In this document: in pieces, positions 1 to 64,000 of the stretch
How positions within the stretch are numbered: position 1 is the first letter of the stretch
How the letters are laid out: each line of letters begins with the position of its first letter
Assembly (NCBI GenBank): GCA_965178125.1
Contig: OZ237735.1
Coordinates: forward strand, 1,550,001-1,614,000
Direction: 5' to 3'
DNA from: Bilabrum cf. latius
Taxonomy: Eukaryota
Length of the DNA: 64,000 nucleotides
Notes under the pieces: model-generated
Told to the model about the DNA's origin: nothing
Seen by the model: the letters and a program-made list of their open reading frames with translations, nothing else
Databases searched by the model: none
Made by a program: the position numbers and the translations under genes

Positions 1-1844
1 CCTTCAGGTGATCGTGGCTGTGAATCAGCCGCTGGAGAAGCACGATCCTCTCGTAGTGGGCCTCGGCGGCCTCGTCAGGGTCCACGGGCTTGGAGGTCTG
101 GTCGTCGATGGGGAATCCCAGGTAGTAGTCAAGCAGGGCAGCCAGCTGCGCGGTCAAGCGACCGCGATCCGAACGCACGAACTGGCTGCCGCGGACTGCT
201 AGCAACAGCCTCGAGTCGTCGAGCAACAGCCTCGAGAAGCGACGGGTGGGGTACTGCGACAGGAGGTCCACAAACAGCTCCATCAGGCGCTCCAATAGCC
301 TGCAAAGGCCTACGTGCGGGGCAACTGCCGCGTCCTACGGGCGCTTTTCCTCATCTTCCACCGGTCCACTCGAGCTGCTGCTTTGCATGGGAATCGCCTG
401 GCGCGCTCTATCGATCTGAGTGTCGCACTCGCGAACCGCGAGCACCGCCAGCCGAACTAGCGCAGCAAGCAGCCTCTCGGCATACCAAGGCTTTGCTGCC
501 GCCAGCAAAGCAGCAGTGTCCCCTGCCCCCTCCTTTAAAGACGCGGAAGACCCTTTCGTGTTGCCAGGAGCGCCGGCATCCGGCTCGGTCCTGGACCGCT
601 TCGCAGCTGGCCCCGTCCCATCACTTGCACCTGCAGCAGCATCACTGCTTGCAGCTGGGCGGTACAGGGCCGGGGGCGCGCTCGATAGCGACCTGGTCGC
701 CCTTCTGGCCACGATTTTCTGCCAGAATCCTTTGAGGCCTGGGTGCCTCCTGAGTTCCCTGCTGACCGCGCCTGGGGTAACGCAGCCCCACGTCGGCAGA
801 GACACGAGCTGCATCACGTTCTTTCGCACTGTCGGGTGCTCGAGGCTCTGAAAGCACCGGATAATCGTGCTGATGAGAAGCTGGGACTCAGGATAGGTGA
901 GGGCTTCACCGGGACGCCGTGACGGCACCAGGTCATCGGGTGGGCTGTACCCTGCATCGGCCGAGCCTCCTGCACTCCCGTTGCTGCTGCTACTCTTCCC
1001 TCGCTTCGTCCTCGATTCGGCGGCCTGGGCTCCGTCAGAACCCACGCCAACGATAGAGGCTCCCGCAGGACCACTTCCTGTCCCGCTGGAGGCAGTACCG
1101 GCGCCTGCCGCAGCCGCAGCTGCAGCGACGTCCGTCGACTGAGTCTGCTCGTGCATGAATGCGTCTCCCATTGCAGCCTCCCCGTCGTCGTCATCCGGAA
1201 CGTCCTCGACACCTTCATCACTACTAGCCATATTTGCACTTGATGGTACCCCTCCGATGCGCGAAGTCTGCTCGCCGGTCCAAGGAAGCGCGAATTCGAG
1301 TAGCGACGACTGCAACCTGGCGATGAAACCAGCAATGCGCTTCTCGGCTGACGCACCTGACCCGAATCCCTGCCACATATCGGCATTTTCGCGGCCTTTT
1401 TCGTTTATAATAGCACACATGAGTAGAACATGCTCCAAACTGGACGCTTGGACATCAAAATGCGGTGCTAGCAGCTGCTCTAAGGCCCCACTCAGCTCCA
1501 GCAACTTTATGCCCCTTGAGTTCAGGGGTCGAGAGGCACCACCACCAACATAGTTGTAATACAAGTCAAGTATCAATCGGCTTATGACAGAAGTACCTAG
1601 GTTCGATGTACCGTTTGCCTGCGCAGTGGTGCCAAGCGATATGAGTACGAAAACACGAATAGGCTGGTGTACAGGGAGGCAATTCGGTGAGTGAACCAGT
1701 GAAAACTCTTACAGATGCCCAAGTTGCGCTAGCAACCCCCGTAATTGGATCTGACAGCACTGTTTCTGCTGTAAGTGGAGCATAGTGTGGCCTTGTTGAT
1801 CGATCCGTGCGCGGTCTGGAGCGCTTGCTTCCAGCCCTTGACAT
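1..1844 (-). CDS. AQR: Intron-binding spliceosomal helicase Aquarius, N-terminal part (runs off the window start)
   Basis: ATG at 1844; GT-AG intron 1712-1619 joins exon 1 in frame to the 335..1576 ORF. Motifs LLELSGALEQLLAPHF, INEK, CFQSLE..VRK.V..LVSLP.W. After the in-frame TAG at 335-337 the frame continues with LERLMELFVDLLSQYPTRRF, matching the Aquarius N-terminal domain. Confidence 0.85.
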
Positions 1845-2036
1845 TTTACTCGCAATGACGAGGAGCAAAGTATATTAAGTAAGAATTGCGACCTGTGAAA
1901 TGACTACAGTCTGCTTCTCGGTGGTTTTGGGAGGTAATTATCAGCAACTCAATTTTGAGGCATATTATCGTCACGATCGGAGCATTAGGGAATCCAGGAG
2001 ACCGCAACATCCACGCATCATTGCGCTGCTACAACG

Positions 2037-5000
2037 ATGGCGGCAGCAAGTGGCAGTTCCACAGAGGCTTCAGCTTCTAAGTCTGCTGAAGAGGCAGTTC
2101 AGTCGCTACCTCAGGGTATTGATGACTTCGTATTTGCCTTGAAGGATAGGTTCGGGTTCCCAGCCGCAGAGACCGAGGTTCTCGAGTATTGGCAGAACAC
2201 CGACGCTTTCAAGCAGCAACTTGAGCTCACAAAGGACTGCCCAGAGTTTACATTCTACGATGGACCGCCATTTGCTACCGGTGAGTCGAGTGTGGAATAC
2301 TCCCAAGATTCCGATGAACATGCCACCTTTCTTGCGCGTCCCAGAGTTCTCGTTTAGCCTCATTGAAGCATGATCGAGCAGTCTCTCAGCCCTACTGCTG
2401 TATTTCGACCCGCAGGCACTCCGCATTACGGTCATATCCTTGCCGGTACGATCAAGGACGTTGTCACTCGGTATGCCACGCTCAAGGGCAGGTACGTGAA
2501 GCGTCGGGCCGGTTGGGACACGCACGGCCTCCCGATCGAGTTCGAAATCGACAAATAGTACGACATCAAGAGCAAGGCCGACGTTATGGCGCTCCCCGGC
2601 GGGATCGCTGAGTACAACCGCAGGTGCCGCGCCATTGTGATGCGGTACACGGCCGAGTGGGAGAGCACCGTGGGCAGGCTCGGGCGGTGGATCGACTTCC
2701 GCGACGACTACAAGACCATGGACCCTACCTTCATGGAGAGCGTCTGGTGGGTGTTTAAGCGACTCTTCGACAAGGGCCTCGTGTACAGGGGCTTCAAGGT
2801 GATGCCCTACTCCACGGGGTGCACCACCCCCCTGTCCAATTTCGAGTCTGGGCTCAACTACAAGGACGACATCGCCGACCCGGCGGTGGTGGCTGCTTTC
2901 CCCATGACAGGCACCAGGCACGAATCAGCCACCGGACCCATGCCCGAGTTCCCCGGAGGAGGTCCGAAGGGGGTGGAGCTTGTGGCTTGGACGACCACGC
3001 CGTGGACTCTTCCGTCCAACCTGGGGCTGTGCGTGCACCCCGAGATGGAGTACGTTCTCATCCGGGACATCAAGACGGGCACTCGCCGCATTCTCATGAA
3101 GGCAAGGCTCGAGCAGCTGTACCACGGCCTCAAGAAGGCCAAGAAGTACAAGGGAGGGGAGTTCGAGGAGCTGGCGTCATACAGTGGCAAGCAGCTCGCA
3201 GGGCTGCAGTATGAGCCCCTCTTCGACTACTTCGTCAAGGACCCCCGCGTGGCCGGGCAGGGATGGCGCGTCCTCGTTGATGAGTACGTCACGGATGACT
3301 CGGGTACGGGTGTTGTGCACCAAGCCCCTGCCTTTGGTGAGGACGATTTCCGAGTGTGCCTCGGGCACGGCGTGATCAAGAAGGACGGCGGGGTGCCTTG
3401 TCCCCTGGACGACAAGGGTGCCTTCTCGAACGAAGTGCCCGACTTCGAGGGCATGTACATCAAGGATGCAGACCGCGAGATCATCAAGAACGTCAAGGCG
3501 AGGGGGCGCCTGGTTCAGAACGAATCCATCAAGCATAGGTATCCCTACTGCTGGAGGTCCGACACGCCGCTCATCTACAGGACCGTGCCCTCCTGGTTCG
3601 TCAGGGTCGAGAGCATCAAGCACATCCAGCGGGAGGCGGGAGATGCCCACATCAGGCCGGCCGACCTTGATATCGCTGATGCCGTGCGTGCCGCGCACGC
3701 CGGGGAATCGTTCGACCCAAGGGCCGCCGCGGCCGCGGGTGGTAGCGGTGGCGGAGCCAGCAGCTAGCCCGCAGCATCCGGTGCTGGTGCCGACACCATC
3801 TCTGAGGACGACGTCGGCCTGCTGGCCAACAACGCGAGGACGCACTGGGTGCCCGAGCACATCCGGGACGGCCGCTTCCACAACTGGCTCAAACAGGCCA
3901 GGGACTGGGCCGTGAGCCGCAACAGGTACTGGGGCACGCCCTTGCCCATCTGGTCCTCGGAAGACGGCAAGGAGATCGTGTGCGTGGGGTCCATCGACGA
4001 GCTGGAGAAGCTGTCTGGCGTGCGAGTGACGGACCTGCATCGCGACACTGTCGACAAGATCACCATCCCATCCAGAGAAGGCAACGGCGACCTCAAGCGG
4101 GTGGAGGAGGTATTCGACTGCTGGTTCGAGTCGGGGTCCATGCCCTACGCCCAGGTGCACCACCCCTTTGAAGGCGAGGAGGAGGAGCAAAAGTTCCTGC
4201 GCGATCGATTCCCGGCTGACTTCATCGCTGAGGGCATCGACCAGACCCGGGGCTGGTTCTACACGCTCATGGTGCTCTCGACGGCCCTGTACCACCGGCC
4301 CGCGTTCAAGAACGTGGTCGTGAACGGCTTGGTCATGGCAGAGGACGGCAAGAAGATGAGCAAGCGACTGAAGAACTACCCCGCACCCGAGCTGGTGCTG
4401 GACGAGTTCGGAGCCGACGCCCTCCGGCTGTACCTGATCTCTAGCCCCGCCGTCCGCGGTGACGAGGTGAACTTCTCCAAGGCTGGCGTGCACGGTGTCA
4501 TCCGCGACGTGATGCTTCCTTGGTACAACGCCTTCAGGTTCTTCGCGCTGGGAGTGGCTCAGTACGAGGAGAACAAGGACGAGGGCGTGCCATCCTTCGG
4601 TCCCGACCTGGAGGTGGCCAAATCGTCTCGGAACATCCTTGACCGGTGGATCATGGCAACCATGCAGAGCCTCCTTCGTTTCGTTCGGTCCGAGATGGAG
4701 GAATACAAGCTCAACACCGTGGTGCCCCGCCTGCTGCAGACGGTCCAGCAGCTGACGAACTGGTACATCAAGCTCAACCGCGGCAGGCTGCACTCCAAGG
4801 AGGGTGCTGACGAGGCGCGCAAGTCCCTCGCGGTTATGTACGAGGTCCTGGCGCTGCTGAGCACGCTCATGGCTCCTTTCGCGCCCTTTTTCTCCGAGTG
4901 GAGCTACCTGCGTCTCAGGGCGCTCCATCCCCTGCAGGGCCAGCACGCCGACAAGCCCACAGAGTTCGGCGCTGCCCTGTCGGTGCACCACCTCCGCCTT

Positions 5001-6653
5001 CCCGCCTTCGACCAGTCGCTTATCGACACTCAGATCGAGAAGCGAGTCATCGTCATGCAGCGGATCATCGAGTCGGCCCGGTCCGTCAGGGAGCGGATCA
5101 AGACGAGCCAGCGGATCCCCGTGCAGTCAGTCACGATCGTGCACCCGAGCGCGGATCTGCTCGAGGGTGTGGAGGAGCTGGCCGAGTACATCAAGCAGGA
5201 GACCAACTGCTTCGAGATGCACCAGTCGCAGGACGTGCGCAGCGTCTGCGAGCTGTCCCTCAAGCCCGACGCGCGCAGGCTGGGCAAGCGGCTGGGCAAA
5301 GAGTTCGGCGCGGTGCGAGCTGCAATCTCCAAGGCCAACGCCGAGGAGGTGCTTGCTGAGCTGGACGCTGGCAAGACGGTTTCCATGGCCGACGTGCCAC
5401 TCAGCAAGGAAGACTTCGTGTTCGAGCGAGTCTTCAAGGGCGATACGACAAAGTATGAGGCGCAGATCACGCCAGTGTCTTTCGATGGAGTGGGCGGGTC
5501 GACAGGCGCATCGTCGGAGAGGGTGGCTGACCTCGTGGTCTACGTGAACAAGGAGCAGAGCGACGAGCTCTGGTCCATGGGCGTGGCCCGTGACATCGCA
5601 TCCAAGCTGCAGCAGCTGCGCAAGAAGGCCAAGCTCTTCCTCACCGACAACGTGCGGACCCTCGTCCGGGCGCGTCCTCGCACGGACGCGGAGCGCGCCA
5701 TCGTTGCCCTGCAGGAGGCACTGAGCCACAAGCCGGCGGCGGCCGCAGCGCCCGCGCCGGCACCTGCCAAGGGTAAGGGCAAGGGTAAGGGCAAGGAGCA
5801 GGGCGCAGCCAAGGGAGGCGCCGCTGCGAAGGGAGCGGCTGCCAAGGGCGGGGCCAAGAAGGAGGCCAAGGCCGAGAAGGCCCAGACTGACACGGAGAAA
5901 GCAGCAGCCAAGCCGAAGTCGGGTCAGAAGCAGAAGACGCCCAAGGCAGAGGTCGACCTCGAGAGCATCCCAGAGGACCAGCTGTCCAAGTCCCAGCGCA
6001 AGAGACTGGAGAAGTTGAGGAAGAAGGCAGGCAAGCGGGGCGACGCCAAGGCCAAGGCGGCCGCCTCTGGTGCCGGCGAGGAGGAGAAGCAATCGTGGAT
6101 GACCTCGCGGTCGCCTGCCGAAGGCGCCCAGTTTGTGATGGACTCGATCGGCACGAACGCGGCGCTTGTCGTCAAGCAGCTGCGCCAGATGGCCGTGCCA
6201 CTGTGCTCCGCCACGATGCCGGCTGCTGCCGGCGAGATCGCCCGCGATGTAGTGGCCCTCGAGGGCGACGTTGTGGCAGAGCTGGTTCTGACGAGAGAGA
6301 CCTGCTTTGCAGGCGACAGGCAGCTCCTGGTTGAGGCAGCCAAGGCTGCGGGGGCTTCCAGCGACGAGGCTGCGCAGAACGCCGCGTCTGCGGTTGAGGC
6401 GCTGATGCCCACTGTGCTTCGGTCAGACCTGTGCGCCATGGCTCCCGAGGAGGGCTCCCAGTTCGACCTGGTCGTAGATGCAGGGGACGGGAAGAAGAAG
6501 AGCGAGATGCTCACGCTGCGCCTGCAGAGGGGTAAGCACGCGTTCGCGTCGGATGCCGAGATGGTGCGCGGCTCAGCGGGAGCTCGGGCTGAGCTGGAGC
6601 AGGCGGGCTTCGGTCGTCTCGCTGCCGCGCTTGCCGAGTTCAAGGACCTTTGA
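2037..6653 (+). CDS. IARS1: Isoleucyl-tRNA synthetase, cytosolic type
   Basis: Intron 2281-2415 (gtgag..cgcag) gives [16 protein letters not shown]. Also [45 protein letters not shown] and KMSKR. In-frame TAG at 2556-2558 and 3765-3767; ends TGA. Confidence 0.97.
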
Positions 6654-6889
6654 GCCAGCAATTGGGGGAGCGCGTGAATTTTTGGTTTGTGTTTGTACAA
6701 GTGACGCGATCAATCATTTTCATGAGGCGGTGTACACGTTGGATCCTTTCTGGATACCTTGTTGACAAATCAAAATTCGAAATCCAAATTATGGATGAAA
6801 CGAGCGGAGCAAGCACAAAAGTACCCACTCTTACGGCCGGATCAGTCCCACAAGGTGAAAAATCACCTGGAGGTCTCGTTATAACCGGC

Positions 6890-9800
6890 TCAGTACGGCG
6901 TGTCGCCCATGAAATACGCAGAAAAGGTGCCTCCAGGCGCGCTGGTCTTGTTCGAGATAGTGTGGTCGCCGTCAAGGATATCGAGGCAGCCCACGACGTT
7001 GTTCACGAACAAGTGCGTGTCATCGCAGCTCTACACATTGACGAGCTCCTTCTGAACCCCGTTGAACCAGTTGTAGAAGCCGCCCCCCGCCATGACCACG
7101 CTCTTGCTGTTGGTGATGCTGATGCCCCACGCTGTGGGAGGTGCCTGCCAGTATGGCGACTCAGTTTGGGCACCCACGATCGTGACCCGGCTGCTGTCAC
7201 TGATGTTGAACTGATACAGGGACGAATGCTCGAAGGCAACGCCGTATAGCGTAAGCCCCGACACGCCATGCGCCAGCAGTCCTCGGGGACTGTCCACCGT
7301 GAGCTCGTCCCCCGAGTTGATGTCGTGGTCTGCCACCCAGCCCCACATGGAGGAGAGGTATCCTCCCGAAGAGGGCGTCACCTCAAGCAATGCCCAGGTC
7401 TTGGAGTACACGCGGTGGTACACGTCGTGCACGAACGACTCACCCTCCACGCCGGACCATTGGAAGATGATGCAACCAGGCACGTCACCGTTTGCCTCCG
7501 TGGTCAGCATCAAGTCCTGGATCGAGCCCTTGTATTGATCGGCCGTTGACAGCATAGGGACCGGGGCGTTGGCGTTCTTGAATGCAGGGGCCTTAGGATT
7601 GGCCAGCAGCACGGACTAGCCGTCACCGACGAGCGAGACACCAGATGGCACCTCGATCGTGTCGCTGAGGAGGTAGCGGCCGAATGGCACAAACACGATG
7701 TCGCTGCCACTCTTGAGCGCCTGTTGAAACGCGGCTGTGTCGTCGGCCTTGCCGTCTCCCTTCGCTCCGGCGTCCAGCACGTTGGCTACGGACCCGTCGA
7801 CAGCGGGTCGCGTGACGTAGGGAAGGGGAGCGTTGGCACGCGCAGGTTTGAAATCGCCTTGGAAGCCCTGCACTGCCTTTCCGTTCTCATAAAAGTACCC
7901 CTGTCGCCAAGCCCTCGTGAACGTCTAGCCGTTCGGGTTCCCTGCGAGACCGTTGGTGATGTTGGTGACGCGCGTGGTCGTGACCCGGTCAAGCAGTACC
8001 CCCGGGACCTTCGCTGGGAAAGCAGTCTAAACGGCAGTGCCAACGTCTGAGAAGGTACTGTCGATGACAGCGATGCTGGTGGCCCCGCCGATGAACTGCA
8101 CTCCAACGGCACAGCCACTGATGTTGGCCTGCTGCAGCACAGTGTACCAGTTCCAGATCAAGTTCAGGCAGGGGCCAGTGGTGTACTGGTTGCCCTGGAT
8201 GGTGAGACCCAGGATATGGTACTGCTGCGATCCAATCATGGCTGGAGTCTGGCCACCGATGATCTCTAGGCCGTCAATTTGGGTCGGCGACCCGTTTTCG
8301 ATGAAGATGCCCCGCCCGCTGCTGCCCGCATCAATAGTCACGTTGTGGATGTTGGAGCCCTGAGACACTGCCCAGTGGAGTCCTGTTGTGCTTGGACCGC
8401 CGCCCTCCAGACGCAGGACGATGTTCTGCAGCATGTGGTAGAAGTTGCCCGTGTGTTCCCCGGTGGGATCCATGGTGGCACTCATGGCGTAGGCGGGCGA
8501 GGCGCCGGACTAGAGGACGATCACTGGGCGGCACTTCCAAGAGCCATAGATCGCCGTGTCGAAGTACATCTCTAGCTGATCGGAGATGATGTACGTCCCG
8601 GGGGGAAAGTACACAGTGGCATGGTTCAATGTGGTGAACTTAGGCGACCTCCCCTCGGTGAGCGCCGCCTGGAGCGCTTTCGTGTCGTCGGTGCGCCCGT
8701 CTCCCTTGGCTCCATAGTCCTTCACGTTGCGCCAGCTCGACCCGTGCTTCTGGTTGTCGTACCAAGTGTCGCACTGGTCACCGACGGTCCCATCAGGAAG
8801 CCTCTCCCCGTCATCTCGTGCCACTCCAGCACCGGCGACTTCGCTCGCGACGTGCCTTGCCTCGGTCGGCTCGCTGACGGCCTCTGGGTCTCCCAGGATC
8901 GTGAATCGGACGTCTGCCGGTGCAGCATCTCTCGTACTCGGAGCTGTGGCATTCGGGGCGTAGTGGTCGCACGACTGCGAGCAGGGGAACCGCTTCTCCT
9001 GGACGCATTCCGCCACCAGGAAGGCGGGCACTTGGCCGTTCTTCTTCCACCAGCTGACGAGGGAGTCCTTGTAAGTGTACCCCTGCACCTTCAGCTTGTC
9101 GTGCACAAGATCGATGTCGCCGCAGTGATCGAAGCAAGACGGCATCCACAGAGCGTCCTTCTTCCCCCCCGCGATGGCCGGCTGCACCTGCTGGATCGAT
9201 GCGAGCATGGTGCCCTGGAAGTACTCGATGAACTCGAACACCAGCTTCTTCACGGCGGGGTCCTTGGGATCCTACGGGGCAAAAAGCTCTCCGTACACCT
9301 GCTGGCTGTCCGCCGCATTTTCTCCTATGTGCACGTCGGACTTGATGTACTGGTACGCAGTGTCGAGAGAGAAGCAGTAGAAGGAATCCACGCCGTGCTC
9401 GGCCTGGCACTCGGCAGAGATGGAGTGCCTGCTGTCCCACAGAGTGCTGATCTTGGGGTTGTAGGGCGGCAAGAACTTGCCCTCCTTCCAGGCGTCAAAG
9501 ACGGTCACGTTGGGGAAGAACCAGCCGGCCTGCGGTGCGCCGCGCACGATGCTGTCAGGAAGCTCGCCCGCGAGGAAGTCCACCGAGTGAAACGCGCCGA
9601 TCGCGCCCGCAGAGCATCCACTCAGGAGCGTGCTAGTAGCCTCGTTCAATCCATGGGAAGACTTCAGATCTTGCAGAATCGTTGCGAAGTTTGGTCGCCC
9701 AGAAAAGTATAGCCCCCACGTCTCATTCGTAGGGGCAGTCCGGCCACCGAGATGTACATCGCCGGTGCAGTATGGAACAAACACGCGATTCGAGTTACAC

Positions 9801-10099
9801 CACAAAGGGTTCACGCTGCAGTCAGAGCTGAGCACGTTGTCAGGTAGGTCTCCGCTCGCAGCCCAATTCTTGGAAGATCCTAGGTCAGTTTTCGCCCGCG
9901 CCTTGCAGTCTGCTTCGGTCTAACACGCACCACCACCCTCCATAAAAATTACCCACGATGACTTCTCGCCGCTCGGCGCCGCATCAAAGTAGTATCCGGC
10001 TGGAGAGCCGTCAAGACAACGCGTGGGTGACAGAAGCTTCAACGACAGATCACGGGCCGCCAGAGCTGTGCCCAAGGACACAAGATGCAAAAGCTTCAT
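6890..10099 (-). CDS. Secreted 1069-aa fusion: pectin-acetylesterase/Notum-like esterase plus GH55-like (pectate_lyase_3) double beta-helix
   Basis: One frame from ATG 10099 to TGA 6890 when 7 TAGs (9920, 9272, 8510, 8027, 7925, 7616, 7031) are read through. Hydrophobic N-terminus; CLDGSPAGYY, FMEGGGAC, VPYCTGDVHLG, GCSAGA; then RNVKDYGAKGDGRTDDT..VYFPPGTY, a second GAKGDGKADDT, and WGWVADHD. Confidence 0.85.
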
Positions 10100-10256
10100 G
10101 AATAATGCAACGATTTAAACCCTTCAAGAATAAATACCCAGCAATCTCGCTTTGTTGGGGTCGTCCTTGCTTCCAAGTGAAGTTTGTAGGCGACGTGTGC
10201 ATCGGGTTCGGTTCGCCACGAAGGTTCGTTGCGTGAGGGAACGCGCGGCAATTTGA

Positions 10257-13200
10257 TTATTCACCCTAGTGGAGCATGCCAACTCCTGCCAGCGATTCGT
10301 CCAGCATCCCAACCGCCATCAGAGACCGCTCTACAACGTCATCCACTGCGGGTGCTACCGCCCCGCCGTGCCGAGCCTCCCCCTGGAGGAATTCGTCCCT
10401 GCCGCCGCCCTGCCCCTGCACCACCCACCGCGGCCCTCTCCCGCCCTCGAGCCCATCAAGCAGGGACTCATCCACAGACCGGCCGGCAGCGTCTCTTTCC
10501 TGTTCGTATGGACGGCGCTAACCCCTACCCCGGCCCTACTAATCCCGATCCCGACCCTGATCCAAGCCCAAGGCATGGCCCGCATCCCAAGGAAATGGTG
10601 CAAATCGATCGCGGTCGTGCGAGCCTGCCGCGAGCCCGGCCCCCTTTCCCACGGATCGTTCCTCGTCACCGGAGGCGCCCACTGCTCCCGCCCCCTCGCC
10701 CACAGCTCCTAGGATGCGCTCTTCCGCCCTGGCAAATAGGGCAGCGTCAGCCGCGCTCTCGTTCAGCAAGCGCTTGCCCACTGGGGACCGCCGAATGGCT
10801 GCGTCCAGACCCGCCTGCTGACCGGAGTCCGATGTGCCGCTCTGCAGGCGTTGCTTCCTGGCGTTGCTTTCTCGCCTGCTCCGTGGGAAGCGGCGCTCGG
10901 GTAGCGGAGAGGCCGCCGCTGGGCCGATCGAGGCATCTAGGCCCCATGCACCGCTTTGCGATCCGGCCTTTGAATTTCGGGTGCGTATGGCAGCCGGGCC
11001 AGAAGCTCCCTCGATGCTGGCATCTGGTCGGCTGGCCGCGTGCATTTTGTCTGGAGAGTCAGCCACCATCGTGATTTCTCCTTGCAGGATGCCGGCCTGC
11101 TGATCCTACCTCGATGGATCTGCGCCTGGCGATGGAGACGATGCATTGGCCGTGCCTGACTGTCCTGCGAAGTTGTTCGAGCTTTCGTCCTCTACGTCTC
11201 GGGTCGTCTCTCGGCTGCCCTCTGCGATGGTTTGGTCCTAAATCCTCCTCTTCCAGCTCGAGCCGAGCGCGGGCATGGCCACTGCCGCGCTCGGTCTGCC
11301 TGCGCGGTGCTTTGGAATCGCTGGTCGGCCAGCGCTCCGGCCACTCTTGCCGCTCTCAGTGGCAGTGGCGTCCATGATGTCCCCCCAAGACTTGACGCTC
11401 GAGTGGTCTGGGTCTGGGCCGGTTGCACGGCGGTCCATCTCACGGGGTCTTGTTGTCGATTCAGAAATACCTCGTGCAGCATGCCCGTTTGCTGAAGCGT
11501 CACGCGGAGGAGCTTTCCTCCTCGGCTGCTGGTCCGGGGCGGCGGACCGTGGCTGCTGCCTGTGCGCGTTGCGCAACGTTCCCACCAGTCCTTTTACAGC
11601 AGCCGTCCTGTCTTGCTGCATCGAGTCGTCCATATTCGCGGCTGTGCCCACCGCAAAACTGTCTTCTAGCTCGGCGGGCGCTCGCCCGTCCTCGACCTGC
11701 CGAAGCAGGAACGCCCTGATGCGCTGGTCTCGCTTCCGCCACTACTCATCTCTCTTCGACTGGGCCTCGGCCTCCCTGCGCTTCTACTCCTCCAGAAGCT
11801 GCTGCTTGCGTGTGCGTGCTCGCTCGATGGCTCGCTTCCGAGCCAGTTCTACAAGTGTCTTTTCGTCTACGTTCTCCCTTGGTTGCAACGTCGACTCGCC
11901 TAGCCCCCTCTGCCGCGGATCTCCGGCTGGGCTGCCGTGGCTTTCTCTCGGTGGCTGGCGGCTCGATGGGACACTTCCTGGCTAGCCATCAGCGGGGGTG
12001 TAGACCTCCGATGGGCTGGGGGCGATTGTACCTCGGCTACTGCGGCGCTTGCTGCCAGTAGCTGTCCGCCTTCTCGCCTCGTTCTTGGGCTTTTCGATCT
12101 CGTCGAGCTGGGCCGTCGTGTCGAGACCGAGCAGCATCGCCTTCTCCTTGCGTAGCGGGTCCGACGAGCGGGTTTCCGTTGCAGGTGATTCCAGCTCCTG
12201 TTGCCTCTGGCTGATGTCTGTGCGGTGACCCGCCGCCCGACCTGGCGCTCCACTCGCAGACCTCTGGGCGTGCATGCCAACGAGAAGCTCGGAGGCCGGA
12301 GGGAGCGGCCTCGGCTGCTGCCTGCGCCTTCGCGCGGGAGCAGCAGCCGCGCCAGCGCCCGACCTGCACGAACCGCGGTCTTGAAGGCCCTATTGACTTG
12401 CAAGCTGCGTCTGCTTCTCTATCTTCTGCTGCTTTTGGTGCTCTGCAGCAGCCTGTTGCTTGGCCTGTCGAACCATTGCACGGGCCTTGGCCGCCCGCTG
12501 CTAGGCGGCCTCTCGCCTGCTCTCCTCTTGCAGCCGCCTGCGGACGTCGATCAGGTTCGTGGACTCCTGCTCGGCCCGGAGCTTCTTCTCCTTCTCGGCA
12601 CGGGCGCGTTCCGCTGCTCGTTTCCGGGCTCGTCTGCGAGCCTCGGCAGGATCGACCTACGGAATCGACGGCGGATGAGCATGCGGGATCTCTGCATCGT
12701 CTGCCTGTTGCTGTGTCCGAGCAGATGCAGGGCGCTGATGTAACGCATCTCTCTATGGCTACTCTCCTGCCGAGCGAGCAGCACGATTTGGTCCCTGTGT
12801 ACCTCCGAAGTCGTGATCCTCTCGTCGCTCTTCGTGGGTGCCGTAGCCCCACCTGCCTTCGCGATCAAACCCTCGGCTGTTGCCCAACTCGCCATGTGAC
12901 TCTCCCCGGCCACTACTGCCGCTTCGTCGATCATACCCTCGGCTGTTGCCCAACACGCCATGTGACTCTCCCTGGCCACCACTGCTGCTCGGTCGATCCT
13001 AGTGCATCTATCTTGATGGGGGTAACAAACTGCTCTCGTGAATGTTGTGCGATTGTCTGTCTTTCCGACCGGATGCCGGGCGCATCGTGCCGTGCTCAGC
13101 TTCGGCATCCCAGCCCTCCTTAGCCTCGGGCTGCTGCTTGTTTTCGGTGATGCCCTTGAAATCTGCACCATCATCGTCATCGGCACCAGCGATGGGAAGC

Positions 13201-26000: not shown

Positions 26001-27261
26001 GCCGTTCCGCTTGGCGGTGCTGCCCGCGAGTGACGAAGCCGAGGCTGGGGATGCGGCGGTGGACGCCGTGCGGAAGAGCAAGCACAGGCCGAGGGCCGCC
26101 TGGGCGGTGTGCACGGGCGCGGCATCTGATGGTGCCCGAACGTTGCGGGAGCGAATGGCGGCGTGGTTGCCCGGCGACTGCCTGCTGCTACAGGCAACCG
26201 AGGGCTCGAGTGCTCCCGCTGGTCATGCCGGGCTCTTGCTGCAGGGGCCTAGGTCGTGGGGCTGCTGGCTGGGCGGGGCGCGGCTGCTTTGCCTCCATTG
26301 GCACGACTTTAGCTGCGGTCGTGAGGACGAGGTGGACCGCGGCTGGGCCAGGCGACAGCTTGCCACTCTTCGGTTTGGGCCGCAGCACGGCGTCTGCATG
26401 CTACACGGCCTGCCTGCCGAATTGGTAGGATAGGTGTCGTCAGCTTGGGAGTGGGTAGCAAGGGTGCTTTCCCTTGGAGTCAACAAAAGTGACCGCGCGA
26501 CTATGGAGGGAGGGGGCGGTGATGGTGAGGGCCCTTCGGCTGGCATAGGAGCAGGAGGGCAAGCACCGGCGGTCACTGGCCGACTGCTGCGCTTGATGCG
26601 GCAGTTGTGGGTGAGCAATTGCCGCGTGCTGCTGGTGCAGACACAGTAGGGCCCGGCTCCGACAGCTGCCAGCCCGCTGGAGGAGGGTGTCACAGCCGAC
26701 CGGGGAGCGCCAGAGGGCACGCCGGTCCTGGATGGTTGCGTGGTGGGCGCCGCCTTGGCGAGCTTGCTCCGGCGTCGGTCCGTCGCGCTAGCTGAAGCTG
26801 GCTCTGTTTCTGTGTCTGGCTCTGGCTCTGTTCGATCGCCACAGGCCAGTGACCGCGGAGCTGGGAGCGAGTCGGACGACATGCTGGGCGACAGCGGCCC
26901 TTCGGACGGGGAGAGTGAGAGGACCGGCAGCAGCAGTGGTGCGAGGGGCGTCGGGATTGATATCGGTACCGGCGGTGACGACTTCCCGGGCGAAAGCAAC
27001 GCTGGCCTCGCTGCTGCGCTGGGCCTGTCGCTCGCCTCTCGAGATGAGCGTGCGGCAGCGGCAATGGTGCTGGATGACCGCAGGCACAACGCACCAGTGG
27101 GAGAGAGACCAGAAGCAGGCACAGCAGAGGCAGCCGAAGCAGGTCACGGCATGCGTGTGGTGATGGTGCGCACTGGTGCACTGCGAGCAGCAAGTGCGTG
27201 GCTGGAGATGCGCTTCACCAAGTACAACGTTGACTTGTCTTGGCAACGCGCCCGATCGTGA
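23050..27261 (+). CDS. Ser/Thr protein kinase (AGC/PDK1-like N-lobe) with large insertions and a long C-terminal region
   Basis: Intron 23069-23155. GSGNFSKV, FAIKEM, GGEL, HRDVKPEN, DWG, GTAEYLSPE, DMFALG. In-frame TAGs at 23188, 23239, 23542, 25498, 26431, 26647; ends TGA. Confidence 0.8.
25219..25286 (+). repeat. (GCTGGT)n coding microsatellite giving a poly-(Ala-Gly) tract
   Basis: About 11 hexamer units, directly visible, in frame in the kinase gene. Confidence 0.9.
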
Positions 27262-27463
27262 ATGTATTCGCAGGCACACAGCTGCCGCGCCAAAAAAATG
27301 AATATTACACGTTCGATGATGCAGGCAGTCCAATTTTCGCAACCAATCCAAGCGCTTCGCATCACCGCGCACCAATTCTTGCTCGCTTCCTCCAGGCAAG
27401 TGCTCCGATCCCGCCCGACGCGCTCGATTTCTCGAAGCCCCACGCACGGAAACAATCCAGCTC

Positions 27464-29024
<1,561 letters not shown>

Positions 29025-29511
29025 GTTTATTGCGATGAAAAGTGTGTTCAAGTCCGAAAGAAGCAACACTGACTGCGCACTCGTCATAGCATTGCCTCCT
29101 TCGTTCGCCGAGTCGCACCCAGGTGATCTAGATCGGGGACCGCCTGTGGGTGGGTGGGCAGAATGCAGAGGTTTAGAATAACCCAGAGGTCTGTACAACT
29201 TACAGAGTACTACGTTCGTGTGCCAATCGGGTGGTGGCTCGCTCGGATGTCGCCACTGGCCAGTGGCCAGTCCAAACCCCCACCGGGTGTTGGGTCGCAT
29301 CCCTCCAGAATGTCGTGGCCGCGGCGTTGTGATACGTTTGTACTTACAGGCGATGGTGTTGAGCCAAGTTGCTCAACACGTACCGCTGTGCCAGACGCAG
29401 CCACGCAGATCTCTTCCCATTGTAGCGAGTGTTTTGGGAACAATACGTATCCTAGTGCTCAGCTCATCGAAGGCATTTATTCAGGCAAAGCACACCGTGG
29501 GGTGAAACACG

Positions 29512-32124
29512 ATGCACAGTGAGAATTTGTTAAAGCATTTGCAGGCTGCTAATGCTTGATAGTTTCTACACATGCCGTGAATTAGTGGGGATCGAATCGA
29601 ACGGCTACTTTGCGCTGCAATCCTCTCGTTCTCCCCGCAGAGTATCGACTGATCAGCAAGAAGGGAGAGGGTACATTTTCAGAAGTAATTAAAGCGCAGT
29701 CTATTAAGAACAGCAGGTTTGCCGCGATCAAATGCATGAAGAATCGCTTCGAATCGATTGAGAAGGTCAACAGCCTCCGCGAAATCCAAGCGCTACGGCG
29801 GCTGTCTCCGCATCCTCACATCATAAATTTGTACGAGGTATTGTAGTAAGTCTATCTGAGTATCTGGGCGAGAGTATTACTTTAATGGTTGGCCCGAGAC
29901 TCGCCACCTTGCGTGCAGCACCGCCCTCACCCTTGCAGCGACTCACCGACAGGCAGGCTCGCTCTGGTATTCGAATTGATGGACTGCAACATATACGAGC
30001 TGATCAAGGGAAGAAAGCAATACTTGTCGGAGTCTCTCGTGAAGAACTACATGTACCAGCTCGTGAAGGCCATCGACCATATGCACCGCAACGGCATCTT
30101 TCATCGGGACATCAAGCCAGAGAATGTGCTCGTTGTTGACAACGTGCTGAAAGTCGCCGACTTTGGTAGCTGTAGAGGGATTTATTCTAGCTAGCCGTAC
30201 ACCGTAAGCACATCTTGTGCCATCGTGCCGATCGAGCCGCACGCAGCGCATGCTCCGATCTGCTCCACCGCCTTCCTGCCATGCCAAACCCTTCCAAGCG
30301 CAGGAGTACATTTCCACCAGGTGGTACCGAGCGCCAGAATGCTTGCTTACCGACGGATACTATGGGTACAAGATGGACATTTGGGGGATCGGCTGCGTGA
30401 TCTTTGAAGTCCTGACCCTGTCTCCTCTGTTTCCAGGCAAGGACGAGAAGGACCAGATCGAGCGGATCCACAGGATCATGGGGACGCCATCTGACGAGGT
30501 CCTGACGAAGTTTCGCAAGTTTTCCAAGCACATGAAGCTCAGGTTTTCCCCCGTGAAGGGGTCAGGGATCCGGAAGAAGCTATCCCATTGCTCCGCGGAC
30601 TGCGTCGACCTCATCGAGCAGATGCTTGCGTATGATCCGGAGGACCGAATCAGCGCCAAGCACGCACTGAGGCACCCATGGTTTGCTGATCTTCGAGCAA
30701 AGGACAAGAAAAAACGAAAACAGGGCAGCTCGCGCAGGGAGCCCGATGCTGAGTCGCGCCGCAGCGAGAGCAAGACCGACGGAGGCGGCTCCGTCGGCCA
30801 GGCGAGCGGTGCCAAAACCTCCTTGCAGAAAGCGAACGGAGGCCCCCAATCCGTGGACATTGTTGCAGGCGAAGCCATTCGGCGCGGGGACAAGAGCAAG
30901 GAGAGGACCAAGGAACCTGCATCCAGGAAACCGAGCAAGCAATCGAGACGGTCGCAGCCGCCTGAGGGCCCACTGCACGCGCCCAAGTCGTCTGCGACCA
31001 GCGCATCTCCGTCGACCACGTCCACAGGAAGGTAGAGCCACCACAGGCACAAGCACTAGCAGCTGCACGGCCACAAGGCCGAGCGCTCCGTCGCAGCGGT
31101 TCCGCAAGCAGTGCGCAGCGTCAAGGCCAGCTCGCCCACGGGCTCCTCGTCCGGAGCCAGTGCAAAGTCTGTAAGGAGACACGCCGGTGGTGCAGGGAAC
31201 AGCGCGACGATTGGAGCAGGCCAGCTTGGCGTGAGGCATCCGTCCAGCCAGGCCTCTATGTCCTCTATGGGAGGGGGAGGGGGAGGGGGACGGGGAGGGT
31301 ACGGGGGTGGTGCAGGGCACGGGCATGGGCAGTCGCACAACCGTCACGTGCAAGGGGGTGGTGCATTGAGCAGCAAGATGCTGTCGCCCTCCCCCATGCG
31401 GCACAGCCTGCCGGTCGGTGGTGCCGCCAGGGCAGCACCCCACATGCAGGGAGTGAGCAGGAGGAGGGGAGCACTAGAGCAAGTGTCGCAGGAGCAGTAT
31501 GGGGGGCATGGGGCAAGGGTAGCGCACCGACGCTAGCCCATGCCGCAGCCCCACCACCAAGGCGCGTGGAATGGGGGTCATGGGGGTCACGCTGGTGGCA
31601 TGAGGCACGCCGTGGGCGGGCACGTGCATGGCGAGGCCGCTGGGGGCAACGGTGGGCGTTAGAGGAGGCGACGCATCGCCAGGGGTGCGCTGGATCCGAT
31701 CGGAGCGAAGTCCGTGAGGCATCCACCGCTCGGAGGGCATCGAGTGGCGGCGAGCGGCAGCCTCACGGGCAAGGCACAACAGGTGCACTCGTACAGGATG
31801 TACGGCCCCGGCCCCGCGCAGCCGGTGCAGCACTCGTCATCGCATCACCACGGCGCGTCACCGCAGCACCACGCGCAGTTTGGGTACAAGGTCGGCCGTG
31901 GGGGTGGTGGGGCCGCGTTCTACGGGCAGCCGTACACGGGTGCACCATCCGCGGCGGCGGGCGGGTACGTCGCGCCGGTAGGTGTGGGAGGGGGTGGGCG
32001 CTCGCACGCGTACGGTGGACACCGAGGGGCTGGGCTGGCGGGAGGATCCGGTGCAGGTGGATACTATGGAGGTGGTGGCGCGGCAGCTGCTGCAGGTGGT
32101 CGTTCAGGGTACTACAGATGGTGA
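29512..32124 (+). CDS. MOK: MOK/LF4-type MAPK-related kinase with His/Gly-rich tail
   Basis: Introns 29519-29640, 29846-29938 and 30204-30303 yield [74 protein letters not shown]. Further TAGs in the tail; ends TGA. Confidence 0.92.
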
Positions 32125-32177
32125 ATTAATGTCAAAGTGCCAACAAGTTTTCAAGTCAATGTTCCATATGCCCAGCC

Positions 32178-32543
32178 TTACTTCCCACTCTTGCTACTCT
32201 TGTCCGCTTTCACAGCCTCCCTGTAATTCTCCAAATAATCTTTCAAAATCTCGACGTAATTCTCAAACCCGAGACAAGCAACTGCCCAAAGGACATCGTC
32301 TCCATTGATAGTCTTTCTTCGCTCCTGCCTGCACTTATCCGATGCTTCGGACGTTACAAACGAGATAAACTCGCTTACACATTCCTAGACAGTATCCTTT
32401 GCATCCTTGGCGATCTTGGCGCCTTCTGGAAGCGATTTTTTCATGATTCTAGCAATGTTGGCAACAGGCAGGTACCTATCCTGCTCGCGTTCCCCGGGTC
32501 CAGAGCCTCCCCCCATTGAGCCTGCACCTCCAGATGCTGCCAT
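32178..32543 (-). CDS. NFYB: Nuclear transcription factor Y subunit B (histone fold), 121 aa; absent from the ORF track because a TAG splits it
   Basis: [71 protein letters not shown] at 32385-32387; ends TAA. Confidence 0.95.
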
Positions 32544-32922
32544 TTATATCTAGCTGTGAGTTTTGTTGTCAGACAAGCGACAGTGGACCTCTGTTGCCCG
32601 CAAGAGTTATCGCTTTGATGCTCAAAACCGCCCCGAAGAATTAGCGAACAGTTGGCTACAGTGCGTCAGTCGAGGGAAACGATCTATAAGCAAGGTATTG
32701 CTGATACAAATTAGGAACTGCGCTCGCGTGAAGAGCAAGGAGTGGCCAATCAGTTTTTAGAATTTTGGGAAGCCAACGGCGAAGGTTCGTCAGCTTGCGC
32801 GGGGTCGACCCGGTCGGCGATCGTCGGCTCCCCGCGTCTGTTGGCACAGTTAGAACACGTGTTTGCGCGTTCTCCCAAACAAAGGGAGGTTTCACGCACA
32901 ATCAAGGCAATCGCATCCGCTC

Positions 32923-34605
32923 TCACGTGGGAGGTCCGGCAGCCATGCGACCCCCGGCGCCACCACCGCGCCTCCAGCTCTTGCCGCGCCCCCGGGGCTT
33001 GAACCCCTGTGACGAGGACCCTCCGCGGCCGCCACTCCTGCCCCCGGAACGGGAGTCACCACCGTCAGCCAAGGGAAGCCCCCCAGGACCGAGGCCGCCG
33101 GACCCACCGAACGCACCAAACGTCTCGTCGTCCCTGTCCCTCCGACCTCCGCTCCGGCCCCCATCACCTCCACCTCCACCACGACCCCTGCCCCCGTACC
33201 CGAAACCGCCTCCCCTGCCATAGGAGCGATCACCACCCCTGCCACCCCCACCCCCGCCCCCAGAACGCCTCCCGAAGGCGGGGTTGTGATCGTACGAGCC
33301 CCCGCCCCGTCCGCCGTCCCTGCCCCCGCCACCACCCTCTCGCCTGTCGTAGAACCCCCCCCCCCGACCACCCCTGCCCCCGCCTCGCCCCCGTCCACGT
33401 CCCCGCCCCCCGGAACCGAACGTGAACTCCCTCGAGGAACCGCCGTCGTCGTCCAGCCCAACCGTGCCGAACGTCTCCTGGTCCCGCCTGCGCGAGGAGG
33501 AGGAAAAAAAGGGTGGAACGAATTCGATTTTGATTTTGATGAGACAGTGGTAAAAAGACCTGCGGGGCGACACGCAAATGCATGCGATCATGTACCACAA
33601 ACCAGGACGGACTAGGCCTGCCTTGCAGAGAGCAAGTTCGAGCTGGTGTTCTGCACTACTAGCACACGAGCTGGCAAAAGATGCTCTCGGGGGGAAACGC
33701 GCAGTACAAGGCGCGCTACCTTGCCAGCATGAAATCCTCGCTTGTGAGGGGGTTTCACGAGTCCCAGGCGTGCGCGAGCGGTCCTAGCATCGAGGTGGCA
33801 ATCTGGGGCCGCGGTGCCAGAGGCGGTGAGGCGGTGAGGGGAGCAGAGGGGGACTCACCTTCCTGAAGTTCTCGATCCCTTTTGCTGGGAGTACATGCGG
33901 TCTGAGGTCGCCGTCTGGTCGAAGAATCCAGCGCTTTTGTCGTACACGGGCTTGACGTCCGGTTTCTCCTCGCTGGCGGGGTCGGCCAGGGCGGCCTCGG
34001 CCGGCGCAGCCTCACCGCCGCCAGCGGACCCTGTTGGCATTTCCTTCTTTCTCAGCCGTTCGAACTCCTTCAAACCCTTTGTGATGTCGTACTCGCTTGG
34101 CTCCGGTGCCGGAGCGGGCGCTGGTGCTGAGGCTGGGGCTAGTGCCTCCGCTTCAGCTGGAGTTGATGCCAGAATGGCCGGGTCCACAAACGGCACCTCG
34201 ATCACCTAGAGATCGATCACATCATCCCCATTAAACGTTACCTCCTTGATCACTCCAGGCTACGGTGGGATATGTTTCGGAACCTCTCGATCCTCAGTTC
34301 CCAGCACTCGAACTGCGTGTCGCAGCGGCGTCGTGGGGGGTTTCGGGACGACTGGAGACATAGCGCTGACGCAATCGCCGTGCAAACGTTACGGTACTCA
34401 CCATCATCCAGCTCCACGGACCGCGCCTCGGTATTCAGCTGCGAGATGGCGCAACAAACCCGCAAGAATACGCATTCGCTGCTTGCGCAGGCTTAGACTT
34501 GCTCAAAGTTAGTCTCCTACGACTCACTGACTTAAGAGTTCCCTCATAACGAATCTAAGATTTCGTGATAATGCTAATCTGCTTCCCAACAAAGTCTGAG
34601 GCCAT
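32923..34605 (-). CDS. LSM14: LSM14/Scd6/RAP55 family mRNP protein (LSm domain, FDF/FFD/TFG boxes, RGG tail)
   Basis: MASDFVGKQISIITKS*IRYEGTL, VRVLGTEDR, FNGDDVIDL*V, YDKSAGFFD; intron 33858-33488; RRDQETFG and RGG repeats; ends TGA. The 5' intron borders are not fully resolved. Confidence 0.88.
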
Positions 34606-34710
34606 GCTATCAGCTGCTCTATCGCGGTAATGATGCGGCCGGCCCCAGGCTTGTCGAACCTTTGATAGCAGATTCGAACGTTCGTTGAACTGGGCTCTGC
34701 AGATTGCTTT

Positions 34711-37700
34711 ATGCGCGTCTACAGATCCAAAGCGATGATCAGACGTGCTAGTTTGCAGCACATTTGTTGCAAAAAAATCCTTTTGCACGCTCCATTTTTC
34801 CGTACATGGAGGTCAGTTGCCTCTATTGCTCAAATATCAGACAAAGTTGCGACCGCAGCCGAGCGTGGCACGCCAGTGGTTGCCCTCGAAAGCACAATAA
34901 TCTCTCACGGAATGCCGTATCCTCAAAACGTTGAGACAGCAATCCTGGTGGAGAATAGCTTGCGCGAGCATGGCGTTGAACCCGCTACTGTGGCAGTATT
35001 GCAGGGAAAACTGAAGGTCGGGCTCACAGAAGCAGAAATAGACTAGCTTGGGCGGACAGGACAAGCTGCAAGAAAGTGTTCAAGAAGAGATTTGGCATCT
35101 GCGCTAGCCCTTGGACAGACCGGAGCGACAACGGTTTCTGGAACGATGATTGGAGCACATGCTGCCGGGATTGGAGTGTTCGTTACGGGTGGCATTGGCG
35201 GCGTGCATAGGGGCTTTGAGGAGACAATGGACGTATCAGCTGATATAACAGAGCTGGGACGAACTCCAGTTGGAGTTGTGTGCGCTGGAGCCAAGAGCAT
35301 CCTCGACATTCCAAGGACCCTCGAGGCACTGGAGACCAACGGCGTGTGCGTTGGTTCGCTCGCGGCGGAAGAATTCCCGGCCTTTTTCAGCCCACGATCC
35401 GGAATATCTGCGCCTCACGTATTCGCAAATGAGGCAGAAGTCGCCGCCACGCTGGATGCCGCCGAGCAGCTGTTGCTTGACTCTGGCACCGTGGTGGCAG
35501 TGCCCAACCCAGAGCCGGCCGAGGGTGAGGCCATCGAAGAGGCGGTGCAGCAGGCCCTCAAGGAAGCAGAGGCAGCCAAGGTGGGCGGAAGAGACGTCAC
35601 CCCGTTCCTGCTGAAGAGGGTCAACGAGATCACCGAGGGCGCCTCGCTCCGCTCAAACATCGCGCTCGTGCTCAGCAACGCCAGGGCGGGGGCAGCCATC
35701 GCAACCGAGTTGCAGAGGCTGCGAAACTTGCGGGGGATCCCAAGTGCGAGAGTACCGGGAATTGCAGCCCCTCGGGGAGCGGTTCTCTCGAACCAGAGAA
35801 CCGGCCACTCTACGCGATCCACTCGGGAGTTCAGCTCCTTGGCGGCCGGTGTGAATGGGGCCGCCGGAAAACTCGCGGCAGGGTGCCGCAAGCCCAAATC
35901 TGCGCTCGGTAAGGGATCTATTGGCATTCGACGGGTGTCCAGCAGCGCGCCGCGCCTTGCGGTAGAACCCAACCCTCAAGAGGCCGCGGCTGCAGCCGCC
36001 CAAGAGCTGGTCGGGGAGCTCCTGCTTGTGCCTGGCACCGTGTCCTGGCTGGAAGGTGCCCCAGCAGCGGCTGCTGACCGGCCGTTCCACAGACGCAAGC
36101 CGCGCGTTGTCGTGGTTGGTGGCTCCGCGGTCGACGTGACGGCCCGTCCCGGAGGACAGGCGCAGGACGCGGGCACAGGGGAGGACATAGCCCCGGGAGT
36201 GTTCCGGGGAACTTCCAACCCGGGCGTGGTGAGGAACACGTTTGGGGGCGTCGGTCGAAACATGGCGGAAGCGGCTGCTAGGCTGGGTGCAGACGTGGTG
36301 CTTGTGACAGCGCTAGGCAGCGACGCCCCCGGTAAGGCTCTCGTGGACCATTGCGCTGGCGTGGGCGTCAAGGTCTCGAAAGGCTCGTTGCGGAAGGGTG
36401 CACGCACGCCGCAGTACGTCGCGCTCACCGACAGCAACGGCGAGATGGTCACTGCGGTGGCAGACATGCAGGCCTCCGACGAGCTGCCACCGGCGGCAAT
36501 CAACGATGACCCCGGCGCGCTGAGTGCCATACAGGCCGCCGAGGTCATGCTCGTGGACGGGAACGTGCCCGAAGAGACCCTAGCAGCAGCGCTGCAGGCA
36601 GCTGCTGCCACGAGCAAAGATCGAAAGAAGCGACACGAATCGCAGCTACGAAAAGCGGGCGTGGAGCCCGGCAGCGACCTCCGTCAAGTGCAGGATCGCC
36701 TGACTGGGACACTGCAGCACCCTGGCATCATGACAGACAGCGCGCTTGGCGTGCCGGTGGTGTTCGAACCCACCTCTGAGGCTAAGGCGAGCCGAGTGGC
36801 TACGTTGTCTCGGCTTGCGCTCGTGTCAGCAATGACCCCCAACCAGGGAGAGCTTGCTGCTGTCGCTGCCCGCCTGCGCTAGACGCTGGCACGGGACGCG
36901 CCCGACTCGAAGATCCGGTCCAGGCCGACGTTCTTGGGACAAGAGAACTCGTACGTCGAGGAGCAGAAGCGGAAATGGGCGTCATTCAAGGAGCGCCAGC
37001 TCAAGCGGCTCGCGGCCGGTGAATCGATGGAGTCGCCATACCAGCAAACCGTAGTAGTAGGTCCCGACGGCTCGCAGCAAGTCAGGGACCGATCGGGTGT
37101 GGTGGTGCGGACAGGCGACGTCTCGCAAGAATCAGAATCCAACGACCAATTTCCTGATTTCATGCGGCTACCCGGAGACGAAGAGCGGCAGCTACTGCAG
37201 GAGCTGTGCAACGACGAGCTCAGAATGAGGTGGCACCTGTGTCTGGCTGGCGCCAGGCACGAGGTCGCCGCGGCTCTGAGGAGCAGGGCGGGCACTGTGG
37301 GCAGCTGGACAGAAGATGATGGGCGGTGGGAGGTGGCTCGCGAGTTCTTTGAAGGCACTGTGTTCGGTGACAAGCTGGGCGCCGGCATGACCAGCGAGAG
37401 CGGCGCGATCAGCGAGGTGCAGCTGGACCGGATCATTTCTGAGGATAGAGAAGAGGTTGATCAGCTGGGTGACGTGAGGGCCCAGATGGCTTCCATGTCA
37501 GGCACGGCACTGCTCGAGGTTGACATGGACGAGTGGATGGGCATGATGAGGACAGAGTTCAGAAGGGCGGTGTCCGAGGCTGCAGCAAGCGGCGGGAGTG
37601 GGGCTGCCGGAGGATCGCCTGAGCTCCTGACCCAGATCTAGGACAAGGTGGGCGTGCAGGCGGCTGCCGAGCGATTGTTTGGCTTGGCTGGTGCTGCCAG

Positions 37701-39612
37701 TCCGGAGTCCCGACGGGCAACTGCGGCGCGGGTCGCGGATCATGTTGGTGACTAGATTCAGCAGAATGGCATGTCGCCCGATGCCGCTGTGGCCAGTCTC
37801 ACACAGCACGGCGTGGGCGGTCCCGAGGCGCATGAGGTGGGGCGGCTGCTGCTGGGAGTCTCGCAACAAATGGGCGTTTCTATGCCAGACATGGGGAGGC
37901 TATGCAGTGCGGGATTCATCGACTCGTTGCTGGATGAAGCGATCGGATTCAAGTCCCATCGTTGGATCAAGGCATTCGAGAAGAGTGCAGAGCAAGCGGC
38001 TCAGTAGCAGCAGCAGTAGCGGCATTCGCAGTAGACGGGCAGTATGGGCTCTGGGGCAGCTCCTCCGCATGGTGCTCGGGGCTTTTGCAGTCGGCCGTGG
38101 AGGCGCAAGATCGGCAGGCCGTTTCTTTGCAGCCCGGCTGCCGGCAACGGTGCGCTGTCGCTTGAATCTCGCAGACGAGTGGCAAGGAAAATGCAGCGTG
38201 CCAGGGGGTTGGGGCAAGTACGTATTGCTAGATCATCGTCATCGACATCAGTATCGGCATGTAGCAGCACTGGCAACAATGGTGGCGGCAATGCCAGCAG
38301 CCGCAATGCCAGCCCCGCATCTGCTGGGTCCGCGTTTCTAGCCGGGCACTTGCAGCGCGGAGCCAGAGGCAAGCGAAACGAAGAAGGGGGGGCTCGGCGC
38401 TCAGCCGTACGGGGCAGGTCCATCGCTGTTGTCGGAGTTGGCGATATGAACGCCCCCTCGGCTGGTGCAACGGATGATCGCAGTGGAATGGTGGCACCAG
38501 GGGACAGCTCGACAGGCGGGATGCAGTCTGCTGACCGGGGAAGGGTGGTGTCTCACGAGCTGGCAGGAGCACAGCCAGCGGCTACTTGGGCGCGGCGAGG
38601 ATCTCACAACGTGCAAGCAGAAACAGAAACAGCAACGGCAACAGAGTCAGCGGGAGAAGGCAGCAACCTTCAGCTGCTGGACGAATCCAGCACGATCCAG
38701 CGTGGGGCTCCGCACTGGCTGCCCCGCACCCCTGAAGAGTACAGCGCGCTTCCGCCCGACAAGCAGAAGGAGGTGGATGCGTGGATGAAGCTGGCCTAGG
38801 ATCTCGCCATGGACGAGGTGGAGCAGGCTGGCAGTGAGAAGGAACGGTACAGAAAGGCGGTGGAGCTGCAGGCTGCGACCGTGCGGGAATGGGCCAAGGC
38901 AGAGCTGCAGCTGCCCGAGCACAGCTTCTTGTATTCGCACATACGCATGCTGGAGGCAGTGGCAGAGAGAGGCGGCGGGATGCTGCCAGCCGATGGCATC
39001 GATGAGCGGCAGGACACGTACGGCAGGCTGGCTGCATACGAGGAGCGAGCGATCGGCGCGGGAGCAGAGGGCGCCTTTCGCGAGGCGAGACCTGCCCTGC
39101 ACCAAGGAGTGGGCCCTGGCGTGATCGATGACGCGTTTGACGTGTTGCTGTGCATGGCCAATCCTGCCTCGGCGGTGATTGGGGCGGGCCTGATCGAGGG
39201 GCACAAGTGGATCGTGGTGACGATGGGCGCAAAAGGTGCCGTCCTCTTTTCCATGCGGATGCTTGACATGGAGACGTACGATGAAGTGACCGGCTGGGAC
39301 GCCCTGACGGCTCTTGAGAAGAGGGTGCTTCGGCTGCAGTGGGTGAAGCCGGGGAGCACAATCGGGCCCGATGACGTCGTTAGCGTGACAGGAGCCGGGG
39401 ACTGCCTTGCTGCGGCCATGGTGCGAGGCATCGCGGGGGGAGGAGGCATCGCTCGGTCCGTGGCGCTTGGTTTGGCGGCAGGTGCCAGGGCCGTCCAGTC
39501 CGAGGAGGCAGTTCCCTGCGATTTGGAGCTGAGGGCACTGGCACAGGATGGCAGGGATGGCGTGTGGGAGGCAAACCGTGGCATGCTGAACTGCATGAGG
39601 GGGGCGTGGTGA
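34711..39612 (+). CDS. Pseudouridine-5'-phosphate glycosidase (PsuG) fused to PfkB-family pseudouridine kinase (PsuK), about 1630 aa
   Basis: PVVALESTIISHGMPYPQN, GATTVSGTM, TGGIGGVHRG, GAKSILDI, VTPFLL; then VVVGGSAVD, GGVGRNMAE, TPNQGEL, VVTMGAKG, VSVTGAGDCL. One frame across 8 TAGs; ends TGA. The start could be 34711 or 34735. Confidence 0.88.
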
Positions 39613-39825
39613 GGAGCAGCAAGTATATGCGGTCAAGCGCGACGGTTAGCTCGCGGGAGGTATTACATTTTGTGAAATCAGCTCAAAAGCCGGATATATT
39701 TAGGCCTAGGCTAAGTAGTTCGGTTACGTGCACTTGCCGGACACGTTCGATTCTCGTTCCCGTCCTTCGTTCCCGACCACATTCCAGGTTCAAACTCCCG
39801 CAGCTGCCCGTATCATCTCATCGTG

Positions 39826-40282
39826 ATGTAAGTTTCTAGATGTGGCTCAACAGGAAGAACGCGGTGCTTTTTTGTCCCATACTCATCAAGAGTATCAATT
39901 GCCTAGCGCGGAACACACAAGCATTTGGAACCGTGCCGCCCAGTCTATGATACCCCAACAAAAAAACTGACACAAACAAGTGATCAATACCTATTATTTA
40001 CACAGGGCATCCGCGGCGACTTCACATGCTCAGGAAGACGTAGGTAAAGATCTACTTGAAGCATGCAAAGCTGGAAAAATGATTGAAGTAAAGGCTGCTC
40101 TTAAAGATGATGCCAAGGCTGCCATAGAAGCTGCTTGGGGTGTAGCTGATGGTGATATGGGACCTGATATCCCCTACCCCGACGAGTCGATGTGTGCAAG
40201 CAAAGACTGGGGCAAATGGCTTGCAATCCCAAGAAGCGAAATACCGGATGCAGAGGACGACGACGGCCAGGAAGAAGGTGAA

Positions 40283-40313
<31 letters not shown>

Positions 40314-41955
40314 CAGAGGAAGAAGCAGAGGGGGAAGCAGGCGATCAGGGCGGTGTTGAGCCTGAACCGCAAGTAAGATCAACCAGGCAATAGCAACAAG
40401 CTGGAATTTGTTAGCGACTGAGCTCCTGAACGCGCACACACGCTTTGTCCACAAAACGCAGGAGGCTGGGGCTCTTCATTTCGCTGCAAAGTTCGGGCAT
40501 ACCGAGATAGTCGAAGCGCTGGTCAAGGCTGGCGTGGATCCGAACCAGACTTCGAAGTATACGGTGAGCTCCCGCTCCAGCCATGCGCTAGGAACAAGAT
40601 AAGCACGTTCAAACATCGATATTGTGTACAGAGGCATCAATTTCCGCAGCTAAACTGCGCGACGGCGATCGAGCTTGCCGCTCGTCACAAGCACCCAGAG
40701 ACGTGCCTAGCTCTGCTCAAAGCAGGAGCATCCCCGGACGCACCGTACTTTGTGAGGCCCCAACAAGTAGGCTGACTCGGTGCGCAACACCCGAATGAAG
40801 TGCTGCTTGCTTGCTGCAATCGGCGTCACTACCTCAAATGAACAGAGCTGTCCGGGCTCAACTGCGGCGCCGTCGCACTGCTGCCTAGCCGATGCCACCT
40901 CACCACGCCATTGCATCGCAGTTCTCGTCTGCCGTTCCGCTCATGTGGGCTGCCGTGAACGGTATGGTGGACGTGATGCAAGCTTTTCTCGAAGCTGGCT
41001 GGGACGTCAATGCTGAGACCCACGTGAGCGAAGCGGCCTAAAAAAAGGACCCACCTAGCTCATACCCGCCACTGGCAACTTAAGGTTCACAGCCCGAACC
41101 ACTAGTAGAACCCGGCATTTTGTCCATTCCAACACGCAGGAGGAGGAGACTGCTCTGTATGCCGCGGCGAGGTACGGCTCCCCCGAGTCGCTCGTGTGGC
41201 TGTTCAACAACGGGGCCAAGTTCAAGGGCGGCAGGATCAACGTGAGAAATGTGCAGCCGTGCGCTTTTGGGAAGCATGCCAGGGGCGCGGTGCATGATGC
41301 TACTTGGAGTGCTACATTACGCTGCACGGCCTCCGGGTGCGGAGCTTGCCAGCCTGCCAGCCTGCCAGCCTTGCAAGTCGCAGGCGACATGGGGACTGTT
41401 ACCAATTCGCTCAGCAATGTAGCCTTCGATATACTTGTTCGTTCTGCATCGCAGGCTGGCTTTGCGATCTACCTGGCCGCCATGCACAGCTACACGGTGA
41501 CCGTGTCTGTGCTCCTCAAGGCAGCCGGCGGTGAGATGCCACATAGACTCGAGGATGAGGATGAAGAAATAGAACGTGTGAGCAAATCTCGAAGGGCGTT
41601 GCACTACGGTCAGGGTTCCGCAGTCCCAAGCTGGAACAAGAAGGCTATCATGATGTCAGTGGGCATGGGCGAAGCTGTGCAGGTACTTGATCTCTGTCCC
41701 TTTCGCATTTGCGCTGAGCAATGACGGCATGCGGACCTCGAATACCCATAAATATTATGTACACTGCAGGTTACTGCTTTGGAAGCAGCTCACGCCGACC
41801 TGGAGAGACATGCGGAAGGTCAAACAAACGCAGCATTGCGTGCCATTCAAGAGCATCCGGATGACGCTGGGAAGTGTGTCGAAGCTCTCATAGCCTATGC
41901 TGACCCAGAGGAGAAGGCCGCTATCGATGAAGCGCTGAGCAAGCTGAAATGCTGA
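39826..41955 (+). CDS. Multi-exon ankyrin-repeat protein with an acidic tract
   Basis: Ankyrin motifs ALHFAAKFGHTEIVEALVKAGVDPN, TAIELAARHKH, ETALYAAARYG and FAIYLAAMHSY in exons bounded by gt..cag. Last exon ends KLKC then TGA at 41955. Start inferred as AT|G across intron 39828-40005. Confidence 0.7.
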
Positions 41956-42386
41956 ATGTGCCAGTGGTCGAATCTGAGCTCCTTCTACCAGTTGCCCACA
42001 GACCAGGGAGTTGGCAAGTGCGGACACCACTGGCGGCCAGTGCCAACGGCGGGTCGAAAGCAAACCAGGGAGGTGACTATCATACGAATACTACGCTACT
42101 ATCAGGTGTGCAACAATGCGAAGCTTGCATTTCTAATGGGAATCGTAGTCTGAGAGGGAGAACCAACCATTAATACTGGCACCTTCAAGTTTGCTTGCTT
42201 TCTTGCTTGTTGCTTGCAACAAGGAAAACGCATATCATGTGTAAGTGCGTGTCAAGTAGCTATTCCTAGCACGCCTGCAGGACCCCACGACTGCTGCATA
42301 GTCTAGTCTTCCACGACATCATTGCATTGCACCCGCACGGGCACACGATGAAACTTGCAGCTGGAAATGATCCCTCGCGCAGACCC

Positions 42387-44183
42387 TCAGCGTGTCTGCG
42401 GCGTGACCGTAACAAACACGCTGCCACCGTTGGCAATGACCGGCAAATGCAGGCCTCCCCCTGCAGTCACCGCGGGGAGGCCCTCGTGCTGGACGATGTC
42501 CCGGACTTGGAAAGACTGGGAGGTGTCGTTGAAGCCCATCTGGGCAAAGCAGCTGGAGTCGCACGCGACGGTCGCGTTCTGTGGGGTGTCGTTCAGCATG
42601 AACACCGCCCACCCGCCGGTGGACAGCGGCCGCCCGTAGACGGAGGTATGGCCCGCGGGGCCCGGTGCTGGCGGCCCGTTCGCCGTCATGCAGTGCCCCG
42701 TCTTTTTGAGAGTGAGGTGCCCGCTGCTGGAGGTGTATTGGAACACCTGCATGGGGTCGGAAGGGTCGCACTTGACCGCCGCCAGGTCCTCGCTGGAAGA
42801 CTGCACCTGCGCGCACAGATCGTCCCGGAGCCACGAGTGCAGCAGCCCGGTCTGCTCGTCCAACGTCCACTGGAAATGCGAGTAGTTGCCGAGGCCCGCG
42901 CACGTCCTGCGGGTGGGGTCCGTCTCGCACGCGTCGTAGTACATGGGCGACTTGCAGTCCGCGATGGAGAGGCACGTGGTCTTCTTGGTGTCACTGATGT
43001 ACCCCTTGAGCGGGCTGTCGAGGAGCCACGTCTGGCCCGTGGGCTCCCCGCCGCACTCTGCCATGTGTGACTCCTCGAGGTAGGACACCCGGTGGAGGCT
43101 GGGGCTGCTGGTGTTGCTGCCGTCCAGCCTCTTCGTGTACCTGCCTTCTTCCGGTTTCCACGCGTCCACGTCCTGGTTCACTGCGATGGCCTCGCTGTTG
43201 AGCCAGTTCCTGATGACAGAGGGCTGCTTCTGGGCGATGAGCGGCAGGTTCCCGGTCATGATGAGATTCAGGGATAGCACGCTCCACATGCTGAACATGG
43301 TCTGCGACCGCGTCTCGTCCATGCACGTGCTAGGGCCAGCGTTCACGGGAGCGTCTGCGGTGCCCGGGCATCCCATGCCCGGGTTCAGTAGAAGGGAGCC
43401 GTCGTTCCAGCCGCCGCCGTTCTCTGTGCGCCCAGTGTACCTGCTGACGCTCAGAGCGTTGGCGAAGTTGGTTAGGACTGACTGCCAGCCCGATCCGGTG
43501 TCGGGCCCGGTGCGCCAGCTGTTGCCGAGGGTGAGGCCGCCGCCGTACCCGATGCTCGGGTCTGGAGGAGCATACCAAGGCTTCCACCCGCAAAGGGCGA
43601 ACCAGATCTTGGCTCCGGTGTTGTTCAGAGCGTTACGGAACGCGGTGTAGTGCTGAATTGCAGTTGGTTCATCGCCCGCGTCGAAGCAAGAGTCCATCTT
43701 GAACCAGTCGATGTTGTGAGCCGCGAGGAAATCCGCGTCTGCCTGTTCGTGGCCGAGCTGGCCAGGGTGCTTGTTGCAGTCGAGGTTCCCGCGGTCTCCA
43801 TACAGGCCAAACATCAGTTTGCGATCGTGTAGATAGTTAACCACAGGCTCAAGGCCACGAGGGTACTTGGTAGGGTCTGGAACAAGCGAGCCGTTTGGGG
43901 CCCTCGTCGGAAGATCCCAGTCAGAATCCGTCTCAATCACCTTGTAGCCCAGATCCCGGGGAGAGCGGCCGGGTGGGTAGGATAGAGAAGAAGGGGCCAC
44001 GAAGAAATCAGCGATACCCATGATATAGCTTGCGTTGCCCCGTCCCGGACCAGGCGCGAGTCGGCTGCCGTAGTCCAAGTCGAAACCCATGGCTGGCGTG
44101 AATCCGTACCCATTATCAAGCGCCTCGGAGTTCTACACCATCATACAAGAGGCAGCTATAGTGAGGAAGCCCCAATTCTTCAT
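42387..44183 (-). CDS. Secreted GH27 alpha-galactosidase-like protein with an inserted ricin-B-like lectin module
   Basis: Signal peptide containing a TAG at 44133; ALDNGYGFTPAMG, DPTKYPRG, FGLYGDRG, IDWFKMDSC, NSWRTGPD, GGWND, IAVNQD; Cys and Q-x-W/F repeats; C-terminal beta-sandwich (VRDI). Ends TGA. Confidence 0.88.
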
Positions 44184-44292
44184 GATGCAGTCGAATTTGT
44201 AAGGACCAGGCGCAAGAAAGATTATCTCGTGTCGACTATCGAAGATGAAGACATGATATGACTGCCGCTCCTTTAATACATGCATGCTAGCA

Positions 44293-45546
44293 TTAGCCTA
44301 TAGAATCCTTGCTCACCTTTTCCTCAGATTCCCTTTCTACCTGCACCCCGATCACGCTCATGTCCCGGTCTCCGTCACCGGCCTCGACAAGCGCCTCGAA
44401 CCGAGACAAGGCCAGACGGGCGCACCGCAATGCAGTGACGAGTCCGCCCCGACTCTCTTCGGAACTTCCCCCACCAGACCCTGCCAATACCTTGGAATAT
44501 GAGGCCCCACTGTTGCTGACACGACCGAGCGATTCGCCACCACCTGCACCATCCCCACCATCGGATCCCGCTGCCCCTGCCCCCGCGCCTGCGCCTGCCC
44601 CTACGCCTGCCCCTGCCCCTGCGCCTGCGCCTGCCCCCGCGCCTGCGCCTGTGCTACACGTCGCAGAATCAGGTGCAACTCCATCCGATCCATATGTCCC
44701 AGCTATGTCCCCGTGCCCGTCCTCCTATCCCAGGCCCTCTGCCTCGACCAAGACCGTCCTCAGGTCCTTGAGCATGTACTTTGCCGGCCCGCCCGGCTCG
44801 AACTCTCCGCGCGCCATCCTGACCCCGTGTTCCCTGAGGACAGGACTGTCTGCGAATCCTCCTTGCAGCGCCTGCAGCACCGCAGGCACGTCGGCACCCC
44901 CTCTTTTTGCGAGGAGCACGGCCTCGGCCACTGCGCTCGCAGCGGTACCCACGATCAGCTGGTTGCAGAGCTTGCACAGCGACCCCGCCCCCGGAGGACC
45001 CACCCGAGTGATCTTCCCGCAGTTGGATAGGAGACTCTCGCACACCGACAGCGCGACGGGATGTCCGCCCGCCATGACTGCCAGGGTGCCGGCCCGTGCA
45101 CCGGCCTCTCCGCCGGACACAGGCGCATCGGCGTAAGATCGTCCCGACCTGGCAGCAAGCTCAGCCTGCCGCCGCGCTGTAGAAGGCGGTATAGAAGAAC
45201 ACATGATGATGCAGCACGTTGGAGACGTTGACTCGAACAGAGCTGGCGGGCCGCGATCCGCCGCTTCAAATAGGACAGCGTCTGTGGTTGGACCGTCTGA
45301 CAGCATGCTGACCACAACCTGTGCCCCCTTCACAGCATCTAACGCAGATTCACATACAATCAATTCACACAGCATCTCGCCGAATTCCCCTGATCGCGCT
45401 TCTTCGGCTGCTTTCTCAGCCTTGCTCGTTGTTCGGTTCCATAGACGCACAGATGCCCCACCTTGTAGTGTTGCTGACATCCGTGCTGCCATCGGGGCAC
45501 CCATAATGCCTGTCCCTAGGAATGCCACGGATGTGATAGCATCCAT
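44293..45546 (-). CDS. Beta-hydroxyacid dehydrogenase (3-hydroxyisobutyrate/tartronate semialdehyde reductase family)
   Basis: VAFLGTGIMGAPMA, WNRT, DAPVSGGEAGA..GTLAVMAGG, KLCNQL, MLKDL. After the TAG at 44725 comes a Gly-Ala-rich insert, then the family C-terminal helix FEALVEAGDGDRDMS. Ends TAA. Confidence 0.88.
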
Positions 45547-45620
45547 ATCGCTATTGGGCAAGGTTTAGAGCTGTTCTGCAAGCTGTTGCAGTTGGTACCA
45601 GTCATCCGGAGCATATTTAT

Positions 45621-48600
45621 CATCTTCCCCCTCCCGTGCCCAAGCGTGGGAGGGGGGGGTCCCACGCTTGGGCACCTCCCCCGGTGCCCAAGCGTGGGGT
45701 CACGCTTGGGCACATGGTCAATTGCCCAAGCGTGGAATTAATTACCCACGCCTGGGCACAGGGAGGGGGATAAACTTGGCATTGAATCTTGCTGCTCTTA
45801 CTTATACTAGTAGGTTGTATATTTCTTTTACTTACAATATATTCACTTCGGTGTCACGCGATGGACCACTGATTGGTGGTACAGTAGGGCTACCCTCACG
45901 TAGTACTACGCAAGATGTGGCAGCAAAGCTTGCCACTCAAGTCATAAGCAGAGGTCAGTTCAACTCGATCCTTCTACAGACCTCGTCCCCGGAGTATCCG
46001 ACGAGCCAGACCCCGAGCCTACGGTGGACTGGCCAACCCTCTAAGCACCCGCCTCCATGCCACGGCCCAGGGGATGCGTAGCCTAGTGAAGACCGCAGGA
46101 GGTCGCCCATCTGCAGAGGCGAGCCCGTTCTGGCATCGGAGCCATCGCCTACTAGTAGCAGCCCCTCCTCTGCCTTGTCCAGCGAGTCAGCACCCCCCCC
46201 CTCCCCCCTGACCCTGCCGCGATAACGTCGCTCAGATCTCGCCCTACTGCGGCAGAGTCAGACCCACCCAGTCCATGGTCTGGTTGGAGTCCGCGATGCT
46301 TTCCAGCTCCAGCACGCACCAGGCCGGTGAGTGGTCACCACAAATTAAAGTATCAATTCGAAAACCATGACAAATGATGCAAAATATTGCACAACGAATG
46401 TCTTAATCCCAAGCCAGCGGAGAATCGTTGGCCTTGGAGAAACGGCAGCGGTACAAGCCTGCCTCATAGCGCATGCACAGCCGGTTATGGTATACAAGGC
46501 ATGGTACAGCGAGACGAAGCCACACGGCATGCTCGCGGCCCTACAGCATCTATATACTCCGAGCAGCCAGCAACCCCTGTCGAACCTACAGCCTGGCTTT
46601 CAGAGCTAATGCAGATGATGTCCCGCTCGAACTTGAACTAGAAGACACGCCGTAACTTTTAGTGCCACGTGCACAGCTGACAACAGCATCATCAGCCTCG
46701 TTAACCTTGGCCAACTTGCCGGGATGGAATTTGCCTGGATGTCCATCTTGGTTCACTATTGGAACTTGGAGAATGTAAACATGGTTGACTCCATGATGTG
46801 TCCGACTCGCACTCAGTTGCTGTAGCGGCGTGCCTCGGATCTCGACCTGGAATCCTGCATAGCATGCCGGCTACGGTGTCGATCACCACCGCCGTTAGGA
46901 CACGGGACATATCATTGCAACCTCCAAGCCGTGGTGCAAATGCTTCACTTGGCATATGCTGTAGCATAGCCTATACGAAGCTTGAATGTGCTCCTTGCTC
47001 GTATTTCCCTCGGCGGGGACAAGGTTGCATCTAATGTCCCGGTCGAAATTGCTACAGCTACCTGAGGTGGGGACCTCACAGCTCGGCTCGATCGCGATTG
47101 CGAATCCATCGGCCGTGCCGCGCTGGCAGCATTGTCCAATTCACGACCTTTTAGCGTGGCGGGCGCACTGCTTGCGGCTGATGCCGCTGCTGTCTGCATC
47201 ATAGCTCCAGAATCAAATCTATCAGATCTGCTGAATAAAATGATGCTAGAGTAGGGCAAACATTCAATACTTGCCTCCGAGATTTGAGTGGGACATCCTG
47301 CTTGGCGGTGCCGGTGCATTACATCGCAATCATTGTACTGTTTTTTTGGGGAAACTAGGTACTCACCAATCACGAAGGCAGCAACAAGCTCCAGTGTAAT
47401 GACTGGAAGGTGCAAACGCCTGATATACTGACTGTATGTATGCTCTCAAGGCTGTTTGTGCGCGATTTGCAACGGTCGTGGCGCGGCGATTTTGATCCGA
47501 TCTGGTTCCGCTGTTCGCAGGCAACAAGAAAGTTTGGCTAAATTCTCAACTCTTCGCGCCTACACATTCGTCTAGATGTACCCTTTTAGCTATTATTATA
47601 CTATTCGTGTGTGCGGGGCTCTACAACCAGCGTGATGAGCTCTGTATCGTGGGCCACTGCACCTTGTGGTGCACGGCTCGGTATCAAGGACAAGATGCAT
47701 GCGCACTGCTTACGATGTGGCAGCCAAAAGTGCGCAAATACATTGGAATTAGTGCGTAGATATCTATTCGATGGCTATCGAGATGCTGAGTAGACCATCA
47801 GAGGAGCTGAAGGAGTCCGGCTGCAGGATCTCCGACGGCTTACCTCGGTTGAGTTTTATCGCACGCTCGAGGCGGTGCAACAACTTAGCCAAATTTAGGC
47901 AAGTATAGCTTAGATCGGTTTACGGCAAGGATCCGTTGCACAGTCTGTGGAAGTAGATCACAGGTGAGGTAGTGAAAGTGTAGTCCGGTTCGCATCCCTT
48001 TGTCACTATCGTATTCAACCTTCAGTATATATGGAATATGCGCGTAATAATATTTTCCGAATGTTTGCATTGCCACTACCTTGCAGCAACAATTAGGTTC
48101 GGGAAGCTGGCAAGGGAGCTGGCAAGGAGCTATCACGGTCAACCAAAAGTGGAGTGCAATCACATTCGAACAACAGTATCAGTGCTGCAACAGCTGTGGT
48201 TGAGCCGAATTCAGAGACATATACTGGATCAGGCATATATGCAAGGACTCCACAAACATTGATAAATCTTAGCTACAGTGTCCGAGCCCTTGTGTCCTTT
48301 GTGTCTCAATGGCAACCCCAACATTGGTGCCAAAAGTATGATAGTTTACATGGGCTATAGCCACTTTGCGCACCATCATAATCTGTTGGACCGTTTTGTG
48401 TCAGGTGTACGGTTGTCTTTGCTTTGTCTACCTGCAAGTGGTCCATCGGAACCACTCCCCCGTTCCAGGCCTTCCAAAAGGTACAACGGCGCACAAATCC
48501 ATATCCAGAATCAAATATCGAAAACGAACGATATTATGAACTGCGCGCGAACGCGATCATTGTGGGGCCGATCCTCGTCGTCCCCCCAAGGATCTGTTCC

Positions 48601-48838
48601 GCCTGTCCAAACACAGGCTGGTCCGCGACAACATGATCCTCAATCATCTTGGTAAAGAGTAGGTGAGCCAAAACTTATTTTGAGTTCATCAAAACTTTAA
48701 AACTACTAGCTGAAGCAGTCAGATGACTGCTCCAGGCGTAGCGTGCCCAAGCGTGGGACGGGGGGTCCCACGCTTGGGCAGGGGTGCCCAAGCGTGGGAC
48801 CCCCCCCTCCCACGCTTGGGCACGGGAGGGGGACGATG
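45621..48838. mobile_element. Putative DNA transposon-like insertion (3.2 kb) bounded by 51-bp perfect inverted repeats built from hairpins
   Basis: 45626-45676 is the exact reverse complement of 48783-48833. The core TGCCCAAGCGTG(GG) recurs about 10 times in both orientations at the two ends. The interior is visibly less GC-rich than flanking genes. No transposase or target-site duplication recognised. Confidence 0.6.
47635..47967 (+). CDS. Possible 110-aa ORF (or first exon) inside the element
   Basis: ATG 47635, three in-frame TAGs, TGA at 47965 overlapping a possible gtgag donor. Cys/His cluster HAHCLRCGSQKC. No homology recognised. Confidence 0.25.
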
Positions 48839-49772
48839 GGAACGGTCGGTACGCCTTCATCTGGACGACAATATCATGATTTTCCTGCTCGCATGTTAGT
48901 TATTGATGCAACCTTCCGCGGTATTGCCGTGGTGCAACTGAATTAAGGACTTTGATCTCGGTGTGCCAAATCGAGTCAATGGTCGACTGCTGCAACTGTT
49001 TTTTCGCAGGTCTTGCAGGAATGGGAGCCGCTCAGCTGCCAATAGAGGGCGTTTTTGAAGCCTAGACAGCAACATTGGCCATTGACTTGACGTGAGAGAA
49101 ACGCCCTTCGCTGAGCCGTGGGCAGCAGACGCGCCATCCACCAGTGGACCGTTCGGTGAATGCTCGACTGCTCCCGCAGCCTTTGCCCCGACCGTGTTCG
49201 CATGAGATAGCAGGGAACGTAGAATGGAGAGTAGGTTGTGATTACGGGGGACATGAGAAAGCCTACAGTAACAAGTCCAAGGAATCAAGGAACGTCATAC
49301 ATCGGAATCATGCGAGTAACCTGCCTAGGAGACGAGGTTGGGTGCTCAACCACTGTGGTTGGAACGCCGACAACATGTTTTACTGCCACCATAGTTGGGG
49401 GGGAGCGGAGGTACGCTGCTAGCTTCTCCCCAGAAGGGTCCACCACAGTGACTTGCCCAGCACCAGCATCGGCAAACATTCCAATGCAGCGTACCGGAAA
49501 CTGTACGAGCGGGTCGGCATTGATGGCGTAGCGCATGCCATACAGTCATGTTATTCTTGCGTTACTTTGTTGCATCGCTTGGGTCGCTGGGCACAGGCTG
49601 GCCCGGAGCGACGGTTGAATCAGAGAGTGCAGCAGCGAGAAATCAATTTCCAGTCTCCGTTTTCCATTCCATTCACCGTTTAAGTATATAACGCCCAAAA
49701 GAGGGGGTGCGGAATGCCCTGCCTGACAGCGCGGTAATGTATCCGTCTTGTTTATCTGTCCGTCGATCTTGA

Positions 49773-51284
49773 TCACGCAGATGCCGATACCTTGGTCCCT
49801 TCCTCCCCCTCTTCCCCCTCCTCCCCCTCCCCTCCCTGCTGCCGCTCGCCCTCCGGTGCATCGCCCGCGCCGTCCCCGCCGTCGCTATCGCTTTCCGGCG
49901 GGGCGGTGGTGTGCTTGGGCGTGACCACGATCCTCTCCTTGTGCGTGCTAACCGCCGTGCGGAAGCCCTCCAGTATGAAGTCGTAGCCCTCTGCCTCCAG
50001 CATGTCGAACATCTGCTGGTTGTGGTCCACCCCTGCCGTCTCAACGGCTATATCCAGTGCCACCCGCGAGATGTCGTGCTCCACCCAGGCCCTCTCGTGC
50101 TGGATCTCACGGATACTCACGCCGGCATCGGCGAGGACCTTGGTGATGGCAGAGATGCCCCCGGGGCGGTCCGACACAGTGGCCTTGAACCGAACCAGCC
50201 GGCCATCCGCGGCCAACCCTCGGTCCATGACGCGCGAGATCGTCACGGTGTCCACGTTGCCCCCGCAGAGGGGCAGCACCACCGTCTTGCCACGCAGGTC
50301 GGGCAGCACCCGCTCCGATGCATCTTCCTCGTGCCACTGCAGCATGGCAGCCAGTCCAGTGGCACCGCCCCCTTCCACCACGCACTTTTCGAGCTCCAGC
50401 AGCCTCAGCATGGCCAGCGCGATGAACCTCTCCTTGACCAGGGCGACGGGGCCCACCAGCTCTTTGCAGAGGTCAAAAGCGTTGGATCCTACCCTGTTCA
50501 CCAAGAGGCCGTCGGCAAGGGTCCGGCCTGCCGGCACGTCCACCACGTGGCCTGCCCTCAGAGATTCGCTGAGGCTGGGAACAGTGGCGGGCTCGGCCCC
50601 GAGCACCTGCACGGAGGGCTTGAGGGTCTTGAGGGCGAGCGCGGAGCCAGCGATCAGGCCCGCCCCGCCGACGGGAATGACGACTGCGTCCACGTCAGGC
50701 ACGTCCTCTGCGATTTCGATTCCCATGGTCCCGGCACCTGCGATCACGTCTGGGTCGTCGTAGCCGTTCACGTAGGCCAGCCCCTCCTGCTCCGAGAGCT
50801 GCATGGCCACCTCTCGGCTTTCCATGAGGTGATCTCCCTCAAGTACTACGTTCGCACCAATGTCTCTGCAGTTCTGCACTTTAGTGAGCGGCGCGATGCG
50901 CGGCATAACCACTGTCACCGGGATCCCAAGATCGACAGCATGGAAGGCGAGGGCCTGGGCATGATTCCCCGCACTTGCTGCGATGACCCCGCGCCTGCGC
51001 TGCTCTGGTGACATCATGAGCAATGCATTACGCGCGCCTCTCTCCTTAAAACTCCCTGTCGGGTGCATGAACTCGTCTTTCACGAACACTCTCGCATCAA
51101 GAAGCCTAGACAGTTTCTTTGACTCGCGGCAAGGGGTCCGATGCACGCGATCGCGGATACGATAGTTGGCTTGAGATACATCTCCGAATGTGATTGCGGG
51201 CGGCACCCTCGTGGATGCCGAAGCACTGGCAGTGAACAGACGATTCGATTTTGCCCTGGCTCCTCGCGCCCCAACAAGAGCCAT
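49773..51284 (-). CDS. ilvA: Threonine/serine dehydratase (PLP-dependent, short form with one ACT domain), with possible transit peptide
   Basis: HPTGSFKERGA, ASAGNHAQ, IAGAGT, PVGGAGL, VVEGGGATGLAA, CGGNVD; ACT-like DRPGGI. Acidic tail; ends TGA; no internal TAG. Start ATG uncertain (51284 or 51314). Confidence 0.9.
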   Translation of the reverse strand: MALVGARGARAKSNRLFTASASASTRVPPAITFGDVSQANYRIRDRVHRTPCRESKKLSRLLDARVFVKDEFMHPTGSFKERGARNALLMMSPEQRRRGVIAASAGNHAQALAFHAVDLGIPVTVVMPRIAPLTKVQNCRDIGANVVLEGDHLMESREVAMQLSEQEGLAYVNGYDDPDVIAGAGTMGIEIAEDVPDVDAVVIPVGGAGLIAGSALALKTLKPSVQVLGAEPATVPSLSESLRAGHVVDVPAGRTLADGLLVNRVGSNAFDLCKELVGPVALVKERFIALAMLRLLELEKCVVEGGGATGLAAMLQWHEEDASERVLPDLRGKTVVLPLCGGNVDTVTISRVMDRGLAADGRLVRFKATVSDRPGGISAITKVLADAGVSIREIQHERAWVEHDISRVALDIAVETAGVDHNQQMFDMLEAEGYDFILEGFRTAVSTHKERIVVTPKHTTAPPESDSDGGDGAGDAPEGERQQGGEGEEGEEGEEGTKVSASA

Positions 51285-51494
51285 CCTGCTGCATCTCGCA
51301 CATTTAGAGTGCATAATGAGTATCAATAGCAAGTTAACACTGCTTCTTGCCGCACAGGAATCCAAACAAGGCAAGCAATCAGCCGTGATTCTGTCGCAGA
51401 GAGCATTCCATTCTTCCAGCGGAACCAACATTGAGAGTGCGCGGCGCCGATTCTGAACGAAGGGAGGCAACACCTTTCACGCAGTCATGATAGG

Positions 51495-52064
51495 ATGCAG
51501 GCTCTGATTGGAGTTGGTGTAGACATATGCCATGCACCACGAGTTGTTCGTCTCTTGGATAGGTACGGGGAGCGATTCCTCGCTAGGGCTTTTGCCCCTA
51601 GCGAAATTGACAAGATACGGTTGCTAGAATCGCGCGGACGTGACGGTGAAGCAGCGTTGCTATCATTTGTAGGTTCAAGATGGGCAGCTAAGGAAGCATT
51701 TTTCAAGGCTGTGAGGGGTCGCTGGCGTGTGGCATTCCCTGAGATAGAGCTGGCGCCGTCGGATGCAAGCGCCCGGTCTACTCCATTGGAATACGCACAG
51801 CTGCCGGTCGCACTCGACGAAAGGACAGCAAACAACTTGCCTGGACCACATATACGCATCTCTGGTGCGGCACGTAGGGAGTGCGAAGCGCTGGGCGTAT
51901 CACGGGCCGAAGTCAGCATTAGCCACGACGGCGAATACTGCGCGGCCTTTGTGGCACTCATGGCAGACTCACATGGTCTGGACTCAGGGTGTCCCGCAAG
52001 CCTTCCCGAAGTGGCGATGCAGCCGAAAGAATGGGATGGAGACACGAGCTCCGGGAGGCAGTGA
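51495..52064 (+). CDS. acpS: Holo-ACP synthase (AcpS-type 4'-phosphopantetheinyl transferase)
   Basis: IGVGVDI, RYGERFLARAF, RWAAKEAFFKA, VSISHDGEY; ends TGA. Confidence 0.9.
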   Translation: MQALIGVGVDICHAPRVVRLLDRYGERFLARAFAPSEIDKIRLLESRGRDGEAALLSFVGSRWAAKEAFFKAVRGRWRVAFPEIELAPSDASARSTPLEYAQLPVALDERTANNLPGPHIRISGAARRECEALGVSRAEVSISHDGEYCAAFVALMADSHGLDSGCPASLPEVAMQPKEWDGDTSSGRQ

Positions 52065-52187
52065 CATTGCATTGGATTGCATCCTCCTCTGAAGCGTTGC
52101 TCACCCTACCGAGCACTGTGTGGCGTCTCAAACAACACGGTATTCATTTCATTCCCACCCTCGCAACCGTATGCAATCATTACAATG

Positions 52188-53198
52188 TCATCGTCTGCGA
52201 GGCCTAGACGCGGCTCGTCCCTGTCCTCGTTGTCGGCGCCGCCTGGCTGCCCCCCGATCGGCGTCAACGCCGGCCTGGGCCTCGCCGATGCCCGATTCCG
52301 ATTCCGAATCGCGTTTCACGCCTTCGCTCCCATCATCGGTGCAATCCCTACGCTGGGACGCGCCGGCGTGGCCCTCTTCCGCCGCATCGGTACTATCGGA
52401 GACAGGTTTTGCATAGTAGTTCAGCACCCACGAGTACGCCGGTATGGCTGCGGTTGCCACCAAGAAAGCGAGCGCGACTGGGTATAGCATCGAGAGCGCC
52501 GAGCGCGGTATCCCATGCCACACCGGTTCAACGATGAAGTTGTACGACACTTCCGCCGGCTCGCATCGCTCGCCCCTGGTAGCGCTCGCACCGCAGCTCA
52601 GGCGAGACGTGGCGCCACGAGGGGCTGCACTGACCACAAAGATCATCGTATCTGATGTATTATCGCCCCCGTGATTATCTGCTCGATCTTCCTCCCGCTC
52701 GATGGCTTCCAGGATCTCAGGGCACTGCAGGTGAGCACTCTGCACGGCCAGCTCGAACTCGTCGGAGCTCTCAGATAGTCCGTGAACAGATGCTATGGTC
52801 CTCCGATTCTAAACGGCGAGCAGGCTTGCTGCTCCCACCTTCTATCCAGCACTTGAGACTCGAGTTGTCGTTGTATCGAGAAGCCTCCGCGAATCGGGAG
52901 ATGCTCGCTCAACAGCAACTCTAGGTCTCATGGCACGCTTCTCTTGCACCAAATCGAGGAGCCTGTACGCTGCGATTCCAAACGAGATGGGCTAACTAGC
53001 TGTACAAGACACTCTCGCTTCAAGTTCATCATATTTGAACTCTGATGGGATATGTATCGCAAACACGGCTCCGCACTCCCACCACAGTGACTATACTACG
53101 CCAAACTTGGTCGAACCTACTTGCAGATCGTACAAATGCTTCGATTGCACCTAGATTATTGCAAATAGCAGCAATAATTGCATAAGTATCCAAGGCAT
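52188..53198 (-). CDS. Uncharacterised membrane protein (signal peptide, C-terminal TM helix); exon structure uncertain
   Basis: MPWILMQLLLLFAII*VQS signal-like start with several TAGs. Downstream YNFIVEPVWHGIP, then hydrophobic LSMLYPVALAFLVATAAIPAY. Ends TGA. Confidence 0.5.
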
Positions 53199-53325
53199 GT
53201 TGCGATTAGGCCCAGCAAGCCCCGAAAGGCAACTTCATTTATAGCGTGTATTTATGAACCACGAAAAACAAGACTGCGTGGCGAGAGGACTCGCGCGTAC
53301 ACGCATCTCAAGGTAGTTTACTAGC

Positions 53326-54772
53326 ATGCAGAAGTTCGGAGACGTGTTCAAGCCTGTCGACGGTGAGTATCTGGGACCTTTTGCAATTTCTCCGTCATTA
53401 TCCGGCCGAAAGCTTCGGAAGTGTCTTGACTTGGAGCTGCTGCGCTGTTGATTGGCTTGTGGCCAAGGGTTTCACGCGTCGTACCTGGTTCTTTCAGCGG
53501 TGTTTCAGCCAGATGGCTCCCATCATTTATTGTTAAAGTTGTTAAGCTTCCAAAAGAGCGCAGATTTCTTCAAGAAGTCTTTCAGCTTCGGCCACAGCGT
53601 GGAGGTTGCTAGCGCCACCGATGCCGGCGTCGTGAGTTTCCCGATTGATCCTACTGCGCTCGTGCTCTTGAATCATTGGTGGCTAGCCATTACCTTTAGA
53701 CAGGTTGTATAAGAATGAACCAGTGCGGCTTGATCATAGGCGGCCTGGGCCTTTCGGCGGCCTTGACTTCTCTTGGTGGCGAGAGCCTTTTGGACCGTTG
53801 AGCTCGATTGGCCGCGAAGTTTATCGCCCATCCTTGCCGATTGTGCGTGCATTCGGCACAGATGTTGGTTGCCCGTGAACGCAATTAGTTTTGACCAGAA
53901 ATCGATGGGCTCTTGCCCCCGAACACTCTTCCATGGAAGATTTGCGACCAGCACCGCCGCTCCCCGTCCTTTGCCGCCTCGATCAATTTTTGCCCCCGCA
54001 GACCGTCACCGGTACCGCCAAGGTGGACGGCTCTAAGTTCAGCAGCAGCCTCAAGGCCAGCAAGTTTGCGTACCAGCGCCTCAATCTCGACAAGTTCGAG
54101 GTGGGCACCGACGGCAAGGTCGCCGCCAAGCTCATCCTCAAGGAGGCCGCCCCCGGCACCGAAGTGACCTTCGAGGCTACCGACGGCACCCGCATGTCTG
54201 CCGCCAAGACCTCCGCCGTGGTGGGCGCCTCCACCAAGCAGTCTGGCTTCACCGGGGATGTGTCCGTGGACGCAGTGACCGCCGCAGTGACCGGTTCCTT
54301 CACCACCGGCTACAAGAACTTCCTCCTTGGCGCCACCGGTTCCGTGGCCACTGGGCTCATGGGCGGCGACAAGGCCGGCCTCACCGGCGTTGACGCCGTG
54401 GTAGGGTACAAGGTGGGCGGCACGCAGCTGGCCGCCAAGACCAAGGACTCGCTCAAGAACCTCCAGATCGGCGTGAGCTCCAACCAGGGCGGCGTGCAGG
54501 TCGTGGGCCGCGTGGGCATGGCCGCCCCCAAGCTGGGATTCTCCGTGGGCAAGGGCAAGGCTCAGGAGGGCGTGACCGTGGAGATCGGCGCCAAGGTGCC
54601 CGTGGACGGCGCCACCGTGTCTGCCGCCGCCGGCATGAACGGCAAGGTGCGCGCCGCCTACCAGCTGAGCGTGTCCAAGTCTGCCTAGCTGACCACTTCC
54701 TTCGAGGTGAACGCCGCCAGCATCGAGTCCGACGACCACAAGATCGGCACCAAGCTGGCCTTCGCCTTCTGA
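53326..54772 (+). CDS. VDAC: Mitochondrial porin (VDAC)
   Basis: Exons 53326-53362, 53564-53631 and 54002-54772 give MQKFGDVFKPVDDFFKKSFSFGH, amphipathic beta-strands and C-terminal HKIGTKLAFAF then TGA. In-frame TAG at 54686; strong C/G-ending codon bias. Confidence 0.82.
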
Positions 54773-55136
54773 GTCGGCTAGTGAGCGAGTGACGAGCGGG
54801 CGAGCGATGGGGGAGCCTCGGAGCTAGCCAGCCGGTCAAGGTCAGAGTGGCGTTTTTTTCCCCTCTTTCTCCTTCGGGGCGGGCATTGGGCCCTGGCCTG
54901 GCGGGAGTGAACAGACACGAGAGAGTTGGTGTTTTTGTGTGTGTGCTGCCAGTGTCGGTCCAGATCCACATGTGTTCCCATCGCCGTACTCGCGTGGCTC
55001 GGCCGGAGCCCCGGCTGATGAAGTGGAGTGCACGCAAAGCCATATCTCTCGATTTCCACTGCAAAAGCTTTCGGCTGCTTCACTATTCGAGGCAGTAATA
55101 CGCAGTAGAGCGCGTTTGCAGTAAGGCACTACGCAG

Positions 55137-55470
55137 TCACCCGAGCACACCGCCGCCTCCGCCAAGGCCTCCCCGCACCGCCAGCACCGCAGTCAGGGCC
55201 TGGTGCACATCTCGCGCCATGGCCGCGCCGTCACCGCCCATGTACACGTAGTTGCCCTCCTTCACGATGAGCTGCCTGAGCCTGTCGGCCACCTGAGGCT
55301 CCAGCATGCGGTTCCACACGGACGTCCTGGCTCCCTCCACCAGGCCAGAGCCAGGCGGGGCACTGTTTTAGGAGTTGAGGAAGCAGAGTACGCATCCGCG
55401 CTGGCAGATGGCGACTCGGAGGGACCCACCGGCCCGTCGCATGTACATCCAGCCACATTGAGCACTTTTG
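55137..55470 (-). pseudogene. Diflavin reductase (MTRR/CPR-like) C-terminal fragment, copy 1
   Basis: EGNYVYMGGDGAAMARDVHQAL resembles the NADPH-binding domain. Isolated fragment, near-identical to 58680-58855. Confidence 0.6.
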
Positions 55471-55834
55471 TCGGACAGTGCCCTTGGTCTTCCGATTGTG
55501 CCGAGCTCTCTTCTTTCAATTTAAAAAATCGAACGTCGTGACACAAATGAAGATGAAGATGCCAATCAGGCGAGGCGACGAGACCTCTGAAATTCGTCTT
55601 GTTTCGTCTTTTAAGTCTCTATCTTGGCATTATCATTTGGATTAATCGACAGAAGCTTCGAAACGAGGTTGGGCAGAATTGACTCGACTCTTGTAGGGTG
55701 CCAGATCGCTTCAAGCTCGTTTGGTTCGCCGGTCGCTGGTTTTCGTTCGTTAATAGTCGGCAGCCAGCAGGCCTGTTATAAATATACATACAAGTATAAA
55801 TTACAAACGTGAAAGTACAGTCCACCCAATCGCC

Positions 55835-57109
55835 ATGGAGCAAGCCGGTCCAAGTTCCGAGGAGGTGATCGATCTCGTCCACAGCGACTCGAGCGAGAGC
55901 TACAACTCCGAAAGTGATTTCGCAGTCCCCGGCAGCGGCAGCGGCACGAGTGCAGTAGCAAGACTATGGACTCGCGCTAGCAGGCATGGCAACCGTGGTG
56001 TGCATTCGAAAGGCAGGGCGCGGTACCCACGTCGCGATCCAGCTGTGGCCATCGTCAAACCTCAGTCCAGAAGTCCCGTGTCCTCTGTGGCGTCAGGGTC
56101 ATCCAGCAGCAGCAGCAGCAGCGCAGTATCGCAGCAGGCGGTGCAATCATCGATGAAGGCGAGCTCAGGTGCAACTGCAGGCGACAGCAGCAGCGCCTCT
56201 CTGGGGCAGAAACGCGGCAGGCAGGCAGTGTCGCGTGTGGAGGCAATGGACGTCTGCTAGGATGGAAGGGCGAAGAGGCGGCGGAGAGAAGCAGCTGGAA
56301 GTGTGTCAGCTGCCGGGTATGCGTGCGAGGTATGCAGGAAAGTGCTGAGCAGCATGGCCAGCTTGAGGAGGCACATGTCCACTGTGCACTTGGGCGAGCG
56401 GAAGCACGAGTGCAGTGTGTGCGGCAAGTCGTTCGGGGAGGCAGGCAATCTCAGGACGCACATGTCCACTGTGCATCATGGCGAGCGCAAGCACGAGTGC
56501 ATGGAGTGCGGCAAGTCATTCGGGCAGGCAGGCCATCTCAGGACGCACATGTCCACTGTGCATCTGGGGTAGCGCAAGCACGAGTGCATGGAGTGCGGCA
56601 AGTCATTCGGGCAGGCAAGCTCACTCAGGACGCACATGTCCACTGTGCATCTAGGCGAGCGGAAGCACGAGTGCATGGAGTGCGGCAAGGCATTCGGGCA
56701 GGCAGGCTCACTCAGGACGCACATGTCCACTGTGCATCTAGGCGAGCGGAAGCACGAGTGCATGGTGTGCGGCAAGGCCTTTGGGATGGCAGGCAATCTC
56801 AGGACGCACATGTCCGTAGTGCATCTGGGGTAGCGCAAGCACGAGTGCATGGAGTGCGGCAAGTCGTTCGGGCAGGCAGGCAATCTCAGGACGCACATGT
56901 CCACTGTGCATCTAGGCGAGCGCAAGCACGAGTGCATGGAGTGCGGCAAGTCATTCGGGCAGGCAAGCTCACTCAGGACGCACATGTCCACTGTGCATCA
57001 TGGCGAGCGCAAGCACGAGTGCATGGAGTGCGGCAAGTCATTCGGGGAGGCAGGCAATCTCAGGAGGCACATGTCCGTAGTGCATCATGGCGAGCGCAAG
57101 CACGAGTGA
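55835..57109 (+). CDS. C2H2 zinc-finger array protein, 9 fingers (87-nt units)
   Basis: Ser-rich N-terminus and basic NLS-like KRRRR; units CxxC-GKSFG-xxxx-LRTH-MSTVH-LGERKHE. In-frame TAGs at 56258, 56570, 56831; ends TGA. Confidence 0.88.
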
Positions 57110-57264
57110 AAGGTCTGGGAGGTCGAACTCTTCCTAGATGCTCCCGCGAATGTGATGAAGTACCAGCAATGGCAGCTTTTTCCAAGTCTTGTTGTATTTT
57201 CGTGGTCATCAGGATAGAAGCGACGGGGAGCAGAGGTGAGCCGGAAGACGAGGTGAGTGCAGGA

Positions 57265-58063
57265 GGGCAGGAGGTGAAGAGGGACAAAGAGGGACACACC
57301 GGCACAGGAGGACAGGAGGTGGAGAGGGACAAAAGAGGGACACCGGCACAGGAGGACAGGAGGTGAAGAGGGACAAAGAGGGACACACCGGCACAGGAGG
57401 ACAGGAGGTGGAGAGGGACAAAGAGGGACACACCGGCACAGGAGGACAGGAGGTGGAGAGGGACAAGAGGGACACACCGGCACAGGAGGACAGGAGGTGG
57501 AGAGGGACAAGAGAGACACACCGGCACAGGAGGACAGGAGGTGAAGAGGGACAAAGAGGGACACACCGGCACAGGAGGACAGGAGGTGGAGAGGGACAAG
57601 AGAGACACACCGGCACAGGAGGACAGGAGGTGAAGAGGGACAAAGAGGGACACACCGGCACAGGAGGACAGGAGGTGGAGAGGGACAAGAGAGACACACC
57701 GGCACAGGAGGACAGGAGGTGAAGAGGGACAAAGAGGGACACACCGGCACAGGAGGACAGGAGGTGGAGAGGGACAAGAGAGACACACCGGCACAGGAGG
57801 ACAGGAGGTGAAGAGGGACAAAGAGGGACACACCGGCACAGGAGGACAGGAGGTGAAGAGGGACAAAGAGGGACACACCGGCACAGGAGGACAGGAGGTG
57901 GAGAGGGACAAAGAGGGACACACCGGCACAGGAGGACAGGAGGTGGAGAGGGACAAGAGGGACACACCGGCACAGGAGGACAGGAGGTGGAGAGGGACAA
58001 AGAGGGACACACCGGCACAGGAGGACAGGAGGTGGAGAGGGACAAGAGAGACACACCGGCACA
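57265..58063. repeat. Purine-rich minisatellite, about 18 units of 43-45 bp
   Basis: Unit ggaggacaggaggtg(g/a)agagggacaa(a)gagggacacaccggcaca, with alternating length variants. Confidence 0.95.
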
Positions 58064-58520
58064 GATGACGACAGTGCGGTGTCAAAAGGGAGAACACAAC
58101 GGGAGGAACGGGGGCTCCAGGTGCAAGGCACGAGGAAGACCCGAATGGTAGCGGCCTGCATGGCCAGCAACGCGCAGAGGGCCAACAGGCGGGTGGAAAG
58201 ATGGGGCGCACGGCAGGTCGGCCAGGACCGGCGCGTGCGGGCTGAGAGGATAGGGCCAAGGTGGCGATGCAGGGAGCAAAGCACACGGTCCCTAGGGCGG
58301 CGAACAGGAACAGGAAGCCATGTGGCGACGAGGCCAGTCGCGTGCATTGGGAAAGTGGCGTGTACATTCGTAGTGGGCCAGATGAATACCGCATTCAGGC
58401 GGACCGGTGAAGAACCAGTCGTTCGGGGTTAAGCCCAGAGGGTCGGCGGGACCGGGGGCAGGAAAGTTTCTTAACATGGGCTCCCTGCCGCTGTGCATCT
58501 TTGTCTGTGCAATGCCTGGC

Positions 58521-59659
58521 TCAGGACCAGATGTCCCGCACATACCTGCCCTGCTCCATTATGCTCACCAAAGCGCGCTGAGACTCGCCCATGCCAGGCA
58601 GAGCCTTCACGCTCGCCTGCAGCACGTCGGAGGCCCGGCCCCCGCTGCCATCGGCCCGCACCGCCGCCTCCACCACGGCCTCCCCGCCCGCCAGCACCGC
58701 AGTCAGGGCCTGGTGCACCACATCTCGCGCCATGGCCGCGCCGTCACCGCACCATGTACACGTAGTTGCCCTCCTTCACGATGAGCTGCCTGAGCCTGTC
58801 GGCCACCTGAGGCTCCAGCATGCGGTTCCACACGGACGTCCTGGCTCCCTCCACCACGCCCTGAATGCCATCGTCATCGTCGTGCCTCCGGTCATGCGCC
58901 GGCTTGCCGCTGCGGCCCTCCCGACTGAAGGCGCAGTGCAGCTCGGTGGGGTCGCCCCCTTGCAGCAGCGAGGCCCAGTCGCGCCGAGATAGAAAGTCGC
59001 AGCTGCTCCTGCTCCTGCGGTTGCCGAGCAGCAGCAGCACGTCGCCCGCCGGCACGGCCGGCCTGCCGCCCATCATCGGCACCTGCTCGGGGTTGGACGC
59101 CAGCAGGCCAGAGGACCTGAAGCGAGCGATGGGGGCTGCGCGAGTCGGCGCACTCCGCGGCTTCCTCCCGATCCAGCGCGCGCATCAGCCGATACACCGC
59201 CGCGATCTCCCTCGGGGGCGCCTGGAAGCTGGCACACGTGCCCAGAGCCAGGCGAGACCGGAGGCGAGCCGGGCCCAGGAGAGCAGCCGCGCCGGCGGAG
59301 GGCGACTCGGATGGACCCGCCGGCCCGTCGCAGACGCTTCCAGTCACGTTGAGAACGGCGGCAGTAGCAGCGGCAGCCATCCGCGCGCTGGCAACCGCTG
59401 CTGCCTCGGCCTTGGCAAGCTCGTCGCTCCTCACCGATGCCTTGTCGCCTGGAAGCTGCACTGCATCCGCGATCAGCTCGGCAGACCTGGCAGAGGGAAT
59501 GCCCTGCGTGGACACGTGCAACATGCCCGCACCAGCACCGTTGGTAGATGTCGCTCCACCGAGCGGCGAAGCTCCCCCGATCCAGCAGCTGGGAGCTCCC
59601 CTGCAGGGACGGTCCCAATTTGTAGGTTCCGCTGTCAGTGCGCGGTGAGTGGATGACAA
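58521..59659 (-). pseudogene. Diflavin reductase (methionine synthase reductase-like) 3' fragment with frameshifts, copy 2
   Basis: LLLLGNR..DFL..LHCAFSRE, MARDV.HQAL and terminal GRYVRDIWS lie in different frames. It has a 1-nt insertion relative to copy 1 near 58750. Confidence 0.65.
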
Positions 59660-59897
59660 GATCTCTCGATTTCAACTCATTCCGTCTTCAAAGCCTCGAT
59701 CTTGGCGTTGGCATTTGACTTGTTCGAGAAGTGCTCCGAGACCAGGTCGGGCGAAATCGAAGTAGACCAGTCTACTGCAGGGACTTCCAGCTCGTTCTGT
59801 TTGTCAGTCGCTGGTTTTCGTTCTGCAGCCGCCAGCCAGTCGGCCTGATATAGAGATACAAGTTACACACGCGGAGCATCGACTGCCCAATAGCGCC

Positions 59898-61328
59898 ATG
59901 GCGCAAGCCGGTCCAAGCTCCGAGGAGGTAATCGACCTCGTCCACAGCGACTCGAGCGAGAGCGACACCTCCGAGAGTGATTTCGAAGCCCCCGATAGAT
60001 GCATCGGGATAAGCGAAGGAATAAGAGAAAGGACTCGCAGTAGCAGGCATGGAAACCGTGGTGTGTATGCGAAAGGCAGGGCGCGGTATCCACGTCACGA
60101 TCGGTCTAGTAGATATAGTCCTGTGTCCTCTGTGGCGTCAGGGTCATCCAGCAGCAGCAGCAGCAGCGCAGTATCGCAGCAGGCGGTGCAATCATCGATG
60201 AAGGCGAGCTCCGGTGCAGCTGCAGGCGACAGCAGCAGCACCTCTCTGGGGCAGAAACGCGGCAGGCAGGCAGTGTCGCGCGTGGAGGCAATGGACGTCT
60301 ACTAGGATGGTAAGGCTAAGAGGCGGCGGAGAGAAGCGGCTGGAAGTGTGTCAGCTGCCGGGTATGCGTGCGAGGTATGCGGGAAAGTGCTGAGCAGCAT
60401 GGCCAGCTTGAGGAGGCACCTGTCCGTGGTGCATCTGGGCGAGCGCAAGCACAAGTGCAGCGTGTGCGGCAAGGCATTCGGGCGGGCAAGCAGTCTCAGG
60501 ACGCACATGTCCACTGTGCATCATGGCGAGCGCAAGCACGAGTGCATGGAGTGCGGCAAGGCATTCGGGCGGGCAAGCAGTCTCAGGACGCACATGTCCA
60601 CTGTGCATCTGGGCGAGCGCAAGCACGAGTGCAGCGTGTGCGGCAAGTCATTCGGGCTGGCAGGCTCACTCAGGACGCACATGTCCACTGTGCATCTAGG
60701 CGAGCGCAAGCACGAGTGCAGCGTGTGCGGCAAGTCATTCGGGCTGGCAGGCTCACTCAGGACGCACATGTCCACTGTGCATCTGGGGTAGCGCAAGCAC
60801 GAGTGCAGTATGTGCGGCAAGTCATTCGGGCAGGCAGGCTCACTCAGGAGGCACATGTCCGTGGTGCATCTGGGCGAGCGCAAGCACGAGTGCATGGTGT
60901 GCGGCAAGGCGTTCGGGCTGGCAGGCTCACTCAGGACGCACATGTCCACTGTGCATTTGGGGTAGCGCAAGCACGAGTGCAGCGTGTGCGGCAAGTCATT
61001 CGGACAGGCAGGCCATCTCCGGACGCACATGTCCACTGTGCATCTGGGCGAGCGCAAGCACGAGTGCAGCGTGTGCGGCAAGGCATTCGGGGAGGCAGGC
61101 CATCTCAGGAGGCACATGTCCACTGTGCATCATGGCGAGCGCAAGCACGAGTGCAGTGTGTGCGGCAAGGCGTTCGGGCAGGCTGGGACTCTCAGGAGGC
61201 ACATGTCCGTGGTGCATCATGGCGAGCACAAGCACGAGTGCATGGTATGCGGCAAGTCATTCGGTGTAGCAGGCAATCTCAGGAGGCACATGTCCGTGGT
61301 GCATCATGGCGAGCGCAAGCACGAGTGA
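59898..61328 (+). CDS. C2H2 zinc-finger array protein, 11 fingers; paralog of 55835-57109
   Basis: Same N-terminus (QAGPSSEEVIDLVHSDSSES) and same 29-aa unit. TAGs at 60303, 60789, 60963; ends TGA. Confidence 0.88.
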
Positions 61329-61468
61329 AAGGTCTGGGAGGTTGAACTCTTCCTAGATGCTCCCGCGAATGTGATGACGCACCAGCAATGGCAGCTTTTC
61401 TCAAGTCTTTCTCAAAATGGGCTTCCTACCTCTGTGCATATTTGCCTGCCAGTGTGTCATATTGCCGC

Positions 61469-61670
61469 TCAGGACCACATGTCCCGCACATACCTCCCCT
61501 GCTCCATCATGCTCACCTGAAGGCGCAGTGCAGCTCGGTGAGGTCGCCCCCTTGCAGCAGCGAGGCCCTGTCGCGCCGAGATAGAAAGTCGCAGCTGCTC
61601 CTGCGGTTGCCGAGCAGCAGCAGCACGTCGCCCGCCGGCACGGCCGGCTTGCTGCCCATCATTGGCAATG
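61469..61670 (-). pseudogene. Internally deleted third copy of the diflavin reductase fragment
   Basis: Matches ~58521-58570 joined directly to ~58925-59080. Confidence 0.6.
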
Positions 61671-62564
61671 GCTTGGGGTTCGATGCTTCGTGGCTCGGAG
61701 GTATGCTGTCCCCCATCGCCCTCGTGCTGCTCCTACTCGCTGTCCTGCAGCTCCTCGCGAGCCTTTGTGCCGCCGAGCAACGCCTCGCTGCTGGTGTTCT
61801 TGGGCCCGTCCACCTTGCAAGCGTCATCCTCCTCGTGCTCGTTGTCCTGACAACAAATCTTGTTATATGGACTCGGACATCAGGATTGAAGCAACGGGGA
61901 GCAGAGGTGAGACGGAAGACGAGGTGGGCGCAGGAGCACAGGAGGTGGAGAAGAAGAGGGGGACACCGGCACAGGCGACGACAGTGCGGTGTCAACAGGG
62001 AGAACACAACGGGGGGAAGGGGGCTCCAGGTGCAAGGCACGAGGGAGACACGGGTGGCAGCGGACTGCATGGCCAGCAGCACGCAGAAGGCCAACAGGTG
62101 GGTGGACAGATGGGGCGCACGGCAGGTCGGCCAGGACCGGCGCGTGCAAGCTGAAAGGATAGGGCCAAGGTGGCAATGCTGGGAGCAAAGCACACGGACC
62201 CTAGGGCGGGGAACAGGAACAGGAAGCCATGTGGCGACGAGGCCAGTCGGGTGCATGGGGAAAGTGGTGTGTACATTCGTAGTGTCAGATGAATACCGCA
62301 TTCAGGTGGACCGGTGAAGAACCAGTCGTTCGGGGTGAAGCCCAGTGGGTCCGCGGGACCGGGGGCAGGAATTTTTTCTGCAACTCATCTACAAGCACGA
62401 TCGGCGATCGAGGCACCCGGAGCCGTCTGCCCAAAGTGACAAAGTCCCTCCAATCCATGTGCGTCCAGTTCCCTTCTCGCACATCACTGTCTCTACATGC
62501 CTGCACCGCACATATTATTGGAATTAGGCTGGCCAGCTACACGTCCTGACTGGCAGAATGGCAA

Positions 62565-64000
62565 TTAAACCGAGTCGGCCCCTCCCTTGTAGAACAGGAA
62601 GATCTCCCAGGTCCCGAAGAAGATCTCAAGGGCGACTTCTGCCACGATGAGCCAAATGACAATCCACTCGAGTCTGCTTGAGTGCTACGCCTCCAGCTGC
62701 GTGGACAGCATCTCCAGAAGCTCCCGAATGACATCTAGCCGCTGGTTCAGGAGGTCAACCCGCCGCTCGATGTCCAAATAGGACTGCATCCTCTCGAAGA
62801 TTGGCTCGAACTCGTCCGACTCCCAGAGGAATTCCGGGGTATCCAACAAGTCCGACGTGTTGATGGTGTTTCTCTCCACGAAAAGGAGCCCGATCTTCTT
62901 GGACACGTCCAGCTCGGACAAGCCGACGCGCCCAGTCCTCGCTAGCTCGATCGGCACGCTCTGGGTCTTGGAGATCGTCCTGTTGACACGAGTCTCTAGC
63001 ACGCTCAGCTTGACGCTCTGTGCAAAGGCATACGAAGCAGCCAGCCTCTCGATGGGGTCGTTCGTCCCCAGCACCACCTCGTCGCTGACCACGCGGCTCT
63101 TGGCGCCGTGGCTGAACTCCATGTCGTCGCATTCGATCTCAGACACGGGACCCAGCACCAGGCCCCCGCCCGTCCCACTCGCCCCGCGGCCGAAGGCAGC
63201 AGACAGGAAAGTACCGGTACCGGTTCTGCCCGTGGCTACTGATGCAGACGAATCCTGCTTCCGGAGCACATGCTCGGGGGCAAGCATGGCGGCACCCATA
63301 GCACGCCTGCGGAGTCCATCGGCTCCCGCAGAGTGGTTGACGCTCACTGCGCTGCCGGTGACTGCTTGCATCCCTCGGTGGCTCCACGACTGCCACCCGT
63401 CGCCTTGCTGATGCTGCTGCTGCTGCTGCTGATGTTGTTGTTGTTGAAATCCGTGACCAGCACTGGTGGCGGACCTGCCCCCGGGTTTGCCCATGGCCAG
63501 CCGGGAGGACCCCAGCTGGGAGCGAGATGCACCACTGCCACCTGCACCTTGCCCAGGGGTCCCTGGCCCGACGCCGGAATCGGCTCCGGATCCCGCCAGG
63601 GAATCGTTCTGAAGCAGGGAGGCCGTCGCGGACGCACCACTGCCTGCTCCTCCGTGCAAGGACCCGATCGATCGGATGGGCGACTCCTAAGTGGCGGTGG
63701 TTGAGCTCGGGCCAAGCTCCAGCCCGATCCCGCTCGAGTCGTGGTGGGCAGCAGCAGCCAAAGAGCCATGCTTTCCCTCATGTGATCGGCCGCCGTCTTG
63801 TTCCTTGGTCTCCTCGGAGACGTTGTTCCCTGAGCCGGAGGAGCGGCTGCCCGCGTTGGCCCGCTCCAGCCGGATAGCGCGAACCTCTGCCTCAGCCTCC
63901 GCCGCGGCCGCTGCGGCCTCCTCTGCGGTCTGCTCCGCAACTGCTTTGTCGTAGAGGAAATCTATCTCTGGGTATATGCTGTCCCGGTCCCCGTCATCGT
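62565..64000 (-). CDS. RMD1/DUF155 family protein, 3' part (start lies beyond the window)
   Basis: SYAFAQSVKLSVLE, LLDTPEFLWE, YLDIERRVDLLNQRLDVI, LEA*HSSRLEWIVIWLI (TM helix). TAGs at 63687 and 62685; ends TAA at 62565. Confidence 0.88.

Follow-up and report, generated by a model that had tools for sequence, protein, structure and literature searches.

Changes to the nuclear genetic code are rare, and even rarer where they give UAG and UAA different meanings; AT pressure is usually invoked for such reassignments. Codes without a dedicated stop codon are known in Condylostoma, and in Blastocrithidia UAA likewise serves as both sense and stop codon. Among described systems, the table-15 type, in which UAG alone has become glutamine, is documented in the consulted sections of PMC5304391 and PMC11687900 for the fornicate Iotanema spirale, Protocruzia tuzeti and two phyllopharyngean ciliate lineages. 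Reading of both UAR codons as glutamine (table-6 type) is attributed, in the consulted part of PMC11687900, to many ciliates, ulvophycean green algae, Hexamita, Streblomastix and the aphelid Amoeboaphelidium protococcarum. Excerpts of PMC11687900, PMC10553269 and PMC12153298 give UAG as Glu and UAA as Lys in the ciliate Oligohymenophorea sp. PL0344, and UAR as Glu in Blastocrithidia, and an excerpt of PMC11687900 gives UAG as Leu in the uncultured rhizarian exLh and as Ser in the green alga Scotinosphaera.

The window analysed here, by which we mean the whole 64-kb stretch of DNA, most closely fits a code of the table-15 type: we put the probability at about 0.79 that UAG encodes glutamine, with UGA as the main stop and UAA probably still a stop, in a GC-rich stramenopile related to Cafeteria. 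As in the table-15 lineages, so far as those sources describe them, UAG is sense with Gln as its best-supported meaning, UGA and probably UAA still terminate, and UAG and UAA appear to differ in meaning; unlike them, the organism appears to be a stramenopile near the bicosoecids, with a GC content of 56-65% and a predominance of UGA among its stops. With the table-6 lineages, as excerpted, it would share Gln as the meaning of UAG, the decoder presumably being a mutated tRNA-Gln, whereas TAA is absent in frame from the 13,653 codons counted and closes three of the window's open reading frames (ORFs), so UAA has apparently not been reassigned. The resemblance to PL0344 and Blastocrithidia, on the partial accounts above, lies in a stop that has come to encode a polar residue with a codon differing from TAG by a single base, with Glu in relatives at several TAG columns; in contrast to both, TAG columns under strict conservation show Gln here and never Glu. 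As in exLh and Scotinosphaera, again as excerpted, only UAG appears to have changed and UAA is probably still a stop, but the TAG columns score Leu at -4.1 and -19.2 bits in two scorings and Ser well below Gln. The coding features of the window are as follows (X6 and X8 are runs with spliced RNA-type contigs, described further below).

2..1708, minus strand: N-terminal part of Aquarius (intron-binding protein), running off the window; Pfam Aquarius_N_1st, E 1.9e-53; one TAG (335-337).
2367..6653, plus strand: main exon of isoleucyl-tRNA synthetase (IleRS); Pfam tRNA-synt_1 (E 1.2e-129), Anticodon_1 and DUF5915; two TAGs (2556, 3765); ends on TGA.
6890..10114, minus strand: secreted fusion of a pectin-acetylesterase (PAE) domain and a GH55-like beta-helix (exo-1,3-beta-glucanase family); Pfam PAE (E 3.5e-58) and Pect-lyase_RHGA_epim (E 3.1e-61), with GH55 homologs found; seven TAGs, five of the TAG columns in the GH55 part; ends on TGA.
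10257..16523, minus strand: 2088-aa low-complexity open frame of no family; 25 TAGs; ends on TAA.
16781..17644, plus strand: LSM12-like protein (LSM plus anticodon-binding AD domain); Pfam AD, E 6.7e-11; one TAG; ends on TGA.
17942..19588, plus strand: phospholipase B-like protein (PLB); Pfam Phospholip_B, E 1.6e-118; three TAGs (18998, 19187, 19292); ends on TGA.
19875..22531, minus strand: coiled-coil, Arg-Ser-rich gene, called CCDC61 in the sequence-only reading, with no Pfam match; RNA-supported introns 21872-22109 and 22306-22403, further introns upstream; three TAGs, all in the last exon; ends on TGA.
23153..27261, plus strand: 1360-aa protein kinase (Pfam Pkinase); six TAGs, two within the kinase domain; ends on TGA.
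27464..29006, minus strand: methionine aminopeptidase 2 (MetAP2); Pfam Peptidase_M24, PDB MetAP2 at E 1.6e-144, X6 and X8 spliced contigs; intron 28663-28762; two TAGs (28465, 28387); ends on TGA.
29400..32124, plus strand: MOK/RCK-like protein kinase, its 5' limit provisional; two introns supported by RNA (29519-29640, 29846-29938); five TAGs, one directly before the activation-loop PYT (exon 29952-30203) and four in the low-complexity tail; ends on TGA.
32178..32543, minus strand: NF-YB histone-fold subunit, single exon; PDB NF-YB at E 5.7e-44, Pfam CBFD_NFYB_HMF; one TAG (32385-32387); ends on TAA.
33100..34605, minus strand: LSM14/Scd6-like gene, Pfam LSM14 on two exons; exons 34528-34605, 34402-34438 and 33858-34312, then the region past intron 33487-33857 (X6 and X8 joints); three TAGs in the Sm domain; ends on TGA.
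34735..39612, plus strand: fusion of PsuG (pseudouridine-5'-phosphate glycosidase) and a PfkB kinase, with long inserts; Pfam Indigoidine_A (E 1.2e-117) and PfkB (E 1.2e-24); eight TAGs; ends on TGA.
42387..44132, minus strand: alpha-galactosidase with a ricin lectin domain (control gene); Pfam Melibiase_2 and Ricin_B_lectin; no TAG in the confident part; ends on TGA.
49773..51200, minus strand: threonine dehydratase-like PLP enzyme with an ACT domain (control gene); Pfam PALP, E 1.9e-77; no TAG in the confident part; ends on TGA.
53933..54772, plus strand: possible VDAC-like beta-barrel porin; weak but nearly full-length PDB VDAC1/2 matches only (E 4.6e-5 to 4.8e-4), no Pfam porin match; one TAG (54686); ends on TGA.
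55832..57109, plus strand: C2H2 zinc-finger array ZnF1 with 87-nt repeats; three TAGs, two at the finger-linker position; ends on TGA.
59898..61328, plus strand: paralogous C2H2 zinc-finger array ZnF2; three TAGs, two at the linker position and one of the three common to ZnF1; ends on TGA.
62565..63998, minus strand: RMND1/DUF155 protein, its 5' end off the window; Pfam DUF155, E 4.3e-36; two TAGs (63689, 62687); ends on TAA.

The regions at 39.6-42.3, 44.3-49.7 and 51.5-53.9 kb were screened by eye only. Across 13,653 codons (20 coding stretches from 18 genes) TAG occurs in frame 75 times, and TAA and TGA not once. The two off-frames of the identical coding DNA hold 144 TAG, 56 TAA and 437 TGA in 27,266 positions, so that TAG is as dense in frame (75/13,653, 0.55%) as off frame (144/27,266, 0.53%), with TAA and TGA excluded from the coding frame, an exclusion that is partly circular because the frames were defined without these two codons. 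Non-circular support comes from full-length Pfam matches that run across TAGs, namely 1-486 of 487 for Phospholip_B, 1-291 of 291 for Indigoidine_A and 22-349 of 355 for PAE. With standard stops no stop-to-stop frame exceeds 961 aa; once TAG counts as sense, the longest reach 2088, 1648, 1428, 1383 and 1074 aa, and with TAA as sense the maximum stays at 961 aa. As firmly as sequence data permit, TAG is a sense codon here. The sequence-only reading had described in-frame TAGs from 335 to 63689, and its positions agree with ours, from the first codon at 335-337 (Aquarius, minus strand) to the last at 63687-63689 (RMND1). Its further statements, that the affected genes are free of internal TGA, TAA and frameshifts and that their domains continue past the TAGs, hold in these data, with Pfam matches unbroken; of the at least 18 TAG-bearing genes that it had claimed, 17 could be confirmed.

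The identity of the encoded residue was approached at two levels: homolog columns aligned with TAG, and profile scores of whole domains. Local HMM column scoring of the 11 alignable TAG columns, for all 20 residues, summed to +10.4 bits for Gln, +9.4 for Lys, +8.3 for Glu and -4.1 for Leu. The weighted raw-frequency sum was +5.0 for Gln and negative for every other residue (Glu -5.2, Lys -8.3, Leu -19.2; Leu, Trp and Tyr at -19 to -27 bits), and Ser fell well below Gln in both scorings. When the same DNA was translated with different residues at TAG (at most nine, and four in some runs), Gln gave the best Pfam score for Pkinase (81.7 vs 79.8 for Glu), NF-YB (95.2 vs 93.3) and both exons of LSM14, and the sum over nine families relative to X was +13.8 for Gln and +12.0 for Glu. 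Both column scorings and the Pfam sum thus rank Gln first, and its lead over Glu varies with the model from about 4 to 12 bits, being only about 4 under HMMER's own weighting. At conserved sites, the column of MetAP2 TAG 28387 is Gln in 113 of the 120 homologs listed (H4, N2, M1, E 0), that of NF-YB is Gln in all five aligned PDB homologs, and that of the third PLB TAG has a Gln plurality (Q56, E25, K24 of 145 homologs). Were TAG to encode Gln, it would supply about 13% of the glutamine codons (75 TAG, 422 CAG, 95 CAA). The earlier proposal of Gln as the most likely meaning is thus upheld, with a modest lead over Glu, as are its examples from NF-YB and MetAP2; its LSM14 motif favours Gln in the Pfam score only slightly, and its MOK motif, offered as a Gln site, scores neutrally.

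Glutamate, delivered by a tRNA-Glu with a CUA anticodon, is the alternative that survives best, although we consider it unlikely; UAG or UAR as Glu has precedents in some ciliates and in Blastocrithidia. At four comparable TAG sites the close relatives have two Glu and two Gln (GAG and CAG in MetAP2, Q and E in PLB), and the nearest IleRS homologs have E, E and Q at the TAG column. Glu also leads at one GH55 column (E19 and D18, thus E/D in 37 of 46 homologs), in the SURF6 of a relative (89.0 vs 86.2 for Gln) and in the Pfam score of the zinc-finger linkers (42.5 vs 41.7); GAG occupies the linker position in 16 of the 20 paralogous repeats and TAG in four, and these four probably reflect one event, because all of them read GGG-TAG against GGC-GAG in the others. 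All the Glu-leaning columns are variable, however, and Gln occurs in them too, whereas Glu is absent from the MetAP2 column of the listed homologs (Gln 113 of 120), absent from the NF-YB column (Gln 5/5) and outnumbered 56 to 25 at the third PLB site; Gln is ahead by 2.1 or 10.2 bits in the alignments, plus 1.8 bits in the Pfam families. A test of the residues neighbouring the TAG sites was neutral.

The ends of the ORFs bear on how far the change extends. The 18 ORF ends seen comprise 15 TGA, three TAA and no TAG, so that the reassignment seems confined to TAG, the pattern of NCBI table 15. The use of TAA as a stop is seen at 3 of 18 ends, a small and partly circular sample, and no domain needs an in-frame TAA; past the TAA that ends NF-YB the frame meets its next stop after 8 codons, and past that of RMND1 after 26. 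If both UAR codons were Gln, about 17 in-frame TAA would be expected from the CAA:CAG ratio of 95:422, and none was found; with 0 TAA in 13,653 codons against 75 TAG, a code of the NCBI table 6 type does not appear to fit. A double meaning of UAG, sense within genes and a context-dependent stop at their true ends, would be compatible with the one ORF in which a TAG (10268) lies three codons ahead of the TAA, yet it is very improbable given TAG at 0 of 18 ends and a MetAP2 whose TGA directly follows the conserved C-terminus of its family.

Less probable again is a different amino acid for UAG, be it Lys, Leu, Ser, Tyr, Trp or something non-standard like pyrrolysine. Lys comes second in the HMMER-weighted sum (+9.4 vs +10.4 for Gln) and is the majority residue in the conserved block around IleRS TAG 2556 (K78, M16, A7, E6, Q3 of 120), and one GH55 TAG column favours Trp, Tyr or Phe, being aromatic in 42 of 46 homologs. 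Against this, Lys stands at -8.3 bits in the raw-frequency sum, with values from -19 to -27 bits for Leu, Trp and Tyr. Of the six Pfam families in which Leu and Trp were tried, four lose score with either residue and a fifth with Leu, and Lys is seen at a TAG site in none of the close relatives compared.

Contigs from other studies speak against an artefact. DNA contigs from runs X1 and X5, of two studies, agree with the window without a single mismatch or indel. Contigs of X6 and X8, from two further studies, lack stretches of 87-371 nt, bounded by GT..AG or CT..AC and present in X1 and X5, and so are spliced RNA. At least 18 TAG codons lie inside the listed X6 and X8 pieces, all without a difference from the window: three in PLB (X6 contig 17946-19798, 0 differences), three in the coiled-coil gene, six in the 1360-aa kinase (X6 contigs 23153-25205 and 25299-27308, 0 differences), two in MetAP2, one in NF-YB (X8 contig 32171-32733) and three in PsuG (PsuG-PfkB being covered by X6 contig 34796-37700). 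Nine of the 11 RNA-supported introns measure 87-122 nt and the others 238 and 371 nt, and GC is 56-65%, in line with the earlier description of GC-rich DNA with introns mostly of 90-200 nt. The comparison of RNA with DNA that had been suggested as a check thus finds TAG retained, unedited and unspliced in RNA-type contigs of two studies: the TAGs lie within expressed, conserved and otherwise intact genes, and the mRNA keeps them unchanged. The reading that the TAGs are untranslated, being assembly errors, pseudogenes, spliced out or edited to CAG in RNA, found no support and has a negligible chance of being right, given the letter-for-letter agreement of four runs from four studies with the window, the 18 TAGs kept within exons of spliced contigs, the TAG conserved in relatives at one PLB site, and the need for 17 genes, IleRS, MetAP2 and NF-YB included, to be all broken and yet to lack TAA, TGA and frameshifts.

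To place the organism, we used single-gene trees. In the IleRS FastTree the query groups (SH 99) with a clade including P0190, a sequence in a 90% cluster with the IleRS of Cafeteria roenbergensis. The MetAP2 FastTree gives an analogous placement (SH 99), resting on a cluster with one named member, a sequence from a dinoflagellate assembly in which a Cafeteria-type IleRS is also present. Identity of the query to the Cafeteria-type clade is only 57-68%, and among the 120 MetAP2 matches listed all 19 organism-named rows are stramenopiles. These two trees place the organism, on sequence grounds, as a stramenopile adjoining the Cafeteria-containing clade. Judged by their sequences, relatives in metagenomes and assemblies share the in-frame TAG trait. 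An environmental metagenome contig (L001), about 80% identical at the DNA level and with 89% amino-acid identity in MetAP2, has CAG at the window's MetAP2 TAG 28387, and carries one TAG between a kinase domain and its EF-hands and three within a SURF6 domain. Two 97%-identical PLB predictions have Q and then E at the first TAGs and end exactly at the third TAG of the window.

On the reading favoured here, the window is nuclear DNA from a stramenopile rich in GC and poor in introns, a relative of the bicosoecids, Cafeteria among them, and its UAG has passed from stop to sense, most likely glutamine, with UGA as the main terminator and UAA probably still terminating, a code of the NCBI table 15 type. 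Decoding would call for a CUA-anticodon tRNA-Gln, which a single change in a CUG anticodon would yield, and for an eRF1 that has given up recognition of UAG and kept that of UAA and UGA. No tRNA gene was found in the 64-kb window or in the relative contigs L001 and L002, there was no Rfam match, and the window does not contain the eRF1 gene. We found no report of a nuclear code change in a stramenopile in the literature searched, the coverage of which was not exhaustive; with a lineage near Cafeteria, the earlier suggestion of an independent and undescribed reassignment is plausible. We see an even chance that this is the first nuclear code change in stramenopiles, an independent switch of UAG alone to Gln under GC pressure in a GC-rich, bicosoecid-related clade. 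That clade may comprise the window's organism, the 97%-identical strains in other assemblies and the environmental relative with about 80% DNA identity.

If true, this would add an independent origin in the stramenopiles and would test whether AT-biased genomes are needed for such changes, and the split between UAG and UAA bears on how eRF1 discriminates between these two codons. Several studies have already yielded DNA and RNA data on the organism, and, if it is in culture, it would offer a further system for studying changes in tRNA and eRF1. Gene callers that use the standard code truncate its proteins at each TAG, and annotation and phylogenomic use therefore need translation table 15; the truncation is already visible in the public PLB models of its relatives, which stop at TAG.

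The window has a GC content of 56-65%, and its longest stop-to-stop frames, at most 961 aa under the standard code, reach 2088, 1648, 1428, 1383 and 1074 aa when TAG is read as sense; reading TAA as sense leaves the top frame lengths unchanged. By Pfam, these long frames are ordinary eukaryotic genes. The genes identified in this way include isoleucyl-tRNA synthetase (IleRS), Aquarius, a pectin-acetylesterase/GH55 fusion, phospholipase B, methionine aminopeptidase 2 (MetAP2), two protein kinases, NF-YB, LSM14, an LSM12-like gene, a PsuG-PfkB fusion, RMND1 and two C2H2 zinc-finger arrays. ORFs for Pfam were picked by a codon log-odds gene finder and GC-by-position filters, which told coding from antisense-shadow frames poorly. 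The window also holds an alpha-galactosidase and a threonine dehydratase-like enzyme, both without TAG. Three frames in detail:

6890-10114, minus strand: pectin-acetylesterase domain and GH55-type beta-helix in one 1074-aa frame (Pfam, homologs)
34735-39612, plus strand: pseudouridine-5'-phosphate glycosidase and PfkB kinase in one 1625-aa frame (Pfam)
10257-16523, minus strand: low-complexity predicted open frame of 2088 aa with 25 TAG and no family match

The PfkB kinase is interrupted by a low-complexity insert of several hundred residues, which includes a Gln-rich run of mixed CAG and TAG at about 38000-38035.

We counted 75 in-frame TAG and not a single TAA or TGA in 20 coding stretches from 18 genes (13,653 codons), against 144 TAG, 56 TAA and 437 TGA in 27,266 positions when this DNA is read in its other two frames. 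In frame, TAG is thus not avoided while TAA and TGA are, an absence that is partly circular since the frames were selected as free of both. The sequence-only reading had claimed TAG in at least 18 genes; its in-frame occurrence holds, with the number corrected to 17 of the 18 genes counted. Evidence independent of frame choice is provided by complete domain matches that span TAGs, namely Phospholip_B (1-486 of 487, across three TAGs), Indigoidine_A (1-291 of 291) and PAE (22-349 of 355). Some finer identifications fared less well: the proposed VDAC porin is VDAC-like by a weak PDB match only (E 4.6e-5), and the ORF at 19875-22106, a putative CCDC61, has no Pfam match. The MOK and LSM14 motifs, as quoted there, gave no regular-expression match in single frames; the window carries SS-TAG-PYT and DL-TAG-V, and the MOK motif is interrupted by an intron.

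Contigs from four sequencing runs of four separate studies were aligned to 17800-37700, and none of the runs showed a differing letter or indel relative to the window. Contigs of two DNA runs (X1 and X5) continue through the introns, and those of the other two (X6 and X8) lack 11 stretches of 87-371 nt with GT..AG ends (CT..AC in minus-strand genes); no run is recorded as RNA, and it is these intron-shaped joints that mark X6 and X8 as spliced RNA. Their contigs cover at least 18 exonic TAG codons with zero differences, distributed, among the pieces listed, over phospholipase B (3), the coiled-coil gene (3), the kinase (6), MetAP2 (2), NF-YB (1) and PsuG (3). The TAGs reach mRNA and are not an artefact, and three of the four routes by which sense TAG was to be refuted (assembly error, splicing out and editing to CAG) are countered at contig resolution. 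All aligned contigs break at 25206-25298 inside the kinase gene, a GA-dinucleotide-type repeat encoding a Gly-Ala run.

The ORFs end in TGA (15) or TAA (3; NF-YB, RMND1 and the low-complexity ORF) and never in TAG. The TGA of MetAP2 sits directly after the conserved C-terminus; past the TAA, the frame closes again after 8 codons in NF-YB and after 26 in RMND1, and no domain needs TAA read-through. The code looks like a UAG-only reassignment (the NCBI table 15 type) and not the commoner UAA+UAG type, although the evidence on TAA is thin. By analogy with known cases, such a code would call for a tRNA-Gln with its anticodon altered from CUG to CUA, and for an eRF1 without UAG recognition that kept recognition of UAA and UGA. 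No tRNA gene was detected by ARAGORN, either in the window or in the two metagenome contigs from relatives (L001 and L002), and no Rfam family scored above its gathering threshold in the window.

For the residue inserted at UAG, translations carried the placeholder X at TAG, which kept the homolog searches unbiased. The MetAP2 TAG at 28387 falls on a column with Q in 113, H in 4, N in 2 and M in 1 of 120 homologs (among the matches listed), and the NF-YB TAG aligns with Q in 5/5 PDB alignments (Arabidopsis, rice, Aspergillus); both agree with the earlier claim that homologs usually carry Gln at several of the TAG sites. The third phospholipase B TAG column reads Q 56, E 25, K 24 in 145 homologs (150 matches listed minus five longer than 800 aa). 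Truly conserved TAG columns read Gln, and most others are variable surface positions, such as the first MetAP2 TAG (M22 R19 L17 H16 A14 E9 N7 Q5) and that of IleRS (K78 M16 A7 E6 Q3). Among the five GH55 TAG columns, one is aromatic in 42/46 and one is E/D in 37/46. The PDB alignments for MetAP2 and phospholipase B are redundant, involving human or mouse only, lie at variable columns and carry little information on the residue. A neighbouring-residue check was neutral and is not counted as evidence (Gln-neighbour enrichment 1.39 for TAG, 2.48 for Gln, 0.99 for Glu).

Scoring every residue at 11 alignable TAG columns against HMMs built from homologs gave Q +10.4, K +9.4 and E +8.3 bits; when raw frequencies were weighted and a pseudocount was added, only Q stayed above zero (+5.0), all others being negative (E -5.2, M -5.5, K -8.3). 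In a Codetta-like check, the residue at TAG was varied on the same DNA and Pfam bit scores were compared, with at most nine residues tried (four for SURF6 and the other last-scored set). Q came top for Pkinase, NF-YB and both LSM14 exons and near the top for PAE, R was top for PsuG, and E was top for the zinc-finger linker and a relative's SURF6. Relative to X, the sums were Q +13.8, E +12.0, S +7.5 and K +7.2, leaving out the RHGA family, which repeats a GH55 column.

Reading UAG as a sense codon for Glu is unlikely, although several observations speak for it. At the two MetAP2 TAGs, the relative's contig L001 carries GAG and CAG, in that order; a pair of phospholipase B predictions, each 97% identical to that of the window, show Q at the first TAG and E at the second; the zinc-finger arrays carry TAG in 4/20 linker codons and GAG in the other 16; and the relative's SURF6 is fitted best by Glu, by 2.8 bits. 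Variable Q/E columns are, however, expected under either reading, as Gln and Glu interchange freely and a single base change turns TAG into either CAG or GAG. No column with invariant Glu at TAG was found, whereas invariant-Gln columns exist, and in these alignments they are what separates the two readings. We put the probability that UAG encodes Gln at about 0.8.

The two zinc-finger arrays (55832-57109 and 59898-61328, plus strand) are paralogous with 87-nt repeats, and their N-terminal parts have one conserved TAG in common. The four linker TAGs all read GGG-TAG against GGC-GAG, a two-base change; the shared GGG-TAG suggests that they probably go back to a single event, propagated by repeat turnover or gene conversion.

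The reassignments described in passages of PMC5304391 and PMC11687900 include UAG alone to Gln (Iotanema spirale, Protocruzia tuzeti, two lineages of phyllopharyngean ciliates), UAA together with UAG to Gln (ciliates, ulvophytes, Hexamita, Streblomastix and an aphelid, Amoeboaphelidium), and UAG to Leu (a rhizarian) or to Ser (Scotinosphaera). In the papers covered by full-text searches, nuclear code changes were not reported for any stramenopile, bicosoecids included; the mentions of stramenopiles that turned up concern mitochondria, and in a stramenopile review (PMC11412368) the sole mention of 'genetic code' is a mitochondrial reference. The code variant is thus already known, and the lineage and GC-rich setting appear to be new.

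Every organism-named row among the 120 MetAP2 matches listed is a stramenopile (19/19), as are most named IleRS rows among the matches listed. An origin among aphelids, where Amoeboaphelidium reads UAR as Gln, was considered and dropped because the best MetAP2 and IleRS matches are stramenopiles, not opisthokonts. In single-gene trees, the IleRS query groups with four sequences (FastTree, SH 99), one of which shares a 90% cluster with the Cafeteria roenbergensis IleRS, and the MetAP2 query and two metagenome relatives join a pair (SH 99), one member of which clusters with a protein of a dinoflagellate assembly that also holds a Cafeteria-type IleRS. With an identity of only 57-68% to this Cafeteria-type clade, the organism is a distant relative.

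L001 encodes a MetAP2 with 89% amino-acid and 80% nucleotide identity and an identical intron position, a kinase domain joined to EF-hands across a TAG, and three TAGs inside its SURF6 domain. Judged from such sequences, the UAG-sense trait is shared with relatives. Both public phospholipase B models (P0332 and P0485, 97% identical to 17942-19292 and predicted from near-identical assemblies) end exactly at the third TAG of the window, whose own frame matches the family to its end. Annotation under the standard code thus truncates proteins of this lineage.

Two regions of lower GC (56-58%), at 39600-42300 and 44300-49700, are without a long coding-like frame or recognisable protein; they may be intergenic, derive from repeats or contain intron-rich genes. 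The GH55 half of the fusion at 6890-10114 matches a JGI protein best (41%), followed by diplonemids (Diplonema japonicum 40%, D. papillatum 37%), fungi (~30%) and a Pythium row (28%); this gene could be a case of transfer between protist lineages.

Follow-up and report, generated by a model that had tools for sequence, protein, structure and literature searches.

Since neither wobble pairing nor eRF1 distinguishes between them, UAA and UAG nearly always switch meaning as a pair, and to our knowledge the cases outside the ciliates in which UAG alone has been reassigned are few. The description of the Iotanema spirale nuclear code reports UAG as Gln at conserved Gln positions and UAA and UGA as stops, with neither UAG terminators nor in-frame UAA or UGA, and gives 104 UAA ends against 15 UGA ends for 126 genes (PMC5304391). 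The same text describes a rhizarian code, exLh, in which UAG is Leu and UAA and UGA are stops, and states that both organisms were known only from transcriptomes, with no genomes, when described (PMC5304391). Reassignment of UAG without UAA in phyllopharyngean ciliates and Protocruzia tuzeti, to Gln in some, is recorded in a second source (PMC11687900). The code type considered below (UAG as Gln, UAA and UGA as stops) is thus already known, from Iotanema and some ciliates. An initial annotation of the present DNA had cited Iotanema, the rhizarian and some phyllopharyngean ciliates as precedents; these stand, and the list was incomplete, as Scotinosphaera (UAG as Ser) and P. tuzeti (UAG as Gln) are also named in that second source (PMC11687900).

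A single stretch of 64 kb (the window) and 9.5 kb of DNA from a relative were examined in the present study. The window is, with high confidence, nuclear DNA of a GC-rich, intron-bearing eukaryote (60% GC; spliceosomal introns of 86-371 nt) in which UAG is a sense codon, most likely for Gln, and in which UGA (mainly) and UAA terminate translation. We built 23 gene models comprising 15,315 codons, with 81 in-frame TAG spread over 20 of the models. Eighteen of them close with TGA and four with TAA, one is cut by the window edge and TAG closes none, which bears out the claim of the initial annotation that traced genes other than the four closed by TAA end in TGA and never in TAG. As TAA and TGA served as the frame boundaries and each TAG was read through, the absence of internal TAA and TGA and of TAG ends (0 of 22 visible ends, a subset of which could be checked by homology) is partly due to construction. 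Translated with the standard code, the window has no frame longer than 837 aa; reading through TAG reveals frames of 2078, 1633, 1427, 1324 and 1069 aa, and annotating this organism or its relatives with the standard code would truncate most of the long genes at TAG. The following genes end in TGA:

2370..6653, plus strand, isoleucyl-tRNA synthetase (IleRS), 1427 codons, 2 in-frame TAG (2556, 3765)
6890..10099, minus strand, pectinacetylesterase fused to two beta-helix (GH55-like) domains (PAE-GH55), 1069 codons, 7 in-frame TAG
17942..19588, plus strand, phospholipase B-like (PLB), 3 in-frame TAG, Pfam match 1-486/487
27464-29025, minus strand, MetAP2, intron 28663-28762, TGA directly after ...RGDDY
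29641..32124, plus strand, CDK-like kinase, introns 29846-29938 and 30204-30303, 5 in-frame TAG
32923..34608, minus strand, LSM14/Scd6-like, 3 introns, 3 in-frame TAG
34711..39612, plus strand, fusion of pseudouridine-5'-phosphate glycosidase (PsuG) and a PfkB kinase, 1633 codons with 8 in-frame TAG
55835..57109, plus strand, C2H2 zinc-finger gene 1, with 3 in-frame TAG, including 2 at a linker position where other repeats have GAG
59898..61328, plus strand, C2H2 zinc-finger gene 2, a paralogue of gene 1 (88-89% DNA identity), 3 in-frame TAG

In-frame TAG lie within Pfam domains of IleRS, MetAP2, NF-YB (see below), phospholipase B, PsuG, the kinases and the zinc fingers. The CDK-like kinase presumably resembles the MOK/RCK kinases. 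A further gene is present at 53933-54772. For the two zinc-finger genes we also considered TGA as Cys, given that '...GERKHE' precedes the terminal TGA where other repeats read 'HEC'; this was rejected since the downstream sequence is not finger-like, and an unseen further exon is possible.

Glutamine is most likely the meaning of TAG, a reading suggested by three near-invariant Gln columns and by profile scores. The diagnostic codons are:

28385..28387, minus strand, TAG at MetAP2 site 2, column Q in 112 of 120 homologues
32385..32387, minus strand, TAG in NF-YB, Q in each of the 5 listed alignments with NF-YB/HapC chains of known structure
62685..62687, minus strand, TAG in the RMD1-family gene, column Q in 107 of 120 homologues

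Over 11 families together, the Pfam bit scores came to 2217.2 for Q, 2212.7 for E and 2195.3 for L, placing Q above E by 4.5 bits and above L by 21.9 bits, and custom profiles built from 120 homologues each ranked Q first of the 20 residues for both MetAP2 and RMD1 (4.3 bits ahead of E and 3.3 ahead of K); the margin over E and K is just 3-5 bits per data set. At the two best columns (MetAP2 site 2 and RMD1), Leu occurs in 0 of 120 and 5 of 120 homologues, respectively. For the TAG of a dehydrogenase gene, 107 of 120 homologues have L in the aligned column, though this site borders an insertion of about 100 residues where the alignment is ambiguous. Other sites were uninformative: those of IleRS, PsuG, LSM14, PLB and PAE-GH55 fall in variable columns, all seven PAE-GH55 sites being variable, with no residue indicated, among 148 representative distant homologues (P0361 and P0362, introduced below, set aside), the PDB alignments for the kinase exon stop short of its TAG, and no NCBIfam model matches RMD1.

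It is unlikely, on the same body of evidence, that TAG is instead glutamate or lysine with TAA and TGA as stops. Four sites favour E, namely the zinc-finger linkers, where TAG occurs four times at a position with GAG (Glu) in 15 of 19 repeats, and relatives carry E at MetAP2 site 1. E also scores slightly above Q in 3 of the 11 Pfam families, and K tops the NCBIfam MetAP2 model TIGR00501, which fails to separate the residues (K 318.7, Q 317.9, E 317.6, L 316.9). A near-orthologue of PAE-GH55, stored as two proteins (P0362 and P0361), has Q at three of the seven window TAG sites and K, K, E and G at the other four. The two proteins divide at E510 of the window protein, so that the relative probably carries a TAG at this point, and the near-orthologue appears to have been cut in two at that codon by standard-code annotation. 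Against a Glu or Lys meaning, E is found in none of the homologues at the three near-invariant Q columns, and the summed Pfam scores and custom profiles place Q first.

Whether TAG, read as sense within genes, might also serve as a context-dependent terminator at some gene ends, as in codes of the Condylostoma type, was assessed from the gene ends and from flanking coding potential. With just 22 ends visible and frames extended past TAG by construction, such ends could be overlooked. Every conserved C-terminus checked is followed directly by TGA or TAA and never by TAG. The TGA of PAE-GH55 falls at the same last residue as in P0361 (...FMGDTPY), and the ...RGDDY that precedes the MetAP2 TGA represents conserved last residues, which also end the human chain. 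Because zero internal TAA and TGA in the models is true by construction, the flank test provides an independent check: stop codons were weighted zero, the 60 codons to either side were each scored for coding potential, and both flanks were required to exceed 15 bits. Both flanks were coding at 14 of 824 TAG in the window, compared with 0 of 389 TAA and 0 of 1614 TGA. Five TAG combine a coding-like upstream flank with a poor downstream flank, but each can be accounted for (one in the kinase gene has an intron starting 12 nt further on, one lies at the low-complexity insertion of the dehydrogenase, two are in a low-scoring orphan and one is antisense to IleRS), and none has a TAA or TGA within the next 60 codons. 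One TAG stands two codons ahead of the terminal TAA of the orphan, yet the 25 TAG of that one frame must be read through. We regard ambiguous use of TAG as very unlikely; rare TAG terminators or rare sense TAA may occur elsewhere in the genome.

A code in which UAA and UAG both encode Gln (table 6), with TAA rare through high GC and the four TAA ends accidental, is highly improbable. These ends, all reported by the initial annotation, are confirmed on the minus strand, each closing an open frame:

10257..10259, minus strand, TAA closing an orphan frame of 2078 codons (10257-16493) with 25 in-frame TAG
32178..32180, minus strand, TAA ending NF-YB (32178-32543, 121 codons)
44293..44295, minus strand, TAA ending a HIBADH-type dehydrogenase (44293-45546, 417 codons)
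62565..62567, minus strand, TAA ending an RMD1/DUF155 gene (62565-63998, 477 codons, N-terminus beyond the window end)

That all four lie at plausible C-termini, as was also proposed, holds where homologues allow a comparison. The RMD1/DUF155 family has a role in mitochondrial translation. In the window its TAA falls just past a C-terminal hydrophobic helix, 114 of 120 homologues ending 10 residues earlier and the other six within -4 to +8, while 114 of 120 dehydrogenase homologues end from 9 residues before to 6 residues after the dehydrogenase TAA; the homologues of both genes are all distant (43-56% identical, mostly bacterial) and serve for comparison of C-termini, not of orthologues. Past the RMD1 TAA, coding potential collapses from 27.7 bits upstream to -26.2 bits downstream. 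NF-YB contains the entire histone fold (Pfam 2-65/65) and continues past 'YRE' for 12 residues up to the TAA; the next in-frame stop is a TGA 8 codons on. The NF-YB tail falls in a naturally variable region. The orphan matches no Pfam family, leaving its end without homologues to compare; its frame spans 6.2 kb without TGA or TAA, against an off-frame TGA frequency of 16 per 1000 codons.

TAA is indeed the rarest of the three stop triplets in every frame (54-100 per frame), and if TAA were used as CAA is relative to CAG, the 5026 most conserved codons should contain no more than about 2.6 TAA, so that its absence there is weak evidence. If TAA:TAG matched CAA:CAG (106:442) across the models, about 19 internal TAA would be expected alongside the 81 TAG, yet no gene broken mid-frame by TAA was seen. 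The claim that no internal in-frame TAA occurs was thus upheld, with the flank test as the check that does not depend on model construction, and no in-frame TAA was found in conserved domains in the window. Table 6 is also at odds with the environmental relative, in whose contigs L001 and L002 MetAP2 (89% identical to that of the window) reads ...RGDDY followed by TAA. On contig L001, a SURF6 gene carries four in-frame TAG, three of them inside the Pfam domain, and ends in TAA, and an RPN5 gene ends in TGA. In-frame TAG is thereby a trait common to at least one environmental relative. Reassignment of UAG alone, with UAA and UGA kept as terminators, as put forward in the initial annotation, fits every window test together with the relative's MetAP2 end and its SURF6 TAG codons.

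The letters of the TAG codons were also compared with transcript-like contigs. In runs X6 and X8 the GT..AG introns are missing from these contigs, as expected of spliced RNA; that these runs are RNA is a guess, no matching run being on record as RNA, and the intron-less joints are present. No other letters were found in X6 and X8 contigs at the TAG sites of MetAP2, NF-YB, PsuG-PfkB, LSM14 and the dehydrogenase. The diagnostic MetAP2 codon is covered by X6 record 16 and X8 record 21, again with no other letters, X6 record 18 spans PsuG-PfkB (34796-39702) with none, and X8 record 22 spans NF-YB (32171-32733). Identical TAG letters recur in the contigs, spliced ones included, of four runs that each come from a different study, and the in-frame TAG is neither editing nor assembly error. 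Dismissal of the in-frame TAG as artefacts of pseudogenes, sequencing errors or RNA editing that removes UAG, a reading for which no evidence was found, is accordingly close to certain, given also their spread over 20 of 23 models with essential genes included, the exclusion of TGA and TAA from all TAG-bearing frames, and the presence of the trait in a relative.

For UAG as Gln, the decoding machinery would be expected to include a CUA-anticodon tRNA that probably descends from tRNA-Gln(CUG) and is unable to pair with UAA, no tRNA-Gln with anticodon UUA, and an eRF1 that is no longer efficient on UAG while keeping recognition of UAA and UGA. Among eRF1 positions, the equivalents of human T32 and L69 are considered in the Iotanema description (PMC5304391). 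Neither the window nor L001 and L002 contain tRNA genes, no Rfam matches reached gathering thresholds in the window, and the eRF1 gene is absent from the 64 kb. Since long genomic contigs and spliced transcript contigs exist, the predicted tRNA-Gln(CUA) and eRF1 substitutions should be directly readable. Sense TAG would have arisen mainly through CAG-to-TAG changes and at tolerant sites, an origin that fits a TAG density in the fast-evolving orphan more than three times that of conserved genes. TAG accounts for about 13% of presumed Gln codons.

The best named matches of the window MetAP2 are stramenopiles (65-70% identity). In a quick single-gene MetAP2 tree of 71 rows, the window sequence, P0001 and P0002 form a long branch outside a 65-row cluster that holds all named stramenopiles, and metagenome MetAP2 loci with in-frame TAA or TAG are only 58-62% identical to that of the window. 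Thraustochytrid, Iotanema and ciliate affinities were considered on general grounds, and none found support. In the literature searched, this code has not been described from a stramenopile or from another GC-rich, non-ciliate lineage. The odds seem to us evenly balanced that the window represents an independent, so far unreported origin of UAG-only reassignment to Gln, in a GC-rich, intron-bearing lineage that is neither ciliate nor fornicate and includes environmental relatives, caught fairly early. A fairly early stage is proposed because TAG makes up only about 13% of Gln codons and is enriched in fast-evolving sequence, and because TGA is the main terminator. Each lineage that splits UAA from UAG offers a natural test of the means by which tRNA and release factor tell a third-position G from A.

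Compared with known systems, the window shares UAG as Gln with table 6 (ciliates, diplomonads and ulvophytes), in which UAA is sense, whereas UAA terminates here, and the sense UGA and UAA of ambiguous codes of the Condylostoma and Blastocrithidia type were not found in the window (the flank test returning neither). Phyllopharyngean ciliates and Protocruzia tuzeti share the reassignment of UAG without UAA, but nothing in the window, with its 60% GC and introns of 86-371 nt, points to a ciliate, and the run from which it comes has contigs longer than 200 kb. The rhizarian exLh likewise combines sense UAG with UAA and UGA stops; Leu is disfavoured here, at 21.9 bits below Gln, and L predominates in a single column only, that of the dehydrogenase, which is next to an insertion. 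Iotanema has the same codon assignments as the window, with sense UAG and no in-frame UAA or UGA, and differs in that its genes end mostly in UAA, whereas the window has 18 TGA against four TAA ends. Iotanema is, moreover, an anaerobic fornicate, while the window is GC-rich genomic DNA that carries an RMD1/DUF155 gene and shows no tie to fornicates.

The 64-kb window has a GC content of 56–65%, and its DNA is eukaryotic and nuclear; no tRNA genes and no Rfam families above gathering thresholds were found in it. Read with the standard code, the window has no ATG frame longer than 837 aa; readthrough of TAG yields frames of 2078, 1633, 1427, 1324 and 1069 aa. Pfam scans of the readthrough frames, with TAG written as X, matched domains that contain in-frame TAG, and identified the following genes:

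isoleucyl-tRNA synthetase (IleRS)
phospholipase B (PLB)
6890–10099 (−), pectinacetylesterase fused to two beta-helix (GH55-like) domains in one gene (PAE-GH55)
two protein kinases
methionine aminopeptidase 2 (MetAP2)
NF-YB (−), ending at TAA 32178–32180
LSM12-like protein
LSM14-like protein
34711–39612 (+), pseudouridine-5'-phosphate glycosidase fused to a PfkB kinase (PsuG-PfkB)
alpha-galactosidase with a ricin lectin domain
HIBADH-type dehydrogenase (−), ending at TAA 44293
threonine dehydratase
two C2H2 zinc-finger arrays
RMD1/DUF155 protein (−), ending at TAA 62565
Aquarius N-terminus

A total of 23 gene models, built with the known splice joints, comprise 15,315 codons, including 81 in-frame TAG, 442 CAG and 106 CAA. 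The models close with TGA in eighteen cases and with TAA in four, never with TAG; the remaining one extends beyond the window. This agrees with the initial annotation, in which four genes ended in TAA, all other traced genes in TGA and none in TAG; the four TAA codons lie exactly where it placed them, the fourth belonging to an orphan gene (10257, minus strand). The strongest codon bias of the window (205 bits) belongs to a 279-codon gene at 53933–54772 (+) with no significant Pfam family, one in-frame TAG and the C-terminus ...KLAFAF followed by TGA. In PsuG-PfkB, several hundred non-conserved residues separate the glycosidase and kinase halves and also interrupt the kinase domain, and most of its TAG codons sit in these stretches.

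Conserved segments totalling 5026 codons contain 17 in-frame TAG and no TAA or TGA, against 5.66 TAG, 1.83 TAA and 16.14 TGA per 1000 in the other five frames. Because TAA and TGA set the limits of the frames, the lack of these two codons within the models is partly circular, and a frame-independent flank test was therefore run. Codon-usage log-odds were calculated over 60 codons on either side of every stop triplet on both strands, with stops weighted zero. Both flanks exceeded 15 bits at 14 of 824 TAG, and at none of 389 TAA or 1614 TGA. A good upstream flank combined with a negative downstream flank was seen at 14 TGA, two TAA and five TAG. The two TAA are the RMD1 end and an exon–intron border of an ankyrin-repeat gene. 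One of the five TAG has an intron 12 nt downstream in a kinase gene, one lies in a low-complexity insertion of the dehydrogenase, two are in the poorly scoring orphan, and the last lies antisense to IleRS. In all five cases the next 60 codons are free of TAA and TGA. If TAA:TAG matched CAA:CAG, the genes should contain about 19 internal TAA, and no gene in the window was seen to be broken mid-domain by TAA, as a sense TAA would give. The flank test thus bears out the earlier observation that no internal in-frame TAA was seen. TAG density is 12 per 1000 codons in the orphan (10257–16493, minus strand) versus 3.4 in the conserved segments, which suggests a build-up of TAG where sequence evolves fast and is of low complexity.

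Gene ends were compared with those of homologues. MetAP2 terminates in ...RGDDY followed by TGA, with the same last residues as the human chain, and PAE-GH55 ends at the same residue as P0361, a 95%-identical near-orthologue. The TAA of RMD1 follows a C-terminal hydrophobic helix; the homologues stop 10 residues before it in 114 of 120 cases and between −4 and +8 in the remaining six. The dehydrogenase TAA falls where 114 of 120 homologues end, from 9 residues before it to 6 after. In NF-YB the histone fold is complete and 12 further residues precede the TAA, which is plausibly the true end, the solved chains used for comparison being truncated constructs. The initial reading of all four TAA as plausible C-termini is therefore backed by homologue ends for RMD1 and the dehydrogenase and stays at plausible for NF-YB; the orphan has no homologues, and a TAG lies two codons upstream of its candidate TAA end. 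The stop codons of a kinase gene (TGA 32122–32124, +) and NF-YB are convergent with 53 nt between them, so that their 3' untranslated regions must be very short or overlapping.

Contigs of four public sequencing runs were aligned to 27001–47000. Those of two runs (X6 and X8, putatively RNA) skip GT..AG intervals, and those of the other two (X1 and X5) are collinear with the DNA. The skipped intervals comprise a single intron of MetAP2, three each of the kinase gene and LSM14, and six of the ankyrin-repeat gene. Spliced or transcript-like pieces span the TAG codons of MetAP2, NF-YB, LSM14, PsuG-PfkB, alpha-galactosidase and the dehydrogenase. No letter differences between run contigs and DNA are listed for 27001–46300. 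Several independent data sets therefore have TAG in their DNA, and intron-less contigs retain it; both points disfavour sequencing error and editing as its source. An X6 contig spans 34796–39702 of PsuG-PfkB with no joint. The ankyrin-repeat gene (40200–42000, +) has exons of about 100 nt, each with roughly one repeat, six introns of 86–213 nt, a TGA end and no in-frame TAG; a run contig over it extends into the convergent alpha-galactosidase gene.

MetAP2, used as a protein query, has two environmental matches at 89% and 82% identity; no other hit exceeded 72%. A metagenome scan yielded two contigs, L001 (9.5 kb, 58% GC) and L002, both with an 89%-identical MetAP2 whose conserved ...RGDDY end directly precedes a TAA. 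The SURF6 gene of L001 carries four in-frame TAG, three within the Pfam domain, and ends in TAA, and an RPN5 gene on this contig ends in TGA; a related organism thus shares both sense TAG and the TAA terminator. At the loci of other eukaryotes in the scan, the codon after the last MetAP2 residue is TAA in 28, TAG in 22 and TGA in 19, so TAG is a common MetAP2 terminator elsewhere. The proposed uncoupling of UAG from UAA is accordingly supported for one window and one related contig. A representative search with PAE-GH55 found one protein (P0362) 93% identical to residues 1–509 and another (P0361) 95% identical to residues 511–1069, which together look like a single gene split by a standard-code gene caller where the window protein has Glu. 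The closest named MetAP2 matches are stramenopiles (65–70% identity), and in a quick single-gene tree the window and its two relatives form a long branch outside the cluster of all named stramenopiles. The closest homologues of the dehydrogenase are bacterial (43–52% identity), and those of RMD1 are 263-aa proteins, including ones from Parachlamydia-like bacteria, as well as proteins of Guillardia and Symbiodinium. Gene transfer is a possible origin of both genes.

Judged from alignments and profiles, TAG very probably encodes Gln. All three TAG in nearly invariant columns correspond to Gln: MetAP2 site 2 (Q 112/120, H 4, N 2, M 2), RMD1 (Q 107/120) and NF-YB (Q in five of five printed alignments). 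Ten gene segments were translated with Q, E or L in place of TAG, and the best Pfam scores, summed over 11 families, were 2217.2, 2212.7 and 2195.3 bits, respectively; Q equalled or exceeded E in eight families, and E led by 0.1–1.5 bits in three. With our own profiles of MetAP2 and RMD1, made from 120 homologues each, Q ranked first of 20 residues for both (sums Q 999.6, K 996.3, E 995.3). Glu or Lys is improbable, although a zinc-finger linker position is TAG four times and GAG in the other 15 repeats (two genes), MetAP2 site 1 is E in both relatives in a variable column, and at the seven PAE-GH55 sites the residues of the near-orthologues P0361 and P0362 are Q (three sites), K (two), E and G. 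The NCBIfam type II MetAP model is non-discriminating, its scores being nearly equal (K 318.7, Q 317.9, E 317.6, L 316.9). Leu is unlikely. In 107 of 120 homologues L is the counterpart of the dehydrogenase TAG, though this site is at an insertion edge where the alignment is untrustworthy. That insertion (44560–44730) is an in-frame, GA-rich, low-complexity stretch of about 100 residues within the C-terminal domain. The remaining sites are in variable columns, namely IleRS (T/K), PsuG (R/L/A), LSM14 (R,R,Q and T,T,R,K), PLB, and PAE/GH55 against distant homologues.

The zinc-finger arrays (9 and 10 linkers counted) lie one in each copy of a segmental duplication (55100–57500 and 58500–61700, 86–89% DNA identity). 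Each copy also holds a fragment that we take to resemble a flavoprotein reductase C-terminus, with no significant Pfam match, one terminating in ...GRYVRDIWS followed by TGA at 58521. The 4 kb at 45600–49750 have lower GC (52.6%), no coding potential in any frame and no similarity found to the rest of the window; in the source run, the first 1.4 kb (45.6–47.0 kb, the comparison covering 27001–47000) show higher depth and variant contigs, which suggests a repeat.

The codon usage pattern is observed directly, and from it we infer the machinery. Reading of UAG but not UAA would call for a tRNA with anticodon CUA, one change from tRNA-Gln(CUG), and for an eRF1 that has lost efficient UAG recognition and kept UAA and UGA, an argument made in PMC5304391, where the Iotanema eRF1 is described with a T32G change in the GTS motif. 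The tRNA and eRF1 responsible could be read directly from existing genomic and transcript data, which makes the case of specialist interest.

The code variant itself is already known, and the window adds a new case. The precedents named initially are documented in two sources: the rhizarian exLh (Leu) and Iotanema spirale (Gln) in PMC5304391, and several phyllopharyngean ciliates, together with Scotinosphaera (Ser) and Protocruzia tuzeti, in PMC11687900. In the full-text, mostly non-subscription literature that was searched, this code was not found described for stramenopiles or for another matching lineage, and no ties of the window to fornicates or ciliates were found. Its codon assignments equal those described for Iotanema in PMC5304391. 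The window differs in the ratio of TGA to TAA ends (18:4, versus 15:104 in Iotanema) and in the organism, its DNA being GC-rich and in long contigs.
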